A stretch of 48,742 bases of DNA from Candidatus Parcubacteria bacterium (GTDB lineage Bacteria; Patescibacteriota; Patescibacteriia; UBA1558; GWA2-36-10), in contig JABJNO010000017.1 in assembly GCA_018664825.1 (NCBI GenBank), positions 1-48,742 on the forward strand, in the 5' to 3' direction. The notes below the pieces were generated by a model that was not told the origin of the DNA, did no database searches, and was given only the letters and a program-made list of their open reading frames with translations. Below, one piece after another: positions 1 through 48,742 of this stretch. Made by a program: the position numbers and the translations under genes. Positions within the stretch are counted from its first letter, which is position 1, and every line of letters begins with the position of its first letter.

Positions 1-43
1 AACGTGTTCTCAAGTTGGTGCCTACTCACCACTAATCAAAAAC

Positions 44-74
44 AAACCCCCTTTATATTACAAAGGGGGTTTTT
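44..74. terminator. Bidirectional intrinsic terminator
   Basis: AAACCCCCTTT-ATATTAC-AAAGGGGGTTT inverted repeat with A-tract before and T-tract after, just past the stop of the minus-strand gene ending at 91. Confidence 0.8.
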
Positions 75-90
75 ATTATAGAGAAATAGT

Positions 91-1956
91 TTATTGTAAG
101 ATTATTCTACCTTGCTTGATTTGGTTTTTGTATGATTCATCTATCTCTGACCAATCTATAAATTTATTTAAAAATACGTCCCTCTCCCCTGCCTTCATCA
201 AAGATAACTGACTACCGGTAGACAAAATAGGAAATAAATATATTTGGTAATTACCTTGCTCATAATGTATACCTACTCCGAGTTCTTGTTGGGTATCTTC
301 AGAAAAATATTGATCAAAAACAAAATTTCCCAATGAATAAAATATTGGTTTATTTTTGTATATTTCCATACCTTGGACCACATGAGGATGGTGACCGATT
401 ATGATATCAGCGCCAGCATCTATAATCTGATGAGCGAGTTCTTGTTGAGTGGTGTTGAATTGGTGTTCGTACTCCACTCCCCAATGTACTTGAGCTACTA
501 CCAAATCATTTTCATTTTTTAGACTTTTTATTTTATCAAGTGCTTTATCTACATCAAAAGGATTATAAACCATACTAAATGCAGCTATGCCTACTTTTTG
601 TTTGGCCACAGCAAGACTTGTTTCGCTGCAGTCATCTACAACAGCATCTCCACAACCTGTAAAATTTATATCTAAGTTTCTAAGATTTTGAGCAGTCTCC
701 TCCATCCCTCGATATCCTTGATCTATGATGTGATTGTTTGCTAGGGCAAAAAAGTTGAAGTAATATTTATCTCTTATATCTTTTATATATTTTGGATCGA
801 TTGCAAAGTCTATACTAGCCTCAGGTGGATAATGTGCACCGTTGTTGGTCAGTGCTCCTTCTAGGTTGGCACTGACAATATCAGGGCTCATAAAAAATCT
901 ATTTTCTTCACCACCCAAAGTATCAAAAATATACCCAATACCCTTTGTATCTACTTTATCTTTTACATTTCTGTCGAGCATCATATCACCAAAAAATAAC
1001 ATACTTATACTATTTTGAGTGCTTGGTGGGCCATCGCCAAAATAATAATATAGATGACTAGTACCTGGCTCGTCTGGATTTTTGAGTAGTGTGCTAGAGT
1101 TTGTATGAAAAACTAAATTTGATTTTTGAGTGTTTATATTTTCTAGGTATTTTAAAACAGCATAAATAGAAGCTGGTGAGTCAATTTCTAAATTATGTAT
1201 TCTTTCAAAATCAAAATCTTCAATCACAGCTTTACTCAAATCATCATGAAAATCAGCCACTAGACTTGGTTGGTAGTGAGAAAAATCTACACTAGCTAAA
1301 ACCAAAGTTTTTTCTTTGTTAGTATTGTTTATAATTTGTTTGGCCAAAAAGTCCAAGTCTTCTTTGTTAGTGTTTAGTTTTAATATAATTGGCAAAACCT
1401 TGGCATCGGGCAAACTATTTTTAATAAACGGAATCAAACCAGATATAGAGTGTTCGTTGACAAAGGGGCCTTCATCAATGGCTACATTTTTGTCAGAAAC
1501 AAGTTTTTTGCCCAGCTCCAAGTCAGGTAACAAATCTCCATAGGGTGTGTTCCATTTATTTTGGGAGATGATTATGTTTGTAGGACCTACATCAAAGTGA
1601 TTTGGGCCTATCAATATGACAGTTTCATAATCTGTATCAGGTAATCCCATAAACCAAGCAGCGATTTTTTCTTTGGCAAAAAGATGATGTGGAATTATTC
1701 CACCATAGACTTTATCCTTTGCTATTTTTATATCACTACTACCATGTTTATAGGCCTGGTCATAAAAAGATTTTTTCATGTGATAAGAATCATGACTAGC
1801 CAGTAGTGAGTTTTTATCTTTTCCGGGTAATTTTATCTTTTCTATAGACTGCAAAAGATTTTGATTGCCACTATCCAACAATATATAAATCAGTCCTACT
1901 TGAGATAAAAGTAGGACCAATATTAGAGTAATTATTTTTTTATGTTTGTTTAGCAT
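91..1956 (-). CDS. Membrane-anchored fusion of MEMO1/AmmeMemoRadiSam protein B-like domain and CapA (PGA_cap) metallophosphatase domain
   Basis: N-terminal TM helix; MEMO motifs IIPHH, GPNH, NEHSI, SVDFSHY; CapA motifs GDMML, NLEG, LANNH, HWGxEY, GHHPHV, YSLGNF. Start moved to ATG 1956 (MLNK), overlapping the upstream stop. Confidence 0.85.
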   Translation of the reverse strand: MLNKHKKIITLILVLLLSQVGLIYILLDSGNQNLLQSIEKIKLPGKDKNSLLASHDSYHMKKSFYDQAYKHGSSDIKIAKDKVYGGIIPHHLFAKEKIAAWFMGLPDTDYETVILIGPNHFDVGPTNIIISQNKWNTPYGDLLPDLELGKKLVSDKNVAIDEGPFVNEHSISGLIPFIKNSLPDAKVLPIILKLNTNKEDLDFLAKQIINNTNKEKTLVLASVDFSHYQPSLVADFHDDLSKAVIEDFDFERIHNLEIDSPASIYAVLKYLENINTQKSNLVFHTNSSTLLKNPDEPGTSHLYYYFGDGPPSTQNSISMLFFGDMMLDRNVKDKVDTKGIGYIFDTLGGEENRFFMSPDIVSANLEGALTNNGAHYPPEASIDFAIDPKYIKDIRDKYYFNFFALANNHIIDQGYRGMEETAQNLRNLDINFTGCGDAVVDDCSETSLAVAKQKVGIAAFSMVYNPFDVDKALDKIKSLKNENDLVVAQVHWGVEYEHQFNTTQQELAHQIIDAGADIIIGHHPHVVQGMEIYKNKPIFYSLGNFVFDQYFSEDTQQELGVGIHYEQGNYQIYLFPILSTGSQLSLMKAGERDVFLNKFIDWSEIDESYKNQIKQGRIILQ

Positions 1957-3752
1957 TAGCGTAATGCTCCACCCCACTCAATCAGGACAAATCCTTTTCG
2001 AGCTGGAGCTTGTAATATTTGTGGCTGGACATTTATCTTTTTGTTCAAGCCTTTATAATCCATAAATACACGAATAATTGTATCAGGTTGAGGACTTACT
2101 TCTAGTGGAGCAAGTCTATCAAACTCAGGTTGTGGTACAAAAGTAATAAAGTAATATGGTTTTTCTTGCATCTTTGGTGCCCAGAATTCGATAAATTCGT
2201 TGTATTCTGCTGGAACCAAGCCTTGTTTGGCTAGCGAATCAACTAAGAAAGTTTTGACGTCTTCTTTGGCTACTACAAAGCCCTGTTTGGGCATAGTATA
2301 ATCTATTCCCAGTCCTTCCCAGAATAAATATGGATAAGTTTGTTTATCGTCGTAGTTGTACAAAGTACCATCTGGGTCAGCTTTGACAAACCAACCATCT
2401 TTGTAGGCAGGCTCAGTGATAGTTAGGCCTTTGTTTGGACTTACTTTGACAGCGATGTTAGTGGTTTTTTCTGGATAAAGATAAATCACAGGCTTAGCCA
2501 TTTCAGCGGCAGGCATATAGGCGGCATTTCTAAATTCTAGAATATTACCAAAAGGATCTTCCCAAAATATAATAGGATGTTTTGTCAAAAAATCTTCATA
2601 GCTAATTTTGTCATCTTTAGGTGAATAAATTCCGTCATACATTTTTTCAAAAATATTTTTTGTATCATTGTCCCGTTCTTTGACATCTGTATCTTTGAGT
2701 TCATATATAGGATCATTGGTATTTGTATATCCGGTAATTTTTAGATCATCTATGCCGTCAATATAATTGGCTCTTGCATGGGCAGCTCCTCTAAATATAG
2801 AGCCAACGTGTTGTTGTAAAAAGGCTTCTTCGTTTTGGACATTACCAGACCAAGTTATATCAAAAATATGTGGATTTTTGCCAAAATATTGGGCAGGATC
2901 TCCTTCTTTGCCTGCAAAGTTGAGCTCTATCCTATAATCTCTAATTGTATGATCTTCTGCTTCAGTAAAATAATACAAGGCAGAGCCTGCAGCAGAAGGT
3001 TCGTAAATGTATTTACCAGGAGCATATTCAAATAGTTCTTTGTAGTCCTCAGTAGAATTATCAAATTTTTTATAAGTAGTATATTCATATTTGACGAGAG
3101 CGAGGTTTGAGCTAGGAATATCTATAGAGTCTGGAGTTTCTAGATTTTTTATTTTAATACCTGCATTTTTTATACATAGGTATTCGTATCTATTATTGTC
3201 ACAGATATTATATTCACCCTTATTTAGTACTATTACATCATCTCCGTGTTTTATAGCGGTATGTTGGGAAATTCCCATTTCTTGAATGAATACATAATAT
3301 ACGAGATCACCCATATATTCTCCTTCAATTATTTTCCCTTTTTTTTCTGCAGATAGTGTATCAAGTTCAAGATATTTATAGTTTTGTTGTTGTAGGGCGA
3401 TTTTATCTTCTCCAAAAAATTCTTCAAGAATTACTGGTTCATTTTCCGGAAACCATTCAACCAAAATTTCACCCTCGGTCAAATCTACAACAACTTCATC
3501 ATTAGTATCGTCGTCTTCTTGATCATCATCTACTAGATCATCATCTGGGACATCATTTGTATTTTCATTGACAATTGGATTTGTATTGGTATTGTCGCCT
3601 GAGTCTTTTTTATTAAACAAATAATAAACAGTAAATATATTACTGACAACTAACAAAACTACCAAAATAGACAAAGTAATTTTGAAAGGGTCGTATTTTT
3701 CTGTTTCGTGACCATGATGATCATGGTGGTCTTGGTGTTCTAAATTTTCCAT
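1956..3752 (-). CDS. Membrane-anchored hypothetical protein with C-terminal KPVIYLYP...EWGG domain
   Basis: 598-aa ORF; His-rich N-terminus, TM helix, Asp-rich linker; conserved KPVIYLYP, YLFWEG, EFIEFW, EWGG motifs of an uncharacterised family. Confidence 0.75.
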   Translation of the reverse strand: MENLEHQDHHDHHGHETEKYDPFKITLSILVVLLVVSNIFTVYYLFNKKDSGDNTNTNPIVNENTNDVPDDDLVDDDQEDDDTNDEVVVDLTEGEILVEWFPENEPVILEEFFGEDKIALQQQNYKYLELDTLSAEKKGKIIEGEYMGDLVYYVFIQEMGISQHTAIKHGDDVIVLNKGEYNICDNNRYEYLCIKNAGIKIKNLETPDSIDIPSSNLALVKYEYTTYKKFDNSTEDYKELFEYAPGKYIYEPSAAGSALYYFTEAEDHTIRDYRIELNFAGKEGDPAQYFGKNPHIFDITWSGNVQNEEAFLQQHVGSIFRGAAHARANYIDGIDDLKITGYTNTNDPIYELKDTDVKERDNDTKNIFEKMYDGIYSPKDDKISYEDFLTKHPIIFWEDPFGNILEFRNAAYMPAAEMAKPVIYLYPEKTTNIAVKVSPNKGLTITEPAYKDGWFVKADPDGTLYNYDDKQTYPYLFWEGLGIDYTMPKQGFVVAKEDVKTFLVDSLAKQGLVPAEYNEFIEFWAPKMQEKPYYFITFVPQPEFDRLAPLEVSPQPDTIIRVFMDYKGLNKKINVQPQILQAPARKGFVLIEWGGALR

Positions 3753-3797
3753 ATTTTTTGTAATTAAAAAGATAGCCTGATGCTATCTTTTATTTTT

Positions 3798-5030
3798 TTA
3801 AGGTAAATAGTTTAAAGGGTTGATAGGAATACCATTCATACGAAGCTCAAGGTGTAGATGAGGTCCTGTGGATAGTGAGCCCGCTCCTCTGGTACCTGGT
3901 AAGCCACCAGAATAGCCAATAATCTGTCCCTTACCAACCAACTGGTCATTTGATACAGAAATTTGATTGACGTGTCCATAGACAGTAGATAAGCCATCGG
4001 CATGGATGAGCATAATATAGCTATAACCTGTCTGTCCACCGTCTCTAGCCTTGGCTACATAGCCTGTATCAGCAGCGACTATAGGAGAGCCTTGTGGAGT
4101 AGCGATATCTATGGCTGGATGCTCAAAAATATATCTATAAGGATAATCAGGATCATGGAAATAAGCAGTCACTCGACGTGAGCTGACTGGCCACATTAGA
4201 CCTTCACTAGTAATTTGTTCTTCTTTGAGCTGACGATTTAGTTTTTCACGAGCTACTTTTTCTAGATAAACAATATCAGAATTGGCCTGTTCTTGTTCTT
4301 CTTTGGCTTGTTGTAATAATTGTTGAAATTTTGATTCCTGTCCTTCAGTGACAATCATCAAGGTGTTTTTGGTAGATTTTTGGCTATCTAAAGTGCCTTT
4401 TTTGTTGTCCAAAATTCCTTTTAGTGTATCGAGCTCTGTCCTTTCTGTTTCTAGCGAAGTTTGGTCACCCACTAGAGCAATCTTTACTCCGTTTAGATCA
4501 TCTACTTCGCCCACCAAACTGTCTTGCATACTCTCTAGACGATCAAGTTCAGATATAAAATCACTAAAATTGTCATTGAGTAATAAAATTTCTAGAGTAC
4601 TACTTTTTTGTTGTTGGACATGTAGATCACGTAATACTTCAGCGATTGTTTCTTTTTGGTCACCTATCTCTCTTTCCTTGGCTTGTATTTTTAGTTGTGT
4701 ATTTTCTATTTTCAAATTTATAGTTTCCATTTCTAGCTCAGCAGATTGGACTTCGAGATTTATCTTGGCAATACTTTGATTGAGGGTGCTGACTTGATTT
4801 GATAAAGTGGCCAATTCTTTTTGTTTGGCATTGATATTTTTTTTATAAACCCCTACTTGGCGGTTGAGTTCTTGGATTTCAGACCTTTTTTCATTGATAT
4901 CTTGGTTGATTTGCCAGACTTCTGCGTTTTCTACATCATCTAGTGTATATTCGGTAGCGCCTATACCAAAAGGATAAAAAAACAAACTCAAAATAGAGAT
5001 TATTAGAGTTAGTTTAAATGATTTTTTCAT
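3798..5030 (-). CDS. Secreted coiled-coil M23 peptidase (EnvC/murein hydrolase-like)
   Basis: Signal peptide MKKSF..., long coiled coil, M23 motifs HPAID, YGH, HLH; ORF-track start at 5057 also possible. Confidence 0.9.
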   Translation of the reverse strand: MKKSFKLTLIISILSLFFYPFGIGATEYTLDDVENAEVWQINQDINEKRSEIQELNRQVGVYKKNINAKQKELATLSNQVSTLNQSIAKINLEVQSAELEMETINLKIENTQLKIQAKEREIGDQKETIAEVLRDLHVQQQKSSTLEILLLNDNFSDFISELDRLESMQDSLVGEVDDLNGVKIALVGDQTSLETERTELDTLKGILDNKKGTLDSQKSTKNTLMIVTEGQESKFQQLLQQAKEEQEQANSDIVYLEKVAREKLNRQLKEEQITSEGLMWPVSSRRVTAYFHDPDYPYRYIFEHPAIDIATPQGSPIVAADTGYVAKARDGGQTGYSYIMLIHADGLSTVYGHVNQISVSNDQLVGKGQIIGYSGGLPGTRGAGSLSTGPHLHLELRMNGIPINPLNYLP

Positions 5031-5104
5031 TTTTGTTTCAAGTGTTTGCATGGGCAAATTTTTTGTACAATTTATTATACCACAAATCTATAGATATAAC
5101 AAAA

Positions 5105-5581
5105 TTATACTTTGTGAGATTTCATTTTATAAAGTAGCTTATAAACTTTTTCTGCTTCTTTATGAATGGCGGGTATTAGCCTTATCATAGCCTTTGAGTC
5201 AAATCTATTCAAAACTTCAAATGATTTATAGCCTATGTTATCTCGGTGTCCCGTGGATATAGATATGGGCATACTAGCCGCTTCCATTACTTCAGTAATA
5301 GCTGCATTGTAGGCTTGGCACTGGAGTTTATTTGTACCAGTGTAGGCTAGGGCAATTAATTTGTCGACAGAAGAAGGGTTTGTATCAAACTCTACTTTTA
5401 CTAATTCAGCCGGTGGAATGAATTCTGTAACCCTCTCCCCAAGATAATTAATTAAAAAAGCAGAACCTTTTTCTGCTTCTCTGGCATGCCTAAATTCATT
5501 TGTAGAAAAAAAATTATTAAAGATACCAAATTGATCCTGGGCTTCTTTGAGTTTATCTTTTAGCATTTGGCAAGTATCCAT
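5105..5581 (-). CDS. Hypothetical protein, paralogue of 5583-6059
   Basis: 158 aa; shares IPPxELVxVExDTN and AYxGxNxLQCQAYNxAIxE with neighbour. Confidence 0.75.
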   Translation of the reverse strand: MDTCQMLKDKLKEAQDQFGIFNNFFSTNEFRHAREAEKGSAFLINYLGERVTEFIPPAELVKVEFDTNPSSVDKLIALAYTGTNKLQCQAYNAAITEVMEAASMPISISTGHRDNIGYKSFEVLNRFDSKAMIRLIPAIHKEAEKVYKLLYKMKSHKV

Positions 5582-5582
5582 A

Positions 5583-6059
5583 TTATTTTTTACTCCTCAT
5601 TTCTTTCAAGAGTTTTTTATATTTTTTTTCAGCAAGTTTATGAAATTCTGGTATTAACCTTTTTCGCTTATCAGTGTTTCCGGTGTATCTATTGATTCCA
5701 AATTTGAAAGTCATATGGCCTATGGCCTCTTTGGTTGTTAGGCGTGGACGTAAATCTCCTAATTTTTTTTCTAATATTTCGTCGATAGCTAGATTATAAG
5801 CCTGGCATTGCAGTCGGTTGTTACCAAAATAAGCAAACATAAACTCGTCAGGAAGATTGGTATCTATCTCTACTCTTACTAGTTCGGGCGGTGGAATGTG
5901 CTCTTGTGCTCTTTCTCGGAGGTGGTCTATAGAGGGGGTAAGTAATTCTCCATCGCTTTTAGCTATAACAAAATTTTTCTTGGATACAGCATTTTTAAAA
6001 TCTTCAAAAATGTTTTGAGTTATTCGTAGGTCTACTTTTAGTTCATCACAAAAGTTCAT
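5583..6059 (-). CDS. Hypothetical protein, paralogue of 5105-5581
   Basis: 158 aa; 1-nt spacing to gltX and to the next paralogue. Confidence 0.75.
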   Translation of the reverse strand: MNFCDELKVDLRITQNIFEDFKNAVSKKNFVIAKSDGELLTPSIDHLRERAQEHIPPPELVRVEIDTNLPDEFMFAYFGNNRLQCQAYNLAIDEILEKKLGDLRPRLTTKEAIGHMTFKFGINRYTGNTDKRKRLIPEFHKLAEKKYKKLLKEMRSKK

Positions 6060-6060
6060 A

Positions 6061-7485
6061 TTATCCTAATTTATCCAAAGCTTGTTTTATCCTATTGAGA
6101 CTCTCCTCTTTCCCCAAAAAGTCCATGATTTCTGCTGGTGATGGACTTTTTTGTAAACCAGAAACAGCTATCCGTAGTGGCCAAAAAATATCTCCAGGAG
6201 AAAAATCACTATTGTTGACTAGATTTTCCAAAGTAGTATGCAAAAATTCTTTTTCCCAGTCTTTATCTTTGGTGGTTTCTAGTTTGTCATAGGCAAGTTT
6301 CATGCCTTGTTTGGTTTTGTTCAAATCACTTTTTTTGAAAACCAATTCTTCGGTTTCGTATCTTGGGAGTTTATGCAAAAAGGCAGTCATTTCATCTAGT
6401 TGGGCTAGATATTCTACTCTACTACCAAATAGTTTGAGTACATCCTCAGGCCTATCTTTAAAATTTGTGAGAAATTCGGCTGTAGTATTTAGCAGTGTTT
6501 TATAAGAATCGTCTTTATTTTCTATAATTTGACGGACATATTCAGAGTTGTACCAATTTAGTTTATTGATATCAAAGACAGCTCCTGCTTTGTTGATATT
6601 GGCAATAGAAAATTCTTTGATAAGCTCTTCTAAACTAAAAATTTCTCTATCATCCCCGGGATTCCAGCCCAACATAGCAACATAGTTTATCAAAACTTCT
6701 TTGAGATAGCCTTTGGCCAAAAAGTCTTCGACAGCTACGTCACCTTGTCTTTTGGAAAGTTTTGATTTGTCTGGATTGAGTAAAAGTGGAAGATGTACAA
6801 AAGTCGGTAGATCATAGTCAAATGCTCTATAAAGTAAAATATGTTTTGGTAATGACGGTAGCCATTCTTCACCGCGGATTACGTGAGTGACTTTCATCTC
6901 GTGATCATCCAAGATGTTGGCCAGATGATAAGTAGGATATCCGTCGGACTTCAAAATCACCAAGTCATCTAGATCTTCACTTTTGACAGAAATTTTGCCA
7001 TAGACCATGTCCTCTGCTTTGATGATTTCATTGTCAGGTATTTTGAAACGGATTACATGATTTTCGTCTTCTTTTAGCTTTTTGTCTATATCCTCTTCTG
7101 ATAAATCACAACAATGCCGGTCATATTTTGGTACTTGCTTGTTGGCTTGTTGTCCTTTACGTAGCTCATCCAATCTTTCGGAGCTACAAAAGCAATAATA
7201 AGCTTTTTTTTCTTTAATAAGCTTTTCGGCGGCTTTGTTGTATTTTTTGAGCCTGTCTGACTGTTTTTCAATTTTTCCGTCAGGGTTTAGCCCCATTTTA
7301 TTTAGGATTTCTATCATATTCTCCTCTGCCCCAGGGACAAGACGACTTCGGTCAGTATCTTCTATTCGTAGCAAAAAATCACCATCGTTTTGTTTGGCGT
7401 AGAGATAGTTGAATAAGGCAGTTCGCAAGCTTCCGATATGCATGTACCCAGTAGGACTGGGAGCAAATCTAGTTTTTGTTTTCAT
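6061..7485 (-). CDS. gltX: Glutamate--tRNA ligase
   Basis: TRFAPSPTG, HIGS (HIGH), LRIEDTD, HVIRGEEW, KLSKR (KMSKS). Confidence 0.97.
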   Translation of the reverse strand: MKTKTRFAPSPTGYMHIGSLRTALFNYLYAKQNDGDFLLRIEDTDRSRLVPGAEENMIEILNKMGLNPDGKIEKQSDRLKKYNKAAEKLIKEKKAYYCFCSSERLDELRKGQQANKQVPKYDRHCCDLSEEDIDKKLKEDENHVIRFKIPDNEIIKAEDMVYGKISVKSEDLDDLVILKSDGYPTYHLANILDDHEMKVTHVIRGEEWLPSLPKHILLYRAFDYDLPTFVHLPLLLNPDKSKLSKRQGDVAVEDFLAKGYLKEVLINYVAMLGWNPGDDREIFSLEELIKEFSIANINKAGAVFDINKLNWYNSEYVRQIIENKDDSYKTLLNTTAEFLTNFKDRPEDVLKLFGSRVEYLAQLDEMTAFLHKLPRYETEELVFKKSDLNKTKQGMKLAYDKLETTKDKDWEKEFLHTTLENLVNNSDFSPGDIFWPLRIAVSGLQKSPSPAEIMDFLGKEESLNRIKQALDKLG

Positions 7486-7490
7486 ATATT

Positions 7491-8213
7491 TTATTTTTTA
7501 AATCTATCCAATAATACCAAAATAGGGAAAATAATGACAGCTCGATTGATTCTCTGGATGCGCCAAGGTTGGCGGAGTAAGCGCCAAAGCCATTCGAGTC
7601 CTAGGCTACGGAATATTTTGGGAGCTCGCTTGATAGTGCCAGACATAAAATCAAATGTTCCGCCCACTCCAGCAGCAACACGAATACTTGGGAGTTTTGG
7701 CAAGTTTTCATAAATCCACATGTCTTGCCTGGGAGCTCCATAGCCCGCCAAGATAATATGTGGTTCAAATATTTTGGCTTTTTCCAAAGCAGATTTTTCA
7801 TCGGCAACCTGAAAATCAAGGTGGGGATATTTTTGTTTGATGGTCATAAAAAAATTACCTGCCTTGGTCAGACCCTTGCTATACAAACAAAACAATATTT
7901 TATAATTTTTGTTTATAGCTATATTGATCAAAATTTCCGTAAGTCTGACGCCAGTCAATCGATCATCTAGAGATACTTGGCTTCCCAAAAATTGCAAAGC
8001 TTTTATGATGCCTGCTCCATCTATAGTAGCTAGGGATGATTCATTGATGATTTTTTTGAATTCTTTGTTTTCTCGGCTAGCCACAATAAACTCAGGATTG
8101 ACAGTCATTATTTGATGTTGAGAGTCAGAGCTCAAAAAACTTTGTAGCATATCTTTGGCTACGTGGTTTGGGCAAGTCTGTATTTTTACTCCTAGGAGTT
8201 TATAAGTCTTCAT
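7491..8213 (-). CDS. WecB/TagA/CpsF family glycosyltransferase
   Basis: TVNPE, DGAG, GAPRQD, GVGGTFD, GLEWLWRL..QPWR motifs. Confidence 0.92.
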   Translation of the reverse strand: MKTYKLLGVKIQTCPNHVAKDMLQSFLSSDSQHQIMTVNPEFIVASRENKEFKKIINESSLATIDGAGIIKALQFLGSQVSLDDRLTGVRLTEILINIAINKNYKILFCLYSKGLTKAGNFFMTIKQKYPHLDFQVADEKSALEKAKIFEPHIILAGYGAPRQDMWIYENLPKLPSIRVAAGVGGTFDFMSGTIKRAPKIFRSLGLEWLWRLLRQPWRIQRINRAVIIFPILVLLDRFKK

Positions 8214-8761
8214 AAATCAAAAGTTTGTAGAATAGTATACTCCGGACCTTGTTTGGTCAGAACACTTTCTCGTAATTCAAAATTTGGTACATTAAAGATT
8301 TTGTTTATTTTCCATTTTTCAAAATCAGCAAATTCTGAGAACTCGGCAGATTGTTTGACTCTAGCTATGGTCAGGTGGGTGGTAAAGCGACGTATTTCTT
8401 TGTTGACTAGATTGGCATCAAACAAAACTTGTTCTATGTTATCAAACAATTTTTGGATATCTTTGTTTTCTTTGAAACCAAGGACTAGGGTCTGGGGTCT
8501 CTTGGAATTAAATATTTTTGGTTTGTCTATTTCTAATTCTAGGTTTTCTATCTGAGTATCTACTTTTTCAAGAGCCTCAATAATGGCTGGCACCCTATCT
8601 ATAGGAGTGGTACCCAAAAACTTCATAGACAAATGGATATTAAAATCCTCAACTGGCTTGATTTTTTCCCATGGTAAATCTAGATTTAAAAATTCTTTGG
8701 AAATCCTTTTGACAATCCCTGGGTCGACTGGCAAACTAATAAATAATCTGGCTGTATTCAT
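8210..8761 (-). CDS. thpR: RNA 2',3'-cyclic phosphodiesterase (2H phosphoesterase)
   Basis: RLFISL start, two HxS/T motifs (HLSMKFLG, HLTIAR), ESVL..GPEY. Confidence 0.9.
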   Translation of the reverse strand: MNTARLFISLPVDPGIVKRISKEFLNLDLPWEKIKPVEDFNIHLSMKFLGTTPIDRVPAIIEALEKVDTQIENLELEIDKPKIFNSKRPQTLVLGFKENKDIQKLFDNIEQVLFDANLVNKEIRRFTTHLTIARVKQSAEFSEFADFEKWKINKIFNVPNFELRESVLTKQGPEYTILQTFDL

Positions 8762-8872
8762 GTCCTAATTCTATCTCAAATGTCTCCAAAAATCAATTTT
8801 TTGATCCTAGGTTATTTTTGGTTTTTTTGGTATAATGAATAGACAAAAATAATTAACAAATTTATAAAAAAT

Positions 8873-10336
8873 ATGCTCAATAAGTTTAATAGAATTATTG
8901 CTATTTTTACGTTATTTTCAATGTTTTTACCATTTGCTGCTTCAGCTGAGGATTTTGATTACAACAATATCTTATCCGATGAAGAGGCCATGGATTATGC
9001 TTCAATGACCAAGGGTGATATTCAAGATTTTTTTAAAGAACAAAACAGTTTTTTGAAAAACTATTGGTATGAAGGCAACAATCCAGACCCCTCTCAAGTA
9101 GATATGGGTGTAGATGAAAAGTATATAGAAAAAAGACAGGCAGCTGAGATTATTTATAACGCTGCTCAAGAAGCAAAAATAAATCCAAAATTTTTATTGA
9201 CCTTGTTACAAAAAGAGCAAAGTTTGATAGAAAATGATAGTCCGAGTATTCGAAACTTGGATTATGCTATGGGATATTATTGCTATGATGGGCAACCCTG
9301 CAACCCAAAGTTTAAAGGCTTTGGTAAACAAGTCAGGGGCACTGCTCTACAATTTCAGTACTATATAGACAATATTTATGAATACAATTATCAACCAAAC
9401 AAGAGTTCTTGCATTGATGATGCCACCCCTTATCTTCCTTGTACAGCGACCGCTACCCAGATAAAACCTGAAAATAAAATCACAGCCGCTATGTATGTGT
9501 ATACTCCACATGTTCACGGAAACAAACTTTTTTCAAATCTATGGAATAGATATGATTTTAGTGGGGTTGTTGGTAGTATCGATATTTTGACTGGAATATT
9601 CCCCAATGGAGCTCTTGTAAAAGCTAGAGACGGAGAAGATACGGCTGTTTATTTGATTCAGAGTGGCCAAAAGAGAGCTTTTAGCTCAATGAATGCCTTG
9701 GTCTCACGCTTTGATCCACAACTAGTATTGAATGTAGAGAGTAGTGAACTTGCCAAATATGCAGAAGGATTAAATATTGAACACATGAATTATTCTGTAT
9801 TAGAAGTACCTTCTGGTGATAAATATTTGATTGATGGACTTACCAAGCGCTTGATTGCTGGTGATGAAGTTTTTCGTCAATTGGGCATAAATCCAGAAGA
9901 GGTGGAAAATGTCGAAGAAGCTGATCTAGCTGCTTATCAAATTGGTGAGGCATTGGCAGATACTGATTCAAGTCCTTTTGAACAATTGATGCAAGATCCT
10001 ACAACTGGTGGAGTTTATTATGTAAAAGATGGTAAAAAAGCCCCAATTATTGATCCGAGTATTTTGGAGATGAATTACTCAGATATAAAAATAAAAGAAG
10101 TAACTACCAAGACCTTGGATGACCTTGTAAAGATTGCCCCAGTAAAACTTGAAAACGGTAGTTTGATAATGAAAGATTCTAATCCAGATGTTTATGTAGT
10201 TTATGAAGGCAAACGTCGTTTGATTCCTGATGGAGCTACTTTTGAAAAACTTGGCTATAGTTGGGCAAATATTTATACAGTTCCAACCAAAGTCATGAAT
10301 TTTCATGCAACTGAAGTACCAATTTCAACCAATTAA
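8873..10336 (+). CDS. Secreted protein with lysozyme-like N-terminal domain and repeated C-terminal surface modules
   Basis: Signal peptide; INPKFLLTLLQKEQSL, AMGYYC, YxYTPH; four VYxIxxGxKRxI-like repeats. Confidence 0.65.
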   Translation: MLNKFNRIIAIFTLFSMFLPFAASAEDFDYNNILSDEEAMDYASMTKGDIQDFFKEQNSFLKNYWYEGNNPDPSQVDMGVDEKYIEKRQAAEIIYNAAQEAKINPKFLLTLLQKEQSLIENDSPSIRNLDYAMGYYCYDGQPCNPKFKGFGKQVRGTALQFQYYIDNIYEYNYQPNKSSCIDDATPYLPCTATATQIKPENKITAAMYVYTPHVHGNKLFSNLWNRYDFSGVVGSIDILTGIFPNGALVKARDGEDTAVYLIQSGQKRAFSSMNALVSRFDPQLVLNVESSELAKYAEGLNIEHMNYSVLEVPSGDKYLIDGLTKRLIAGDEVFRQLGINPEEVENVEEADLAAYQIGEALADTDSSPFEQLMQDPTTGGVYYVKDGKKAPIIDPSILEMNYSDIKIKEVTTKTLDDLVKIAPVKLENGSLIMKDSNPDVYVVYEGKRRLIPDGATFEKLGYSWANIYTVPTKVMNFHATEVPISTN

Positions 10337-10339
10337 TAT

Positions 10340-11125
10340 ATGTTGACTCTTGCTTGTTTTGTCCCCCACTCTCCTGTCTTGATTCCGGAAGTAGGGAAAA
10401 AAAACGTAGAACAATTGAATGACACGATAAAAGCTTACCAATCTCTGGAGCATGATCTTTATTCTATGAAACCAGATGTTATTTTGGTTATCTCTCCTCA
10501 CTCTGAGCAAAGGAGCGAGGCTTTTGTCATCAATCAAAGTCCTAAACTAAAAGTTGACTTTAAAAAATTTGGTGATTTGGTTACCAAATTTGAGTTTAAA
10601 AATGATATTGGTTTTGGTTATCAGATCAAAGAATTGGTAGAGACTGAGATGCCGGTAGTTTTGAGTGCTCAAGAAGAGCTTGATTATGGAGCTGGTGTAC
10701 CATTGTTTTTTTTAGCTCAACATTTACCAAAAACAAAAGTAATAAATATCAGTTATTCGGATCTAGACAATGAGCTTCATCTTGAGTTTGGTAGGAAAAT
10801 AAGAAAACAAATAAACCTGACTGGCAAACGAGTGGCCGTAGTTGCTTCTGGGGACCTATCTCACAAGCTTCACGAAGATTCACCAGCTGGATATTCACCT
10901 CGTGGTCAAGAGTTTGATCAAAAGATTATCAAGCTACTGGCAGACAAGGATATCAAAGGTCTAGCTGGGCTTGATCCAGAGCTAGTCAAAGAATCTGGTG
11001 AATGTGGCTACAAATCTTTACTTATTTTGATGGGAATATTGGAAGATATAAATTATCAACCAGAGAAAATGAGCTACCAATCCCCTTTTGGTATTGGGTA
11101 TTTGGTAGAAAACTTCAAAATGTAA
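10340..11125 (+). CDS. MEMO1/LigB-fold protein (AmmeMemoRadiSam protein B-like)
   Basis: VPHSP, ISPH, LDYG, ASGDLSH, GECG, PFGIGY. Confidence 0.85.
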   Translation: MLTLACFVPHSPVLIPEVGKKNVEQLNDTIKAYQSLEHDLYSMKPDVILVISPHSEQRSEAFVINQSPKLKVDFKKFGDLVTKFEFKNDIGFGYQIKELVETEMPVVLSAQEELDYGAGVPLFFLAQHLPKTKVINISYSDLDNELHLEFGRKIRKQINLTGKRVAVVASGDLSHKLHEDSPAGYSPRGQEFDQKIIKLLADKDIKGLAGLDPELVKESGECGYKSLLILMGILEDINYQPEKMSYQSPFGIGYLVENFKM

Positions 11126-11288
11126 TAATTTAATTTGAAAAAGCTAGCTTCCAATTAAAAAATACCGTTCAAATATACATTTGGGCGGTTTTATATTTGA
11201 TTTCTTTATGATTTAGGCGTAAACTCAAAAAGTTAGCGTTGTTTGAAAGTTAAACCTTCTAGAAATAGAAAGAAAGTGAGGTAGTCCA

Positions 11289-12827
11289 ATGGAAAAGTTG
11301 AACATTGTTGGAATTGAGGCCAAATCCTCTGGTTTGCATGTTTATTCTAAGCATGCTGATAATCCCAGAACAGGATTGCCACGTCTATTGACCCCGCTCG
11401 ATCAGCTTGGACACAATTGCAAGATTTATTGCGAAGAGTTGCCGGATTCACGGGTCGATTGGGATATTGTAGCCGAGGCTCATATAGTGATGATTTCATC
11501 TATCACTTCAACCGCACCTCGAGCCTATGACTTGGCTCGTAGGGTTCGAGAGGTCAATCCAAGAGCCACTATTTTGGGTGGTGGTCCACACTTTACCTTT
11601 GAGTACCAAGAGGCACTCGAAAACGGAATTGATTTTGTTTTTCTGCATTGGGCAGACATCAGTTTCTTTGAGTGGCTGGATTGGTATCAGTCGTTGCTAA
11701 ATCCGTGTGAGATTTCGGCTGTTGATCTTGAAGCTCTCCACGGAATTCGTGGTTTAGCCTTTATGATTGCCAATCATCCTCACAAGACCAAGCGTCCTGT
11801 AGAAGTCGATCCCGACACCTGGCCTACTCCAGATTTTCGTCTGGTACAAGGGTACAAGCCCAAGTTTATTGTCCTGATTACATCCGAAGGATGTGATCAC
11901 AACTGTGAGTTTTGCTCAATCTGGGCTATGTACGGTGCCAAATATCGTGCTCGCTCAACTGACAAGGTCATCGAAGATATTCGGTTTTACCGAGAGCTCT
12001 ACGGTAATATACCCATCTTTGTTGGCGATGATAACATGGCAGCTGACACCCTAAACCTCAAAAGAGAGATTGTAGTATCAGGTGAAGATCGTCTGCGCAA
12101 CATTTGTCAGGGCATCATCGATGCTGGTCTTCATGGTAGCTATTCTTGTCAGGTTCGTCTGGCTTTGGGTGATCATCCAGAATTATTGGATTTGATGGCT
12201 CAAGCTGGATTTGATCGAGCTTGTATTGGTTACGAATCGGTAGAACCAGAAAACTTCAAAGCCACTGACGGAAAGCTAGATTTTGACCGCATGGAAGAGC
12301 AGACCGCTGCTTTTCATAGGCACGGTATAGCTATTCACGCTATGTGGGTCCTGGGTTTTGCGGCTGACACTGTAGATACAGTCAAAAAGACCCTCAAGCT
12401 TTGCATGAAGTGGAAAATTGAGACCAATCAATTTATGATCTTGGTACCTATTCCCGGATCTCCGCTTCGGAAGAGACTCCTCAAGCAAGGTAGGGTCCTT
12501 CACAATGACTGGGAAAAATACGATGGACGCCATGTTGTTTTTGAGCCTGAGCTTATCGGAGCTCGCGAACTTCAGGTGGCCGTAGTGCTTGATGCTATGC
12601 CCAAGATTTACAACTTATTCCAGACTTTCCGTATTTACCTCGATGGTAATATGCGGACTCTTGGGAGATGCTTGAGTCATCGGGCGCCTCATCCCAGAAT
12701 TGAGTTTAAGAGTCATCTTGGCACTTTGGCCATGCGTTTGGTAGGATTCAACACTGTTAGGAGAGTCAAAAAAGATACTCTGAAGTATCTGGAGACATTA
12801 AGAAGGTTTAGTAAGTCTGTTGCTTAG
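11289..12827 (+). CDS. Cobalamin-binding radical SAM enzyme
   Basis: N-terminal B12-binding-like domain (ISSITS..., GGPH), CDHNCEFC cluster motif, GDDN, IGYES, PIPGS; SD GAGGT; GC-richer than flanks. Confidence 0.9.
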   Translation: MEKLNIVGIEAKSSGLHVYSKHADNPRTGLPRLLTPLDQLGHNCKIYCEELPDSRVDWDIVAEAHIVMISSITSTAPRAYDLARRVREVNPRATILGGGPHFTFEYQEALENGIDFVFLHWADISFFEWLDWYQSLLNPCEISAVDLEALHGIRGLAFMIANHPHKTKRPVEVDPDTWPTPDFRLVQGYKPKFIVLITSEGCDHNCEFCSIWAMYGAKYRARSTDKVIEDIRFYRELYGNIPIFVGDDNMAADTLNLKREIVVSGEDRLRNICQGIIDAGLHGSYSCQVRLALGDHPELLDLMAQAGFDRACIGYESVEPENFKATDGKLDFDRMEEQTAAFHRHGIAIHAMWVLGFAADTVDTVKKTLKLCMKWKIETNQFMILVPIPGSPLRKRLLKQGRVLHNDWEKYDGRHVVFEPELIGARELQVAVVLDAMPKIYNLFQTFRIYLDGNMRTLGRCLSHRAPHPRIEFKSHLGTLAMRLVGFNTVRRVKKDTLKYLETLRRFSKSVA

Positions 12828-12841
12828 GCAACAGTTTTGTG

Positions 12842-12876
12842 CCCGCGGTTTCGTATTAGCGAAACCGCGGGTTTTT
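12842..12876 (+). terminator. Intrinsic terminator of radical SAM unit
   Basis: CCCGCGGTTTCG-TATTAG-CGAAACCGCGGG followed by TTTTT. Confidence 0.9.
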
Positions 12877-13399
12877 ATTTTTTTATAATATTTTGAATAA
12901 ATTTATTTTTGAGAGCAGTATATTTTGGTCGGTCATCAGCATATTTTAAAAATAAATCCTGTTTTAGTTTTTGGTATTCATCTCGAGCAGATTTATCTTT
13001 TATCAAGTAGTCACGAAATTGTATAAGATTTTTCCAATCTTGACCTTGATGTTTTTCAATGTGTAGGTAAATTGTACGGTTTTCTTCTGGACCCTTGGCC
13101 AAAAACACTCTATTTTCTGAGCTGGCATCGGGACGAAAATGGTAGCCGATTTTTTCTAAAGGCTCTAAACATATTTTAGCTTTATCTATATCCTCTACTG
13201 CTAGAGCAATATCAATAATTGGCTTGGCAGAAATTTTTGGAATAGCAGTGCTACCAACATGTTGGATGTCGATTATTTTTATACGTGGAGATAAAGTTTT
13301 TTCTAGTAGTTCTTTTTCTGTCAAAAATAATTTTGGCCAACTTTTATTGTAGGGTGAAAGTTTTACAATGCCTCTTTTTAGACCAATTTCTTTAGCCAT
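12875..13399 (-). CDS. GrpB/UPF0157 family nucleotidyltransferase-fold protein
   Basis: YNxxWP..F, HVGSTAIP..AKPIIDI, FRDYL, Y..LK. Confidence 0.92.
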   Translation of the reverse strand: MAKEIGLKRGIVKLSPYNKSWPKLFLTEKELLEKTLSPRIKIIDIQHVGSTAIPKISAKPIIDIALAVEDIDKAKICLEPLEKIGYHFRPDASSENRVFLAKGPEENRTIYLHIEKHQGQDWKNLIQFRDYLIKDKSARDEYQKLKQDLFLKYADDRPKYTALKNKFIQNIIKK

Positions 13400-13994
13400 T
13401 ATTTTTCATATAGATAAATATCATAGTACCAGCTACAAGTAGCCCGGTTAGTAGGAATATTGCATAGAGAATTCTTTTTTGTTGTTCACTTTTTGGTTTT
13501 TGCTTATTTTTCCATTGTTTTTTCTTTTGCCCAATAACAAAAGTAACAAACAGCGCAATCCAAATAGGAATCATAGAAGAGCTATCATTATCACTATCAC
13601 TATTGCTAGAGTCTAGAGTACCTTCAGGACTAAATATATACATCGCAACTACAATAAGTAGTACGCCAATTGCACTGAAAATACTAAATTTTATTTTTTT
13701 CTTTTGGTCAATAGTGGTATTGCTTCCTTGCTTGGTGTTTTTCCATCTGTCCAATGTAGGCATTAGCGCAGTAAACTTTTTTTTGGCATCATATTCAGAA
13801 ATGTTTTTTTTGGACATTTCTATAGATGTCATTTTATCAATCTGTCCTTGCATAGTAGCGTGTGGATTGGTAAAAAATCCACCTTGAAAACAATTGCGAC
13901 AATATGTCCCATTTGATTTTCCATCTTTGGTAGTACCAAAGTCTCCGTGTTTTTCCATTGGCACGCCACAACTTTGGCATAGTACTTTTTGCAT
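13392..13994 (-). CDS. Zinc-ribbon (CQSCGxP...YCxxC) protein with C-terminal TM helices
   Basis: CQSCGVPM, YCRNCF, PTLDRW followed by about three hydrophobic segments. Confidence 0.8.
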   Translation of the reverse strand: MQKVLCQSCGVPMEKHGDFGTTKDGKSNGTYCRNCFQGGFFTNPHATMQGQIDKMTSIEMSKKNISEYDAKKKFTALMPTLDRWKNTKQGSNTTIDQKKKIKFSIFSAIGVLLIVVAMYIFSPEGTLDSSNSDSDNDSSSMIPIWIALFVTFVIGQKKKQWKNKQKPKSEQQKRILYAIFLLTGLLVAGTMIFIYMKNNG

Positions 13995-13998
13995 AGTT

Positions 13999-14466
13999 TT
14001 ATATTAATTTTTTCATTGGCTGTATTTTGAGTCCGTGGAAAGTCCGTACTCCAGTAGTTTTTTTGTAGCCTACTTTTGTATAAAAAGGTACAGCGTATAG
14101 TGAGGCTCGTATTCTTATTTCTTTTGAACCTATTTTTTTGACGCTAGTTTCAAATTTTTGCATTAGTTGACGACCAATACCCATTTTGTGATAAGTGCCA
14201 TCTACAAAAAGATTGGTACCTCTATTTTTGCGTCCTCGGACCATACCAACTATTTTGTTTTTGTAAACCGCAACATAAATAAAAGCGGAGTTCAAAAAAT
14301 TTTCCTCTAGATTTTTCAAATCATTTTTCTTTGGATCTACTCTATCAATATAATCTTGAATAGCTTTTTTACTACCTTCTGTTTTATTGAATTTGGCATA
14401 GGTGTGAGAGATCAGCCGAGCAACATCTTTGGTGTCAGCTTTTTTGAATTGGCGGATTTTGACCAT
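13999..14466 (-). CDS. GNAT family N-acetyltransferase
   Basis: LFV..YHKMGIGRQL acetyl-CoA motif, ASLYAVPFYxKxGY. Confidence 0.9.
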   Translation of the reverse strand: MVKIRQFKKADTKDVARLISHTYAKFNKTEGSKKAIQDYIDRVDPKKNDLKNLEENFLNSAFIYVAVYKNKIVGMVRGRKNRGTNLFVDGTYHKMGIGRQLMQKFETSVKKIGSKEIRIRASLYAVPFYTKVGYKKTTGVRTFHGLKIQPMKKLI

Positions 14467-14725
14467 GTTTTTGAGCTACTAATTTAAAAAAATATTTCCA
14501 TTGTTGGTTTCCTTGAGCCAACTCTCTTGTGTCATCAAGGCATTTTTCTACAAAACTTTTGTCATTATCTTTGCATATTTTAAAAACAGAGCCGCGCTTG
14601 AAGTTTGGCACTCCCAATTCTTCGATGATTTTTAAAGCAAAATCCTGCCATTGATAAGCAGGGGCCTTTATAGTAGGTTTGTCTTCTTTTTTCTTATCTT
14701 GAAAGATATCTGATATTTGTTGCAT
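14435..14725 (-). CDS. Small hypothetical protein
   Basis: Likely start ATG 14725 (MQQISD); YQWQDFAL..., WKYFFK; the ORF-track extension overlaps the divergent promoter and gene. Confidence 0.7.
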   Translation of the reverse strand: MQQISDIFQDKKKEDKPTIKAPAYQWQDFALKIIEELGVPNFKRGSVFKICKDNDKSFVEKCLDDTRELAQGNQQWKYFFKLVAQKHGQNPPIQKS

Positions 14726-14761
14726 AATTAAATTATACCAGATAAAAAAACCTTTATATAG

Positions 14762-14790
14762 TTGACAAAACACCTTATTTATATTATAGT
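14762..14790 (+). promoter_or_regulatory. sigma70 promoter
   Basis: TTGACA-17 nt-TATAGT upstream of 14810. Confidence 0.75.
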
Positions 14791-14809
14791 ATAGACTGAT
14801 TATTTTATT

Positions 14810-16111
14810 ATGAAAAATCGAGAGAAAAACCCCAATAACCAAGAAGAAGAAAATGTATCTAATACAGATGAAAAACCGGTTTTTAATACTGATAAAATAG
14901 TAGAAGATGTAGCACAAAGACCTGAATTGTTAGAATATTTTGATTGTGATAGTGAAAAATTTAAACTAGCCATTCAAAAAGCTATTGATAAAATATTTGC
15001 CACTGTCGAATCTCCGGACGATCAGGATGCCATTGCTAGCTTACTAGAATCTTTTACTAGTCATCTAGTTGAAAAACAAAACACTAGAGATACTGAGTTT
15101 GTTCATGGAGCTGGCACTTTTGCCCTTAAAGGAATAATTGAAGATGCTCAGATTATACGTCGTGGAAAAGGAGTTGGTGGAGCTGATGTTGAAATGGGAC
15201 ATGAAATTTCTGATACAGAAGAAGGTAAAAAAGAAACTTATATTTCCGTTTCAATGAATAGCGATGTAGGCTATGCTATATCATATGCTTATGCTCGTGG
15301 ATTTGAAAGACCAGAAACAAAGCAAGATTTATTGTTAGATTCAAATAAAATAAATGGAACAAATGTTCACTTGGAAGTTTTTAGGGGTATGTCTGCTGAA
15401 GAAAAAAAAGATTTTCAAGAAAAATACCCACATATTACCGAAGAATTTATAGCTCAAGTTAGTGAACGTCCTCATTATTTTGATCCAGTCATTGAAAAGG
15501 AAAAGACCTTTATCTATCAAGAAGTTATTGATAGACTAAACTTAGAAGGAGTCGTTCCTGATTCTCCTATGGGTACTACAAATGTTGGAGAAATACAACA
15601 CTTAATAGGTAAAGTAAATAACAATGAAGTTTTAAATACTATATTTGCAAGTTTAAAAAAAGAAATCGAAACTTATCCAGACACAGAAATATCAAGAATT
15701 GTAGTCAGATATCAAGCCATGCTTGATAGGACAAAAGAAAGGTTGGGTCAATATGAATCTTTAGATGAAGATGAGAGAAAATCTTGGACTCATCAACATC
15801 CAGTTATGTTTGGTATCAAAAAGCCAGGGGTAAAAGATTTGAAAATTAGAGATAAAAATGCTGACGGTCAAGATATTCAGCCATTTGGTCAAGAAAGACG
15901 TATTTATGATGATATTGATTTGATGGCCATAAGTACTATTGAAGTGCCTCAGGCTATGATTCCTGAAGTAAAAAAAATGTTAGAACAAAAAGTTGCAACT
16001 ATTTCAGATGCAATATTGATAGAACATATATCCAAAATAAAAATAAGCCCACTTGAATATTATGAGATCGAAAGAGTCATAAAAGATCAAGTAAGAGAAT
16101 TACAAGAATAA
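14810..16111 (+). CDS. Acidic hypothetical protein, possible ADP-ribosyltransferase-like fold
   Basis: 433 aa; FVHGAG..ALKGII, YISVS, AISYA and distal GQE resemble ART-fold motifs (inference). Confidence 0.6.
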   Translation: MKNREKNPNNQEEENVSNTDEKPVFNTDKIVEDVAQRPELLEYFDCDSEKFKLAIQKAIDKIFATVESPDDQDAIASLLESFTSHLVEKQNTRDTEFVHGAGTFALKGIIEDAQIIRRGKGVGGADVEMGHEISDTEEGKKETYISVSMNSDVGYAISYAYARGFERPETKQDLLLDSNKINGTNVHLEVFRGMSAEEKKDFQEKYPHITEEFIAQVSERPHYFDPVIEKEKTFIYQEVIDRLNLEGVVPDSPMGTTNVGEIQHLIGKVNNNEVLNTIFASLKKEIETYPDTEISRIVVRYQAMLDRTKERLGQYESLDEDERKSWTHQHPVMFGIKKPGVKDLKIRDKNADGQDIQPFGQERRIYDDIDLMAISTIEVPQAMIPEVKKMLEQKVATISDAILIEHISKIKISPLEYYEIERVIKDQVRELQE

Positions 16112-16113
16112 TT

Positions 16114-16608
16114 ATGTTAAAAATAGCCAAATATCCAGAACAGATTTTGCGCCAAACCGCTAAGCCAATTAGCGATTTTAATGATGATTTAAAGGCATTG
16201 GCCGATGAAATGGCTGAGGTTATGTATAAGGATGATGGCATTGGTTTGGCTGCTCCACAGGTCAGCAAAAGCATGAGATTGATCGTAGTAGGAACCTCTA
16301 GAGGTAAATATAGAGTTTATGTAAATCCAGAAATCACTTTTTTTTCAAAAGACAAAGGCAGAAGTGAAGAAGGTTGTTTGTCATTGCCGCAGATATTTGG
16401 TTGGGTTACTAGAGCAAAGAAAATTCATGTCAAATATCAAGATCTAGAAGGTAATGTTTATAAAGAAAAATTAAAAGGTTTGGAATCTATTGTTTTACAA
16501 CATGAACTGGATCACTTAAATGGAATTTTATTTATTGACCGAGCTGAAAAAATCAGCAAAGGTCGAGAACTTTTAGATAGCTTAAAAGCAAAACTTGATG
16601 AAAAGTAA
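16114..16608 (+). CDS. def: Peptide deformylase
   Basis: GIGLAAPQ, EGCLS, QHELDH. Confidence 0.97.
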   Translation: MLKIAKYPEQILRQTAKPISDFNDDLKALADEMAEVMYKDDGIGLAAPQVSKSMRLIVVGTSRGKYRVYVNPEITFFSKDKGRSEEGCLSLPQIFGWVTRAKKIHVKYQDLEGNVYKEKLKGLESIVLQHELDHLNGILFIDRAEKISKGRELLDSLKAKLDEK

Positions 16609-17506
16609 ATTAATATTTTGGGGCACTCCTCTATTTGCGGTGCCTAGTCTAAAATCTTTGCATGATTTGGCTTTGGTGAGTGCTGTAATAAGTCAGCCTG
16701 ACAGACCAGCTGGTCGTGGTAAAAAACTTGTTTCCTCACCAGTCAAAGAATATGCCAAACAAAATAATATAGATGTTTTAGAGCCTAGTCATTTGGACGA
16801 GGCTTTTGTGCTTGAGCTAAAAAAATACCTACCAGCTACTTTTGTAGTAGTTGCTTATGGCAAGATTATTCCCCAAGATGTGTTGGATTTGTCTGAGCTT
16901 TTGGCTCTCAATATTCATCCTTCTGCCCTACCAATTTTGCGTGGACCATCCCCTATTCAAACGGCTATTTTAAAAGGTTTCGAGACCACAGCAGTGTCAT
17001 TGATGCAATTGGACAAAAAAATGGACCATGGGCCAATTTTAGGCCAAATTGAGGCCAAAATAGAGCCAAACGAAGATTATATTGAGCTATCTGAGAGGCT
17101 ATCTAGTATAGGAGCTGATTTGTTGACCAACAAGATACGAGATTATCTTGATGGCAAGCTCACTCCCCAGGTTCAGGATGACTCACAGGCCACTTTTTGT
17201 AAGATGATAAAAAAAGAAGATGGTAAGATAGATTGGCAAGATACAGCGATTAATATTCACAACAAAGTCCGAGCCTATCGTGCTTGGCCCTCTGCCTTTA
17301 CTACTATCAAAGATATTGATATAAAAATTATCAAAACAAAAATTGTAGATAAAAATCTACAACCAGCGGAAATATTTATTGAAAAAGATGAATTTATAAT
17401 CGGTACAGGAGACAAATCTTTGCAAGTGTTGGAGCTCCAGCCAAGTGGAAAAAAAATAATGACAGCTTCGGAATTTTTACGAGGCTACCAAAATAAACTA
17501 AAATAA
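16598..17506 (+). CDS. fmt: Methionyl-tRNA formyltransferase
   Basis: FWGTPLFA, QPDRPAGRG, VAYG, NIHPS.LP..RG.SPIQ; adjacent to def. Confidence 0.96.
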   Translation: MKSKLIFWGTPLFAVPSLKSLHDLALVSAVISQPDRPAGRGKKLVSSPVKEYAKQNNIDVLEPSHLDEAFVLELKKYLPATFVVVAYGKIIPQDVLDLSELLALNIHPSALPILRGPSPIQTAILKGFETTAVSLMQLDKKMDHGPILGQIEAKIEPNEDYIELSERLSSIGADLLTNKIRDYLDGKLTPQVQDDSQATFCKMIKKEDGKIDWQDTAINIHNKVRAYRAWPSAFTTIKDIDIKIIKTKIVDKNLQPAEIFIEKDEFIIGTGDKSLQVLELQPSGKKIMTASEFLRGYQNKLK

Positions 17507-17546
17507 AAAAACACCCTGACTAATCAAGGTGTTTTTTAGTTTTTTA
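17506..17546. terminator. Bidirectional terminator between fmt and convergent gene
   Basis: AAAAAAACACC...GGTGTTTTTT inverted repeat. Confidence 0.7.
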
Positions 17547-17981
17547 TTCTTTAACTTGAAATGGCTCAGGTCTAATAAATTTTGTGCCTGGTATTATAAT
17601 TTCACCCTTGATGTTACCAGCTTCCTTGAGTCTATCGGCTTCTTCTTTGAGTGCTTCATCAATCAGTATATCACCATCAACATGTAGAGTGTCAGGTAAG
17701 CTGTTAATTTTTACGCCCTTAATATCCAAGGATCCTTGAACATGCAAGTTTTCAGGAAGCTTAGCAATATCCAGGTGTGTCAATTCTAAATTACCATGAA
17801 CATTTAAACCATCTGGTAATTCTTTTATTTCACTACCATACAAGTTTAAACTTCTTTGTATATGATCTGGATTTTCAGCTAATATAGCTTCAAATTGTTC
17901 TTTAGTAAGAGCGGTTCTGTGCTCTTCGGGTTCTTGTTTTAAATCTATTGGTTGTTCTTCTGGTTGTTCTCCAATTTTCAT
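17544..17981 (-). CDS. Acidic protein with short leucine-rich (LPxxLxVxGxL) repeats
   Basis: Three LP(D/E)xLxVxG repeats at 20-aa spacing. Confidence 0.75.
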   Translation of the reverse strand: MKIGEQPEEQPIDLKQEPEEHRTALTKEQFEAILAENPDHIQRSLNLYGSEIKELPDGLNVHGNLELTHLDIAKLPENLHVQGSLDIKGVKINSLPDTLHVDGDILIDEALKEEADRLKEAGNIKGEIIIPGTKFIRPEPFQVKE

Positions 17982-18073
17982 AATGTTTATAGTTTAATTA
18001 TTACAATATAATAATATCAAATTTTAAAATTCTAGTAAATATTGATCAAAATAAAGAAATATTTTTTTGATTT

Positions 18074-18391
18074 CTAAATTTCGTCGTAAGACATTCCAGA
18101 TTCTGCTTCCAAAACTTGTCTACGTCCAGCTTTACCATTTTCATCACTGGCAAGCTCAACCATTCTTTTGGCTGCTACCCAGTCCTCTTTTTTTCTATAA
18201 GCTCTAAACAAATCACGACTACGATCATCTAGCCAACCTTCGTCATAATTTGGTTTATCCTTGTTATCCAGCATCCATTGCTCAGCTGCATTCAAATAAC
18301 CCTGATCTATTGCTTCATTGAAATGAGATGTTTTTCCAATAACAGGACGTTGTTCAACTGCTGATTTTAAAATTTCACCTTCATGGTTCAT
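18074..18391 (-). CDS. Hypothetical protein
   Basis: 105-aa ORF, host-like composition. Confidence 0.7.
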   Translation of the reverse strand: MNHEGEILKSAVEQRPVIGKTSHFNEAIDQGYLNAAEQWMLDNKDKPNYDEGWLDDRSRDLFRAYRKKEDWVAAKRMVELASDENGKAGRRQVLEAESGMSYDEI

Positions 18392-18412
18392 ATGTATTTT
18401 GTTTAATTATTT

Positions 18413-18979
18413 TTATTTATCTTTTCTATTTTTTAATTCCAAAAAAGCTCGTTGGACTAGCTCAAGGTATTTGTTATGTATTTCTTGGCTTTTGACTCGG
18501 GCTTTTTTGATGTCAGCTGCAGAAATATCTTCTTTTCTTAATTTAGTCAATTCAGCGTTCAATTGTTTACTCAATTCAGCACTTTGTTGTTGGTAATAGT
18601 TACTTCCATCCCCATCAAACATTACCAATATTGTGGCCAGTTGAGTGCCTAGTTTATCAACATTGATTATTATTTCTTTGACTACTTCAAGAAGTTTTTC
18701 TCCGCTGTCACCAATTTTTTCAATAATTTCACTACTAAGATGAGACATCATATCTTCAAAAGAAAGGGATTCTTCTGGATTGTCCAAGCCTTTTTCTTGA
18801 CGATGTCTTTCGACTTGCCTTGCTTCTATAGTTTTTTGATCTTCAGGTTGATTGGCCTTCATCTTTTCTAGGATGGCTTTTTTTTGGTTTTCATAATCTA
18901 CTGCAGTTGTATCCAGGGCATTTAGCTGATCCATCAACTCATCACTTGATAGTTTATCTTGTGGTTTATCAAAACTCAT
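18413..18979 (-). CDS. Acidic helical hypothetical protein
   Basis: 188-aa E/K/Q-rich ORF starting MSFDKP. Confidence 0.7.
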   Translation of the reverse strand: MSFDKPQDKLSSDELMDQLNALDTTAVDYENQKKAILEKMKANQPEDQKTIEARQVERHRQEKGLDNPEESLSFEDMMSHLSSEIIEKIGDSGEKLLEVVKEIIINVDKLGTQLATILVMFDGDGSNYYQQQSAELSKQLNAELTKLRKEDISAADIKKARVKSQEIHNKYLELVQRAFLELKNRKDK

Positions 18980-18983
18980 ATTT

Positions 18984-20546
18984 TTATCTTAATAATTCTT
19001 TGGCTTTTTTCAATTGCTCGTCAGAATAAAGTGTATTTTCTACTACATAATCAGGAACCAGTCCCACATCTTGGAGTGATTTGCTATCAGAAGTGAGCCA
19101 TTCAAAAACCGTAAACTTCAAAGCTGAGCCATCAGGGAAATTTTGAATAGATTGGCCTGTACCTTTACCAAAAGTAGTTTGCCCTACTACTTGAGCTACG
19201 TTATTTTCATCCAAGGCTGAGGTAAATATCTCACTCGCCGAAGCTGAGCCCTCATTTACCAGGATGATAGTCGGGATATTTATTTCTCTATCTATGCGAG
19301 AAGTATATTGAAATGTTTGTTCAGGGAATTTTTCTTGCATTATCAAAGCACCTTCGGGCAGCCAATAATCTGCCAGTTGAACAGCTGAGTTTGTATAACC
19401 ACCTGGATTGTTTCGCAAATCTATAATCAATCCATCAGTAGAACCATCAACCACTTTTGCACGAGCAGAATCAAATTCATTTTTTAGATTTATAGAAAAT
19501 ATATTTATTTTTATATAAGCAATATTGTTGTCCAGTTTTTTACTCTCAACATTTGGCAAATTTATTTCTTCTCGAATAATAGATACTTTGAAAGTTTCAT
19601 TTGTACTTGGTCGGTAGATTTCCAAAATCACAGTTGTACCCGCCTCACCCTTTATCAAGGCAACTGCATCATCCAGAGTAAAACCACGAATATCTACATC
19701 GTCTACTATCCAGATCTGATCTTGAGCCTGAAGTCCAGCTTTTTGCGCTGGAGAGCCATTGAGTGGAGAGATAATCATTAGGACATCTTCGAGGGTTTCA
19801 ACCATTGCTCCGATTCCTTGGACAGATGATCCGCCGGACAATTTTTTCTTAAAAGCACTACTGTCTTTGGGAGTAAAAAATTCTGTGTAGGGATCCTCTA
19901 AAGAATCAGCCATACCTTTTAGTGAGCCATAAAACAATGTTTTATCGTCTGCTTTGTCAGCTTGGTAGTAGTTGTTTTGTAATAATCGATAAAGTTCCCA
20001 ATAATTTTCAAAATCAAATTCATCTTTATCGGTTTCAATAAAATTTTTGTTTTCAGTGACTGGGAAAATTTTTAATTTGGAAGAAGACATATCGATAGCC
20101 AGGGCTTTTAGAGTATCCAGTCCTTTTTTACCGTTTTGGATAAGATGGCGTCTATTATCAAGTGGGTTTACATACCAAGCTTCACCATTTTCTTCTACTT
20201 GGAGTAAAAATTGTCCTCGTTTTTTGTAGCTTAGTTCATAATCAATATCGGTACTAGAAGAGTCAATAGCAATGCTCTCGAGATCTTTATTGTGTATACC
20301 AACACCAAAAGTTTTTAGTAGCCTAGAAACATCTATACCATCTTCTAGTGAATATCTTTCGTGTGTTTCTGGGTCTATATACCAATAGTTTTTATCAAAA
20401 TCCGTATCCTCTACCAGTATACTGCCAGCATATCTTTCTTTGGTCACCTCAGGATCCCAGCCGATGATTATGGTTGCTGCCTGAGAATTTTGAGCATAAA
20501 AAAATACTGCACAAAATACAATCAAAAAAGTAAATAGTTTCTTCAT
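18984..20546 (-). CDS. ctpA: S41 C-terminal processing peptidase with N-terminal extension
   Basis: Signal peptide, DPYT, PDZ (GIG..., SPAQKAGL), DLRNNPGG, SASASE, TFGKG. Confidence 0.92.
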   Translation of the reverse strand: MKKLFTFLIVFCAVFFYAQNSQAATIIIGWDPEVTKERYAGSILVEDTDFDKNYWYIDPETHERYSLEDGIDVSRLLKTFGVGIHNKDLESIAIDSSSTDIDYELSYKKRGQFLLQVEENGEAWYVNPLDNRRHLIQNGKKGLDTLKALAIDMSSSKLKIFPVTENKNFIETDKDEFDFENYWELYRLLQNNYYQADKADDKTLFYGSLKGMADSLEDPYTEFFTPKDSSAFKKKLSGGSSVQGIGAMVETLEDVLMIISPLNGSPAQKAGLQAQDQIWIVDDVDIRGFTLDDAVALIKGEAGTTVILEIYRPSTNETFKVSIIREEINLPNVESKKLDNNIAYIKINIFSINLKNEFDSARAKVVDGSTDGLIIDLRNNPGGYTNSAVQLADYWLPEGALIMQEKFPEQTFQYTSRIDREINIPTIILVNEGSASASEIFTSALDENNVAQVVGQTTFGKGTGQSIQNFPDGSALKFTVFEWLTSDSKSLQDVGLVPDYVVENTLYSDEQLKKAKELLR

Positions 20547-20564
20547 ATATTTATGTTATTATTA

Positions 20565-22082
20565 TTAATCAGTTTTTTTCTTTTCTGTTACCCAAAAACC
20601 TAGGTATTTACCGAGCATCAATCTGGTTTGAGCATCGGTGGCTGGTATTGAGCCAAAAATAATCATAGTAATCGGGAATATAATCCATTGGACAAACATC
20701 AAGATATAGCGAAATATTTTGTTCCAGAAATTTGTCTTAAATTTTTGAGGCATCGGTGGTAGGATAATCACACTCATGATAGCTACCAAAAAAATACCAA
20801 TCAGACCAAAGCGCATCAAATTTTCTAGCATCAATGGTGCATTTTGAGCAAGTACAGAAGTCAGTCCTTGTTTTTCAGCAAAGTAAAGAGGTAAGTAACC
20901 CATGACAAGGATAATCAAAGGGGCGGTTGCCCAAGAATAAACTCCTTCAGTTTGATTCCAAGTATAAATTATTTTTTTGTTCAAAGGAATTTTTTTGTTC
21001 TGAGAAAAAAGCCAAATCATATATGGAAAGTGCTCTACTCCATAGCCCCAGCGTCTCATTTGCTTGTATTGATTTTGGAGGCTACGCCACAAATTACCGA
21101 CATAGACAGTGTCCATGGAGACGGGAATATGCATCGGCTCTACCTGGTAGTCTCCATCATAATGAATAAAGCATTGTAAAAATATTCTAGAGTCTTCGGT
21201 CACGATATTGTTTTGCCAAAAATTGACATCTACCAAAGCCTGCCAACTCATACTATGTGAAGAAAAAGTAAAGAGTCTATCGGGCCTTGCAAGATCTGTT
21301 AGTAGCCAAAAAGTAGTAGAATTTGAGACTACGCGAGTAAAAATATCTGATTGCCAGGCATTGTTGTGATAAAAAGCCATTGGTTGAAAACTGGCTCGGT
21401 ATGGATTTTTGTGTGAGATAAACTTGTGAGTCAAATAAGCAAAATAATCAGGATGAGGAATAGTATCAATATCAAAGGCAGAGACAATCAATTTTTTATA
21501 ATCAAAGCCATGTTCGTCAATATATTTTTTGGCTTCATGCCCAGCATAATATAGATTTGATCCTTTACCAACCATCTCTCCTGGCAGACCAAGTGGATGG
21601 ATAGTAATCAAGATATCATAAAAATATTTTCCGTATTTTTCTTTTATTTTTTTAGCAATTTTTGAAAATTCTTCAGTAAATTTTTCTTCACCAGCTAAAA
21701 CCAATATCATTTTTTTGTGGTCGTATTTGGTTTTTATCAATTGATGAAAAGTGTTGTCGACTACTTCAAATGGCTCTCCGGCAGTGGGTAAAAATAAAAC
21801 ATGATAATACTCGTGCCATCTTTTGTGATGAGTACTTTTGAGAAATTTCCACCAGTCAGTTTTGATTGTATGACGATATTTGAACCAAGAGGTCAATAAA
21901 AATATTAGCATATAAGTAATGCGCAGGACAAAATAGGTATCAAAGGCAATTACAAAATATATACCATAAAGTGGTGATATAATAGATAAAGCAACCACAC
22001 CAATAAAAGTAGCCCAAACTAAAAATCCAGGGATGATTTCTAAAATTCTGTATTTATAATAGTTTTTATAGATTTTTTTCAT
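20565..22082 (-). CDS. Membrane GT2-like glycosyltransferase
   Basis: GKGSN, DID, TED, QMRRW (QxxRW) and flanking TM helices. Confidence 0.88.
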   Translation of the reverse strand: MKKIYKNYYKYRILEIIPGFLVWATFIGVVALSIISPLYGIYFVIAFDTYFVLRITYMLIFLLTSWFKYRHTIKTDWWKFLKSTHHKRWHEYYHVLFLPTAGEPFEVVDNTFHQLIKTKYDHKKMILVLAGEEKFTEEFSKIAKKIKEKYGKYFYDILITIHPLGLPGEMVGKGSNLYYAGHEAKKYIDEHGFDYKKLIVSAFDIDTIPHPDYFAYLTHKFISHKNPYRASFQPMAFYHNNAWQSDIFTRVVSNSTTFWLLTDLARPDRLFTFSSHSMSWQALVDVNFWQNNIVTEDSRIFLQCFIHYDGDYQVEPMHIPVSMDTVYVGNLWRSLQNQYKQMRRWGYGVEHFPYMIWLFSQNKKIPLNKKIIYTWNQTEGVYSWATAPLIILVMGYLPLYFAEKQGLTSVLAQNAPLMLENLMRFGLIGIFLVAIMSVIILPPMPQKFKTNFWNKIFRYILMFVQWIIFPITMIIFGSIPATDAQTRLMLGKYLGFWVTEKKKTD

Positions 22083-23167
22083 AATGCATATTTGTCAGCT
22101 TCGATTCCTACTGCCTTTGATATGTGACCAAAATTGTCTTGTTTTAGATGTTTATCTAATCCTTTGTTTATAGCGTGGATACTCATTGGTCCACCGTAGA
22201 TAAAGCCAGTTGCAATCTGCAATAGATCAGCTCCTGCTTTTATCTTGTCGTAGGCGTCTGTTGCATCAAAGATACCTCCGACACCAACAATTTTATATTT
22301 ATTTTCACCATTTTTATAAAGATAACTAATGATTTTATTTGACTGAAGGGCAATGGATTTACCAGATACTCCACCTTGTTTGTCTCGATTTTTTGATTTT
22401 AGATTTAGGTGGTCTCTTTTTTTTGAGAGATTGCAAGCTACAATAGCAGCTACTTTATATTTTTTGGCAAGATAAATAATATCATCTAGCTCAGCAGTGT
22501 TTAGGTCGGGACCAATTTTTAGCCAAATCGGTTGATTGTATTTATTTAGTGAGGCTATATTGTTTAGGATGGGTTCCAAGATTTCTTTTTTTTGTAAGCC
22601 CGTAAAGTCTTTTACATTGGGACAGCTCAGATTGATAGTGATGATGTCACCAAGGCCATTGAGAAATTCAAAGGCCATGCCATAGTCTTCGGCAGCACCT
22701 TCCATTGGTGCTCTGGTTGATTTGGCAATACTGACAGACCATAGAGTCTTTTTATTTTTACCTTGCTGTTTTATTTTATCTACCATGGCTGCTGCTCCTG
22801 GATTGGGAATTCCATAGTAGACTACAATACCCCTGTCTTTTGGTAGGCGCCATAGTCTAGGTTTGGGGTTACCTGGTTGTTCTAGGTTGGTGATTGATCC
22901 AATTTGTACCCAACCAAAACCAAAGGCAGGCCAAGCGTTTGGTACAGCAGCGTGTTTGTCCATACCAGCAGCTAGACCAATGGGGGTTTTAAAATCCAGA
23001 CCCCAGATTTGTTGTTTGAGCCTGAGTGAGTCTACTCGAGTTATACGGTTGACGATATTATAAAAAAAGCTGTAGTTCAGTATTTTTAGATATTTGATAG
23101 TAAAGCTGTGGACTTTTTCAGCATCAAATAAAAATAAAATTGGTCGAATAATTTTTTGGTACAGCAT
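22079..23167 (-). CDS. pyrD: Dihydroorotate dehydrogenase (quinone, class 2)
   Basis: DAEKVH, GLAAGMDK, QPGNPKPRL, NLSCPN, GGVSG, GVGGI. Confidence 0.95.
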   Translation of the reverse strand: MLYQKIIRPILFLFDAEKVHSFTIKYLKILNYSFFYNIVNRITRVDSLRLKQQIWGLDFKTPIGLAAGMDKHAAVPNAWPAFGFGWVQIGSITNLEQPGNPKPRLWRLPKDRGIVVYYGIPNPGAAAMVDKIKQQGKNKKTLWSVSIAKSTRAPMEGAAEDYGMAFEFLNGLGDIITINLSCPNVKDFTGLQKKEILEPILNNIASLNKYNQPIWLKIGPDLNTAELDDIIYLAKKYKVAAIVACNLSKKRDHLNLKSKNRDKQGGVSGKSIALQSNKIISYLYKNGENKYKIVGVGGIFDATDAYDKIKAGADLLQIATGFIYGGPMSIHAINKGLDKHLKQDNFGHISKAVGIEADKYAL

Positions 23168-23436
23168 TATTTTTGTTTTTTAATTTCAATCACAGAATTA
23201 TTAAAAAGAAGATTATAAATCACATTGACTAATCGAGTATCTAGGTTGTGTACAGAGGCCTTGTATTTTACTTTATTGAGGACTTCTTGTTCACGCTTGT
23301 AGTCACGGATTTGTCCATTTACTTTGACTTTGGCCAAGTCCTTGGCTAGTTTGTTACGCTTGGCCAAAAGACCTATGATCTCCTGATCGATATCATCAAT
23401 ATTTTCTCTTATTTTAGCTAGTTTTTTATTATCCAT
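23167..23436 (-). CDS. Stand-alone chorismate mutase type II (AroQ-like)
   Basis: IRENIDDIDQEII.LL.KR, RDYKRE. Confidence 0.85.
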   Translation of the reverse strand: MDNKKLAKIRENIDDIDQEIIGLLAKRNKLAKDLAKVKVNGQIRDYKREQEVLNKVKYKASVHNLDTRLVNVIYNLLFNNSVIEIKKQK

Positions 23437-23508
23437 AACTTAAATTTAGTAGCTATAATTTACCAGAAATCAGTATATTTTTCAACCTATAGTAAAAAGA
23501 CCTATATT

Positions 23509-23973
23509 TTAGGTCTCTATGATTTCATGACTGATTATCTTGTCTTTTTTATCAAAATGAAATTTGCCTTTAAATGTTTTGTTTTCCAAAAAAAGCGGAA
23601 ACCAATATGGATCATCGGACCACATTTTTTTGAAAGGAATCTCAGAAACATCAAACCAAGCTGGTTTCATCTCCTCTGTTTCTTCGGGTGTGCCACCATA
23701 TTTGGTACTTTTAAAAATATGTACTTCCAAGATTTCATCTTTATGCTCAAAACTAAAATCTATCTCTCCAAGTTTTCGTAAATCAAGTAATTCTATACTA
23801 GCTTCTTCAAAAGTTTCTCGAACTGCAGACTCTTCTATTGTTTCATCCTTTTCTACTTTACCACCAAAACCATTCCATCTATTCATACCAAAACCACGTT
23901 TTTTGAGCCCTAACAAAACCTTGTCCTCTTGATGGACAATAGCGATGGTCATTATAATTTTTTTAGTAGGCAT
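23509..23973 (-). CDS. Nudix hydrolase, MTH1/NUDT1-like
   Basis: LLGLKKRGFG..RWNGFGGKVE..RE..EE, TEEMKP.WF, MWSDD.YW. Confidence 0.92.
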   Translation of the reverse strand: MPTKKIIMTIAIVHQEDKVLLGLKKRGFGMNRWNGFGGKVEKDETIEESAVRETFEEASIELLDLRKLGEIDFSFEHKDEILEVHIFKSTKYGGTPEETEEMKPAWFDVSEIPFKKMWSDDPYWFPLFLENKTFKGKFHFDKKDKIISHEIIET

Positions 23974-23977
23974 AAAA

Positions 23978-24400
23978 TTATTTAAGCAAATCTATAAAAT
24001 CTTCAATACCTACCAATGTATCAAGTTTTTTTATTTCTTGTTTTGTAAACCAGTTTACGTCGGAAACTTCTTGATCCATTGGACGTGGATTTCCAGAGAC
24101 TATTTGGGCTTCATAACACATAACTATTACGTGGATTTGATTTCCGCCAGCCCTTGCCCACACCTTGGATTGTATTTTTGGTAGAATTTTTTTGATCAAG
24201 ACATCACAACCTATTTCTTCTTGGCATTCTCTTATTAGGGCTTCTTCAGGACTTTCTCCAAAATCTATTTTTCCTCCAGGAAACTCCCATTTTCCATGAG
24301 CAGTAGCTATAGCGGGGTCATTTCTTTGTTGTAAAAGTATTTTCCCTTCTTTATTTTTTATAAGTGCTATGACAGCTGTTAGTTGTTTTTTATTTCCCAT
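23978..24400 (-). CDS. MutT-like Nudix hydrolase
   Basis: WEFPGGKIDFGESPEEALIRECQEEIG Nudix box. Confidence 0.92.
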   Translation of the reverse strand: MGNKKQLTAVIALIKNKEGKILLQQRNDPAIATAHGKWEFPGGKIDFGESPEEALIRECQEEIGCDVLIKKILPKIQSKVWARAGGNQIHVIVMCYEAQIVSGNPRPMDQEVSDVNWFTKQEIKKLDTLVGIEDFIDLLK

Positions 24401-24408
24401 AGTTTTTT

Positions 24409-24942
24409 CTATCCTTTGGCACGTTTTAGGATTTCATTTATAACATCCGATTTACCAGAATCATATTTGTGATAATTATTGGCATATTTTGCGTACAATT
24501 CTTTTTTTGTATTGATGTATAGTTCTCGATCTTCTTTGTTGTTTAGGATGTGATTTCGAAAAGCAAGAATACTATCAATTTTGGGATGACCTTGAGGAAG
24601 TGTATGCACACTAGTGATTCTTTTGCCCTCTTCATTGTCTTCGGTAAAATATTCTTCACCAACTTTTATATAATCACCACGAGAAGTAAAACCATTTTTA
24701 GCCATTTTATCAACAACGGTTTTATCTCGGACATCATCCAGATCTTTCACTTCTACCATAATATCAATTTGTGTTTTAGCTATCATGTTTGGTATAGAAG
24801 TACTGCCGATATGATATACATTTAGTACTGTATCTCCCATAACCTCCAAAATCAATTTCTTCTTGGCCTCAAAAAGCTTGGGCCAGCTTGGGTCATATGG
24901 AGATAGTTTGAAAGGCCTGTGTGGTTTTGTGTTATTTCCCAT
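24409..24942 (-). CDS. GrpB/UPF0157 family protein (second copy)
   Basis: YDPSWP..F, HIGSTSIP..AK..IDI, FRNH. Confidence 0.9.
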   Translation of the reverse strand: MGNNTKPHRPFKLSPYDPSWPKLFEAKKKLILEVMGDTVLNVYHIGSTSIPNMIAKTQIDIMVEVKDLDDVRDKTVVDKMAKNGFTSRGDYIKVGEEYFTEDNEEGKRITSVHTLPQGHPKIDSILAFRNHILNNKEDRELYINTKKELYAKYANNYHKYDSGKSDVINEILKRAKG

Positions 24943-24943
24943 G

Positions 24944-25459
24944 TTATTTTTTTTCTTGAAGTTTTTTTTCTAATTCCTGCATCTCTTGTTCATAATCAGA
25001 AAACTTTCCAAGTCCCACTTCTTCTCTTCTTTTATTTAGTTCTTCTATATTTTCAATTGGTCGAGGTCCAAAATTTCCTTGGTCATCTGTATAGAATTGG
25101 GTTCCAAAGATTTGTGGCCGGCCGCTATTTACTAGTATTCTATCCGTTAGGTAGGCTTCGTTTTTCTTTTCGGCCTCACCTTTGGTAGTTGCCTCTTTTA
25201 ACAATTCAAGAGCTTGTTTTTGAAAATCTATATCATGATCAGCATGTTGTATCAAGAGCCATGCCCCATAAGCAGCCTCTGCTCCTACTAGAGATTTTCC
25301 TGGCCAACCAAATTCAGTTATGATTTCTTTCATGCGGAGAGCATTTTGTCTATCAATTTCTGGATCACACTGATTGGTTTCTCTCATATTTTGATCAACC
25401 TCAACCATCGCTAGGATTTCTTGTTGTAGCGGTTGATTGATATTTTCTATTTGCTCCAT
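24944..25459 (-). CDS. DUF6624-like hypothetical protein
   Basis: DQNMR, GWPGKSLVG, AWLLIQHAD, AYLTDR, Q.FGTQF, RR.EVGL; start moved to ATG 25459 just after the secA stop. Confidence 0.8.
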   Translation of the reverse strand: MEQIENINQPLQQEILAMVEVDQNMRETNQCDPEIDRQNALRMKEIITEFGWPGKSLVGAEAAYGAWLLIQHADHDIDFQKQALELLKEATTKGEAEKKNEAYLTDRILVNSGRPQIFGTQFYTDDQGNFGPRPIENIEELNKRREEVGLGKFSDYEQEMQELEKKLQEKK

Positions 25460-25460
25460 T

Positions 25461-28214
25461 TTATTTCCCATGACATTTTTTGTATTTCTTACCAGATCCA
25501 CAAGGACAAGGGTCATTGCGACCTACTTTGTTACCTTCGTCGTTTCGAGGTTTTGATTCTATCACCTGGTCTTTTTCTTGTCGGTTTTGTACTTGTTTTT
25601 GAAAAGGAGAAAATCCAGCTTTTTGCTCTTGGAATTTGGCCTCAGCTTCACCTGGCATTTGCCTGGCTACCTTGGAGCGAGCTACACCTATTTTATAAAT
25701 AGAATAAACAATTTGTTTACGTATAGAATCAAGCAAGGTGTTGAAAAGATTATAAGCTTCGCGCTTGTATTCTACTAGTGGATCTCGTTGGCCGTAGCCT
25801 TGGAGACCAATACCAGTACGGAGTTTGTCCATAGCTGTCAGGTGCTCTACCCAAAGTGTATCAATACTACGCAATACTATACCTCTTTCTACTAGTTGCA
25901 TTGGTTGGAATTCTTTGTTTGGACTTTCGACACTGGTATTTACTTCGGCTGTGATGCCCAAGTATTTTTCTTTGGCTATAGAGTTTAGATAGTCTATTAC
26001 CTCTCCTCGTTTATCATGAGAGTTTTCTTTTTGGTTGTTGGCTAGTAGTTCTTTGGTTTTCTTTTCTTCATCAGAAGTGATTGGGAAAATTGACTTGATA
26101 GTTTCCAGGATTTCCTTGGGATCAAAGTCTCCTGCATTTTTTTCGGCCAAAGTATGAAAAGAAACCACATTTTCAATTTCTTTAAAAACATATTCTAGTA
26201 CTATATCTTGAGAAGTTTTGTCTATTTGTTTTTCGTTGTCAGAAAATAATTGTAAAAGTTCTTGACGTGAATCATAAATTACATGACGATGTTTGTTTAT
26301 TACATCATCGTACTCTACTAGATGTTTGCGGATATCAAAGTTGTGACCCTCTACTTTTTTTTGGGCACCTTCGATAGAATTTGAAATCATTTTGTTTTCA
26401 ATAGCAGTGTCATCGGCTAGTCCTAGTCTTTCCATGACAGTTTTGATTCGGTCAGAACCAAATATCCTCATCAGATCATCTTCTAATGAAATATAAAATT
26501 GACTACTTCCAGCGTCACCCTGACGTCCAGCCCGACCACGGAGCTGATTGTCTATACGACGAGATTCGTGTCTTTCTGTACCGACTACATGTAAACCACC
26601 TACGGCTTTGATTTCGTCATTTTTTTCTTTATCAAATGGTGCACCACCCAAAATAATATCAACACCACGACCAGCCATATTGGTAGCCACCGTGACAGCA
26701 CCCTTACGTCCAGCTTGGGCAATTATTTCAGCTTCTTTTTCGTGAAATTTGGCGTTGAGTAGTTTGTGAGGGACACCAGCTTTTTCCAAAAATTTTCCTA
26801 ATAGTTCATTTTTTTCTATAGAAATAGTACCAACCAAGACAGGTTGACCTTTGGCATGTCTCTCTTTAATTTCTTTGACAATAGACATCAATTTACCACG
26901 TTCATTTTTGTAAATTTTATCTCTCATGTCATCACGAGCAAAAGGCTTGTTAGTAGGGATGACGGTCACATCAAGACTATAGATTTTGGCCATCTCCTCT
27001 GCTTCGGTAGCAGCTGTACCAGTCATACCAGCTAGCTTGCTAAACATTCTAAAATAATTTTGAAAAGTGACAGTAGCTAGGGTCATACTTTCTTTTTGTA
27101 TTTCTACACCTTCTTTGGCTTCGATAGCCTGGTGAAGGCCTTCACTATATCTTCGGCCTTGCATCATACGACCAGTAAACTCATCTATGATGACCACTTC
27201 ATTGTCCCTGACCACATAATCTCTGTCTTTTACAAACAAAGTCTTGGCTTTTAAGGCAGATTCAATATAATGGACAGTGCCTACGCCATCACTTTCATAA
27301 ATATTATCAATTCCTAATTGTTTTTCCATTTTAGTGACACCTTCTTCGGTCAAGGTGACTGCTTTCATTTTTTCATCAATATTGTAGTCAGTATTTTCTA
27401 CTAGACTACTTATCATTTGAGAAAATTGTTGATATTTGGTGGCAGTACTTTCGGCTGGAGCAGATATAATCAATGGAGTTCGAGCTTCATCAATCAAAAT
27501 ACTATCGACTTCATCGACAATAGCATAATGCAATCCTCTTTGGACTTGCATGTTATGATCTTGGGCCATATTGTCACGCAGATAATCAAAGCCAAATTCA
27601 TTGTTGGTACCATAAGTAATATCAGCGGCATAGGCCTCTTTTCTTTCTACTGGCTTGAGATAATCCATTTCTACTTTGACTACTAGATCATCCTGATTTT
27701 TGGCAGATTCGTTATCTGGGTCATATAAGAAAGATGCTTCATGGGTGATTATACCAGTGCTCAGTCCTAGGAAATTATAAATTTTGGCCATCCAGACAGC
27801 ATCACGCTTGGCTAGATAATCATTGACAGTGATCAGATGTACACCATTGCCTGCTAGAGCATTTAGATAAATCGGTAAGGTAGACATCAAGGTTTTACCT
27901 TCACCTGTTTTCATTTCAGCGATTTGCCCTTGGTGTAGGACAATGCCAGCAATCAACTGGACATCATAATGCCGTTGACCCAAAGTACGCTTGGCCGCTT
28001 CTCGGACAAGAGCAAAAGCAGGTACCATAACTTCATCTAGCTTGGTACCATCTTTTATATTTTTTTTGAGCTCTAAACTTTTATTTTTTATCTCCTCATC
28101 AGAGAATGCCTCATATTCTTTTTCCAGGCCATTGATTTCGTCAATTTGTGGTTGCAAGCTTTTCAAGAATTTTTCATTGGCATCTCCAAAGAATTTATTC
28201 AAAAATTTCATCAT
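25461..28214 (-). CDS. secA: Preprotein translocase ATPase SecA
   Basis: MKTGEGKT, DEVDSILIDEARTPLIIS, TNMAGRG, QLRGRAGRQGD, C-terminal GRNDPCPCGSGKKYKKCH. Confidence 0.99.
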   Translation of the reverse strand: MMKFLNKFFGDANEKFLKSLQPQIDEINGLEKEYEAFSDEEIKNKSLELKKNIKDGTKLDEVMVPAFALVREAAKRTLGQRHYDVQLIAGIVLHQGQIAEMKTGEGKTLMSTLPIYLNALAGNGVHLITVNDYLAKRDAVWMAKIYNFLGLSTGIITHEASFLYDPDNESAKNQDDLVVKVEMDYLKPVERKEAYAADITYGTNNEFGFDYLRDNMAQDHNMQVQRGLHYAIVDEVDSILIDEARTPLIISAPAESTATKYQQFSQMISSLVENTDYNIDEKMKAVTLTEEGVTKMEKQLGIDNIYESDGVGTVHYIESALKAKTLFVKDRDYVVRDNEVVIIDEFTGRMMQGRRYSEGLHQAIEAKEGVEIQKESMTLATVTFQNYFRMFSKLAGMTGTAATEAEEMAKIYSLDVTVIPTNKPFARDDMRDKIYKNERGKLMSIVKEIKERHAKGQPVLVGTISIEKNELLGKFLEKAGVPHKLLNAKFHEKEAEIIAQAGRKGAVTVATNMAGRGVDIILGGAPFDKEKNDEIKAVGGLHVVGTERHESRRIDNQLRGRAGRQGDAGSSQFYISLEDDLMRIFGSDRIKTVMERLGLADDTAIENKMISNSIEGAQKKVEGHNFDIRKHLVEYDDVINKHRHVIYDSRQELLQLFSDNEKQIDKTSQDIVLEYVFKEIENVVSFHTLAEKNAGDFDPKEILETIKSIFPITSDEEKKTKELLANNQKENSHDKRGEVIDYLNSIAKEKYLGITAEVNTSVESPNKEFQPMQLVERGIVLRSIDTLWVEHLTAMDKLRTGIGLQGYGQRDPLVEYKREAYNLFNTLLDSIRKQIVYSIYKIGVARSKVARQMPGEAEAKFQEQKAGFSPFQKQVQNRQEKDQVIESKPRNDEGNKVGRNDPCPCGSGKKYKKCHGK

Positions 28215-28217
28215 ATA

Positions 28218-28580
28218 TTAGTCTTCACTTCTTTTCCAGAATTTTAGTGATTTAAAGTATCTTCTTTTTTTACGTTGTTTGCTGATATTTTTTTCTTTGT
28301 ACTTCACCAGTTGTCTAGCTACTATATCTTGGACAATATCTACTGCCGCATAAGCATCACTGTTTGTCTCTGATACTTGGATAGTATGTTTGTTTGGCAT
28401 AGTGATATTGAGACCAACGGTAAAGACTTCACCTTTTTTGTGGTGTTGGTCTCGAGCCAGCTCAATATTGACTGATTCAATATCATTTTTATATTTTTTT
28501 AGACCTTGCAATTTTTCTTTCAAGTATTTTTTGAAAGCAGGTGTTAGGTCGAATTTTTTATTATAAATTTTAATATTCAT
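28218..28580 (-). CDS. hpf: Ribosome hibernation factor (short HPF/RaiA family)
   Basis: LTPAFKKYL.EK, D.YAAVD..RQL.KYKEK; typical position upstream of secA. Confidence 0.88.
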   Translation of the reverse strand: MNIKIYNKKFDLTPAFKKYLKEKLQGLKKYKNDIESVNIELARDQHHKKGEVFTVGLNITMPNKHTIQVSETNSDAYAAVDIVQDIVARQLVKYKEKNISKQRKKRRYFKSLKFWKRSED

Positions 28581-28638
28581 ATCTTTAAATTTAGGCTATT
28601 TATACATTAAACTTACCAAATAGCGTAGTGATTGGCAA

Positions 28639-30519
28639 TTATTTTAGAGTCGCTTTGATACGACGGATTCCAGCTGAGCTGGATTGTTCTTTTTTGATTT
28701 TAAAGGTCCCAAGTTCATTGGTGTTTTCGACGTGTGGTCCGCCACAAATTTCTTTGGAAAATTTACCAATTTTGTAGACTTTTACCATCTCACCATATTT
28801 TTTATCAAATAGACCGATAGCGCCTTGTTCTTTGGCTTGGGCTACTGACATTTCTTCGAATACTATTTCTAGTCCAGCCTGGATTTGTTGATTGACTAGC
28901 TCCTCTACTTTTTGTTTTTCTTCATCGGTCAGCTTGTCTGGATGGACAAAGTCAAAGCGTAATCTTTTTTCATTTATATTACTACCTTTTTGTTCAACGT
29001 GGTCTCCTAGAATATCTCGCAAAGCCTGATGGAGTAAGTGAGTAGCGGTATGATATTTGCGAGACATCTCGCCATCATCAGCTAGTCCACCCTTGAACAT
29101 ACCAGCAGAAGCAGTTCGAGAAAGTTCTTGGTGTTTTTTAAACTCAGCTTCAAATTTTTCTTCAATGTTATCTTCAATTTTTACAGTATGAAACTCATGA
29201 GATTCAAAAAACTTTATTTCTTCTAAGCTCATTTCTAAAGGAAATCCGTAAGTTGAAAATATAATGAATAAATCTTTTGCTGTAGCTTTGATAATTTTAC
29301 TTCTAACATCAGTTCTTTTTTGTTCAGCTAGTTCTTTAATTGGATCAACTTCAAATCCTAAAACTAATCTATGGATTTTTTTTCGGCCTTTTTGCATAGT
29401 AAGGCGAAATTTTTCTTCCTCTTTACTTAGCTCGGAATTTATAAATTCTTTATTCTTTATTAATTCTGGATAATCTGATTTGTATAAGTTTATTATTGTT
29501 TCGGCTAGACTTAGACAAAAATTTTCTTTTATACCTAACAAAAATGCAAAACGGATAGCTCGCCTGATCAAACGACGTAAAACATAGTTTTGATCTTTGT
29601 TGCCAGGAGCAATACCCTTGGCGTCGCCCATGATAAATATTGCACTACGGATATGGTCAGCTATAATTCTCATTGAACGAACATCTTCATCCCAACAATC
29701 AGGTTTTTCATCAAAGCCGAGGTCGCCTTTTTCAAATTTATATTTTTTGCCAGACAAATCCTCTATTTTTTTGATGATTGGTTGCCAGAGCTCGGTCAGG
29801 TAGTTGTCATCAAAGCCATTGAGTACTGCTAGAGTTCTCTCGAATCCCATGCCTGTGTCGATATTTTTTTGTTTGAGTGGCTCGTATTTGCCGTCAGCTG
29901 TTTTGTTGTACTGCATGATGACGTCATTCCAAAGTTCTACCCATCTTGTGTCTTCTGGATCAAAATTGTTTGGCGCAGACTCAGTACCTGTCCAATAAAA
30001 TATTTCTGTATCCGGACCACAGGGTCCAGTTTGTCCAGCTGGACCCCACCAATTATCTTTTTTACCCAAATAGCCAATTTTATTTACACCAATTTTTTTC
30101 CAAATTTCAGCACTTTCTTCATCTCTAGGTACGTTTTGATCTCCAGCGAATACTGTTACAGCTAATTTTTCTTTTTTTATACCCAAAACTTCCGTCAAAA
30201 ATTCCCAAGAAAATTCTATGGTTTCTTTTTTGAAATAATCACCCAAAGACCAATTGCCGAGCATCTCAAAAAAAGTATGATGAGTAGCATCACCTACTTC
30301 ATCAATATCTCCAGTACGGATACATTTTTGGACACTGGTAAGACGCTTGCCTTCTGGGTGTTTTTCACCCATCAGGTATGGTACTAGTGGATGCATACCC
30401 GCAGTAGTAAATAGTACAGTCGGATCATTGTCGGGAATCAGAGAAGCAGAACCAATGATTTTATGGTTTTTTGATTCAAAATATTTTAAGAAAGTTTTCC
30501 TCAATTCCGGAGCTGTCAT
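28639..30519 (-). CDS. alaS: Alanine--tRNA ligase, short form lacking C-Ala domain
   Basis: DPTVLFTTAGM, HHTFFEMLGN, IDTGMG.ER, editing motifs HTATHLLH and CGGPH; ends at GIRRIKA. Confidence 0.96.
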   Translation of the reverse strand: MTAPELRKTFLKYFESKNHKIIGSASLIPDNDPTVLFTTAGMHPLVPYLMGEKHPEGKRLTSVQKCIRTGDIDEVGDATHHTFFEMLGNWSLGDYFKKETIEFSWEFLTEVLGIKKEKLAVTVFAGDQNVPRDEESAEIWKKIGVNKIGYLGKKDNWWGPAGQTGPCGPDTEIFYWTGTESAPNNFDPEDTRWVELWNDVIMQYNKTADGKYEPLKQKNIDTGMGFERTLAVLNGFDDNYLTELWQPIIKKIEDLSGKKYKFEKGDLGFDEKPDCWDEDVRSMRIIADHIRSAIFIMGDAKGIAPGNKDQNYVLRRLIRRAIRFAFLLGIKENFCLSLAETIINLYKSDYPELIKNKEFINSELSKEEEKFRLTMQKGRKKIHRLVLGFEVDPIKELAEQKRTDVRSKIIKATAKDLFIIFSTYGFPLEMSLEEIKFFESHEFHTVKIEDNIEEKFEAEFKKHQELSRTASAGMFKGGLADDGEMSRKYHTATHLLHQALRDILGDHVEQKGSNINEKRLRFDFVHPDKLTDEEKQKVEELVNQQIQAGLEIVFEEMSVAQAKEQGAIGLFDKKYGEMVKVYKIGKFSKEICGGPHVENTNELGTFKIKKEQSSSAGIRRIKATLK

Positions 30520-30604
30520 TTAAGTGTTTTTTTAGTGTTTAGATCTACTAAATTATAGGAAATTTGGGAGAAATAGTCAATGATTTGGGATAAATTTACT
30601 ATTA

Positions 30605-30633
30605 TTGACAAAATAGCCAAAATATGATATAGT
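30605..30633 (+). promoter_or_regulatory. sigma70 promoter of three-gene SD-led unit
   Basis: TTGACA-AAATAGCCAAAATATGA-TATAGT, 17-nt spacer with extended -10 TG. Confidence 0.85.
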
Positions 30634-30687
30634 ATATAGTCCTAATGTACGTTTAAAACGGCTGAAAAGCCACAAAATAAGGAGAGA

Positions 30688-30936
30688 GTGATGAGAAGTT
30701 TACTTGATAAACAGATAGCGCTGTTCGCAGTTTTTGCGATGGTAGTAACATCTTTACCTACTGGCATTATCATTATGCGCACAGGAGGAATCCCTCCCTA
30801 CGGAGGCTTCTACCTTGCCAGTATTTCTATGCTGGGCTTGGGTGTGTTCGCTATTGTCCATGTTTGTAAGATGAATAATATTGTAACCGCTCGTTCGAAT
30901 ACGTTTGAAATATCTCAAACCTCAGGAGAAGAATAA
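30688..30936 (+). CDS. Small two-TM hypothetical protein
   Basis: SD AAGGAG, two hydrophobic segments. Confidence 0.7.
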   Translation: MMRSLLDKQIALFAVFAMVVTSLPTGIIIMRTGGIPPYGGFYLASISMLGLGVFAIVHVCKMNNIVTARSNTFEISQTSGEE

Positions 30937-31280
30937 TGAACTGGAAAAGCGTTGAAGCCAAGTTTGGCGAAGGCATAGCATCTCGTTGCTACAATGCCTG
31001 GCACTCTGTGTTTGGTGGTGGCCCTGATCACCATTCGGTGACCGTTGGTCTGTTTCTCGAGCAGTACGTACTTGTACTAGCTCAGATGATTCACGATCCT
31101 GGTGAGGACAAGGTCAATACCAACAACTTGATGATGGAATTGCTCCGTCGGAGCTATCCTCCGCTCTCTATTGTGAGTGGCAAGCCGACCAAGAGTCGAT
31201 TGATTCAGCTCACTACTGCTCTCCGTAAAAACGGGATCTCTACTGATCCCGAACTGGCTGGTCATTTTTCTAAAAAATGA
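30936..31280 (+). CDS. Hypothetical protein
   Basis: SD AGGAG, TAATG overlap with upstream gene. Confidence 0.7.
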   Translation: MNWKSVEAKFGEGIASRCYNAWHSVFGGGPDHHSVTVGLFLEQYVLVLAQMIHDPGEDKVNTNNLMMELLRRSYPPLSIVSGKPTKSRLIQLTTALRKNGISTDPELAGHFSKK

Positions 31281-31300
31281 TCGATGAAAAGGAGAATATC

Positions 31301-31612
31301 ATGGCGATTCCCCAGATGTGTATTGACGAAGGTCAAAAAGCTACTGTTGAACGACGTCGTTTCGAAAAACTCCGTAAAGCCAAGTTGGCTACCAGCCTTG
31401 GCAAAACCAAGGCACTAGCGGCCCTAGCTACTCGCAAAAGCGAGTCCGAGACTAGGGAGCAGGTCAACAATGGCCGACTGTACGCTGGAAGTTCGATGTA
31501 CTTCTATTGCAGTTGTGGGGATGTTTCTGACATCAAGGGTGAGGGTTTTACTGATCCTCCCAACCACACTTGCCGTCAGTGTAAGGCTCTCAAAGACAAG
31601 GGCTGGCTCTAG
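31301..31612 (+). CDS. Small Cys-motif (CxC...CxxC) protein
   Basis: SD AAGGAG before ATG 31301; YCSCG...CRQC. Confidence 0.72.
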   Translation: MAIPQMCIDEGQKATVERRRFEKLRKAKLATSLGKTKALAALATRKSESETREQVNNGRLYAGSSMYFYCSCGDVSDIKGEGFTDPPNHTCRQCKALKDKGWL

Positions 31613-31622
31613 CTAGCCATCG

Positions 31623-31657
31623 AGCCCACCGAATTATTTCGGTGGGCTTTCTTTTTT
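31623..31657 (+). terminator. Intrinsic terminator
   Basis: AGCCCACCGAA-TTAT-TTCGGTGGGCT followed by TTCTTTTTT. Confidence 0.9.
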
Positions 31658-31660
31658 GGC

Positions 31661-31948
31661 AAAAAGAAAGCCCCAAGTAAAAACTCGGGGCTTTGGTAAG
31701 GGGTCGGTGATCCCGGGGGATTGGAAGGATGCTGTCATACGACAGCAGGGATACACCGACCCGCATTGAGGGTCATCATGAAACACGAGTGTTGGGTTGG
31801 GCCCAATTGTTGAAATAAAACTCGAGTTTGCATGATGACCCATGCGCGTGGGTATGGGAGTCGCTGATGGTCAATCAAATGTGTGTATTCTCCGTCGCCT
31901 TAGGAGAAAACTTGGGTGCTTACCACCAGCGACTGTTAAGGTACTGAT
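31661..31948 (-). ncRNA. Putative structured ncRNA A (about 290 nt, three long hairpin domains)
   Basis: Own promoter TTGACA-17-TATGAT (31983-31955) and terminator (31694-31661); helices 31859-31871/31922-31934, 31770-31780/31831-31841, 31701-31709/31754-31762; no SD-led ORF. Confidence 0.72.
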
Positions 31949-31986
31949 ATTTTTATCATATTTCAGATACCAGCTTTTGTCAATTT

Positions 31987-32233
31987 AAAAAAAGAACCCC
32001 GCATCTTTTAGATACGGGGTTTGAAAGGGTGGGCTACCACCTGGCAATTGCTTGTTTGTGGTGTTGCTCCGTGAGTAGAACCTTCGGGTATAGCTCAGTT
32101 GAGCAGCTCTTTTGGTATCAGAATTGATTGTTATTACCAACCATCTCTAGAAAATGATCGGCTTACCAATCCACATTCCTGGACAACGAGTCCACACAAT
32201 ATACCTGCAGTAGCCCATCTATAACGAACGAAC
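31987..32233 (-). ncRNA. Putative structured ncRNA B (about 245 nt)
   Basis: Promoter TTGACA at 32268-32263 with TATAAT/TAATGT; closing helix UGGGCUACUGC/GUGGUAGCCCA; internal G-U-rich hairpin that pairs fully only on the minus strand; terminator 32022-31987. Confidence 0.7.
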
Positions 32234-32271
32234 TTAAGTACATTATATATATTTGTAAGTTTTGTCAATAC

Positions 32272-32700
32272 TTAGATCATAAAGACCAATACAGCGGCTG
32301 TCACAAAGCTTAGGATGATGCCGTTTATCAGTTCTATAAATAGTAGTTTTTTTGGATAGGAAGTAAGCATGTTCATATCAAAAAATCTTGGGATTATCCG
32401 AATACCAATCAACATAAAGGCAAGTACTAGAGCCATAGAGCCAAGATCTCCGTTGATAATATGAAGTCCGGGTTTTAGGTAAGAGTAAGTAGTGGCTGCT
32501 ATAAAACTTGGTATAAACATCCCTAGAAAAAACATATCAATCATAAATTTTTTGTCAGTACTATGATTATTTATGGCTGGATGTTTTTTGTGTTTTTTAT
32601 AAATTTTGGTAACAAAAGGATTCATATAAAGCATAGCAGCAACTAGGTGTGTGATTAGGGCTGCGACCACTGATCCTACAATTACAAAAGTAAAATTCAT
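32272..32700 (-). CDS. Four-TM membrane protein (DUF1761-like)
   Basis: 142 aa with four hydrophobic segments; no SD. Confidence 0.7.
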   Translation of the reverse strand: MNFTFVIVGSVVAALITHLVAAMLYMNPFVTKIYKKHKKHPAINNHSTDKKFMIDMFFLGMFIPSFIAATTYSYLKPGLHIINGDLGSMALVLAFMLIGIRIIPRFFDMNMLTSYPKKLLFIELINGIILSFVTAAVLVFMI

Positions 32701-32755
32701 AATTTTTATTTTAAATATTTTTTACTTATTAATAATACCATTTTTATTTGATAAT

Positions 32756-32784
32756 AAAAAGGCTACCAAAGTTTTGGTAGCCTT
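32756..32784 (-). terminator. Intrinsic terminator
   Basis: AAGGCTACCAAA-G-TTTTGGTAGCCTT with A-tract on + strand. Confidence 0.8.
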
Positions 32785-33130
32785 AACGGGGTATCCCGGT
32801 AAAGAGCGCGATTAGCCAGATGAACCAAGCGTAGACTGAGAAGCGGTGAAAAAGTTTGGCTGAAGTGCCGTCAGTTTTGAAAGCTTTGATTGCCCAGGCA
32901 AGATGAAATCCCATAATGACGAGAGCAATGTAGCCAAAGGCTCCGTGAGTGTGTAGCTTTGCGCCGTTGGTCTGAAGCCCCATGATAGAGGTGCCAATCA
33001 AATCGCAGATAAATGCAAATATAAAGGTAACAATCATCCAGTGTTTGAGTTGGTGTTTGATTTTTTCTGACCAGATTGACAGAGAGTATAGCAACAAGGC
33101 CATAGTGATAAAACAAATAGAAATCGTCAT
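32783..33130 (-). CDS. HsmA/TIGR03987-like small membrane protein
   Basis: LLLYS..IWSEK, F.CD.IGT..M, HG.FG..AL..M..H..WA, S..AW.IWL; SD GGAGG. Confidence 0.8.
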   Translation of the reverse strand: MTISICFITMALLLYSLSIWSEKIKHQLKHWMIVTFIFAFICDLIGTSIMGLQTNGAKLHTHGAFGYIALVIMGFHLAWAIKAFKTDGTSAKLFHRFSVYAWFIWLIALFTGIPR

Positions 33131-33172
33131 TCCTCCACCTCCCTATGGTTAAGAGTACAAATATACTTCTTG

Positions 33173-33230
33173 AAGTTAATACTTTTTAGGTGTTGTGTCA
33201 ATTGACATAAAATGACTTTTATGTTATACA
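33173..33230. promoter_or_regulatory. Back-to-back divergent sigma70 promoters
   Basis: Palindrome TGTCAATTGACA (33196-33207) supplies both -35 boxes; -10 TAACTT (minus) and TG-n-TATACA (plus), each at 17 nt. Confidence 0.75.
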
Positions 33231-33275
33231 TATCAGGTTAATTGAACCTTAAATAAACCCAAAAAGGAGAAAATT

Positions 33276-33524
33276 ATGCTGGGACAAGTCATTATTGGGC
33301 TAGTATTGTTTGCTGTGCTTTACCTTGTGTGTTGGTTGGCCTTTGGTCTTCGTTTTTTCAAGAAATGTTCTGAATGTAACAGTCGGAGAACCATAACCCA
33401 CACCGTTGATGATCTCGTAGATATCAAGGTTCCCAATAATCATGGGGAAAATAACGTATCTATGGATATCACAATATGTCATTGTGGGCATCATACCCAT
33501 GAAAAATTCGTAAGTAAAAAATAA
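33276..33524 (+). CDS. Small membrane-anchored Cys/His-motif protein
   Basis: SD AAGGAG; TM helix, CSEC...CHCGH. Confidence 0.72.
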   Translation: MLGQVIIGLVLFAVLYLVCWLAFGLRFFKKCSECNSRRTITHTVDDLVDIKVPNNHGENNVSMDITICHCGHHTHEKFVSKK

Positions 33525-33545
33525 CCTTTTAAAAAGGAGCCTGTC

Positions 33546-33830
33546 ATGGAAAAAGCTGGTGACGGCAATGTCGTTGATCTCCTGATGGAAAATCTCACAG
33601 CCATAGATGATGAGCGCAAAGAAAACTGCATTCATTGTGGTAATGAGTGGTATGCCATTCACCATAAAGATGGCGTATGCCATAGTTGTCAACAAAAAGG
33701 CCTACCTGGCCGTACTGCACTCGAACGTCGAGAGAACATCCAAGCCAAAGTTGCCTGGGCAGTCGGTATCGGTGCCCTACTCTTCCTTTTGGGTATGAGC
33801 CTGGCTGGCAAGTTGCCCGCAATTGGATAA
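33546..33830 (+). CDS. Small zinc-ribbon protein with C-terminal TM
   Basis: SD AAGGAG; CIHC...CHSC; terminator follows. Confidence 0.75.
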   Translation: MEKAGDGNVVDLLMENLTAIDDERKENCIHCGNEWYAIHHKDGVCHSCQQKGLPGRTALERRENIQAKVAWAVGIGALLFLLGMSLAGKLPAIG

Positions 33831-33835
33831 AAAAC

Positions 33836-33866
33836 AACCCCCGTTTAGCAAAAACGGGGGTTTTTA
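33836..33866 (+). terminator. Intrinsic terminator
   Basis: AACCCCCGTTT-AGCAA-AAACGGGGGTT plus T-tract. Confidence 0.85.
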
Positions 33867-33877
33867 TTAGCTTTGTA

Positions 33878-33906
33878 TTGACAAAATAGCAGTTATATGA
33901 TATGAT
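33878..33906 (+). promoter_or_regulatory. sigma70 promoter
   Basis: TTGACA-AAATAGCAGTTATATGA-TATGAT. Confidence 0.85.
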
Positions 33907-33996
33907 AATAAAATTATTTATAGTACATATCAATTTATATAATCAGAGAAAACGGTGTGAAATGTTTCTAAATTGTTCTAAGCCAAGGAGGATGTT

Positions 33997-34401
33997 ATGA
34001 GTCACGAGCCCGAAGTCAATCTCGAAACCACTGCACAGGATCACCCAAGTCCTCCCCGCAATCAGCAGGGATTCTGGGAAGGAATTCATTCTTACCTGAC
34101 CGAAATCGACAACTCTCTTAGTCCCGAGGATATCCTCGACCTTCTGACTCGTGCAACCAAGAATCCGGATTCTGTTCAATTTGATCCTAATTCTACTCAG
34201 CTTCCCCTAGGAGCTCACACTCAGATGTGGACCCGTATGGGTCTCTTCCTGGCGCTGGTCAAACAGCAAAATTGGACTGCTGAGCAGGTATTGGCTCAGC
34301 TCAACCTGGCCGCTACTGGTCAACATGAGAAACTCACCAAGCCCTGTCATATGCTGATTCAGCCTGGGGCTACTCTGGTTCCGCCGGAACATCGGCGATA
34401 A
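33997..34401 (+). CDS. Hypothetical protein
   Basis: SD AAGGAGG; GC-rich coding; own promoter and terminator. Confidence 0.75.
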   Translation: MSHEPEVNLETTAQDHPSPPRNQQGFWEGIHSYLTEIDNSLSPEDILDLLTRATKNPDSVQFDPNSTQLPLGAHTQMWTRMGLFLALVKQQNWTAEQVLAQLNLAATGQHEKLTKPCHMLIQPGATLVPPEHRR

Positions 34402-34405
34402 CAAG

Positions 34406-34436
34406 AAACCCTTCCTCTTTCGAGGAAGGGTTTTTA
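34406..34436 (+). terminator. Intrinsic terminator
   Basis: AAACCCTTCCTC-TTTC-GAGGAAGGGTTT-TT. Confidence 0.88.
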
Positions 34437-34474
34437 ACTTTCTACTCCTTTGAATTGTTCAAAGGGTTTTATTA

Positions 34475-34503
34475 TTGACAAAATAGTGATTTTATGTTAT
34501 TCT
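34475..34503 (+). promoter_or_regulatory. sigma70 promoter
   Basis: TTGACA-AAATAGTGATTTTATGT-TATTCT. Confidence 0.85.
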
Positions 34504-34561
34504 AAGACGTTCTTTTAAAAAACAATTTTACTTTCAAAACAAGCAAAACAAGGAGAAAGAG

Positions 34562-35185
34562 ATGGAAACCATCACCACCGACATGATTCCTTATGGGAAT
34601 CTAGCTACTTGGTGGGCAGGTGGTTTTTACCTGCTCAACAAGATTTTTTTTAGCCAAGCTGAACGTTGTAAAGTAGATTCCAAAAAACGAGTGCTCAAAA
34701 TTTTTGGTTGGGCAGTTTATCTAGTAGGCTTACCTGCTTGGTGTTATCTGTTTTATTGGCGCAAGGATTCGATTGCCTTTTATGTCGAGATCAGCGGTGC
34801 TGTGATTATGATCCTGGGACTTATTGTTGCCTGGATTGGCATCAAAAAAACTCCCAAGTGGTTTGTAGTCATCGGCTTTGTTGCTGTTGGTATCGGTATG
34901 AAGTATAGCTTTCAGGATTTTGGTATCATGCAAGAGACCAAGCAGTGGCTCGAGCTAGGTATTTCTATCGGCTTTTTGGCCGGTACCCTACTCCTCGCTC
35001 TTGAGCGACGTAGTGGTTATCTCTGGTTCGTGTTTATGAATATCTCTTGCGCATTGTTGATGGGCATCGAACACAAAAGTGTTGTTCTAACTGTTCAGCA
35101 AATTGTCTCGCTTTACTTTGTGTATGATGCTTGGCGTCATTTTAGGCCAAGTGTAGACTCAATCGATGAAAGGAGAAATCAATGA
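34562..35185 (+). CDS. Multi-pass membrane protein (possibly PnuC-like transporter fold)
   Basis: SD AAGGAG; about 7 TM segments in two similar halves. Confidence 0.7.
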   Translation: METITTDMIPYGNLATWWAGGFYLLNKIFFSQAERCKVDSKKRVLKIFGWAVYLVGLPAWCYLFYWRKDSIAFYVEISGAVIMILGLIVAWIGIKKTPKWFVVIGFVAVGIGMKYSFQDFGIMQETKQWLELGISIGFLAGTLLLALERRSGYLWFVFMNISCALLMGIEHKSVVLTVQQIVSLYFVYDAWRHFRPSVDSIDERRNQ

Positions 35186-35757
35186 AGATTGAAGCGTTAA
35201 TCGGAATGACTCTCATAGCCCTGACCATGTTTTGGACTTCTTATCGTCGAGGAGATCTCACGGGTTTTCAAGCCAGTCAGAATGGCATCAAAGGTTTTTC
35301 GGCCATCAGTCATACTGGCTTATGGGGAGTTTTGTTGATTATCCCAACTCTGTGTGGGGTTATTTGGACTTACGAGGAGTCTTGGACTCATGAACAGCTT
35401 TTGCCAGCCTTGGTAGTCGGAGCCGTCATCAATCATTTGATGCATACTCTCTGGCTCTTTACCTCTCCTGATGATCACAATCTGAACCATGGTAGTTTGA
35501 CCAGAGCTGGTAAGCTCCATTATCTCTTTATGTTCTTTACCCTGGCTTCAGTGACGCTGTTTTACTTCTGTACTCCAGAAGTCAGTAGCGAGCACTTGCT
35601 TAGTGTCAGTATGTTACTTGGTGTTTATGTCACCATGAATACCTTGGTACTCAACTTGATCCGTCAAAAAAAGCTCGATGTCGTAGCACTTCTCACAACC
35701 CTGGTTGTCTGGGGAGTGCTCCTCTATCAGCTTTGGAAGTCAGCGGCAAACACTTGA
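35182..35757 (+). CDS. Multi-pass membrane protein with several His
   Basis: SD AAGGAG, ATGA overlap; HTG, HLMH, DHN, LHY. Confidence 0.72.
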   Translation: MKIEALIGMTLIALTMFWTSYRRGDLTGFQASQNGIKGFSAISHTGLWGVLLIIPTLCGVIWTYEESWTHEQLLPALVVGAVINHLMHTLWLFTSPDDHNLNHGSLTRAGKLHYLFMFFTLASVTLFYFCTPEVSSEHLLSVSMLLGVYVTMNTLVLNLIRQKKLDVVALLTTLVVWGVLLYQLWKSAANT

Positions 35758-35792
35758 TAGTGTTGGTATGCTGCTTTTTGAAAAGTAAAATA

Positions 35793-35826
35793 ATACGGGT
35801 GCGAATTTATTCGCACCCGTTTTTTT
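35793..35826. terminator. Bidirectional terminator
   Basis: ACGGGTGCGAAT-TT-ATTCGCACCCGT plus T-tract, between convergent genes. Confidence 0.88.
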
Positions 35827-36064
35827 ATCCAGAAATTTCCTGGTAGTCTTCAGGATCTTGATCCCAGCTAGGAACAAAGATCCAGAGAAGTATGTAGATG
35901 CCGAGACCGACACCATAGTAGCAGAGGGCGGCGGCCCACAGGAGCCTGATAATCCAGGTTTTGACTCCTAACTTGTAGGCCAATCCAGCGGCTACGCCAC
36001 CAATCCAGTGATCGTCCTCTATCTTACGGAAACTTCTTGATTTTAGTTTATCTATTTCACTCAT
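35825..36064 (-). CDS. pspC: PspC domain protein
   Basis: IGGVAAGLA..LG....IRL, YI.LWIFVP; SD AGGAGG; promoter TTGACA-17-TAAGAT at 36148-36120. Confidence 0.9.
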   Translation of the reverse strand: MSEIDKLKSRSFRKIEDDHWIGGVAAGLAYKLGVKTWIIRLLWAAALCYYGVGLGIYILLWIFVPSWDQDPEDYQEISG

Positions 36065-36171
36065 GTTTTACCTCCTAAGTAGTTTTATGAGTTCTTGAAT
36101 GTACTTTTGCGGATAATTTATCTTATTAAAAATAAGAGTATTTGTCAATTTTATGTTATAATACACGGGTT

Positions 36172-36654
36172 ATGAATAAAAAAGGCTTTACATTATTGGA
36201 AATGCTTTTGGTGATTGCCATTGTTGGTATCTTGTCTTCTGTTACAGTAGTAAACTTGAGTCAGCTCAAAGCCAAGGCTCGGGATGCAAATCGTATATCA
36301 GATGTTGAACAAATCCAAAAAGTTGTTGAAATATATTTTGATGACTATGGTGAATATCCAAACACTAGCTGCCAAGGTCTAGCGGGTATAGTTGGTTGTG
36401 CATCGGCATTAAATTCAGGTACCTGGATTTCAGATTTAAATATGATCTTGCCAAATGATCCTATTCATGGACAAGAGGGTCATATATCGGATTATAGTGA
36501 TAATGTGCATTCGTATATTTTTACTAGAGGTGCTGGGATACCAGAAGAATATTATTATATTTTATTCAAAAGAGAGGCTGGTGCTCAGACAGACGAATGC
36601 GATGGAAGTCCTTATGTTGGTTGGTCTTGTCTGGGTGGTGGGGATTTACCTTAA
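36172..36654 (+). CDS. Type IV pilin / pseudopilin
   Basis: Class III signal KKG/FTLLEML, KARDANRISD, YP, PNDP, C-terminal Cys pairs. Confidence 0.92.
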   Translation: MNKKGFTLLEMLLVIAIVGILSSVTVVNLSQLKAKARDANRISDVEQIQKVVEIYFDDYGEYPNTSCQGLAGIVGCASALNSGTWISDLNMILPNDPIHGQEGHISDYSDNVHSYIFTRGAGIPEEYYYILFKREAGAQTDECDGSPYVGWSCLGGGDLP

Positions 36655-36740
36655 ATAAAATTTTAGCTCAAAAACACCTAAAGTATAATTGAGTAGGTGT
36701 TTTTTTATTTACTTCATTAGGAAAGAGCTTTTGATGGTAT

Positions 36741-36769
36741 TTGACATAATAATAAAATTATCTTAATAT
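36741..36769 (+). promoter_or_regulatory. sigma70 promoter of ncRNA C
   Basis: TTGACA-17 nt-TAATAT, downstream of the pilin terminator (about 36670-36710). Confidence 0.75.
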
Positions 36770-36775
36770 CAGCTT

Positions 36776-37010
36776 AGTTCATTGATAAGGTGCTCGGAAA
36801 AACAAAAGCCGTTTGGGGTGTAATGGTTCGAATCCTAACATTTGGGCGGAGATCTATATCTTTTGTTGTAGAATACGTGGGAGACTTTGACGTTGTGACG
36901 CTAGTCACAAAATAGTCGTCAGTGAAATACCACTGCTTAAGATCTCTAGATCAAAACCTCCGAGCACCCACTTACATCAAGCCTCTAGAATATCTAGAGG
37001 CTTTTTATTT
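36776..37010 (+). ncRNA. Putative stand-alone ncRNA C containing a 23S rRNA L1-stalk (H76-H78) mimic and a tRNA T-loop-like motif
   Basis: Closing helix GGUGCUCGGA 36789-36798/UCCGAGCACC 36959-36968; GGUUCGAAUCC 36825-36835; 36867-36933 aligns without gaps to the L1-stalk head of 23S rRNA as recalled; terminator 36979-37010. Confidence 0.82.
36979..37010 (+). terminator. Intrinsic terminator of ncRNA C
   Basis: AAGCCTCTAGA-ATA-TCTAGAGGCTT-TTTATTT. Confidence 0.9.
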
Positions 37011-37027
37011 TAAAATAAAAAGACACA

Positions 37028-37213
37028 CTATGACAGTGTGTCTTGTTTTGGATCTTCTCGGAGACACTCGGGTACATGATTCATCACTCGATGAAATTCT
37101 TCGTCAATTTCTTGGCGGATTACTTTGGGGTCTAGTGAAAGTCCTTTCTCGGTTCTGATTGCAATGGCACGAGCCAAAAAAACATCACGGATAATCCAAA
37201 CTGGACCTTGCAT
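37028..37213 (-). CDS. Small hypothetical protein
   Basis: SD AAAGGAG; stop lies in terminator AAGACACACT/AGTGTGTCTT. Confidence 0.65.
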   Translation of the reverse strand: MQGPVWIIRDVFLARAIAIRTEKGLSLDPKVIRQEIDEEFHRVMNHVPECLREDPKQDTLS

Positions 37214-37261
37214 TGTAGTCTCCTTTGCTTTTGGTTTGTATGAACGATTATATTTTATATA

Positions 37262-37462
37262 TTATTCTTTTGATTCATCAGACATTTTTTGTAAAATAAT
37301 GATTCTTTGTTGTTCTCTTATAAGTTTATCTTTGTAAGATATTTTTACTTCTTGCCAAACATAAAGTGCAGTTATAAAAATAACGGAAATAAAAATAAAA
37401 ATTATCATAATTTCATAAATATTATGAAATCCCTTTCGATTTTTAGGTAGATGCATGTTCAT
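37262..37462 (-). CDS. Small single-TM protein
   Basis: 66 aa; KG-F...E resembles a degenerate prepilin start. Confidence 0.55.
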   Translation of the reverse strand: MNMHLPKNRKGFHNIYEIMIIFIFISVIFITALYVWQEVKISYKDKLIREQQRIIILQKMSDESKE

Positions 37463-37465
37463 ATT

Positions 37466-37867
37466 TTAAATATTGAAAACAAAGTCAAAGAGAATACCAG
37501 CAATCAAAGCAATACCTGAAAGAATAAAGATAACATAATAATTCCATCTTTCTTTGGATGAAACCAAAGTTCTCAGTATATATTCCAAAGCCTTGTTGTC
37601 ATCTGGAGTGAGTTCGTCTAGAGTATTGGCGTCTAGTTTTTCTTTTAATCTATGCTCCACTATCAAGTTGGAACGTTTTTTTGATATATCAAAGCGATGA
37701 ATAAAGTATAAGATAAATCCAATAGTACCAACATACCAAGATATTTTTACCCAAGTATCACTATAATAGTTCAATACTATGATAGCTCGATAAGCTAGTG
37801 TAGCTACGATGCCTGCCCAAAAATAAAAAAGTCGAACTGATTTTGGGCTTGTTTTTATATCTTCCAT
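37466..37867 (-). CDS. Three-TM membrane protein
   Basis: 133 aa with three hydrophobic segments. Confidence 0.75.
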   Translation of the reverse strand: MEDIKTSPKSVRLFYFWAGIVATLAYRAIIVLNYYSDTWVKISWYVGTIGFILYFIHRFDISKKRSNLIVEHRLKEKLDANTLDELTPDDNKALEYILRTLVSSKERWNYYVIFILSGIALIAGILFDFVFNI

Positions 37868-37936
37868 ATTTAAATAATTTATTTATTATGTTTATATTAT
37901 ATCAAAAATAATATATTTTAGCGATTTTAATATATA

Positions 37937-37965
37937 TTGACAAAATAGTGTATTTATGCTATTAT
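37937..37965 (+). promoter_or_regulatory. sigma70 promoter
   Basis: TTGACA-AAATAGTGTATTTATGC-TATTAT. Confidence 0.85.
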
Positions 37966-38009
37966 ATATAGTTCATTGTTCGTCGAAAAATTTCAAATCT
38001 TAGGAGGTC

Positions 38010-38723
38010 GTGATGACAAGGTTACTATCTTGGTTTCAAGTCATCAAGACTTGGGCGAAATCTAGAATAGTTGAGATACTATTTTGGTTCCAGGTCATCA
38101 TGATCTGGGTTTATGCAATTCCACAAGCCAAACACCTGATCGCTGGTAAGACCACGGGTCTCACCCTCGCTCTTTGGCTCTGTTTCTTGGGCTATCTTGT
38201 AGTAGGGCTCTCGTTGTCTATCCTGGCTTATCGTGAGCCGATCCTAAACAAGGAAACAGAAGAAGAAAGATTAAAGGAAAAGAAAAAACGTCTTTATACT
38301 ATCCTCATCTTTGCTCTGATTGGCCTTGTGATGTTTGGCCTTTTTCTCTTGGCCATCAAAACTGTCCGATGGACAACTGGAGATACTGCCGTCAGTATAG
38401 TAGTCGTCGTCCTATCGATACTTACGAGTTGTTATTTTCGTAGTATCAAGGATCCGATGGCTCGTGGTTGGCTAGCAGTATGGTGCAAAGGAGTGGCTCA
38501 GCTTTGGGCAGGTTACGTGATGTTTACATCCGTCAGTTCAGAGTGGATACCTCCATTGTCTATGTTGGCTACCCACGGTACTATGTGGACTCGTTTTTTC
38601 CAAGTATACTCCCAAGGTAAAAGTGGTGGTTGGGATAGACCAACCAAGGGTCTGATGTTGGGCGAAAGTTCCAATGTCATTTCTTGGTCATTGGTCACCA
38701 TCCTCTGGTTTTTTCTAAGATAA
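38010..38723 (+). CDS. Multi-pass membrane protein, PQ-loop-like
   Basis: SD AGGAGG; AIPQ....GKTTGLTL resembles a PQ-loop repeat; about 7 TM. Confidence 0.7.
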   Translation: MMTRLLSWFQVIKTWAKSRIVEILFWFQVIMIWVYAIPQAKHLIAGKTTGLTLALWLCFLGYLVVGLSLSILAYREPILNKETEEERLKEKKKRLYTILIFALIGLVMFGLFLLAIKTVRWTTGDTAVSIVVVVLSILTSCYFRSIKDPMARGWLAVWCKGVAQLWAGYVMFTSVSSEWIPPLSMLATHGTMWTRFFQVYSQGKSGGWDRPTKGLMLGESSNVISWSLVTILWFFLR

Positions 38724-38729
38724 CAAAAA

Positions 38730-38765
38730 CAGGACCAGCAAGAAATTGCTGGTCCTTTTCATTTT
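38730..38765 (+). terminator. Intrinsic terminator
   Basis: AGGACCAGCAA-GAAA-TTGCTGGTCCT-TTT. Confidence 0.9.
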
Positions 38766-38770
38766 AATCA

Positions 38771-38987
38771 AAAAAGCTCTACTAGATAGTAGGGCTTTGT
38801 TTTAAAGTAAAAGGAAAACCCGCGAAAGTTTTCCAGGGAAGAAGATGGTTGGGTTGATACTCTTTGTCCGAAGACTCTGAATTTTGGCCACTGACCAGTT
38901 CTTGAATTTGTCGCATGCGACATGGTGTCCGTAAGGACGTCTGGGCTTTCGCGGGTGATTACCTAACTGATTACTCAGTAGGTACTC
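38771..38987 (-). ncRNA. Putative structured ncRNA D, copy 1
   Basis: Promoter TTGACA-16-TAATAT with extended TG (39018-38991); GUAA-capped 5' hairpin; 11-bp helix ACCCGCGAAAG/CUUUCGCGGGU; C(UUCG)G hairpin; terminator 38798-38771; paralogue at 44.5 kb. Confidence 0.8.
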
Positions 38988-39146
38988 GTTATATTATCAG
39001 ACTGACAGAATCTGTCAAGCGATTTATGCGAGAGTTATCAACAATATAAAATCTGGTAGATAAAAGTCGACTAAATTACGTTGTAGCCAAATGGATACAA
39101 AAAAACTTTTATAGCGTCTTGTGGGTATAGTGGTTGTTGTTCAGAC

Positions 39147-39175
39147 TTGACAAAATACATTTTTTAGTGTAGAAT
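39147..39175 (+). promoter_or_regulatory. sigma70 promoter of DEAD-box helicase
   Basis: TTGACA-17-TAGAAT about 95 nt upstream of ATG. Confidence 0.8.
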
Positions 39176-39272
39176 ATTCTATTATTATGCTTCAACTTTA
39201 AAGAAGCAGACTCGGAACCTCTCGTTTTATATAGATACGACCAGATGGATCATTGGGTCGTAATTTTTATAT

Positions 39273-40616
39273 ATGACAAAAACAACAAGTAAAGACTTGG
39301 ATTTTAATGGATTGGGTATCTCTCCAAGCATATTAAAGCAATTGAAAAAATTGAACTTTAATATACCAACACCTATACAACATCAATCAATACCTATTGC
39401 TATAAAAGGTCAGGACATGATGGGCATTGCCCAGACTGGTACTGGTAAGACTTTGGCTTTTGGTATTCCAATGCTACAAATAGTACAGGCCAACAATAGT
39501 GCTGGTCTAGTAGTTTTGCCTACTCGTGAGCTAGCTGCTCAAGTAGATCAATCTCTCAAAACACTTGGGAGTGCTTTTGGTATCCGTACAGCTATTTTGA
39601 TTGGCGGAACTCCAATAGAACCTCAAATGAGAGCATTGAACAAAAGACCTCATGTCATCATAGCTACTCCTGGAAGATTGATAGATCATATCAATAGAAA
39701 GAGAGCTATCTTGAGCAATGTAAAAATTTTGGTATTGGACGAAGCTGATCGTATGCTCGATATGGGATTTGAGCCAGATATCAAAAGAATATTAGCCGCT
39801 ATCCCCGCTGGCAGACGTCAGACTATGCTTTTTTCAGCTACTATGCCGATGAAAATAACCAAGCTAGCCGAAGGCTATTTGCGCTCACCTATCCGAGTAG
39901 AAGTTGCTCCAGCTGGAAGTACTGCCAAAAGTATAGAGCAAGAAGTATTTATTATACCCAAACCAAAGAAACTTTCTTTATTGGACAGTCTGTTGTCTGA
40001 ATACAAAGAGCGTGTGCTTGTATTTAGCAGAACCAAGCATGGTGCAAAAAAGATTACTAGAACACTAAACTCACTAGGACACAAAGCTGCAGAAATACAT
40101 TCAAATAGATCATTGACCCAACGAACTAGAGCTCTCAAGGATTTCAAATCCGGTGCAGTTCGAGTTTTGATAGCTACTGATATTGCTTCACGTGGTATTG
40201 ATGTCAAAGATATAGAATTGGTAATCAATTATGATTTACCTGAGCAGGCCGAAGATTATGTTCATCGTATTGGACGTACTGGTAGAGCTGGTAAAAAAGG
40301 TAAAGCCATTTCATTTGTTGCCCCTGATCAAAAAAGAGATTTATTTTTAATCGAACGACTTGTTCGTGTAAAATTACCCATCAAACCATTGCCTGAAATG
40401 AAGGAGCATATTTCTATACCAAAAGAGCCAATCAGAAGAAGTTTTGTTGGGCGAGGTAGTAGATCAGCTAGTGGAAGATCCACAGGTGGTAGATCTGGTA
40501 GATCTGGTAGATCTAGCAGGCCAAGTAGACCAAATAAACCAGCCAAGAGTTCTGGTGGTTTCAAAAGTCGTCGTCGTAGACCAGGTAAAAGTGCTCGTAA
40601 CAAGACTAGTCAATAA
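39273..40616 (+). CDS. DEAD-box RNA helicase (RhlE/CshA-like) with basic R/G/S tail
   Basis: Q motif PTPIQ, AQTGTGKT, PTRELA, TPGR, DEAD, SAT, HRIGRTGR. Confidence 0.97.
   Translation: MTKTTSKDLDFNGLGISPSILKQLKKLNFNIPTPIQHQSIPIAIKGQDMMGIAQTGTGKTLAFGIPMLQIVQANNSAGLVVLPTRELAAQVDQSLKTLGSAFGIRTAILIGGTPIEPQMRALNKRPHVIIATPGRLIDHINRKRAILSNVKILVLDEADRMLDMGFEPDIKRILAAIPAGRRQTMLFSATMPMKITKLAEGYLRSPIRVEVAPAGSTAKSIEQEVFIIPKPKKLSLLDSLLSEYKERVLVFSRTKHGAKKITRTLNSLGHKAAEIHSNRSLTQRTRALKDFKSGAVRVLIATDIASRGIDVKDIELVINYDLPEQAEDYVHRIGRTGRAGKKGKAISFVAPDQKRDLFLIERLVRVKLPIKPLPEMKEHISIPKEPIRRSFVGRGSRSASGRSTGGRSGRSGRSSRPSRPNKPAKSSGGFKSRRRRPGKSARNKTSQ
40488..40514 (+). repeat. (GGTAGATCT)x3 coding tandem repeat (GRS)3
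   Basis: Seen directly in the helicase tail. Confidence 0.85.
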
Positions 40617-41116
40617 TGAGAGTACCTATTCGAAAAGCTGGTAAATATACTTTTATAAAACCCGATCCATATATTACTCAAGAAAAATTTGATGAGCTCG
40701 TCAAAAATCTAGAAAGATTGAAAAAAGTTGTTCAACCAAAGCTGATAGGAGAAGTCAAAAGATTGGGAGAAATGGGAGATTTTTCTGAAAATACAGCATA
40801 TCAAATGGCCAAAGGTAAGCTACGTGGTATAAATCAAAAGATAATCCAGACTGAAAAACAACTTGGCATTGCCAAAATTATCAAGACAGACAAAAATGCT
40901 CTGGTAGTTCAGATAGGTAGTAGAGTGATTGTTGAAATAAACAAACAAACTCAAAAATTTCAGATTTTGGGATCACTAGAAACTAGTCCTGGTACAGGAA
41001 CAATTTCTCATCAGTCCCCTCTTGGCAAAGCTTTGCTGAATAAAAAACTGGGAGATGTAGTACAAGTAAAAACTGAGGACAGGAAAATAGAATATAAAAT
41101 AATAAATATAGAATAA
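40616..41116 (+). CDS. GreA/GreB family transcript cleavage factor
   Basis: YIT.E, GDFSENTAY, V.IGS.V, ISHQSPLGKALL. Confidence 0.92.
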   Translation: MRVPIRKAGKYTFIKPDPYITQEKFDELVKNLERLKKVVQPKLIGEVKRLGEMGDFSENTAYQMAKGKLRGINQKIIQTEKQLGIAKIIKTDKNALVVQIGSRVIVEINKQTQKFQILGSLETSPGTGTISHQSPLGKALLNKKLGDVVQVKTEDRKIEYKIINIE

Positions 41117-41180
41117 AAAACTACCCACCGGGTAGTTTTTTGATAGACTTTTCACAATTTAACAAAATTATGCTATATTT

Positions 41181-41645
41181 ATGCATATGGAATTAATACT
41201 TATAGGTTTACATGCTGGAATTGGAGAGATCGGAGCTTTGTCTTTTTTATGGGTGTTCATAGAATTGCTTAGTCCCAATCTCCAACGAGTAGCCAGAGCA
41301 AAGGTTGCTGCTATGATAGGCGTAGTGGCGTTATTTACTTCATGGATTATAGGAGGTTATTATTATGTGACTTTTTATGGAGCAAATGTAAAACCAGCAA
41401 TCAAGGCTGGTCCTATGCCTTGGGCACATCTGGTCATGACAGAAACCAAAGAACACGTTTTTCTCTTTTTGCCATTTTTGGCAATTTTAATCTTGGGCTT
41501 GATACACGCACACAAAGAACAATTGCTAAAAGGTGAACGTATCAAATCAATTCTTATTTTAAGTCTCTTGGTATTTTTGATTAGTATGGCTATGGCTGGT
41601 ATGGGCTATATGATATCAAGTGGTTTTAGGAGCGCTATTACATAA
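41181..41645 (+). CDS. Four-TM membrane protein
   Basis: H..GE, GGYYYV..YG..VK..IK.G..PWAH..E.KEH.FLF. Confidence 0.78.
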   Translation: MHMELILIGLHAGIGEIGALSFLWVFIELLSPNLQRVARAKVAAMIGVVALFTSWIIGGYYYVTFYGANVKPAIKAGPMPWAHLVMTETKEHVFLFLPFLAILILGLIHAHKEQLLKGERIKSILILSLLVFLISMAMAGMGYMISSGFRSAIT

Positions 41646-41649
41646 ATAT

Positions 41650-41955
41650 ATGAAGAAAATAAATCCACAAGCATTAGCAAGATCTACTTCATTTACAATT
41701 ATTCTAATTGTTATAATGACTATATGGTCAGAGCTTCATTCTGCATTCAAAGGTGTTTTGACAGATATGAGTGGCCATCACTGGGTAAGTAAAGGTATAA
41801 TTTCTCTGGTATTTTTTGCAATAATGTATTTCCTTATGCACAAAAAAGCCGTTGGTCACGATGCCAAACAATGTGAGATGGGTCCTGTATGGATGACAGT
41901 CGCCGGTGGCCTGATTATTTTTATCTTTTATCTCTGGCATTATCTAGCAGCCTAA
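41650..41955 (+). CDS. Three-TM membrane protein
   Basis: Start ATG 41650; GHHWVSK motif. Confidence 0.72.
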   Translation: MKKINPQALARSTSFTIILIVIMTIWSELHSAFKGVLTDMSGHHWVSKGIISLVFFAIMYFLMHKKAVGHDAKQCEMGPVWMTVAGGLIIFIFYLWHYLAA

Positions 41956-41973
41956 GTACAATAAACATCAAAT

Positions 41974-42001
41974 AAAAAATCACCCAGCTGGGTGATTTTT
42001 A
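41974..42001. terminator. Bidirectional terminator
   Basis: AAAAATCACCC-AGCT-GGGTGATTTTT. Confidence 0.85.
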
Positions 42002-42012
42002 GTTTTGATTTT

Positions 42013-43632
42013 TTATTCTACCAAGCTTTTACCCTGCCATTTCATCTGACGAAGCATAGCTAGTTCTGCTTCGCTTGGTTTGTGAAATATTTCATCATAT
42101 TCATACTCTGTTGGGTCAGTGTCATATTCAGCGTCTACTTCATCCATTTTTGCTTCTGCACTTTCAGGAGTATTACCCATTGCACCATTGTATATTCTAG
42201 CTAAATATTCATTTAAAAAACTCTCAAACTCATCTTTTTCTCTACTATCGTCTTGTTCTTCTTTAGTTAATTCAGCAAAATTTTCAGGTTTAGGCTTTAT
42301 GTCCGTTAAGTCATGTTTGGTAGTTATTTCTGTAGAAAAATTTTCAATAGCTTCATCATCACTTAAGTCTAGATCCTCAATATTAAAACCAATATCTGAA
42401 TAATATGGCAGATCATCTCCAAATCTATCTCTCTGTCCTTTTAGAGACATAGTTAGTAGCTCAGCTGTACCGGGACCTTCGTAGCCTTCTGCTCCTAGTT
42501 TTGTCTTAAAAAAATCATGAAAAGCTTCGTGTGGTAGGCAGGTTTCGGTGATGACTTTTTGTTTTTCATTGCTAGCCATATAATCAGCCAAATCTTGCTC
42601 TACTTTTTCTTTGTGTTTAGAAATAAGTGCTGGTATTTCAGATGGATTTGTGGCAGGACCAGAAATCTGCTCCATGGCATCCCAAATCTCTTCAATTTTT
42701 TGTCTTTTTTCATCTCTTGATAGGTTTGAGCGCTCTACTTGCGTTAACAGGGTAAGTCTTTCAGCTGTAATAGCTGTCGCAACTGCTGCCATTTCTAGTT
42801 GAGCTTTTTTTCTTTCTTTATCATTATCTTGGTCCAAAAATATAGCCTCAGTCGAATGTTGATAAAAAGCTCCATAAGCAAATCTACCAATATCCCCAAA
42901 GTCTACTTGGACAACTTCAAGGCTCTCATCATCAAAAGAAATCTCTCCACTAGCAATAGCTTTGTCTAGAGCTTCTTTTAGGGGGTCTGTATTTGTAAAC
43001 ATCTCATAAGGTTCGGGTATTTCCAATGAGTGGACACTTACCTCGTCTACAAAACTGCATTGCTCTAAGCCATCTTTAATCTCAGATTCAGATAAGGTAG
43101 TTTCGTGTTCTGAGTATTGATCGATTAATTCATTTACTTCTTCTAGGTCTTCATTTTCTTGTTCAGTTGTTTGTTCGCTCGCCTCACCCGTTTTGCTAAA
43201 AAGGCCAAGCTCAGCACCAGCAGCAACGCCAGCGGCTGTTTTGGTAGATATATCAACAAATTTTCTTCTAGACATTTGGCCTGGTTCGCCCGTTTCATCT
43301 GTATCTTCAGGAATAGAATCAGCAGAAACTAGACTCTTTATTTTATCTTTTGTGGTAATTACCAAAGTGTTAATAGTTTCAGTAATTTGAGACATTTTTT
43401 CTTTGGCAGTATCCAAAAAACCAGAACCACCTTCTACTTCTTCGGCTTTTAGACCACTAGCAGCTTCGCTCAAAAGATTTTCTCCACTTTCTATCACCTC
43501 AGTAGAGTTATCATCAATTTTGGCCTCTACTACTTCTGGGGATTCGGTTGTATTTTCTACTGCTGATTCAACACTAGATTCTTGTTGCCCTTCATTTGAA
43601 CTTGGGTTTTCTGAACTTGAGTTTTCAAACAT
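42013..43632 (-). CDS. Highly acidic protein with internal twin-arginine-like motif and HExxH zincin motif
   Basis: MSRRKF + hydrophobic stretch at residue 120; PHEAFH and distal NEYLA. Confidence 0.75.
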   Translation of the reverse strand: MFENSSSENPSSNEGQQESSVESAVENTTESPEVVEAKIDDNSTEVIESGENLLSEAASGLKAEEVEGGSGFLDTAKEKMSQITETINTLVITTKDKIKSLVSADSIPEDTDETGEPGQMSRRKFVDISTKTAAGVAAGAELGLFSKTGEASEQTTEQENEDLEEVNELIDQYSEHETTLSESEIKDGLEQCSFVDEVSVHSLEIPEPYEMFTNTDPLKEALDKAIASGEISFDDESLEVVQVDFGDIGRFAYGAFYQHSTEAIFLDQDNDKERKKAQLEMAAVATAITAERLTLLTQVERSNLSRDEKRQKIEEIWDAMEQISGPATNPSEIPALISKHKEKVEQDLADYMASNEKQKVITETCLPHEAFHDFFKTKLGAEGYEGPGTAELLTMSLKGQRDRFGDDLPYYSDIGFNIEDLDLSDDEAIENFSTEITTKHDLTDIKPKPENFAELTKEEQDDSREKDEFESFLNEYLARIYNGAMGNTPESAEAKMDEVDAEYDTDPTEYEYDEIFHKPSEAELAMLRQMKWQGKSLVE

Positions 43633-43641
43633 AATAAAATA

Positions 43642-43797
43642 TTATAATTCTCTTCTAATTTTCTCCAATTTTTTTTGTTCTACTTGGTTTATAAAATCAT
43701 TGATAACCTTTGACTGCTCTTTTTGCAATTCACGAAGTTTATCAATATATTCATCGTATATATCTTCTATTTTGTTTTTTTCGTCTTTTTTATCCAT
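43642..43797 (-). CDS. 51-aa charged helical peptide (not in ORF track)
   Basis: MDKKDEKNKIEDIYDEYIDKLRELQKEQSKVINDFINQVEQKKLEKIRREL; 9 nt upstream of 43632 start. Confidence 0.65.
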   Translation of the reverse strand: MDKKDEKNKIEDIYDEYIDKLRELQKEQSKVINDFINQVEQKKLEKIRREL

Positions 43798-43838
43798 AAT
43801 ATTAACGCATCTTGGATGATTTTTAGTTTTGAAATTTT

Positions 43839-44447
43839 TTATTCAACGAAAGTAAAACTTTTTACCACTGCTTCAAAAATAGATTGATTTTGTGGTAAAT
43901 CACTAGATACATACATCAAACGAAAAGTCTGTTCACCTTTTTCAAAATGATATTCAATCATTTTATTTTCATTAGTCTGTATTTCAAATCGTGTAGCTGG
44001 CTGTCCGGCTACAGTAATTTGTTTGCTGGCGTATCCTGTCATATTTTTTTTGAGCTCTTCCAAATCAAATCTTGATTTTTCTATTACAATTTGTCCCAAA
44101 TATTCAGACCCTAGACCAATGAGAGCATTTTTGTCTGATATAAAATAATCATCTATCAATTCATTTGTACCAGCGGCAGTCAAATTATTTTTCATAAAAT
44201 GTTGCCAATACCAATTGTCAGGCCTCATGATTGTATAGCCCATTGCTTTGTTTTCATACAATACATAGTCAACATCGACAGCTACTACAGTAGTATCTTT
44301 TTTTGTATCTTTTTTAGTAGTGTCAGCATCCTTGGTATCCTCTACTTGATTTGTGTCTAAAGGTTTATCTTCCTCTACATTTTTTGAGGTACATCCTGCA
44401 CCCATCAACAAAGGCACGACAAGTAAAAGTAATAATGTTTTTTTCAT
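43839..44447 (-). CDS. Lipoprotein with PsbP-like C-terminal domain
   Basis: LLMGAGC lipobox; YEN..GY.I..P..W; F..VVKSF.F. Confidence 0.8.
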   Translation of the reverse strand: MKKTLLLLLVVPLLMGAGCTSKNVEEDKPLDTNQVEDTKDADTTKKDTKKDTTVVAVDVDYVLYENKAMGYTIMRPDNWYWQHFMKNNLTAAGTNELIDDYFISDKNALIGLGSEYLGQIVIEKSRFDLEELKKNMTGYASKQITVAGQPATRFEIQTNENKMIEYHFEKGEQTFRLMYVSSDLPQNQSIFEAVVKSFTFVE

Positions 44448-44484
44448 AGTTTTTGTATTTTAGTATTTATAAACTTATTATATC

Positions 44485-44686
44485 AAAAAATCGCCTATTG
44501 GGCGATTTTGAAGTAAAAGGAAAACCCGCGAAAGTTTTCCAGAAGAAGAGTTTTTAGGTTGGGTTGTTACTCGTTGTCCGAAGACTCTGAATTTTTGGCC
44601 ACTGACCATTCTTCTTGTTTCTTTTGACGGAAACGTTCTAGTTGCTTTCGCGGGTGATTACCGAACTGATTACTCAGTAGGTACTC
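44485..44686 (-). ncRNA. Putative structured ncRNA D, copy 2
   Basis: Homologous to 38805-39018 including the promoter (44717-44690); same helices; different terminator (44509-44485). Confidence 0.8.
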
Positions 44687-44723
44687 GTTATATTAGCAGA
44701 CCCACAGGATCTGTCAAATATAG

Positions 44724-44732
44724 TTATCCACA
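44724..44732 (+). promoter_or_regulatory. Perfect DnaA box next to ncRNA D copy 2 promoter
   Basis: TTATCCACA; copy 1 has TTATCAACA at 39035-39043. Confidence 0.55.
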
Positions 44733-44734
44733 GG

Positions 44735-45256
44735 CTATTTTAGTAGGCCAGTTTTTGACTGAATCCAGTTCCAAGGAGTGGCCTGCATATAATGTAATAG
44801 GTATTCTTGAGCCATTTTTGGTACTAGTAATATAAATAATACTATAAATAATCTTTTTGTAGTAAGCTGAAATTTTTTGAAATAACGATTGCGGGCTGCC
44901 CAAAATAAAAACCAATTTTCAAACAAATTTGGGAATACAAAAAGTAAAACTCGGGTATGTGTAATTTCAAAAAGAACCACGCCTATCAATCTATAGACAA
45001 ACAAGATAATAGAAGTTTTTTTGGCTAGTCCGTGCCACTTTAGACTGACAATAAAAGAAAAAGCTAGATAATACATATCAAGTCCTTTATCTAGTGCTGA
45101 ATAATTGGCAAAATCCCCCATCTGGAATACATCTATCAATATCACGTCAATTGCATCAAGCACAAGGGCTATCACTGTCCCCCAAAAGGGCCAACGAAAG
45201 ATTGAAAGTGGTACGATTAATCTTAGTAGTATGACTATTAGTGGTCCTAATTCCAT
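44735..45256 (-). CDS. Membrane protein
   Basis: LDAID, Y..LDK.LD, FPN.FE, PK..QEY.LH motifs among TM segments. Confidence 0.78.
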   Translation of the reverse strand: MELGPLIVILLRLIVPLSIFRWPFWGTVIALVLDAIDVILIDVFQMGDFANYSALDKGLDMYYLAFSFIVSLKWHGLAKKTSIILFVYRLIGVVLFEITHTRVLLFVFPNLFENWFLFWAARNRYFKKFQLTTKRLFIVLFILLVPKMAQEYLLHYMQATPWNWIQSKTGLLK

Positions 45257-45316
45257 ATTATTTTGGTTATTTTTTTATAAACAAAAAAGGGGTACAAATG
45301 TACGCCCTCTCAGAGA

Positions 45317-45436
45317 TTATTTCTTCTTTTTATTTTTTTTGGCTTCTAGCATTACTCTTTTTGCTTCCAATCTTTTTGGAGTTTTTTTGGAGCTAGATTT
45401 TTGCTTTCTGCCGACTGGATGTCTTCTTTTGGCCAT
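45317..45436 (-). CDS. 39-aa extremely basic peptide (not in ORF track)
   Basis: MAKRRHPVGRKQKSSSKKTPKRLEAKRVMLEAKKNKKKK; followed by hairpin plus U-tract (45310-45283). Confidence 0.7.
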   Translation of the reverse strand: MAKRRHPVGRKQKSSSKKTPKRLEAKRVMLEAKKNKKKK

Positions 45437-45534
45437 ATTGTTAGTTTATATTGATTACTCAAGTATACTAGCTGTTTTTGGGGATTATGGCAATAGTTGA
45501 GCCTACAATGCAGCATAGCTAATCACAATTTCTA

Positions 45535-45975
45535 CTATCTTAAATCCTTCCAAACATCTCCATCTGGGTTTTCTTTTGCCTGTTTACCCAACAACTCTTG
45601 TTCTCTCTTTTTTAACCCTCTTGTCATTTCTTTTGCTATAGGATCATCGGGGTTGGGCATGTCAGCTATAGCCTTTCTTGTGGCTTCAAGTTGTTTTCTA
45701 GTTTTTTCAGCATCCTCTGTTTCTATGTTCTTATCTTTCAAAAATTCTTCTACGCCTACACTTTCTGTGTTATCTGGTGATTCGCCAGAGGTTTCTTTAA
45801 TTTCTTTCATTTTATCTAAAAGTTCAGCTTTTTTTGTTTCAAAATCAGGGTCGTCTTTATCAAGCTTACTAAGATTATCCAATAGATCATCCATTGTATC
45901 AGGCTCCTTATCGTGTTTTTTTTCTTCCCCATCTTCATTGGATGGTGACTCTGATGGTAAGTCAAAATTTGGCAT
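45535..45975 (-). CDS. Acidic hypothetical protein
   Basis: 146 aa, D/E/K-rich, starts MPNFDLP. Confidence 0.72.
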   Translation of the reverse strand: MPNFDLPSESPSNEDGEEKKHDKEPDTMDDLLDNLSKLDKDDPDFETKKAELLDKMKEIKETSGESPDNTESVGVEEFLKDKNIETEDAEKTRKQLEATRKAIADMPNPDDPIAKEMTRGLKKREQELLGKQAKENPDGDVWKDLR

Positions 45976-46061
45976 AGCTATTATTTAATGATTATATTTA
46001 TTTTACCTTATTTTTATAAAAATAAAAAGGGCATTTCGTAAATACGAAACGCCCTGTTGGT

Positions 46062-46808
46062 TTACTTGACTCCGCAGAGCAGAATCAGTCTTTTGTCTTT
46101 ATCAAGGCCCATGGGGATACAACAATTGTTGAAGCTTGGTCCAGTGAGCAAAAACAGCAAACTCATAAACTGGATATCCAGTTGTAGTCCGCATGCCACA
46201 ATAGCAAACAAAAATGTCCTAAACAAGACATAATGTAGTCTGGGGATCATGGTATGGTGCATACCGTAGCGAAATGCGAGCTCCATGGCGTGCATAGTTG
46301 CCAGACCATCACAAGCATCTCGCAATTTTTCACTGTCTTCGGGATTGCCTTCAAACCATGCCTTGGCCTTGGGATGAGGATTGTCCATAATGTGTTGGAA
46401 CAATCTTTCGGAAGTAGTGACAATGTGGAGATCATCAGGGTTGATACAACAGATATCACTCAGATTAGCACCAACCTCCTTATACCAGAAGATGGCTTTT
46501 TTGAGTTCGTCAATATAACCGCGCCAATCCGAGGGAAAAGCTGATTCCTGATTGTTACCCAATTGAATAGGCATGGATAATCTGATCAACTTGCGAGCAA
46601 GGTAATCTCCTTGCTTGGGAAATAGATCGTGGGTCAGTTCACACAGTTCTTGACTGAGCTCTTGTAGCTTGCGTCCGAAGTTTGGTTGGTTAACTATAGC
46701 TTGGAGCTGTACGTTGATTCCTGGTAGGTCTCGAGCTCCTGATTGTACTGAGCCTGTCAGGCTAGCTACTAGATCAAAAAAACGTTTGTAGTCTCGGCTG
46801 CTATCCAC
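46062..46808 (-). CDS. Hypothetical protein
   Basis: GC-richer ORF; probable GTG start 46808 after AAGGA (ORF-track TTG 46841); terminator 46054-46021. Confidence 0.7.
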   Translation of the reverse strand: MDSSRDYKRFFDLVASLTGSVQSGARDLPGINVQLQAIVNQPNFGRKLQELSQELCELTHDLFPKQGDYLARKLIRLSMPIQLGNNQESAFPSDWRGYIDELKKAIFWYKEVGANLSDICCINPDDLHIVTTSERLFQHIMDNPHPKAKAWFEGNPEDSEKLRDACDGLATMHAMELAFRYGMHHTMIPRLHYVLFRTFLFAIVACGLQLDIQFMSLLFLLTGPSFNNCCIPMGLDKDKRLILLCGVK

Positions 46809-46887
46809 AGCGCACCATCCTTGTTGAAATGAACAGGCCAATCCGCTATGAACAGATTGGGTTATCTATGTGTTTAGATAACATTTA

Positions 46888-46959
46888 GACCTTAACACCT
46901 ATCTTTAAATAAGGCAAAAAGCCTTAAATATTGACAAAACATATAATATATGTTATAAA
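46888..46959. promoter_or_regulatory. Divergent double-promoter module, copy 1
   Basis: Minus TTGCCT-17-TAAGGT and plus TTGACA-17-TATAAA; core nearly repeated at 48476-48545. Confidence 0.75.
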
Positions 46960-47006
46960 TAGGTGTTTCGAATAGTTGTTTCAAAACGAATTAAGGAGGC
47001 ATAATT

Positions 47007-47522
47007 GTGAGCGATCAGCTAAAATCTCTCAAGGCTAGACTGACGAGTCACTTGGAAACCTTGTTTCCACCCGAGGCTGTTCAATACATTGTTGAACGCG
47101 TCTTGGTGGTCACCAATCTCTACGACCAACCCCCTGAGGCTCTGTCTCTAGCGGTTGAAAGGATGGAGAAAATCTCCAAGGTCTTTAGTAGCAAGCAGTT
47201 GCTACTTTTCCTCAAGAGAGTCAACCCGACGATTATTCGTCAGTTTGATTTTTTGGAAATCGGAGATGTTGGACTGGATGCAGCCAAATGTATCATGGAG
47301 GGAGCAGAGCTTGCCGAGTATCGTGATTATTATCACCGACGCAAGGCTGAGGCTATCAGCCAAAGAAAAGCTGATATGCTGCAACTCCAAGATGATTATA
47401 TCTGGGAAATTTTGACCAGTAAAAATTGGCGCAAGATCAAGCCATCGACTGGTCATGTCAACGAGATGCCCCGAGCCAGAGCTATTTCTACTCCAATGGG
47501 TGGTCAACCCAAAAAGAGATAG
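47007..47522 (+). CDS. Hypothetical protein
   Basis: SD AAGGAGG, GTG start; ends ISTPMGGQPKKR. Confidence 0.75.
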   Translation: MSDQLKSLKARLTSHLETLFPPEAVQYIVERVLVVTNLYDQPPEALSLAVERMEKISKVFSSKQLLLFLKRVNPTIIRQFDFLEIGDVGLDAAKCIMEGAELAEYRDYYHRRKAEAISQRKADMLQLQDDYIWEILTSKNWRKIKPSTGHVNEMPRARAISTPMGGQPKKR

Positions 47523-47542
47523 ACAGTTCTATCACAAAACAC

Positions 47543-47575
47543 AAGAGCTCTTCTGAGGAAGAGCTCTTTTTATTT
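47543..47575 (+). terminator. Intrinsic terminator
   Basis: AAGAGCTCTTC-TGAG-GAAGAGCTCTT-TTTATTT. Confidence 0.88.
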
Positions 47576-47600
47576 AAATTGGTGAAGAGTATTTCAAAAT

Positions 47601-47804
47601 TTATAATAATCCAGAATAAGATCCCATAATAGTATTCATCATACTAGGTAAAATAAATATCAAGATAATAATAGGTATAACAAATAATAATAGAGTTATG
47701 ACTAGGCTCCAAACAAACATTTTTTTGGTCGTAGCTATAGTCTGATGGATCTGATTTATTTTGGTATCCATATCCTCTATTTTTTTGTATAATTTTTCGT
47801 CCAT
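47601..47804 (-). CDS. Small coiled-coil plus TM protein
   Basis: 67 aa, one long TM segment. Confidence 0.7.
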   Translation of the reverse strand: MDEKLYKKIEDMDTKINQIHQTIATTKKMFVWSLVITLLLFVIPIIILIFILPSMMNTIMGSYSGLL

Positions 47805-47808
47805 AGTT

Positions 47809-48102
47809 TTAAATTGTAAATTTTATAATAATATATGACATAATAACTATATAAAATGATATAAAGAACAAATAAGTCAATCTAGCCTCTCTCTTTTTTA
47901 AAGCCCAGAGCAATAAAAGTGGTAACAACGGAAGTAAATATAAGGGTCTAAGGTCTCCACCTTTTATAATGTCCAACATAGGAAATTTGATAGACATCAA
48001 ATACATAAAAAGAATATAGAATAAAAAAGAAAGAATTCCAAAAATCCAAATTGTGTTTGTGTTTATTTTTAAGCTTAGTTCTTTTACTTTTTCTGAGGGC
48101 AT
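47809..48102 (-). CDS. Small three-TM protein
   Basis: 97-aa hydrophobic ORF. Confidence 0.6.
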   Translation of the reverse strand: MPSEKVKELSLKINTNTIWIFGILSFLFYILFMYLMSIKFPMLDIIKGGDLRPLYLLPLLPLLLLWALKKREARLTYLFFISFYIVIMSYIIIKFTI

Positions 48103-48230
48103 TTTCTTATTTAAAATTTTAAAACATGGCCCAGGCCACCTTCTCCGGCTTCGCCATTCACCTTGTTTTTATTATATCTTATTTTATGTAAATAAAAAAG
48201 GCGTATGTTTTTAACATACGCCTTGTAGAT

Positions 48231-48422
48231 TTATTCTTTCATTTTTGGAAGACTGGGAAAGCGTCCTGGTCTATTGTATATCCCACCTCGTAGACGGCAT
48301 GTTTCTGTGCAATGTTTACAATCGGATCGATCTGGAGTAGGACGTCCTGGTCTGCCCAAGTGTGTCATAAGGCAAATCATTTGATCACTGGGCAATGAAC
48401 TCGTTGGCTCGGGAATGTGCAT
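48231..48422 (-). CDS. Small Cys-rich protein (C...CxxCxxxC)
   Basis: SD GAGGT before ATG 48422; terminator AAGGCGTATGTT/AACATACGCCTT at 48198-48224. Confidence 0.65.
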   Translation of the reverse strand: MHIPEPTSSLPSDQMICLMTHLGRPGRPTPDRSDCKHCTETCRLRGGIYNRPGRFPSLPKMKE

Positions 48423-48475
48423 GTTTTGACCTCTTTTTTTATTCAAAATGAAAGGATTGTACGTTTTTCACATAA

Positions 48476-48545
48476 ATACTAACATTTATCTTTAAATAGG
48501 GCAAAAAGCTTATATATTGACAAAATTGACTAAATATGATATACT
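48476..48545. promoter_or_regulatory. Divergent double-promoter module, copy 2
   Basis: Minus TTGCCC-17-TAGTAT and plus TTGACA-17-TATACT. Confidence 0.75.
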
Positions 48546-48618
48546 ATGATGTTCCCTCGAGTAAAGATGGGGTTTAATACTCCTCCTTTGCGAACTTGTC
48601 CCTTACAAAAGGAAGAAT

Positions 48619-48742
48619 ATGCGTTTTCAAATCTTCTTAAATTCAGTAGTCGCTTTTTTGACCCTGGGTTTTTTCTTTATCACTCTCAACGTATCAACCG
48701 AAAAGGCCCCTGAAAATGCCACTGTCGCTGCTATGTGTGTAG
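48619..48742 (+). CDS. Partial CDS with N-terminal hydrophobic segment
   Basis: AAAGGA SD, MRFQIFLNSVVAFLTLGFFFITL...; runs off the window. Confidence 0.55.
   Translation, partial: MRFQIFLNSVVAFLTLGFFFITLNVSTEKAPENATVAAMCV

Follow-up and report, generated by a model that had tools for sequence, protein, structure and literature searches.

GC-richer, Shine-Dalgarno-led gene cassettes among AT-rich genes point to two modes of translation initiation in a probable member of the Patescibacteria

Roughly a tenth of the genes of the genome studied here (G000) form GC-richer, self-contained units set amid AT-rich genes that lack a Shine-Dalgarno (SD) sequence. This arrangement, read from the DNA, points to two translation-initiation modes in each cell. 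G000 is a metagenome-assembled draft of 1.16 Mb and 36% GC, comprising 25 contigs with an estimated contamination of 2.66%. The organism is a small marine bacterium, probably of the CPR/Patescibacteria group; the nearest relatives of its genes are labelled Patescibacteria, and uL30 is missing. Genes and starts were called with a simple purpose-made program based on ORFs and hexamers, which gave 1149 genes. Hereafter, the GC-richer SD-carrying genes are named S genes, and the AT-rich genes without an SD are named core genes.

In the window, i.e. the whole stretch of 48,742 nucleotides that was analyzed, the initial annotation had assigned SDs to 15 starts. Each of the 15 is preceded, at a distance of 5-10 nt, by a purine block resembling an SD. 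Their duplex energies with ACCUCCUUA range from -6.5 to -13.2 kcal/mol and are at or below -7.5 in 13 of them, the weaker ones being 30936 (-7.4) and 48422 (-6.5 kcal/mol). A further 41 starts of the window, taken from an ORF list with a few doubtful entries, are mostly preceded by A/T-rich sequence, with no properly spaced AGGAG-type SD seen by eye. Pfam confirmed four of these as core genes (SecA, AlaRS, a DEAD helicase and GreA), and the gene at 36142 is a pilin gene. Between positions 30600 and 48742, our caller found 10 S genes, two GC-rich genes without an SD, one AT-rich gene with an SD and 13 core genes, missing the S-type HsmA-family gene at 33130-32783; positions 1-30600 hold one S gene, two AT-rich SD genes and 29 core genes. 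Terminator-like sites number 47 in the window, versus 12.5 +/- 3.5 in shuffled sequences. The units and the core genes used for comparison are as follows.

11289..12827, + strand: single S-class unit, a B12-binding radical SAM gene (GC 0.46) with the SD GTGAGGT
25461..30519, - strand: core comparison genes SecA (28214-25461), a 120-aa gene and AlaRS (30519-28639), AT-rich and without SD
30605..31649, + strand: three-gene S unit (30688-30936, 30936-31280 and 31301-31612), with an SD on each gene, promoter TTGACA-17-TATAGT at 30605-30633 and terminator at 31622-31649
32759..33130, - strand: S-type gene 33130-32783 of the HsmA family, SD GGGAGGTGGAGG (-13.2 kcal/mol), terminator at 32784-32759
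33276..33862, + strand: S genes 33276-33524 and 33546-33830, both with AAAGGAG, terminator at 33836-33862
33878..34433, + strand: S unit with the orphan gene 33997-34401 (GC 0.52, AAGGAGG), promoter TTGACA-17-TATGAT at 33878-33906 and hairpin at 34406-34433
34475..35820, + strand: two-gene S unit of membrane-protein genes (34562-35185 and 35182-35757), promoter at 34475-34503
35795..35820: bidirectional terminator, common to the membrane-protein unit (+) and the PspC-domain unit (-)
35795..36148, - strand: S unit with the PspC-domain gene 36064-35825, promoter at 36148-36120, TAGGAGGT, terminator at 35820-35795
37020..37213, - strand: small S gene 37213-37028 (61 aa), AAAGGAG, hairpin at 37044-37020
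37937..38756, + strand: S unit with the membrane-protein gene 38010-38723, promoter TTGACA-17-TATTAT at 37937-37965, TAGGAGG, terminator at 38731-38756
39273..41116, + strand: core-class DEAD-box helicase and GreA genes, no SD
46028..46808, - strand: S gene 46808-46062 (248 aa, GC 0.45), terminator at 46055-46028
46931..47568, + strand: S unit with gene 47007-47522, TTGACA at about 46931, leader with GTTTCAAAAC, AAGGAGG, terminator at 47543-47568
48231..48422, - strand: small ORF, a borderline member with the weaker SD AGAGGT (-6.5 kcal/mol)

The two-class observation of the initial annotation proved real across the whole genome. With refined starts, a strong SD was found in 148 of the 1149 genes: 63 of 81 genes with a GC of at least 0.44, 38 of 119 with a GC of 0.40-0.44, and 47 of 949 below 0.40. 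GC3 was 0.392 in SD genes and 0.290 in the others (Mann-Whitney p 1.6e-38). When starts were chosen blind to the SD, energies at or below -8 were obtained for 75 of the 1149 genes, versus 29 in intragenic control windows and 19 in controls placed 52-70 nt upstream. The SD class thus amounts to 101-148 of the 1149 genes, the 101 S genes making up 5.6% of the DNA, and core genes account for about 85-90% of G000. SD status is predicted from gene GC with an AUC of 0.85. The expected bimodality is not seen as two clean peaks: gene GC has one main peak, from which a heavy tail extends towards high GC (two-component mixture on gene GC, BIC -3687 vs -3590). GC1, GC2 and GC3 are all raised in S genes, which are enriched in Cys, His and Arg and depleted in Lys, Ile and Asn; their third codon positions are poor in A and rich in C.

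S cassettes share a layout in which a TTGACA -35 box and an extended -10 box are followed by a leader opening with the conserved GTTCnTTT.AA, then by AAGGAG(G), and at the far end by a terminator belonging to the cassette. Among genes with an upstream gap of at least 70 nt, TTGACA was found upstream of 40/80 S genes and 36/386 core genes. The distance from the -35 box to the ATG was 75-91 nt in 29 of 44 cases. The leader motif precedes 50/83 S genes versus 18/427 core genes, and an own terminator follows 61/97 versus 138/935. Core genes are organized differently: in upstream gaps of at least 100 nt, the density of TAnAAT is maximal at -40 to -10, and the scan of their upstream regions detected neither TTGACA nor SDs at the starts. 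That core genes are AT-rich before the start and SD-less also holds for the genes of ribosomal proteins and EF-Tu (GC3 0.26, C3 0.12), the -10 box adjoining the start codon. Operon-internal ribosomal protein genes are SD-less as well, with two exceptions attributable to chance or to coding constraint.

The 16S 3' end of relatives carries the canonical anti-SD GGATCACCTCCTTTC in all 12 full-length genes inspected, the end that the initial annotation had proposed to examine. The anti-SD of G000 is presumably canonical too; it is read from these relatives because the 3' half of its own 16S gene is absent from the assembly. The rpsU gene is AT-rich like core genes, yet in 33/33 genomes examined its start is preceded at 5-9 nt by AGAAAGnnAGGTG, with a median extended duplex energy of -18.2 kcal/mol (range -22.7 to -16.2). 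Of 39 long ORFs nearby, the same procedure classed only 3 as SD-bearing.

We then compared G000 with G015 (another genus), G033 (another family, 48% GC), G007 and G005, all of the same order, and scanned 85 other genomes for the cassette pattern. G000 contains 52 copies of the pattern and the 85 others contain 0-44, G076 alone having none, versus 0-4 for the reversed control. SDs were found in 128/906 genes of G015, among them 64 of the 85 genes with a GC of at least 0.44, in 27/182 genes of G007, GC-richer again, and in 73/367 genes of G033, including 33 of the 37 in its top GC decile. The split and the leader motif are thus present in these three genomes and hardly in G005, where 18/367 genes carry an SD with no link to GC. 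Since G005 is almost without the S class, the class is dispensable. A leader matrix trained on G000 recovered 22/72, 12/22 and 11/32 S genes elsewhere, versus 7/368, 3/86 and 1/142 core genes. The GC excess of S over core genes is about 0.07 in G000 and G015, 0.11 in G007 and 0.05 in G033.

Judged from orthologues and gene order, the S class is inherited across genera and families while remaining flexible in content. The 27 reciprocal-best S pairs between G000 and G015 comprise 20 that are S and four that carry only the SD in G015 (gene 33546 being among those with an SD-bearing orthologue). Synteny holds for 19 of the 27. Of the 556 core pairs, only 2 turn S in G015. GC3 of orthologue pairs correlates between the two genomes (rho 0.67), and S-gene GC3 does not differ between genes with and without a G015 orthologue (0.427 vs 0.439). 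In G033, synteny extends to the NAD island. Content differs more than in core genes: 27/101 S genes (27%) are common to G000 and G015 versus 556/959 core genes (58%), leaving 74 of the 101 without a reciprocal best match, and 400 kb of G005 matched 4/101 S genes versus 346/959 core genes. Median identity is 43.8% for S orthologues versus 67.9% for their flanks. The same slots between conserved blocks hold different S genes in G000 and G015. For example, the syntenic slot of the radical SAM unit contains two different S genes in G015, while the core genes at 25461..30519 have syntenic orthologues at 63-77% identity.

The cargo of S genes includes nucleotide and NAD salvage, regulators, defence-like nucleases, small membrane proteins and orphans, with Tdk, Hpt, NadE, NAD kinase, a ClpX-like ATPase and a sigma-like protein among the named products. 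Homologues were searched for three of the roughly 100 S genes. The TrpRS-like gene, a xenologous second TrpRS in G000, has its best non-self matches at 58-61% in Parcubacteria, Falkowbacteria and Patescibacteria MAGs; the three homologues inspected each carry an SD and have a GC above that of their flanks, and TTGACA lies upstream of two. The radical SAM gene finds its best non-self identity, 60-62%, under Patescibacteria labels, and the near-orphan 33997-34401 has a single non-self match, at 82%. Look-alike clusters of two S proteins are labelled as other phyla and phages.

On balance, we favour the explanation that G000 and three of the four other analyzed genomes of the order have two gene-expression architectures, with flexible SD cassettes that belong to the lineage's own gene pool and are translated by its own ribosomes. 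Core genes have no -35 box, and they either carry a -10 box positioned 10-40 nt upstream of the start codon or lie inside an operon; their initiation would be leaderless or short-leader and SD-independent, with transcript 5' ends likewise predicted. The flexible minority consists of autonomous cassettes, each starting with a consensus -35 and an extended -10 promoter, followed by a predicted leader of about 45 nt that opens with the lineage-conserved GTTCnTTT.AA. AAGGAG(G) lies 6-9 nt upstream of the start, and the cassette continues with one to nine GC-richer genes up to a hairpin terminator rich in GC. These accessory cassettes fill slots that separate conserved blocks of core genes. They turn over from one genus to the next, probably by exchange within the lineage rather than by supply from foreign donors. 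The cell's own ribosomes would read them by ordinary SD/anti-SD pairing, and some factor presumably keeps S-gene GC high. The separate expression programme proposed in the initial annotation is supported as an architecture, with a common promoter, leader, SD and terminator design and distinct codon usage, inherited across genera and families.

S genes could instead be recent horizontal imports from GC-richer SD-using donors, still keeping the donors' promoters, SDs and terminators and a composition that has not drifted. Their GC1, GC2, GC3 and amino-acid usage look foreign, their functions are accessory and patchily distributed, and the second TrpRS is xenologous; repeated replacement by foreign alleles would also fit the divergence of S orthologues, and PMC12455944 puts the transferred share of Patescibacteria genome length at up to 13%. 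However, promoter, leader motif and spacing are uniform and conserved across the families of the order, the SD is kept in 24/27 orthologues, 19/27 hold syntenic positions in a genome whose core identities are about 68%, no trend of GC3 with residence was seen, and the GC excess occurs in 36% and 48% GC genomes alike. Most transfers, according to that paper itself, are between Patescibacteria. Close matches in diverse SD-using donors, which the initial annotation would have taken as contrary to its reading, were not found for the three genes searched (58-62% for the two larger ones, 82% for the third). We therefore regard recent import as improbable. It is far less credible still that the cassettes are messages for the ribosomes of a host cell, as that annotation suggested for an epibiont: all that speaks for it is the presence of GC-richer genes with an SD in an otherwise SD-less genome whose lineage is probably host-dependent, whereas the anti-SD of relatives is canonical, rpsU is itself SD-led, and the cargo, which also includes membrane proteins, has enzymes and regulators that work within the producer, such as the salvage enzymes Tdk and NadE and a sigma-like protein. 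No feature for RNA export came to notice. An artefact of binning or assembly, with chimeric contigs of two organisms, would fit a contaminated draft in 25 contigs. However, almost every contig has S genes interspersed singly with core genes, other genomes, some of one or two contigs, show the same pattern and share syntenic S genes, and contigs from four other runs match with zero differences and bridge core/S junctions, for example at 29405-31184, 29959-30852 and 36564-38834. Such an artefact was rejected as extremely unlikely.

Several known systems resemble these cassettes in part. Phage morons are transcriptionally autonomous promoter-gene-terminator units, unlike their neighbours in composition and inserted between conserved genes. 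S units likewise have their own promoter and terminator and a deviant composition, but they lie in a cellular chromosome beside SecA, AlaRS, helicase and GreA genes and have a common lineage-specific leader, and no PHROG family matched any of the 10 S proteins of the window. Integron cassettes, like S units, are small mobile cargo genes arrayed at hot spots, but are normally promoterless, attC-bounded and located next to an integrase, whereas S units each have a promoter and a terminator. Recent foreign islands share the deviant composition, but here it shows no decay with residence, and close donor homologues were not found for the three S genes searched. In genomes with mixed leaderless and SD initiation, the SD is reportedly carried by operon-internal genes; here, operon-internal core genes are SD-less, and it is the atypical, autonomous genes that have the SD. 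Such genomes, with compositionally atypical genes modelled separately, are treated in the GeneMarkS-2 paper (PMC6028130), and G000 resembles that type in the promoter box directly before many starts and in its second, SD-bearing class. The transfers in PMC12455944 resemble S genes in genome share, mostly within-phylum exchange and metabolic cargo, but the word "promoter" is absent from its text, and expression architecture, a conserved leader and a persistent GC offset are not described.

Another parallel is with Bacteroidia, in which, according to PMC13000453 and PMC9976891 (see also PMC7797042), ribosomes are SD-blind through occlusion of the anti-SD by bS21, bS18 and bS6, and rpsU is autoregulated. 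The likeness, drawn by comparing sequences, lies in a canonical anti-SD, mostly SD-less genes and an extended rpsU SD that would pair with the 16S tail. The extended SD of rpsU makes a Bacteroidia-like gate, or a stage-specific translation mode as suggested in the initial annotation, conceivable in this other phylum. Under such a gate, the order's ribosomes would as a rule recognize SDs poorly through occlusion of the anti-SD, S cassettes would be translated mainly by ribosomes lacking bS21, and rpsU would regulate itself through its extended SD. Core genes that are SD-less while the anti-SD is intact, and an AT-rich rpsU that nevertheless has the extended SD in every genome examined, speak for it. 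On the other hand, bS21 of G000 does not particularly resemble the F. johnsoniae chain 7jil_z (E 0.24), its best match by whole-sequence likeness being a Firmicute-type chain (E 3.5e-4), 14 of 86 genomes, the S-rich G033 among them, gave no match to bS21, and rpsU is nearly the sole SD gene in Flavobacteriales, whereas about a tenth of genes have one here. We hold this gate to be rather unlikely; it would extend the explanation by two architectures and is compatible with it. If it exists, the S cassettes would be the conditionally translated part of the genome.

The initial annotation had set 15 SD-led starts in the window against core genes without an SD. A purine-rich SD-like block was found at the right distance before all 15 starts, 13 of which reached an anti-SD duplex energy of -7.5 kcal/mol or lower. 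We inspected 41 other starts, among which SecA, AlaRS, a DEAD helicase, GreA and a pilin were confirmed, and their upstream sequence was mostly A/T-rich. Genome-wide, with starts called blind to the SD, 75 of 1,149 genes scored -8 kcal/mol or lower, compared with 29 for controls inside genes and 19 for upstream control windows, and intermediate energies were depleted at gene starts. When a strong SD was allowed to shift the start among near-equal candidates, 148 of the 1,149 genes carried an SD. The SD-bearing share climbed with gene GC (47/949 genes below 0.40, 38/119 at 0.40-0.44 and 63/81 at 0.44 or above); gene GC itself was heavy-tailed and did not separate cleanly into two peaks. Gene GC predicted SD status with an AUC of 0.85 even when the SD-blind starts were used. 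We defined class S as genes with an SD and a GC of at least 0.40 (101 genes), class s as AT-rich genes with an SD (47 genes, near chance level), class G as GC-rich genes with no called SD (42 genes) and the core (959 genes). The described interleaving with core genes was also borne out, S genes being spread over almost every contig, alone or with as many as nine in a row. The SD-blind caller had placed 65 starts wrongly; gene finders that learn one start model will misplace the starts of one class in these genomes.

The draft genome comprises 25 contigs and 1.16 Mb at 36% GC (estimated completeness 98.7%, contamination 2.66%); the window covers the initial 48.7 kb of one contig of 241 kb. Translation table 11 suited this genome, giving 1,153 genes and 88.7% coding with an ORF and hexamer caller. 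A search for uL30 that was positive in 13 of 14 control genomes did not find it here; PMC9297842 gives uL30 as absent from all CPR bacteria. Together with the Patescibacteria, Parcubacteria or Falkowbacteria labels on the nearest relatives of two S genes, this makes the organism a probable member of the CPR/Patescibacteria. It comes from seawater, and at least 16 sequencing runs of more than a dozen studies contained half or more of the words sampled from a 10-kb stretch. An assembly error as the source of the two classes was contradicted, since contigs from four other seawater runs, identical to the window with zero differences, bridged core/S junctions at 29405-31184, 29959-30852, 36398-38085 and 36564-38834. 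Rfam returned no family at gathering score within the window. Two units without an ORF are paralogous (81% identical):

38813-39018, minus strand, ORF-less unit of about 190 nt
44519-44717, minus strand, ORF-less unit of about 190 nt

Each carries a TTGACA-16-TAATAT promoter, with GTACCT 5 nt after the -10 box, and both end in the identical terminator GGAAAACTTTCGCGGGTTTTCC. They are the only copies in the genome, and the unit had no Rfam match at E <= 1.

S genes had been described as units with their own promoter, their own terminator and GC-richer codons, and genome-wide each of these traits set S genes, which share one design, apart from core genes. TTGACA was present upstream of 40/80 S genes vs 36/386 core genes with gaps of similar size. 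When 44 S upstream regions were aligned, they gave attATTGACAAAA, about 17 nt, an extended -10 box (TaTgnTAtaaT-like) and then tGTTc, with 75-91 nt from the -35 box to the ATG in 29 of them. A motif search on S leaders returned GTtCtTTtaAA, which lay 21-59 nt before the start of 50/83 S and 18/427 core genes, as scored with a matrix that had itself been trained on S genes. A terminator-like hairpin followed 61/97 S vs 138/935 core genes. A scan of the window located the following elements:

Before 30688, 33997 and 38010, 11-of-12 promoters upstream of S genes
After 31612, 33830, 34401, 35757, 38723 and 47522, strong hairpins directly downstream of S genes

A thermometer-like hairpin between leader and SD was also considered. 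The probability of SD pairing with the first 12 nt was 0.28 vs 0.15 for a shuffled 5' end (n=47, Wilcoxon p 0.005), a signal too weak to build on.

At third codon positions, A and C frequencies were 0.209 and 0.259 in S genes vs 0.337 and 0.139 in the core. S genes also had the higher GC1 and GC2, and their proteins are enriched in Cys, His and Arg and depleted in Lys, Ile and Asn. This codon usage is not the high-expression bias of the genome, because the r-protein operon and EF-Tu (contig C1), which have no SD, show a GC3 of 0.26 and a C3 of 0.12. The codon that S genes avoid most is ATA (0.11 vs 0.39 of Ile codons). ARAGORN detected 41 tRNAs in the whole genome, including a tRNA-Ile(UAU) and two kinds of tRNA-Phe, the usual one with anticodon GAA and another with AAA.

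Upstream of core genes with gaps of at least 100 nt, TAnAAT boxes were concentrated at -40 to -10, TTGACA was rare and SD-like words were absent, which we take to mean that core genes are putatively leaderless or have very short leaders. Long SD-less leaders also exist, as indicated by the core-type DEAD helicase at 39147-39273 of the window, where a consensus TTGACA-17-TAGAAT promoter precedes an SD-less, hairpin-containing leader of about 90 nt.

We then searched the order for the cassette pattern (TTGACA, 50-80 nt, AGGAG, 5-10 nt, ATG). It occurred 52 times in the genome under study and 0-44 times in each of the 85 other genomes, with zero in G076 only; the reversed pattern gave 0-4 matches per genome. 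A GTTCnTT-type leader start was also seen in the printed cassette matches from other families. SD status went with GC in three relatives analyzed gene by gene: G015, of the same family and another genus (930 kb; SD in 128/906 genes, and in 64/85 at GC of at least 0.44), G007 (200 kb; 27/182 genes, GC 0.446 vs 0.337) and G033, of another family and 47.9% GC (400 kb; 73/367 genes, GC 0.524 vs 0.472). In G033, 33 of 37 genes of the top GC decile had an SD and core genes were again SD-less. G005 is an exception, with an SD in 18/367 genes and no link to GC. A leader-motif matrix trained on the S genes of the genome under study matched 22/72, 12/22 and 11/32 S genes of G015, G007 and G033, respectively, vs 7/368, 3/86 and 1/142 core genes; at a control offset, it matched 2, 0 and 1 S genes. 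The cassette, the SD/GC split and the leader motif thus recur in the order, and the expression signals therefore belong to the lineage.

The cassettes are inherited, yet they turn over between genera. Reciprocal best matches with G015 were obtained for 556/959 core vs 27/101 S genes. In G015, the partners of these 27 S genes comprise 20 S genes and 4 SD-only genes, and synteny holds for 19 pairs; S status was seen there for only 2 of the 556 core orthologues. The S orthologues had a GC3 of 0.427 vs 0.405 (rho 0.67), and S genes with and without a G015 orthologue had the same GC3. Median identity to the G015 orthologue was 43.8% for S vs 67.9% for core proteins. For example, a thymidine-kinase-like S gene (named by eye) is flanked by core genes in both genomes and has a GC of 0.43 and an SD in each, while the slot of a radical SAM gene holds two unrelated S genes in G015, where other S genes follow the AlaRS orthologue. 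In 400 kb of G005, 4/101 S vs 346/959 core genes had a match. One island is shared with the other family:

G000:C3:202547-211406 (genome under study), nine-gene S island encoding a PP2C phosphatase, four unknowns, NAPRTase, a Prs-like protein and NAD synthase

An S island at G033:C1:101-112 kb is its syntenic counterpart (37-62% identity), the core median identity between the two genomes being 40%. The island looks like a transferable NAD/PRPP salvage module.

Searches of Pfam and NCBIfam assigned to S genes PP2C, NAPRTase, Prs-like, NadE, NAD kinase, NUDIX, PNP, nucleoside deoxyribosyltransferase, GT3, PLP decarboxylase, GNAT, HTH_17, NYN, PD-(D/E)XK, HATPase_c_3, SPFH, ClpX-like AAA, a vault-like protein, sigma70 region 4, PspC and HsmA; many S proteins had no family in either database. 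The vault-like protein (942 aa, G000:C11:6025-8853) has Major Vault Protein shoulder and repeat domains (Pfam E 1.9e-23 and 2.8e-10). In a 360-aa S-class protein (G000:C23:65288-66370), sigma-70 region 4 is the only Pfam domain; three other genes with sigma-70 region 2 are of core type. Atlas look-alikes of S proteins are leads only. At G000:C23:21449-23939, a second, divergent TrpRS/TyrRS-family gene of the S class, 34% identical to the core copy, is followed by a PLP-dependent decarboxylase. The best matches of the TrpRS-like gene (58-61%) come from MAGs labeled Parcubacteria, Falkowbacteria and Patescibacteria, and all three relatives inspected have an SD and a GC above their flanks, two with TTGACA upstream. 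At one locus (L059), an ORF of similar length follows the TrpRS-like gene, as the decarboxylase does here.

Several origins could be proposed for such a class. Recent import from foreign SD-using donors would account for SDs and GC-rich codons together, and up to 13% of genome length is given as transferred in Patescibacteria, mostly among Patescibacteria, in PMC12455944 (the word "promoter" is absent from its text). Close foreign hits were not obtained for the three S genes searched: besides the TrpRS-like gene above, the radical SAM gene reached at most 62% identity among 5.8 billion proteins, its sole named top match being a Patescibacteria protein, and the 134-aa S gene at 33997 is almost an orphan. 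Recent import is contradicted by the lineage's own signals, by syntenic orthologues that keep their SD and by the lack of any match above 62% for two genes. A phage origin was also considered, as one S protein has relatives on an IMG/VR contig (57%) and in an uncultured phage of 485 kb (38.8%). The viral copy proved AT-rich, with no S-type signals in 160 nt upstream, and 0/10 S proteins of the window matched a PHROG family, so a general phage origin was rejected. The initial annotation had also suggested messages made for a host's ribosomes, which our tests contradicted. The evidence best supports a flexible cassette genome that is endemic to the lineage and has its own expression design, beside an SD-less core; the cassettes would be translated by the cell's own ribosomes. 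A description of the two gene classes was not found in the literature searched.

Simple drift to host composition fails to explain the GC richness, because S genes exceed their host in GC whether the genome has 36% or 48% GC, and do so in syntenic orthologues whose neighbors share only about 68% protein identity. We argue that a standing force, and not a transient foreign signature, may maintain it, because hosts that differ in GC show the same kind of offset, GC3 is stable between orthologues and no trend with residence was seen. Candidate forces would be selection acting on mRNA composition or, in genes that are often exchanged, biased gene conversion; the S class is a natural test bed for one vs the other.

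The only 16S rRNA gene (G000:C15:45-807, minus strand; Rfam SSU) breaks off at a contig end, near model position 800, and five conserved 16S motifs had no match in the assembly. The anti-SD was therefore read from relatives, whose full-length 16S genes end in GGATCACCTCCTTTC in 12/12 cases. In 11 of the 12, the gene is directly followed by TCTAAGGAG, which is able to pair with the anti-SD in the precursor. One AT-rich gene stood out among the SD-bearing ones:

G000:C7:35728-35973, minus strand, rpsU (bS21), GC 0.30, with an extended SD

Here AGAAAGAGAGGTG is located 8 nt before a GTG start, unlike the other r-protein genes, which have no SD. bS21 was found in 72/86 genomes of the order, and the extended SD AGAAAGnnAGGTG, with 5-9 nt spacing and mostly a GTG start, preceded rpsU in all 33 genomes examined (loci L171-L200, L020 and L141). 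Extended duplex energies of these 33 leaders ranged from -22.7 to -16.2 kcal/mol (median -18.2); by the same procedure, 3/39 neighboring long ORFs scored as SD. Both block and spacing were conserved in 21 aligned leaders from four families. Beyond the order, 12/101 genomes of the class matched the pattern, but this is uninformative, as the reversed control matched a similar number. The SD-bearing AT-rich genes scanned include L24, a T4SS-pilin-like protein, an HD protein, GT1 and Mfd, with bS18 and bS6 not among them. The T4SS-pilin-like gene (G000:C9:16144-16491) has an rpsU-like extended SD, AGAAAGGGGGTGA, which is kept in G015.

The extended rpsU SD mirrors a pattern known from Bacteroidia/Flavobacteriales. 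Sections of PMC13000453 and PMC9976891 describe, for Bacteroidia, an anti-SD held by bS21, bS18 and bS6, and rpsU as the single gene with an extraordinary SD. Among the matches listed for literature on bS21, rpsU and the anti-Shine-Dalgarno, none mentions Patescibacteria. Because this SD also occurs in a lineage other than Bacteroidia, gating of the anti-SD by bS21 may have evolved repeatedly. A bS21-type gate is a lead and not a finding, because the bS21 studied here has no special similarity to the F. johnsoniae chain and because G033 has S genes with no bS21 detected. It is in our judgment improbable that the two classes form a two-system split of the genome throughout this order of ultra-small marine bacteria, in which anti-SD-masked ribosomes read the core, and heritable, GC-rich, SD-led cassettes with a shared leader are read only when the anti-SD is freed. 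Under such gating, standard ribosomes would read leaderless or SD-less core messages, the anti-SD would be freed, e.g., by loss of bS21, and the flexible genome would be one ribosome-gated regulon responding, e.g., to host contact or starvation. Selection rather than origin would then account for the persistence of GC-rich, A3-poor coding. Should the cassettes answer to a gate of this kind, these host-dependent bacteria would control their accessory genome at the level of the ribosome, which would make the switching of physiological states in CPR directly testable.

What the first reader, a model, noticed from the sequence alone, without database searches (positions are those of the whole stretch)
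36741..37010. Free-standing RNA carrying a 23S rRNA L1-stalk head
Seen: promoter, 10-bp closing helix, two domains, terminator, and no flanking rRNA. Bases 36867-36933 (UGUAGAAUACGUGGGAGACUUUGACGUUGUGACGCUAGUCACAAAAUAGUCGUCAGUGAAAUACCAC) align without gaps to E. coli 23S around nt 2109-2175 as I recall it, 49/67 identical by hand count. The differences are largely compensatory (GGCU/AGCC to GACU/AGUC; H78 stem to UUGUGAC/GUCACAA), and an H76-like stem (GAUCUA/UAGAUC, AUCUU/AAGAU) carries the head. Known: this head holds the uL1 binding site and the interdigitated T-loops that grip the tRNA elbow, and some Parcubacteria lack uL1. Inference: a functional RNA rather than debris, acting as a trans-encoded L1 stalk, a uL1 sponge or a tRNA-elbow-binding decoy, possibly against a host.
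Basis: partly seen in the sequence, partly recalled or inferred. Interest (0 to 1): 0.95.

Follow-up and report, generated by a model that had tools for sequence, protein, structure and literature searches.

The report
Free-standing L1-stalk plus tRNA-like RNA
A small stand-alone RNA gene joins a copy of the ribosome's tRNA-gripping L1 stalk to a tRNA-like arm, and it belongs to an undescribed RNA family found in scattered small-genome bacteria.

Summary
Window 36789-36968 (+) is a 180-nt RNA closed by a 10-bp helix, with a promoter-like site and an intrinsic terminator. Bases 36863-36933 match 23S rRNA at the L1 stalk (H76-78) and nothing else: nhmmer E 3.4e-12, 73% to E. coli 23S. No rRNA flanks it, and independent assemblies bridge the locus.

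The 5' domain is a tRNA-like minihelix with a T-arm (GGUUCGAAUCC). The RNA also belongs to a family: G015, G293, two other MAGs and 36 metagenome contigs. Its helices covary strongly: 85% of cells paired against 64% in shuffles, 27 of 35 pairs with double changes. Both arm lengths are fixed.

It does not replace a lost stalk. G293 carries both the RNA and a 23S that keeps H76/H77, and this genome encodes uL1. Rfam 15 and six literature searches name no such RNA.

Best reading (inferred): the L1-like head caps a tRNA-type elbow, most likely the RNA's own or that of a second copy, and probably binds uL1. The cellular role is unknown, and no expression data were available.

The parts
36741..36769 (+). 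Promoter-like site: TTGACA (36741-36746), 17-nt spacer, TAATAT (36764-36769)
   Evidence: 10 of 12 consensus positions. A TTGAC-type site with a -10-like hexamer lies upstream in 15 of 34 family members.
36789..36798 (+). P1 closing helix, 5' strand (GGUGCUCGGA)
   Evidence: Pairs with 36959-36968. Same helix in G015 and L060. Closing helices of unrelated sequence across the family: own mean 8.5 against cross-sequence control 6.1, and 11 of 23 above the control's 95th percentile.
36799..36803 (+). Junction AAAAC; 'AAC' is the family consensus just before P2
   Evidence: Consensus 'aac' at 60-90% in alignment A5.
36804..36808 (+). P2 5' strand (AAAAG), the acceptor-like stem of the tRNA-like domain; pairs with 36839-36843 with one A.A mismatch
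   Evidence: Alignment A3 and model R2. All 5 P2 pairs show changes on both sides in the family.
36809..36821 (+). D-loop-like linker holding a G run (CCGUUUGGGGUGU); variable in the family, with hairpins inserted in larger members
   Evidence: a GG lies within a few bases of P2 in the sequences read by eye. Its pairing with the T-loop is inferred, not tested.
36822..36838 (+). T-arm: 7-nt loop UUCGAAU (36827-36833). Only G-C pairs 36825-36826/36834-36835 are standard here; three non-standard layers (U.U, A.A, A.A) extend it
   Evidence: GGUUC.A..CC is invariant in 34 of 34, but the search pattern forced it. The T stem is 92.7% paired, with 3 of 5 pairs changed on both sides.
36839..36843 (+). 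P2 3' strand (CAUUU), running straight on from the T stem as in a tRNA acceptor/T minihelix
   Evidence: The T loop is followed by 9-11 nt before the conserved GG in 33 of 34.
36844..36866 (+). Conserved GG, then the stalk 5' strand: GG 36848-36849, GAUCUA 36851-36856, bulged U 36857, H76-distal AUCUUUUGU 36858-36866
   Evidence: 9 of 9 H76-distal pairs changed on both sides; 70% of cells paired. Outer stems read by eye against G015.
36867..36934 (+). L1-stalk head. T-loop-1 region UGUAGAAUA 36867-36875. H77 36876-36880/36930-36934. H78 base 36883-36885/36915-36917. H78 distal 36892-36899/36904-36911, loop GCUA. T-loop-2 region 36918-36929 (GUCAGUGAAAUA)
36935..36958 (+). Stalk 3' strand: GCUUAAGAU 36935-36943, bulge CUC 36944-36946, UAGAUC 36947-36952, AAAA, CC 36957-36958
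36959..36968 (+). P1 closing helix, 3' strand (UCCGAGCACC)
36979..37010 (+). Intrinsic terminator: 11-pair hairpin 36979-37003 plus a T run
   Evidence: Terminator-like sites lie downstream in 19 of 34 family members.

Best explanation
Window 36789-36968 is the gene of a stand-alone structured RNA. It is the minimal (Parcubacteria-type) member of an undescribed family.

Shown: a 9-12-bp closing helix (P1) holds two arms.
- Arm 1 is a tRNA 'top-half' mimic. A short acceptor-like stem (P2) stacks on a T-arm with the loop UUCRANN, about 10 layers in all, and a G-rich D-loop-like linker joins them.
- Arm 2 is a homologue of 23S rRNA helices 76-78, the L1 stalk. It keeps the two T-loop regions and the H77/H78 site where protein uL1 binds.

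Inferred mechanism: the L1-like head does here what it does in the ribosome, which is to stack on the flat elbow of a tRNA-type fold. The elbow on offer is the RNA's own, docked within one molecule, or that of a second copy, giving a head-to-elbow dimer. Because the uL1 site is intact, the RNA probably also carries uL1. The result would be a rigid, free copy of the ribosomal 'L1 stalk holding an E-site tRNA' arrangement.

What the cell uses it for is not known.

The confidence of 0.45 is for the docking mechanism. That this is a real, independent structured-RNA gene family with these two modules I hold at about 0.9.
For: Shown:
1. Likeness to 23S is local to H76-78 and significant.
2. It is a gene of its own. 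It has a promoter-like site and a terminator. No rRNA lies in the window or in the assembly. The locus is bridged with 0 differences and no joints by contigs of independent runs: X3 covers 36564-37500 and X4 covers 36398-37500.
3. It has a family. Full-length homologues lie in G015, in another genus of the same family; in G293, of the same class; and in two MAGs labelled Gammaproteobacteria. 36 of the 39 metagenome contigs hit by the pattern are real members, three of them repeats of other rows. Model R2 finds 34 of 34 family loci at 57-126 bits. Each of the 5 host genomes holds one copy.
4. The helices covary. 85.2% of cells are paired against 63.9% in shuffles (0 of 500 reach it) and 42-49% when the partners are slid. 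The covariation score is 0.606 against 0.207. 27 of 35 pairs changed on both sides, including 5 of 5 in P2 and 9 of 9 in distal H76. P1 helices have unrelated sequences.
5. Both arms have fixed lengths. The T loop is followed by 9-11 nt before the conserved GG in 33 of 34, and GG to H77 is 29-33 nt in 32 of 34. The search pattern allowed 30-60 nt for the whole span.
6. Unpaired head letters that the pattern did not force match the universal 23S consensus: guAGnAUAg, uGAag, ugGAGnC, and the U before and the AC after GAAAUACC.
7. Neighbouring genes are unrelated housekeeping genes, no gene stands downstream to be regulated, and no phage genes are near.

Established knowledge: two interdigitated T-loops in the L1 stalk, RNase P and T-box RNAs stack on the tRNA elbow. 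The review's authors expected further cases on 'tRNA or tRNA-like structures' (PMC4810234, passages read).

Inference: a receptor and its ligand on one RNA, with both arm lengths fixed, point to docking between them.
Against: - No experiment or 3D model supports the docking. The two arms differ in length (about 10 layers against roughly 18 plus the head), so docking within one molecule needs a bend or a fold-back that I could not test.
- In the window copy the T stem has only two standard pairs, and P2 has an A.A mismatch.
- The family was gathered with a pattern that forced GGTTCRANNCC, GTGGGAGNC and GAAATACC. Invariance of those letters is therefore circular, and the sample is biased.
- Alignment A5 was fitted to the model's structure, which favours that structure. 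For members with long D regions the model probably chose a nearer, wrong P2 5' strand.
- My stricter own-against-cross test of P2 was weak: 18 of 34 own against 38% of cross pairs.
- uL1 binding is inferred from sequence alone.
- No RNA-level data exist.
- Rfam's LSU model did not report the window copy, nor L042, L047 or L073.
Confidence: 0.45

Rival explanations
1. uL1 sponge or regulator. The RNA's job is to bind free ribosomal protein uL1 at its rRNA-type H77/H78 site, buffering uL1 or tuning the uL1-controlled rplKA operon from a distance. The tRNA-like arm would only stabilise the RNA.
For: H77 and the base of H78, with the GGGAG and GAAAUACC letters, are kept. uL1 is encoded in this genome at C7:44698-45273, 207.5 bits, full length. 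From recall, not from any call: uL1 represses its operon by binding an mRNA mimic of this site.
Against: By my recall of the known uL1 mRNA sites, a uL1 site needs only H77/H78. Here the T-loop letters, the whole H76-like stalk, the T-arm and both arm lengths are conserved too. The RNA was found in only 2 of the 39 genomes of the family by model, which is odd for control of a universal protein. It is not linked to rplKA.
Confidence: 0.17
2. Binder of cellular tRNAs in trans. The L1-like head grips the elbows of real tRNAs, as a sponge, sensor or chaperone, in the way T-box Stem I and RNase P do.
For: The elbow-binding module is conserved (PMC4810234). Some members lie among tRNA genes. L034 sits between tRNA-Gly and tRNA-Phe. 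L069 lies just after a tRNA 3' end (read by eye). L042 lies about 500 nt upstream of two tRNAs. In L059 and L066 a complete tRNA-Asp-like sequence with CCA, read by eye and not checked with a tRNA finder, directly precedes an L1-like module.
Against: This does not explain why the RNA carries its own T-arm at a fixed distance. No second tRNA contact, such as a specifier or a catalytic core, is visible. Most loci are not near tRNA genes.
Confidence: 0.15
3. Scaffold of an unknown protein complex, in the manner of a Y RNA. The closing helix and junction bind a protein, and the tRNA-like and L1-like modules recruit tRNA- or ribosome-handling enzymes or protect the RNA from nucleases.
For: The architecture recalls bacterial YrlA: a long helix made of the 5' and 3' ends, plus a tRNA-like module (PMC4201824, passages read). 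The junction letters AAC and a purine-rich stretch before P1's 3' strand are conserved (read by eye).
Against: No Ro60/TROVE gene in 5 of 5 host genomes. No conserved neighbouring gene. No partner was identified.
Confidence: 0.1
4. Trans-encoded L1 stalk. The organism's 23S lacks H76-78, and this RNA supplies the stalk to the ribosome as a separate piece.
For: Fragmented rRNAs exist elsewhere, for example in apicomplexan mitochondria (PMC10948144, abstract seen in the listing). The 23S is not assembled in 4 of the 5 host genomes, so it cannot be inspected there.
Against: G293 has both the RNA and a full 23S (2312 bits, model 1-2925) that keeps H76/H77 and the head motifs. The RNA's ends pair with each other (P1) and offer no strands to dock into H75/H79. 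A tRNA-like arm has no place in a stalk. Of the 37 other genomes of the family, 16 gave no match to R1 at all, so a missing 23S in a MAG is ordinary.
Confidence: 0.03
5. Debris or artefact: a decayed or misassembled fragment of a 23S gene.
For: It resembles 23S, and the assembly has no 23S.
Against: Independent assemblies bridge it. It has a family, covariation, and promoters and terminators. The head reads UGUAG...GAAAUACC where 6 of 7 CPR 23S sequences, including same-family L004 and L008, read UUCAG...GAGAUACC.
Confidence: 0.01

Closest known systems
23S rRNA L1 stalk (helices 76-78)
   Same: Homologous in sequence and pairing. The G015 copy aligns without gaps to Rfam LSU 2128-2213. The window copy is 73-78% identical to real 23S. 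The same conserved unpaired letters are kept.
   Different: It is not part of an rRNA. It has its own promoter and terminator, its ends are closed by P1, it is joined to a tRNA-like arm, and it coexists with a normal 23S stalk in G293.
T-box Stem I distal platform and RNase P J11/12-J12/13 (interdigitated T-loops that read the tRNA elbow)
   Same: Presumably the same way of working: a double T-loop platform that stacks on a tRNA-type elbow (PMC4810234).
   Different: That review holds those modules to be convergent with the L1 stalk. This one is a sequence homologue of the stalk. There is no specifier, antiterminator or catalytic core, and no Rfam T-box or RNase P match.
Bacterial Y RNAs (YrlA) and the tRNA-like domain of tmRNA
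   Same: A stable non-coding RNA with a helix formed by its two ends, and a tRNA-like module built round a T-arm with the tRNA T-loop sequence (PMC4201824).
   Different: No Ro60 gene in 5 of 5 host genomes. No D stem or acceptor end. ARAGORN finds no tRNA or tmRNA in the window. An L1-stalk module is unknown in those RNAs.
uL1-binding site in the leader of the L11/L1 operon mRNA (rRNA mimicry by r-protein leaders)
   Same: An RNA outside the ribosome that carries the H77/H78-type uL1 site. The description of the leader is recalled, not taken from any call.
   Different: This RNA is not a leader. rplA lies on another contig, a terminator follows the RNA, and it keeps the whole stalk and both T-loops rather than a minimal protein site.
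Fragmented rRNAs encoded as separate small RNAs (e.g. apicomplexan mitochondria)
   Same: A short gene homologous to one piece of a large rRNA (PMC10948144, abstract only).
   Different: Here the complete 23S, stalk included, exists as well.

Membership tests
23S rRNA (as a fragment of an rRNA gene) | Sequence and pairing of H76-H78 | tested here: met
23S rRNA (as a fragment of an rRNA gene) | Continuity with neighbouring rRNA domains (H75, H79 and beyond) | tested here: not met
   No LSU match in the window or the assembly. The nhmmer match is confined to the stalk. The flanks are a pilin-like gene and small ORFs.
uL1 autoregulatory mRNA leader | Lies in the 5' untranslated region of rplKA/rplA | tested here: not met
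   rplA is on C7. A terminator follows the RNA, and the next ORF is on the opposite strand.
uL1 autoregulatory mRNA leader | Binds uL1 | not testable with these tools
   Site letters are conserved. There is no binding assay.
tRNA | Cloverleaf recognised by tRNA finders | tested here: not met
   ARAGORN finds 0 genes in the window. No Rfam tRNA match at E <= 10 in 36600-37100.
tRNA-like module (top half: acceptor-like stem stacked on a T-arm) | T-arm with a 7-nt loop UUCRANN, and a stem that closes it and runs on in one strand | tested here: met
   In the window copy the stems are weak: 2 standard T pairs and one A.A in P2.
tRNA-like module (top half) | Elbow formed by the T-loop with a D-loop GG | not testable with these tools
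   A GG is present near P2 (read by eye). There is no structure.
Bacterial Y RNA (YrlA) | Ro60/Rsr orthologue in the genome, usually adjacent | tested here: not met
   No TROVE match in 5 of 5 host genomes. The control rang in D. radiodurans and B. thetaiotaomicron.
tmRNA | Acceptor end, tag reading frame, recognised by ARAGORN or Rfam | tested here: not met
T-box riboswitch / RNase P RNA | Match to the Rfam model; for T-box, a downstream regulated gene | tested here: not met
   A terminator follows, and then a gene on the other strand.
Any Rfam 15 family | Score at or above the gathering threshold | tested here: not met
   Window; L033 and L034, tRNAs only. G015 reaches 48.7 bits and 54.9 bits for LSU, over the stalk only.

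The most novel reading that the evidence does not exclude
The RNA is a free, self-contained replica of the ribosomal E-site grip: an L1 stalk, with uL1 on it, clamped on a tRNA-type elbow. It would act either as a symmetric head-to-elbow RNA dimer or multimer, or as a decoy or adaptor for factors that recognise the L1-stalk/tRNA complex, such as E-site-binding factors or nucleases that target tRNA or the stalk. [quoted passage not shown]
Probability: 0.2. Interest if true: 0.92.

Novelty: categorically new. Interest (0 to 1): 0.82.

Why it matters
No free-standing RNA gene homologous to a working domain of rRNA, and fused to a tRNA mimic, turned up in Rfam 15 or in six full-text searches.

If the head does dock on a tRNA-type elbow, this is a natural, minimal system of about 180 nt for studying the L1-stalk/tRNA grip outside the ribosome. 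It would also be a new class of structured RNA in the little-known small-genome (CPR-type) bacteria.

It raises testable questions. Does a cell keep a second uL1-binding stalk? Do RNAs use an elbow and an elbow receptor as a tertiary or quaternary contact, as they use tetraloops and their receptors? Why is the gene so patchily spread, at 2 of 86 genomes of the order and 2 of 401 sampled from the class?

Tried and rejected
- Known Rfam family: none at gathering score in the window, none relevant at E <= 10 in 36600-37100, only tRNAs in L033 and L034.
- Extension of the 23S likeness into H79. From memory, the start of the 3' domain of the large members looked like H79. nhmmer matches stop at the stalk, and Rfam LSU reported nothing for L042, L047 or L073 at E <= 0.01. 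Dropped.
- Phage or plasmid origin. The pattern found 0 viral contigs. Phage and plasmid records gave only 23S genes. No phage genes lie next to any locus examined.
- Conserved neighbouring gene: none in 30 ORFs scanned, 10 in the window and 20 in 9 other loci.
- Y RNA: no TROVE match.
- Expression: no RNA holder listed. This says nothing either way.
- 23S in host genomes. It is not assembled in G000, G015, G063 or G064, so only G293 could be used. Records behind the metagenome contigs are not held.
- Automated P2 test with greedy T-stem extension: weak, 18 of 34 own against 38% cross. Replaced by the covariance-model alignment, which leans towards its own structure.
- Rows dropped before counting. 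L032, L036, L043 and L052 are chance or tRNA/tmRNA-end matches. L049, L055, L072 and L069 repeat L031, L038, L037 and L041. L061 is cut at its 5' end. L059 and L066 have a true tRNA upstream and a different build. All were left out of A5.
- Tree of heads. Mean identity is 0.67 family to family, 0.66 family to 23S and 0.75 among 23S, over 68 columns. That is too short to root or to date the origin.
Supplements of PMC4201824 (YrlA alignments) and of the motif-discovery papers listed were not seen, and they could hold an unnamed motif like this one.
- The distribution figures come from an exact pattern and so are lower bounds. The only model-based survey covered the 39 genomes of the family.

Full report
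**What is there.** Window 36789-36968 (+) lies between a pilin-like gene (36142-36654; N-terminal methylation motif) and small ORFs on the opposite strand.
- A promoter-like site matches 10 of 12 consensus positions: TTGACA 36741, 17-nt spacer, TAATAT ending at 36769.
- An 11-pair terminator hairpin at 36979-37003 with a T run brackets the other side.
- The ends GGUGCUCGGA and UCCGAGCACC form a 10-bp helix.
- The stretch folds better than all 200 shuffles, z = -4.3.
- ARAGORN finds no tRNA or tmRNA.
- No Rfam 15 family reaches its gathering score in the 48.7-kb window.

**The 23S likeness is real and local.**
- BLAST against 60 relatives hit nine other genomes. Six of those loci (L004-L009) are true 23S genes by Rfam, matched at 74-78% over window about 36862-36934. 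L010 and L011 were not checked.
- An HMM of those six 23S sequences hits the window at E 3.4e-12, on the stalk only.
- E. coli 23S matches window 36863-36933 at 73.2% in 4885 of 5426 genomes, at positions 2112-2182 of the annotated gene.
- Acinetobacter 23S matches exactly 36867-36933 at 76.1%.
- The homologue in G015 aligns without gaps to Rfam LSU positions 2128-2213 with the H76/H77/H78 pairing (48.7 bits, E 7.9e-14; 54.9 bits). The window copy is colinear with it.
- Against this, Rfam's LSU model itself did not report the window copy.

**It is not an artefact and not a copy of the resident rRNA.**
- Contigs from independent runs cover 36564-37500 (X3) and 36398-37500 (X4) with no differences and no joints.
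- In 6 of 7 CPR 23S sequences, including same-family L004 and L008 and G293's own 23S, the head reads UUCAG...GAGAUACC. The window RNA, like E. coli, reads UGUAG...GAAAUACC.

**It has a family.**
- G015, in another genus of the same family, carries a full-length homologue with its own promoter and terminator.
- A model built from the two (R1) found full-length copies in only 2 of the 39 genomes of the family. Its other hits were 23S-type stalk matches.
- A pattern joining the T-loop and the two head motifs found G015 again, two MAGs labelled Gammaproteobacteria, and one chance hit among 185,579 species genomes.
- A looser pattern found 0 viral contigs and 39 metagenome contigs. I judged 3 of the 39 to be chance and 3 to be repeats.
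- The same pattern hit 2 of 86 genomes of the order and 2 of 401 sampled from the class. The gene is therefore rare and patchy, though an exact pattern undercounts.
- Each of the 5 host genomes holds one copy.
- Neighbours are unrelated housekeeping genes such as SHMT, FolD, a Mur ligase, a PBP, ClpB, DnaK, DprA, TopA, class I LysRS and OTCase. There are no phage genes and no constant partner.
- Promoter-like sites precede 15 of 34 members, and terminator-like sites follow 19 of 34.

**Architecture.** Reading the members side by side gives this order:
- P1, then AAC.
- P2 5' strand, then a G-rich linker that in larger members holds inserted hairpins.
- A T-arm with the loop UUCRANN, then the P2 3' strand running straight on from the T stem, then GG.
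- An H76-like stalk and the L1 head (H77, H78), then the stalk 3' strand.
- In larger members a further 3' domain, then P1 3' strand and a terminator.
- The window, G015 and L060 are the minimal form.

**Covariation.**
- I built model R2 from ten members with a hand-written structure. It found all 34 family loci at 57-126 bits and real 23S stalks at 31-73 bits.
- On its alignment, 85.2% of cells pair, against 63.9% in shuffles (0 of 500 reach it) and 42-49% with slid partners. 27 of 35 pairs changed on both sides: P2 5 of 5, T stem 3 of 5, distal H76 9 of 9, distal H78 8 of 8.
- The alignment is fitted to the model, which favours the structure.
- P1 helices of unrelated sequence score 8.5 on average against 6.1 for cross-sequence controls, and 11 of 23 exceed the control's 95th percentile.
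- Arm lengths are fixed: 9-11 nt from the T loop to GG in 33 of 34, and 29-33 nt from GG to H77 in 32 of 34.
- Head letters that the pattern did not force follow the universal 23S consensus.

**It is not a replacement stalk.**
- This genome encodes a full-length uL1 (207.5 bits).
- The 23S is missing from four of the five host assemblies. That is common in MAGs: 16 of the 37 other genomes of the family gave no match to R1.
- G293 has both the RNA (L077) and a complete 23S (2312 bits). That 23S keeps GCAUAGGUGGGAGC...GUGAGAUACCACC, with an AT-rich insertion of about 85 nt in H78.
- The free copy there is 49% identical to its own 23S head and 65% identical to E. coli's.

**How it most likely works.**
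- Shown: one RNA carries a tRNA-type T-arm minihelix and a homologue of the module that grips tRNA elbows in the ribosome. Both sit at fixed distances from a common junction.
- Established: interdigitated T-loops of the L1 stalk, RNase P and T-box RNAs stack on the tRNA elbow (PMC4810234, passages read).
- Inferred: the head caps the RNA's own elbow, or that of a second copy, and the intact H77/H78 site binds uL1.
- I put about 0.45 on this docking reading.
- Rivals: a uL1 sponge (0.17), a binder of cellular tRNAs (0.15), a Y-RNA-like scaffold (0.10; no Ro60 gene), a trans-encoded stalk (0.03) and debris (0.01).
- The unequal arm lengths, the weak T stem of the window copy and the lack of any RNA-level or structural data are the main weaknesses.

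**Novelty.**
- Nothing in Rfam 15 matches.
- Six full-text searches found no such RNA (listings and abstracts only, apart from passages of PMC4810234 and PMC4201824 and the outline of a 2026 preprint on tRNA mimics).

Noticed in passing
L078 (G293:C24:13234-17781, - strand); stalk region about L078 2131-2360: The 23S gene of G293 spans 4548 nt for a 2925-position model, so it holds large insertions. One is an AT-rich insertion of about 85 nt inside H78 of its L1 stalk.
   Followed up: partly
L004, L005, L006, L008, L009, L078 against L007 and L076 (L1 head): Six of seven CPR 23S sequences read UUCAG...GAGAUACC where L007, E. coli and the free-standing RNAs read (U/C)(G/U)UAG...GAAAUACC. This may be a linked change in the T-loop region of the ribosomal stalk in this lineage.
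   Followed up: partly
L059 about 700-900 and L066 about 360-560: A complete tRNA-Asp-like sequence (anticodon GUC, encoded CCA) lies directly 5' of an L1-stalk-like module closed by an 8-bp stem GAGUAGGU/ACCUACUC. Another tRNA-like sequence follows. This build differs from the main family and could be an intermediate form. It was read by eye and not checked with a tRNA finder.
   Followed up: partly
L034 131-546: The family member in this 5.9-kb contig sits between tRNA-Gly(GCC) and tRNA-Phe(GAA) on the same strand, so it may be co-transcribed and cut out with tRNAs.
   Followed up: no
L041 and L058, 3' of P1: These two related members share a tail, CGUAGC.GUU..., outside the closing helix and before the terminator.
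   Followed up: no
window 37020-37044: A second hairpin, AAGACACAC...GUGUGUCUU, just after the RNA's terminator scores as terminator-like on both strands. It may end the ORFs on the opposite strand.
   Followed up: no
G063 and G064 (hosts of L033, L034): Two MAGs labelled 'uncultured Gammaproteobacteria' are only about 0.9 and 0.7 Mb. The label may be unreliable, or they may be reduced symbionts. This bears on how widely the family is spread.
   Followed up: no
G000, whole assembly: The assembly is 98.7% complete by marker genes but has no LSU rRNA match at all.
   Followed up: partly

Follow-up and report, generated by a model that had tools for sequence, protein, structure and literature searches.

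Two sibling genes for a putative stand-alone, structured small RNA in a marine Parcubacterium

Introduction

Sibling (paralogous) trans-acting small RNAs are exemplified by OmrA/OmrB and GlmY/GlmZ. In transcriptional ON riboswitches and attenuators, a multi-helix domain is closed by a P1 helix that shares its 3' strand with an intrinsic terminator hairpin. The P1 helices of riboswitches need ligand and are far less stable than the 11-bp P1 described below. Two paralogues of 6S RNA occur in some Firmicutes (Bacillus). EutX/Rli55 is described as an sRNA that acts in trans and contains a riboswitch; its transcription can end early, at a conditional terminator, or at a second terminator further on (PMC5821096).

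The locus studied here lies in the window, that is, the whole 48,742-nt stretch of DNA that was analysed; its source is an ultra-small marine bacterium. Like the sibling sRNAs, it contains two neighbouring homologous putative genes with separate predicted promoters and terminators, whose ends and core are nearly identical while an internal stretch has diverged. Unlike OmrA/OmrB and GlmY/GlmZ, to which it has no sequence or Rfam relation, it belongs to a genome in which Hfq was not found, and its RNA is larger and far more structured than typical base-pairing sRNAs. It resembles EutX/Rli55, as far as that description goes, in being a putative stand-alone non-coding RNA with a constitutive-type promoter and a conditional terminator, so that short and long forms are possible. 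It differs from what is described there in that it has no AdoCbl aptamer or Rfam match, its long form would add only a 15-40-nt linker and the T2 hairpin, in which no binding site is recognisable, and its closed P1 state would prevent termination and is strongly favoured without ligand. With ON riboswitches it shares a multi-helix domain closed by P1, the 3' strand of which is also part of a terminator-like hairpin. Unlike them, it lies outside a 5' UTR, is followed by a second terminator and a separate promoter, faces a convergent gene in one copy, and has an unusually long and stable P1. It is similar to 6S RNA (RF00013) in size, in its ends-paired rod with an open internal region and in having two paralogues, but it does not match the 6S model, has no long terminal stem and is restricted to 3 of 39 genomes of the family.

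Results and discussion

Two minus-strand units were found at 39018-38770 (copy 1) and 44717-44485 (copy 2), where the earlier note had placed two paralogues. The family was called multicopy there; the unit is indeed repeated, but there are exactly two copies in the 1.16-Mb genome, 5.7 kb apart. The features of the two units are as follows.

Copy 1
39035..39043, minus: DnaA-box-like 9-mer TGTTGATAA, one mismatch, 16 nt upstream of the -35
38991..39018, minus: promoter, -35 TTGACA, 16-nt spacer with TG, -10 TAATAT (10/12 matches, TG present)
38960..38984, minus: P0, 5' hairpin with GUAA (GNRA) loop and one bulged U (MFE fold)
38946..38956, minus: P1 5' strand ACCCGCGAAAG (11-nt repeat, 100% complementary)
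38898..38944, minus: variable segment (P1b, P2, P2', purine strand)
38944-38941, minus: P1b 5' strand CCAG
38938-38927, minus: hairpin P2, GUCC-UUAC-GGAC
38922-38909, minus: inserted hairpin P2'
38903-38899, minus: purine strand AAGAA
38885..38897, minus: P3 hairpin UGGUC-AGU-GGCCA (93.3% of cells paired)
38859..38882, minus: P4 domain AUUC-AGA-GUC-UUCG-GAC-AAA-GAGU, two short helices with a 3x3 internal loop between them
38837..38858, minus: conserved C/A-rich and pyrimidine strand, AUCAACCCAACCAUC, then UUCUU pairable with AAGAA
38813..38834, minus: T1, terminator-like hairpin GGAAAACUU-UCGC-GGGUUUUCC, -8.9 kcal/mol; contains the P1 3' strand (38828-38818) and GG of P1b; U-run at 38812-38804
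38770..38796, minus: T2, predicted strong intrinsic terminator with no sequence relation to that of copy 2

Copy 2
44724..44732, minus: DnaA-box-like 9-mer TGTGGATAA, perfect, 6 nt upstream of the -35
44690..44717, minus: promoter, -35 TTGACA, 16-nt spacer with TG, -10 TAATAT (consensus match)
44659..44683, minus: P0, 5' hairpin with GUAA loop and one U-C mismatch (MFE fold)
44645..44655, minus: P1 5' strand (inverted repeat, fold)
44609..44643, minus: variable segment (P1b, P2, purine strand)
44641-44637, minus: P1b 5' strand CUAGA
44634-44617, minus: hairpin P2, GUUUC-CGUCAAAA-GAAAC (5 bp, 8-nt loop)
44615-44610, minus: purine strand AGAAGA
44596..44608, minus: P3 hairpin (fold, pair-cell test)
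44569..44592, minus: P4 domain with UUCG loop (fold, pair-cell test)
44541..44568, minus: C/A-rich single strand AACAACCCAACCUAAAAAC, then UCUUCU (P5 3' strand) and the start of the P1b 3' strand
44519..44540, minus: T1 hairpin, holding the P1 3' strand (44534-44524); U-run at 44518-44511
44485..44509, minus: T2, predicted terminator AAAAUCGCC-CAAUA-GGCGAUUUU (inverted repeat)

Both copies have the promoter, the 5' GNRA hairpin (UACCUACUGA-GUAA-UCAGUU(A/C)GGUA), the 11-bp long-range helix, two small hairpins and the C/A-rich strand in common; UGGUCAGUGGCCA, GUC-UUCG-GAC and CAACCCAACC are among the sequences shared in the alignment. The long-range helix corresponds to an 11-nt perfect inverted repeat, ACCCGCGAAAG/CUUUCGCGGGU, with arms 117 nt apart in copy 1 and 110 nt apart in copy 2. 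Identity between the copies was 31/35 in the promoter, 28/29 in the 5' hairpin region, 11/11 in the helix strand, 65/76 in the core, and 27/28 in the 3' helix strand with the U-run; the flanks were 46-54% identical. The divergence lies in a 35-47-nt internal segment following the 5' helix strand, where 25 of 50 aligned columns were identical. Both the constant scaffold of promoter, 5' hairpin, 11-bp helix and UUCG hairpin and the divergent segment had been proposed earlier and were confirmed by the alignment. The choice of the minus strand as the RNA strand was also borne out, since P3, the P4 extension and T1 contain U-G pairs that would turn into C-A mismatches if the RNA came from the opposite strand. 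The folds of the two copies were better than those of shuffled sequences (z -5.98 and -5.25; 0 of 200 shuffles as good). The data thus support a family of non-coding RNAs, encoded on the minus strand, that is conserved and structured and has a constant scaffold. By consensus match, each gene has a putative strong sigma-70-type promoter with a perfect -35 and a TG-extended -10.

No Rfam model matched either unit. MITE or IS features are absent as well: there are only two copies, they lack consistent terminal inverted repeats, and they occupy loci that are kept in a related organism. Of the 86 genomes examined from the order, 3 gave covariance-model matches (3 of 39 at the family level), as did 4 metagenome contigs; among 150 other genomes sampled from the class, no homologue was found. 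The homologues collapse to six distinct sequences, of which those of genomes G015 and G023 are more distant (110-163 bits). Locus L038 is the orthologue of copy 1, with the same convergent gene downstream, and L034 is the orthologue of copy 2, with the same gene upstream. The core was 93-97% identical within these pairs, while non-coding flanks were 58-59% identical for copy 1 and L038, and the downstream flank was 70% identical for copy 2 and L034. In the first pair, the promoter was identical at 34 of 35 positions, and the DNA upstream of it at 59%. Judging from sequence comparison, this RNA family is most likely uncatalogued and confined to a few close relatives within a small clade of marine Parcubacteria.

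The same architecture was predicted for all six sequences, and their separate MFE folds agreed on P0, P1, P1b and P2; P5 was present in five of the six. In this model, the RNA would consist of the 5' GNRA hairpin P0 and a rod of P1 (11 bp) and P1b (4-6 bp), probably together with the purine/pyrimidine helix P5. The rod would bear the variable side hairpin P2 (plus the inserted P2' in copy 1) and end in a conserved apical domain comprising P3, P4 and a 15-25-nt C/A-rich single strand. Over the six sequences, 93.8% of 195 pair cells were paired, compared with 30-41% when partners were slid. Because there are only six distinct sequences from about four lineages, covariation was thin: the scaffold helices contained four compensatory pairs, all within P0, and 20 of 500 shuffles reached the observed values. 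P1 had no compensatory change (9 of 11 pairs invariant; an A-C mismatch in G015). In L036, the GGUC/GGCC strands of P3 are swapped to GGCC/GGUC. The register of P5 is ambiguous in its pyrimidine strand, and in three MFE folds the C-rich strand pairs instead with the region of P3.

A side hairpin was found at the same place of the variable segment in all six sequences. The copy 2 segment, previously described as A-rich, also contains the 5-bp hairpin P2, and its GUUUC-8 nt-GAAAC becomes AUCUC-8 nt-GAGAU in L034 through two compensatory changes. In both orthologue pairs, the P2 stem was compensated and the loop was not conserved. The best matches of the segment to the rest of the genome spanned 14 nt with no mismatch and 18 nt with a single one (E >= 0.08), and the whole RNAs, variable segment included, gave only one 43-nt match (E 0.7) against 50,697 phage records. 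No nuclease, recombinase or reverse transcriptase gene was found beside either copy. Because the segment is a side hairpin with a covarying stem and a non-conserved loop and matches nothing in the genome or in phages, the guide or decoy role suggested for it in the earlier note is not supported, and we infer that the P2 arm is tolerated and peripheral rather than a specificity element.

The downstream terminators had been reported as unrelated. This holds for the last ones (T2), but the preceding T1 hairpin and its U-run are common to both copies. T1 was present in all six sequences (-8.0 to -9.7 kcal/mol, with U-run), with 94.4% of 54 cells paired and two compensatory pairs, both from G015 (34 of 500 shuffles reached the T1 values); in G023, as its sequence reads, the loss of one A and one U leaves one base pair fewer. 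Since T1 overlaps the P1 3' strand, P1 and T1 are mutually exclusive. The calculated energies were -45.6 to -54.1 kcal/mol for the P1 state and -33.5 to -41.1 kcal/mol for the T1 state. Hairpins homologous to T2 of copy 2 follow the RNA in L034, G015 (contig C1) and G023. An extended -10 is also found after T2 in copy 2 and these three; in copy 2 it is that of the next gene, TGATATAAT, and overlaps the U-run of T2.

Neither copy 1 nor L038 is followed by a gene in its own orientation, both converging on the gene at 38010-38723, and the downstream genes differ among copy 2, L034 and L039. Two genes follow copy 2:

43839-44447: lipoprotein gene, between copy 2 and the P0001 gene
43642..43797, minus: gene for the 51-aa charged helical protein P0001, linked to the RNA by neighbourhood and co-occurrence only

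In G015 and G023, the first gene downstream of the RNA in the same orientation belongs to the P0001 family; in G000, the genome of the window, one gene intervenes. Strong matches to P0001 and to the RNA were obtained in the same 3 of 39 genomes. This fits a cis role as well. The RNA itself is not coding, because the starting AUG of the 51-codon ORF in copy 1 is absent from L038 and a 1-nt indel in CCAAAA(A)UUC distinguishes the copies. A search of the genome for Hfq, CsrA, Ro/TROVE and SRP proteins found none.

Taken on its sequence, the locus probably contains two paralogous genes for a structured small RNA that stands alone and acts in trans and is uncatalogued and clade-restricted in marine Parcubacteria, with a predicted length of about 165-175 nt to T1 or about 200-215 nt to T2. 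The stand-alone character is supported by its own predicted promoter and terminators, the lack of a co-oriented downstream gene in copy 1 and L038, the differing downstream genes elsewhere, and the extended -10 that comes after T2 in copy 2, L034, G015 and G023. Because P1 is 11-15 kcal/mol more favourable than T1, it would normally form first; RNA polymerase would then pass T1 and stop at T2, leaving a closed, nuclease-resistant RNA. If a protein, another RNA or a misfold sequestered the P1 5' strand, T1 would form and transcription would end early. The conserved apical domain would be the working surface, either binding and titrating a protein or pairing through its C-rich strand with G-rich RNA. 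The constant part may serve as a protein-binding scaffold. The tandem terminators T1 and T2 have no clear purpose under a purely trans-acting model.

An alternative is a cis-acting leader of the riboswitch-attenuator type, in which the folded domain senses a ligand or protein and P1 is an antiterminator against T1 (an ON switch), controlling read-through into a downstream operon of a small protein and an acidic protein. The sharing of the P1 3' strand with an intrinsic-terminator-like hairpin is the classical riboswitch expression platform, and the position and co-occurrence of P0001 point the same way, although the latter may simply mean kinship. Such a leader is nevertheless unlikely: a strong T2 and a separate extended -10 promoter separate RNA and gene in every case, copy 1 and L038 lack a target for regulation on their own strand, other DNA lies downstream in L034 and L039, and P1, with 7 G-C pairs in its 11 bp, wins without ligand. 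It is highly improbable that a constant scaffold loads a protein and directs the variable segment, be it guide, decoy or specificity element, at nucleic acid of the cell itself, its host or phages. The single divergent segment on a constant scaffold and the patchy, clade-restricted distribution would suit this reading, but the segment is a base-paired hairpin with a covarying stem and a loop that drifts even between orthologues, the genome and phage matches are as poor as given above, no Cas, TnpB/IscB, IS110-type recombinase, reverse transcriptase or other effector lies beside the copies, and there are only two variants per genome.

There is an equally slight chance that the RNA is a divergent housekeeping RNA undetected by Rfam, for which the candidate would be a 6S-like RNA polymerase regulator. 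The strong promoter, the ends-paired rod, a large apical region that is open and includes a long single strand, the two paralogues as in Bacillus, and a GreA gene within 1-3.5 kb in G000 and on the G023 contig are consistent with it. No 6S match was obtained in this genome or any of the 39 family genomes, an absence that means little because the 6S model was positive in only 5 of 14 control genomes. Against this identity, only two short hairpins and no long terminal stem lie beyond the bubble, 6S RNA lacks the extra 5' hairpin and the side arm, and a housekeeping RNA should be general rather than present in 3 of 39 genomes. Least probable of all is a decaying duplicate or mobile-element remnant (MITE or IS end) without its own function: a repeated unit, patchy distribution, variable downstream neighbours and a 15-nt, 87% inverted repeat bracketing copy 2 are outweighed by the presence of two copies only, the lack of a comparable repeat around copy 1, orthologous loci whose cores are far better conserved than their flanks, and helices kept by compensatory changes.

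SRP RNA was excluded as an identity, as no Ffh or FtsY domain was found. Loss of SRP in Parcubacteria has been published (PMC4508563).

The 9-mers upstream of the promoters resemble the DnaA-box consensus. That of copy 2 lies beside the stop codon that ends the upstream gene. Allowing one mismatch, such a box was found 6 or 16 nt before the -35 in 6 of 6 family promoters, against 17 of 753 TTGACA sites genome-wide.

Two structured RNA units with the same layout

An earlier note, made from the sequence alone, had proposed that the window contained two look-alike units sharing a promoter, a 5' hairpin, a long helix and a core. This was borne out by alignment, by the identities of the separate segments and by shuffle z-scores. 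The two units are as follows.

39018-38770, minus strand: copy 1, promoter through the second terminator hairpin (T2), same layout as copy 2
44717-44485, minus strand: copy 2, promoter through T2, same layout as copy 1

A promoter scan found TTGACA and TAATAT in both copies, separated by a 16-nt spacer with TG (10/12 positions match). The promoter is followed by P0, a 25-nt hairpin with a GUAA loop, and then by the strand ACCCGCGAAAG; its perfect complement, CUUUCGCGGGU, lies 117 nt downstream in copy 1 and 110 nt downstream in copy 2. Between these two strands of the long helix P1, both copies contain UGGUCAGUGGCCA (helix P3), helix P4 (AUUC-AGA-GUC-UUCG-GAC-AAN-GAGU) and a stretch rich in C and A that includes CAACCCAACC.

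Identity between copy 1 and copy 2 by segment
Promoter: 31/35
P0 region: 28/29
P1 strand: 11/11
Core: 65/76
3' strand and U-run: 27/28
Variable segment: 25/50 aligned columns
Flanks: 46-54%

The folding energy was -66.5 kcal/mol for copy 1 (z -5.98) and -59.4 kcal/mol for copy 2 (z -5.25), and in each case it was equalled by 0/200 shuffles. Because U-G pairs in P3, in the P4 extension and in the first terminator hairpin (T1) fix the strand, the earlier assignment of the RNA to the minus strand was confirmed. The units are taken to be non-coding: within the core, the two copies are set apart by a 1-nt indel, and a 51-codon ORF in copy 1 (38768-38923) was rejected as a gene, its AUG lying in an inserted hairpin and being missing in L038, a metagenome stretch. 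Metagenomic reads from four DNA runs gave low-depth contigs with the window sequence over the RNA and no informative variants. The sequencing runs listed as containing the sequence were 20 of DNA and none of RNA.

Copy number and range

In the organism's own genome (1.16 Mb, 25 contigs, 98.7% complete), blastn detected only the two copies; the nine other matches had E >= 0.25. The note had spoken of a multicopy family. The two paralogues stood, but no third copy was found in this genome, and further homologues came from elsewhere. A covariance model of the RNA (R1), built from four sequences, gave matches of 110-194 bits in 3/39 family genomes, namely the window's own genome (G000), G015 and G023. 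At the level of the order, 3/86 genomes matched at E <= 1e-4, and at the level of the class, G000 was alone among 151 sampled genomes. R1 matches of 26-29.5 bits over 71-151 nt in five other family genomes and at window positions 12808-12892 were taken as noise, and blastn matches of 27-32 nt to the terminator region in G003 and G016 were not confirmed by R1.

A motif pattern searched against a species-genome collection matched only records of G015 and G023, labelled Candidatus Parcubacteria or uncultured MAGs; two viral-contig matches were GC-rich chance matches, neither of which was scored by R1. Among metagenome contigs, the pattern matched six stretches, four of which were confirmed by R1 at 153-183 bits (L034, L036, L038 and L039) and two of which were not (L035 and L037). 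L036 is the G023 copy and L039 the G015 RNA. Six distinct RNA sequences, from about four lineages, are thus known in three species genomes and on four metagenome contigs. Since L038 has the same convergent gene downstream as copy 1, and L034 the same upstream gene as copy 2, they were considered orthologues of these copies.

In G015, the RNA gene is split by an assembly break, the end of contig C1 (L012) and the start of C8 (L016) overlapping by ~120 nt, and L039 has the same RNA and upstream DNA as G015 followed by different downstream DNA. Therefore, G015-like organisms may also have two copies or strain variants. The 173-aa membrane protein gene that precedes copy 2 (44735-45256) did not serve as an anchor for diverged copies, since in G001 and G015 the RNA does not come after its orthologues. 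The narrow range of the family limits both generalisation and structural proof.

Secondary structure

Six separate minimum free energy (MFE) folds gave one common plan, comprising P0, P1, P1b, P2 and the apical P3/P4. P1 has 11 bp, P1b is formed by CCAG/CUGG, CUAGA/UCUGG or CAGA/UCUG, and P2 is a side hairpin in all six sequences. A purine/pyrimidine helix, P5 (AGAAGA/UCUUCU, GAAAGA/UCUUUC or GAAAG/CUUUC), is ambiguous in register, and in copy 1 it is possible though not predicted by MFE. The apical part consists of P3 (5 bp), P4 (4+3 bp) and a C/A-rich single strand of 15-25 nt; in three unconstrained folds, the C-rich strand paired with the P3 region instead of P3 forming.

In A4, the model-fitted alignment, the 33 pairs of P0, P1, P3 and P4 were paired in 93.8% of 195 cells, compared with 30-41% when slid by 1-3 columns. 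Compensatory changes were found in four pairs, all in P0, a value reached by 20/500 shuffles. With six sequences from about four lineages, the support from covariation is modest. In P1, 9/11 pairs never vary; in the G015 sequence, one C-G pair is changed to U-G and one A-C mismatch occurs. P1 is therefore argued for by the 11-nt perfect complement kept in all sequences and not by covariation.

The long helix and a putative internal terminator

In both copies, a terminator scan found GGAAAACUU-UCGC-GGGUUUUCC followed by UUUUACUU. This hairpin, T1, includes the 3' strand of P1 in full as well as the GG of P1b, and so T1 and the P1/P1b rod are mutually exclusive. An H-type pseudoknot containing P1 and T1 together was rejected because, judged from the geometry, it leaves no linker nucleotides. 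All six sequences contain T1, with energies of -8.0 to -9.7 kcal/mol and a U-run after it in each case. The G015 form, GAGACUC-UCGC-GGGUCUC, has two compensatory A-U to G-C changes and one U-G to C-G change, and, as read from the sequences, the G023 form is shorter by one base pair, an A and a U having been lost. On A4, T1 paired in 94.4% of 54 cells versus 36-69% when slid, with two compensatory pairs (reached by 34/500 shuffles). P1 would thus compete with T1, and since the P1 state is more stable than the T1 state by 11-15 kcal/mol, T1 is expected to come into play only if the 5' strand is not free to pair.

T2, the second terminator and a strong one, lies 10-40 nt beyond T1. It is homologous among copy 2, L034, G015 and G023 (AUCGCC...GGCGAU with a U-run), and T2 of copy 1 is unlike T2 of copy 2. 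Accordingly, the statement that the downstream terminators of the copies were unrelated holds for T2 but not for T1, which is common to both. Between T2 of copy 1 and the convergent gene, a perfect 11-bp bidirectional terminator was also seen (38731-38756); L038 lacks it, and T2 there appears to serve both directions.

The variable segment

In every sequence, a hairpin (P2) lies directly 3' of P1b.

P2 stem in each sequence
Copy 1, L038, G015: GUCC...GGAC
G023: GCC...GGC
Copy 2: GUUUC...GAAAC
L034: AUCUC...GAGAU

Between L034 and copy 2, the stem shows two compensatory changes, and the P2 loops differ even between orthologues. A second short hairpin is added in copy 1 (GUCG...CGAC) and L038 (GUC...GAC). 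The variable regions had been described as completely different; they do diverge between the copies, with 25/50 columns identical, but what varies is a side hairpin at one place in all six sequences and not a swapped cassette.

The same note had read this region as the specificity segment of a guide or decoy. When the variable segments were searched against the rest of the genome, the best matches were a perfect one of 14 nt and one of 18 nt with a single mismatch (E >= 0.08), and nothing convincing was obtained for the whole RNAs among 50,697 phage records; neither the genome nor these phage records yielded a credible target. Beside neither copy was a guide-RNA effector found (Cas, TnpB/IscB, IS110 recombinase or RT), the neighbours being a DEAD-box helicase, GreA and proteins without a family. 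With a stem that covaries, a loop that drifts, no strong match in the genome or these phage records and no adjacent effector, the guide or decoy reading was not supported, and the variable segment behaves in these sequences as a tolerated peripheral arm.

Comparison with known RNA classes

The whole window had no match to Rfam 15 at the gathering score, and at E <= 10 the region 38600-39200 gave only terminator-region noise (13-27 bits, far under the cut-offs). A MITE or IS end was likewise rejected: there are two copies only, they have no terminal inverted repeat in common, and the loci are stable in a second organism. The family is one of genuine, uncatalogued, clade-restricted, structured small RNA genes, represented here by a sibling pair. 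The control searches found RNase P RNA and tmRNA elsewhere in the genome, indicating that the genome searches work.

For 6S RNA, RF00013 gave nothing in the genome at E<=1 and was found in 0/39 family genomes, the model being weak (detected in only 5/14 control genomes). As to architecture, a closing rod is present, but it carries two short apical hairpins and a single strand and has no long terminal stem. P4 is loosely similar in layout to SRP (4.5S) RNA; RF00169 and RF01854 had no match at E<=1, and RF00169 was found in 0/39 family genomes. The Ffh M domain (PF02978) had 0 candidates in the genome. PF00448 had no hit in the genome, gave only P-loop-sized matches of <=23 bits in the family and, at E<=1e-10, was found in 0/121 class genomes. 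With the entire pathway missing, the SRP-like reading of P4 was rejected. It has already been published that ffh and ffs are undetected in Parcubacteria (PMC4508563), and G000, the 39 family genomes and the 121 class genomes, with no detectable Ffh/FtsY, agree with that statement.

Y RNA was rejected since no Ro/TROVE protein was found in the genome, as were a CsrA sponge and an Hfq-dependent sRNA, neither protein being found there. Mimicry of rRNA by P4 was also rejected, the best genomic look-alike (C11:6877-6897) not being an RNA gene. The organism therefore has no detectable Hfq, CsrA, Ro or SRP, the usual partners of such RNAs. A literature search on structured or small RNAs of Parcubacteria, CPR or Patescibacteria found nothing relevant, and the non-coding RNAs of these bacteria appear to have been little described.

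Genomic surroundings and possible mode of action

A DEAD-box helicase gene, followed by greA, is oriented divergently from copy 1, and copy 1 converges on the first gene listed below; the other three genes lie downstream of copy 2.

38010-38723, plus strand: gene convergent with copy 1, sub-threshold NF045849 pilin-like conjugal transfer match (E 1.9e-5, 24 bits, cut-off 40)
43839-44447, minus strand: gene for a lipoprotein of no family, whose signal peptide has a Cys; located between copy 2 and the P0001 gene
43642-43797, minus strand: P0001 gene, 51-aa charged helical protein, no family
42013-43632, minus strand: gene for a 539-aa acidic protein, no family

The lipoprotein gene is absent at the equivalent place in G015 and G023 and thus looks like an insertion behind T2 of the RNA. 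In these two genomes, a P0001 homologue lies directly after the RNA, and GreA is also on the G023 contig. Among the 39 family genomes, strong P0001 matches (E 5e-26, 2.5e-15 and 5.8e-13) were obtained only in the three that carry the RNA; three weak matches were found elsewhere, and 5/39 genomes matched at E <= 0.01. This co-occurrence may reflect a functional link or mere kinship. Other DNA follows the RNA in L034 and L039. Beyond T2, the gene that comes next is preceded by an extended -10, TGATATAAT (TGCTATACT in G023); the RNA thus has the appearance of an independent transcription unit.

Upstream of the -35 in 6/6 promoters, a 9-mer was found with <=1 mismatch to the DnaA-box consensus. 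It is TGTGGATAA, 6 nt from the -35, in copy 2, L034, L039/G015 and L036/G023; in copy 1 and L038 it is TGTTGATAA or TGTGTACAA, 16 nt from the -35 and thus a further helical turn away. In the whole genome, a box of this kind in the same orientation lies within 30 nt of 17/753 TTGACA sites; two of these boxes are perfect, that of copy 2 being one. Perfect boxes number 19 in the genome, versus roughly ~14 expected. The conserved 9-mer is a candidate operator-like site.

The RNA is well defined and structured, has two paralogues and is apparently strongly transcribed. It probably acts in trans as a stand-alone RNA, and its conserved apical domain would then be the working surface. The main rival is a cis-attenuator role for the copy-2 lineage. 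The RNA resembles a transcriptional riboswitch or attenuator in that the 3' strand of P1 overlaps the predicted intrinsic terminator T1, but it differs in its sequence signals, which place T2 and a separate extended -10 between the RNA and the next gene, and in that the gene downstream of copy 1 and of L038 is a convergent one; this role was considered unlikely. The closest functional analogies, with no assignment of the RNA to either group, are sibling trans-acting sRNAs, which it resembles in having two homologous genes with a promoter and a terminator each (by consensus only), and EutX/Rli55, a riboswitch-containing sRNA (PMC5821096).

It is also conceivable, though improbable, that a new class of self-switching regulatory RNA is represented. 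Such an RNA would be highly expressed, governed by an operator of the DnaA-box type and coupled to replication or to the state of growth. Its 5' strand would toggle it between a closed rod, with P1 formed and read-through to T2, and an open form ending at T1, and both the length and the activity of this trans-acting RNA would be set by a ligand or protein that captures the apical domain or the 5' strand. If true, this would be a free RNA serving as a riboswitch-like sensor, in a lineage that lacks Hfq, CsrA, 6S and SRP. With its paralogues, its helix/terminator alternative and its operator-like site, the pair offers a concrete entry point to how an ultra-small marine bacterium is regulated.

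The other perfect TGTGGATAA just upstream of a TTGACA -35 is outside the window, on contig C3 of G000 (~57560-57586, minus strand). Judged by eye, the start of the product of the gene after it resembles a Clp-type chaperone N-domain. This box and those of the RNA genes could mark a small shared regulon. Five near-identical promoter-like units, TATTGACAAAATAG... TATG.TAT, were also observed in the window on the plus strand (30603, 33876, 34473, 37935 and 48515); they are unlike the promoters of the RNA.
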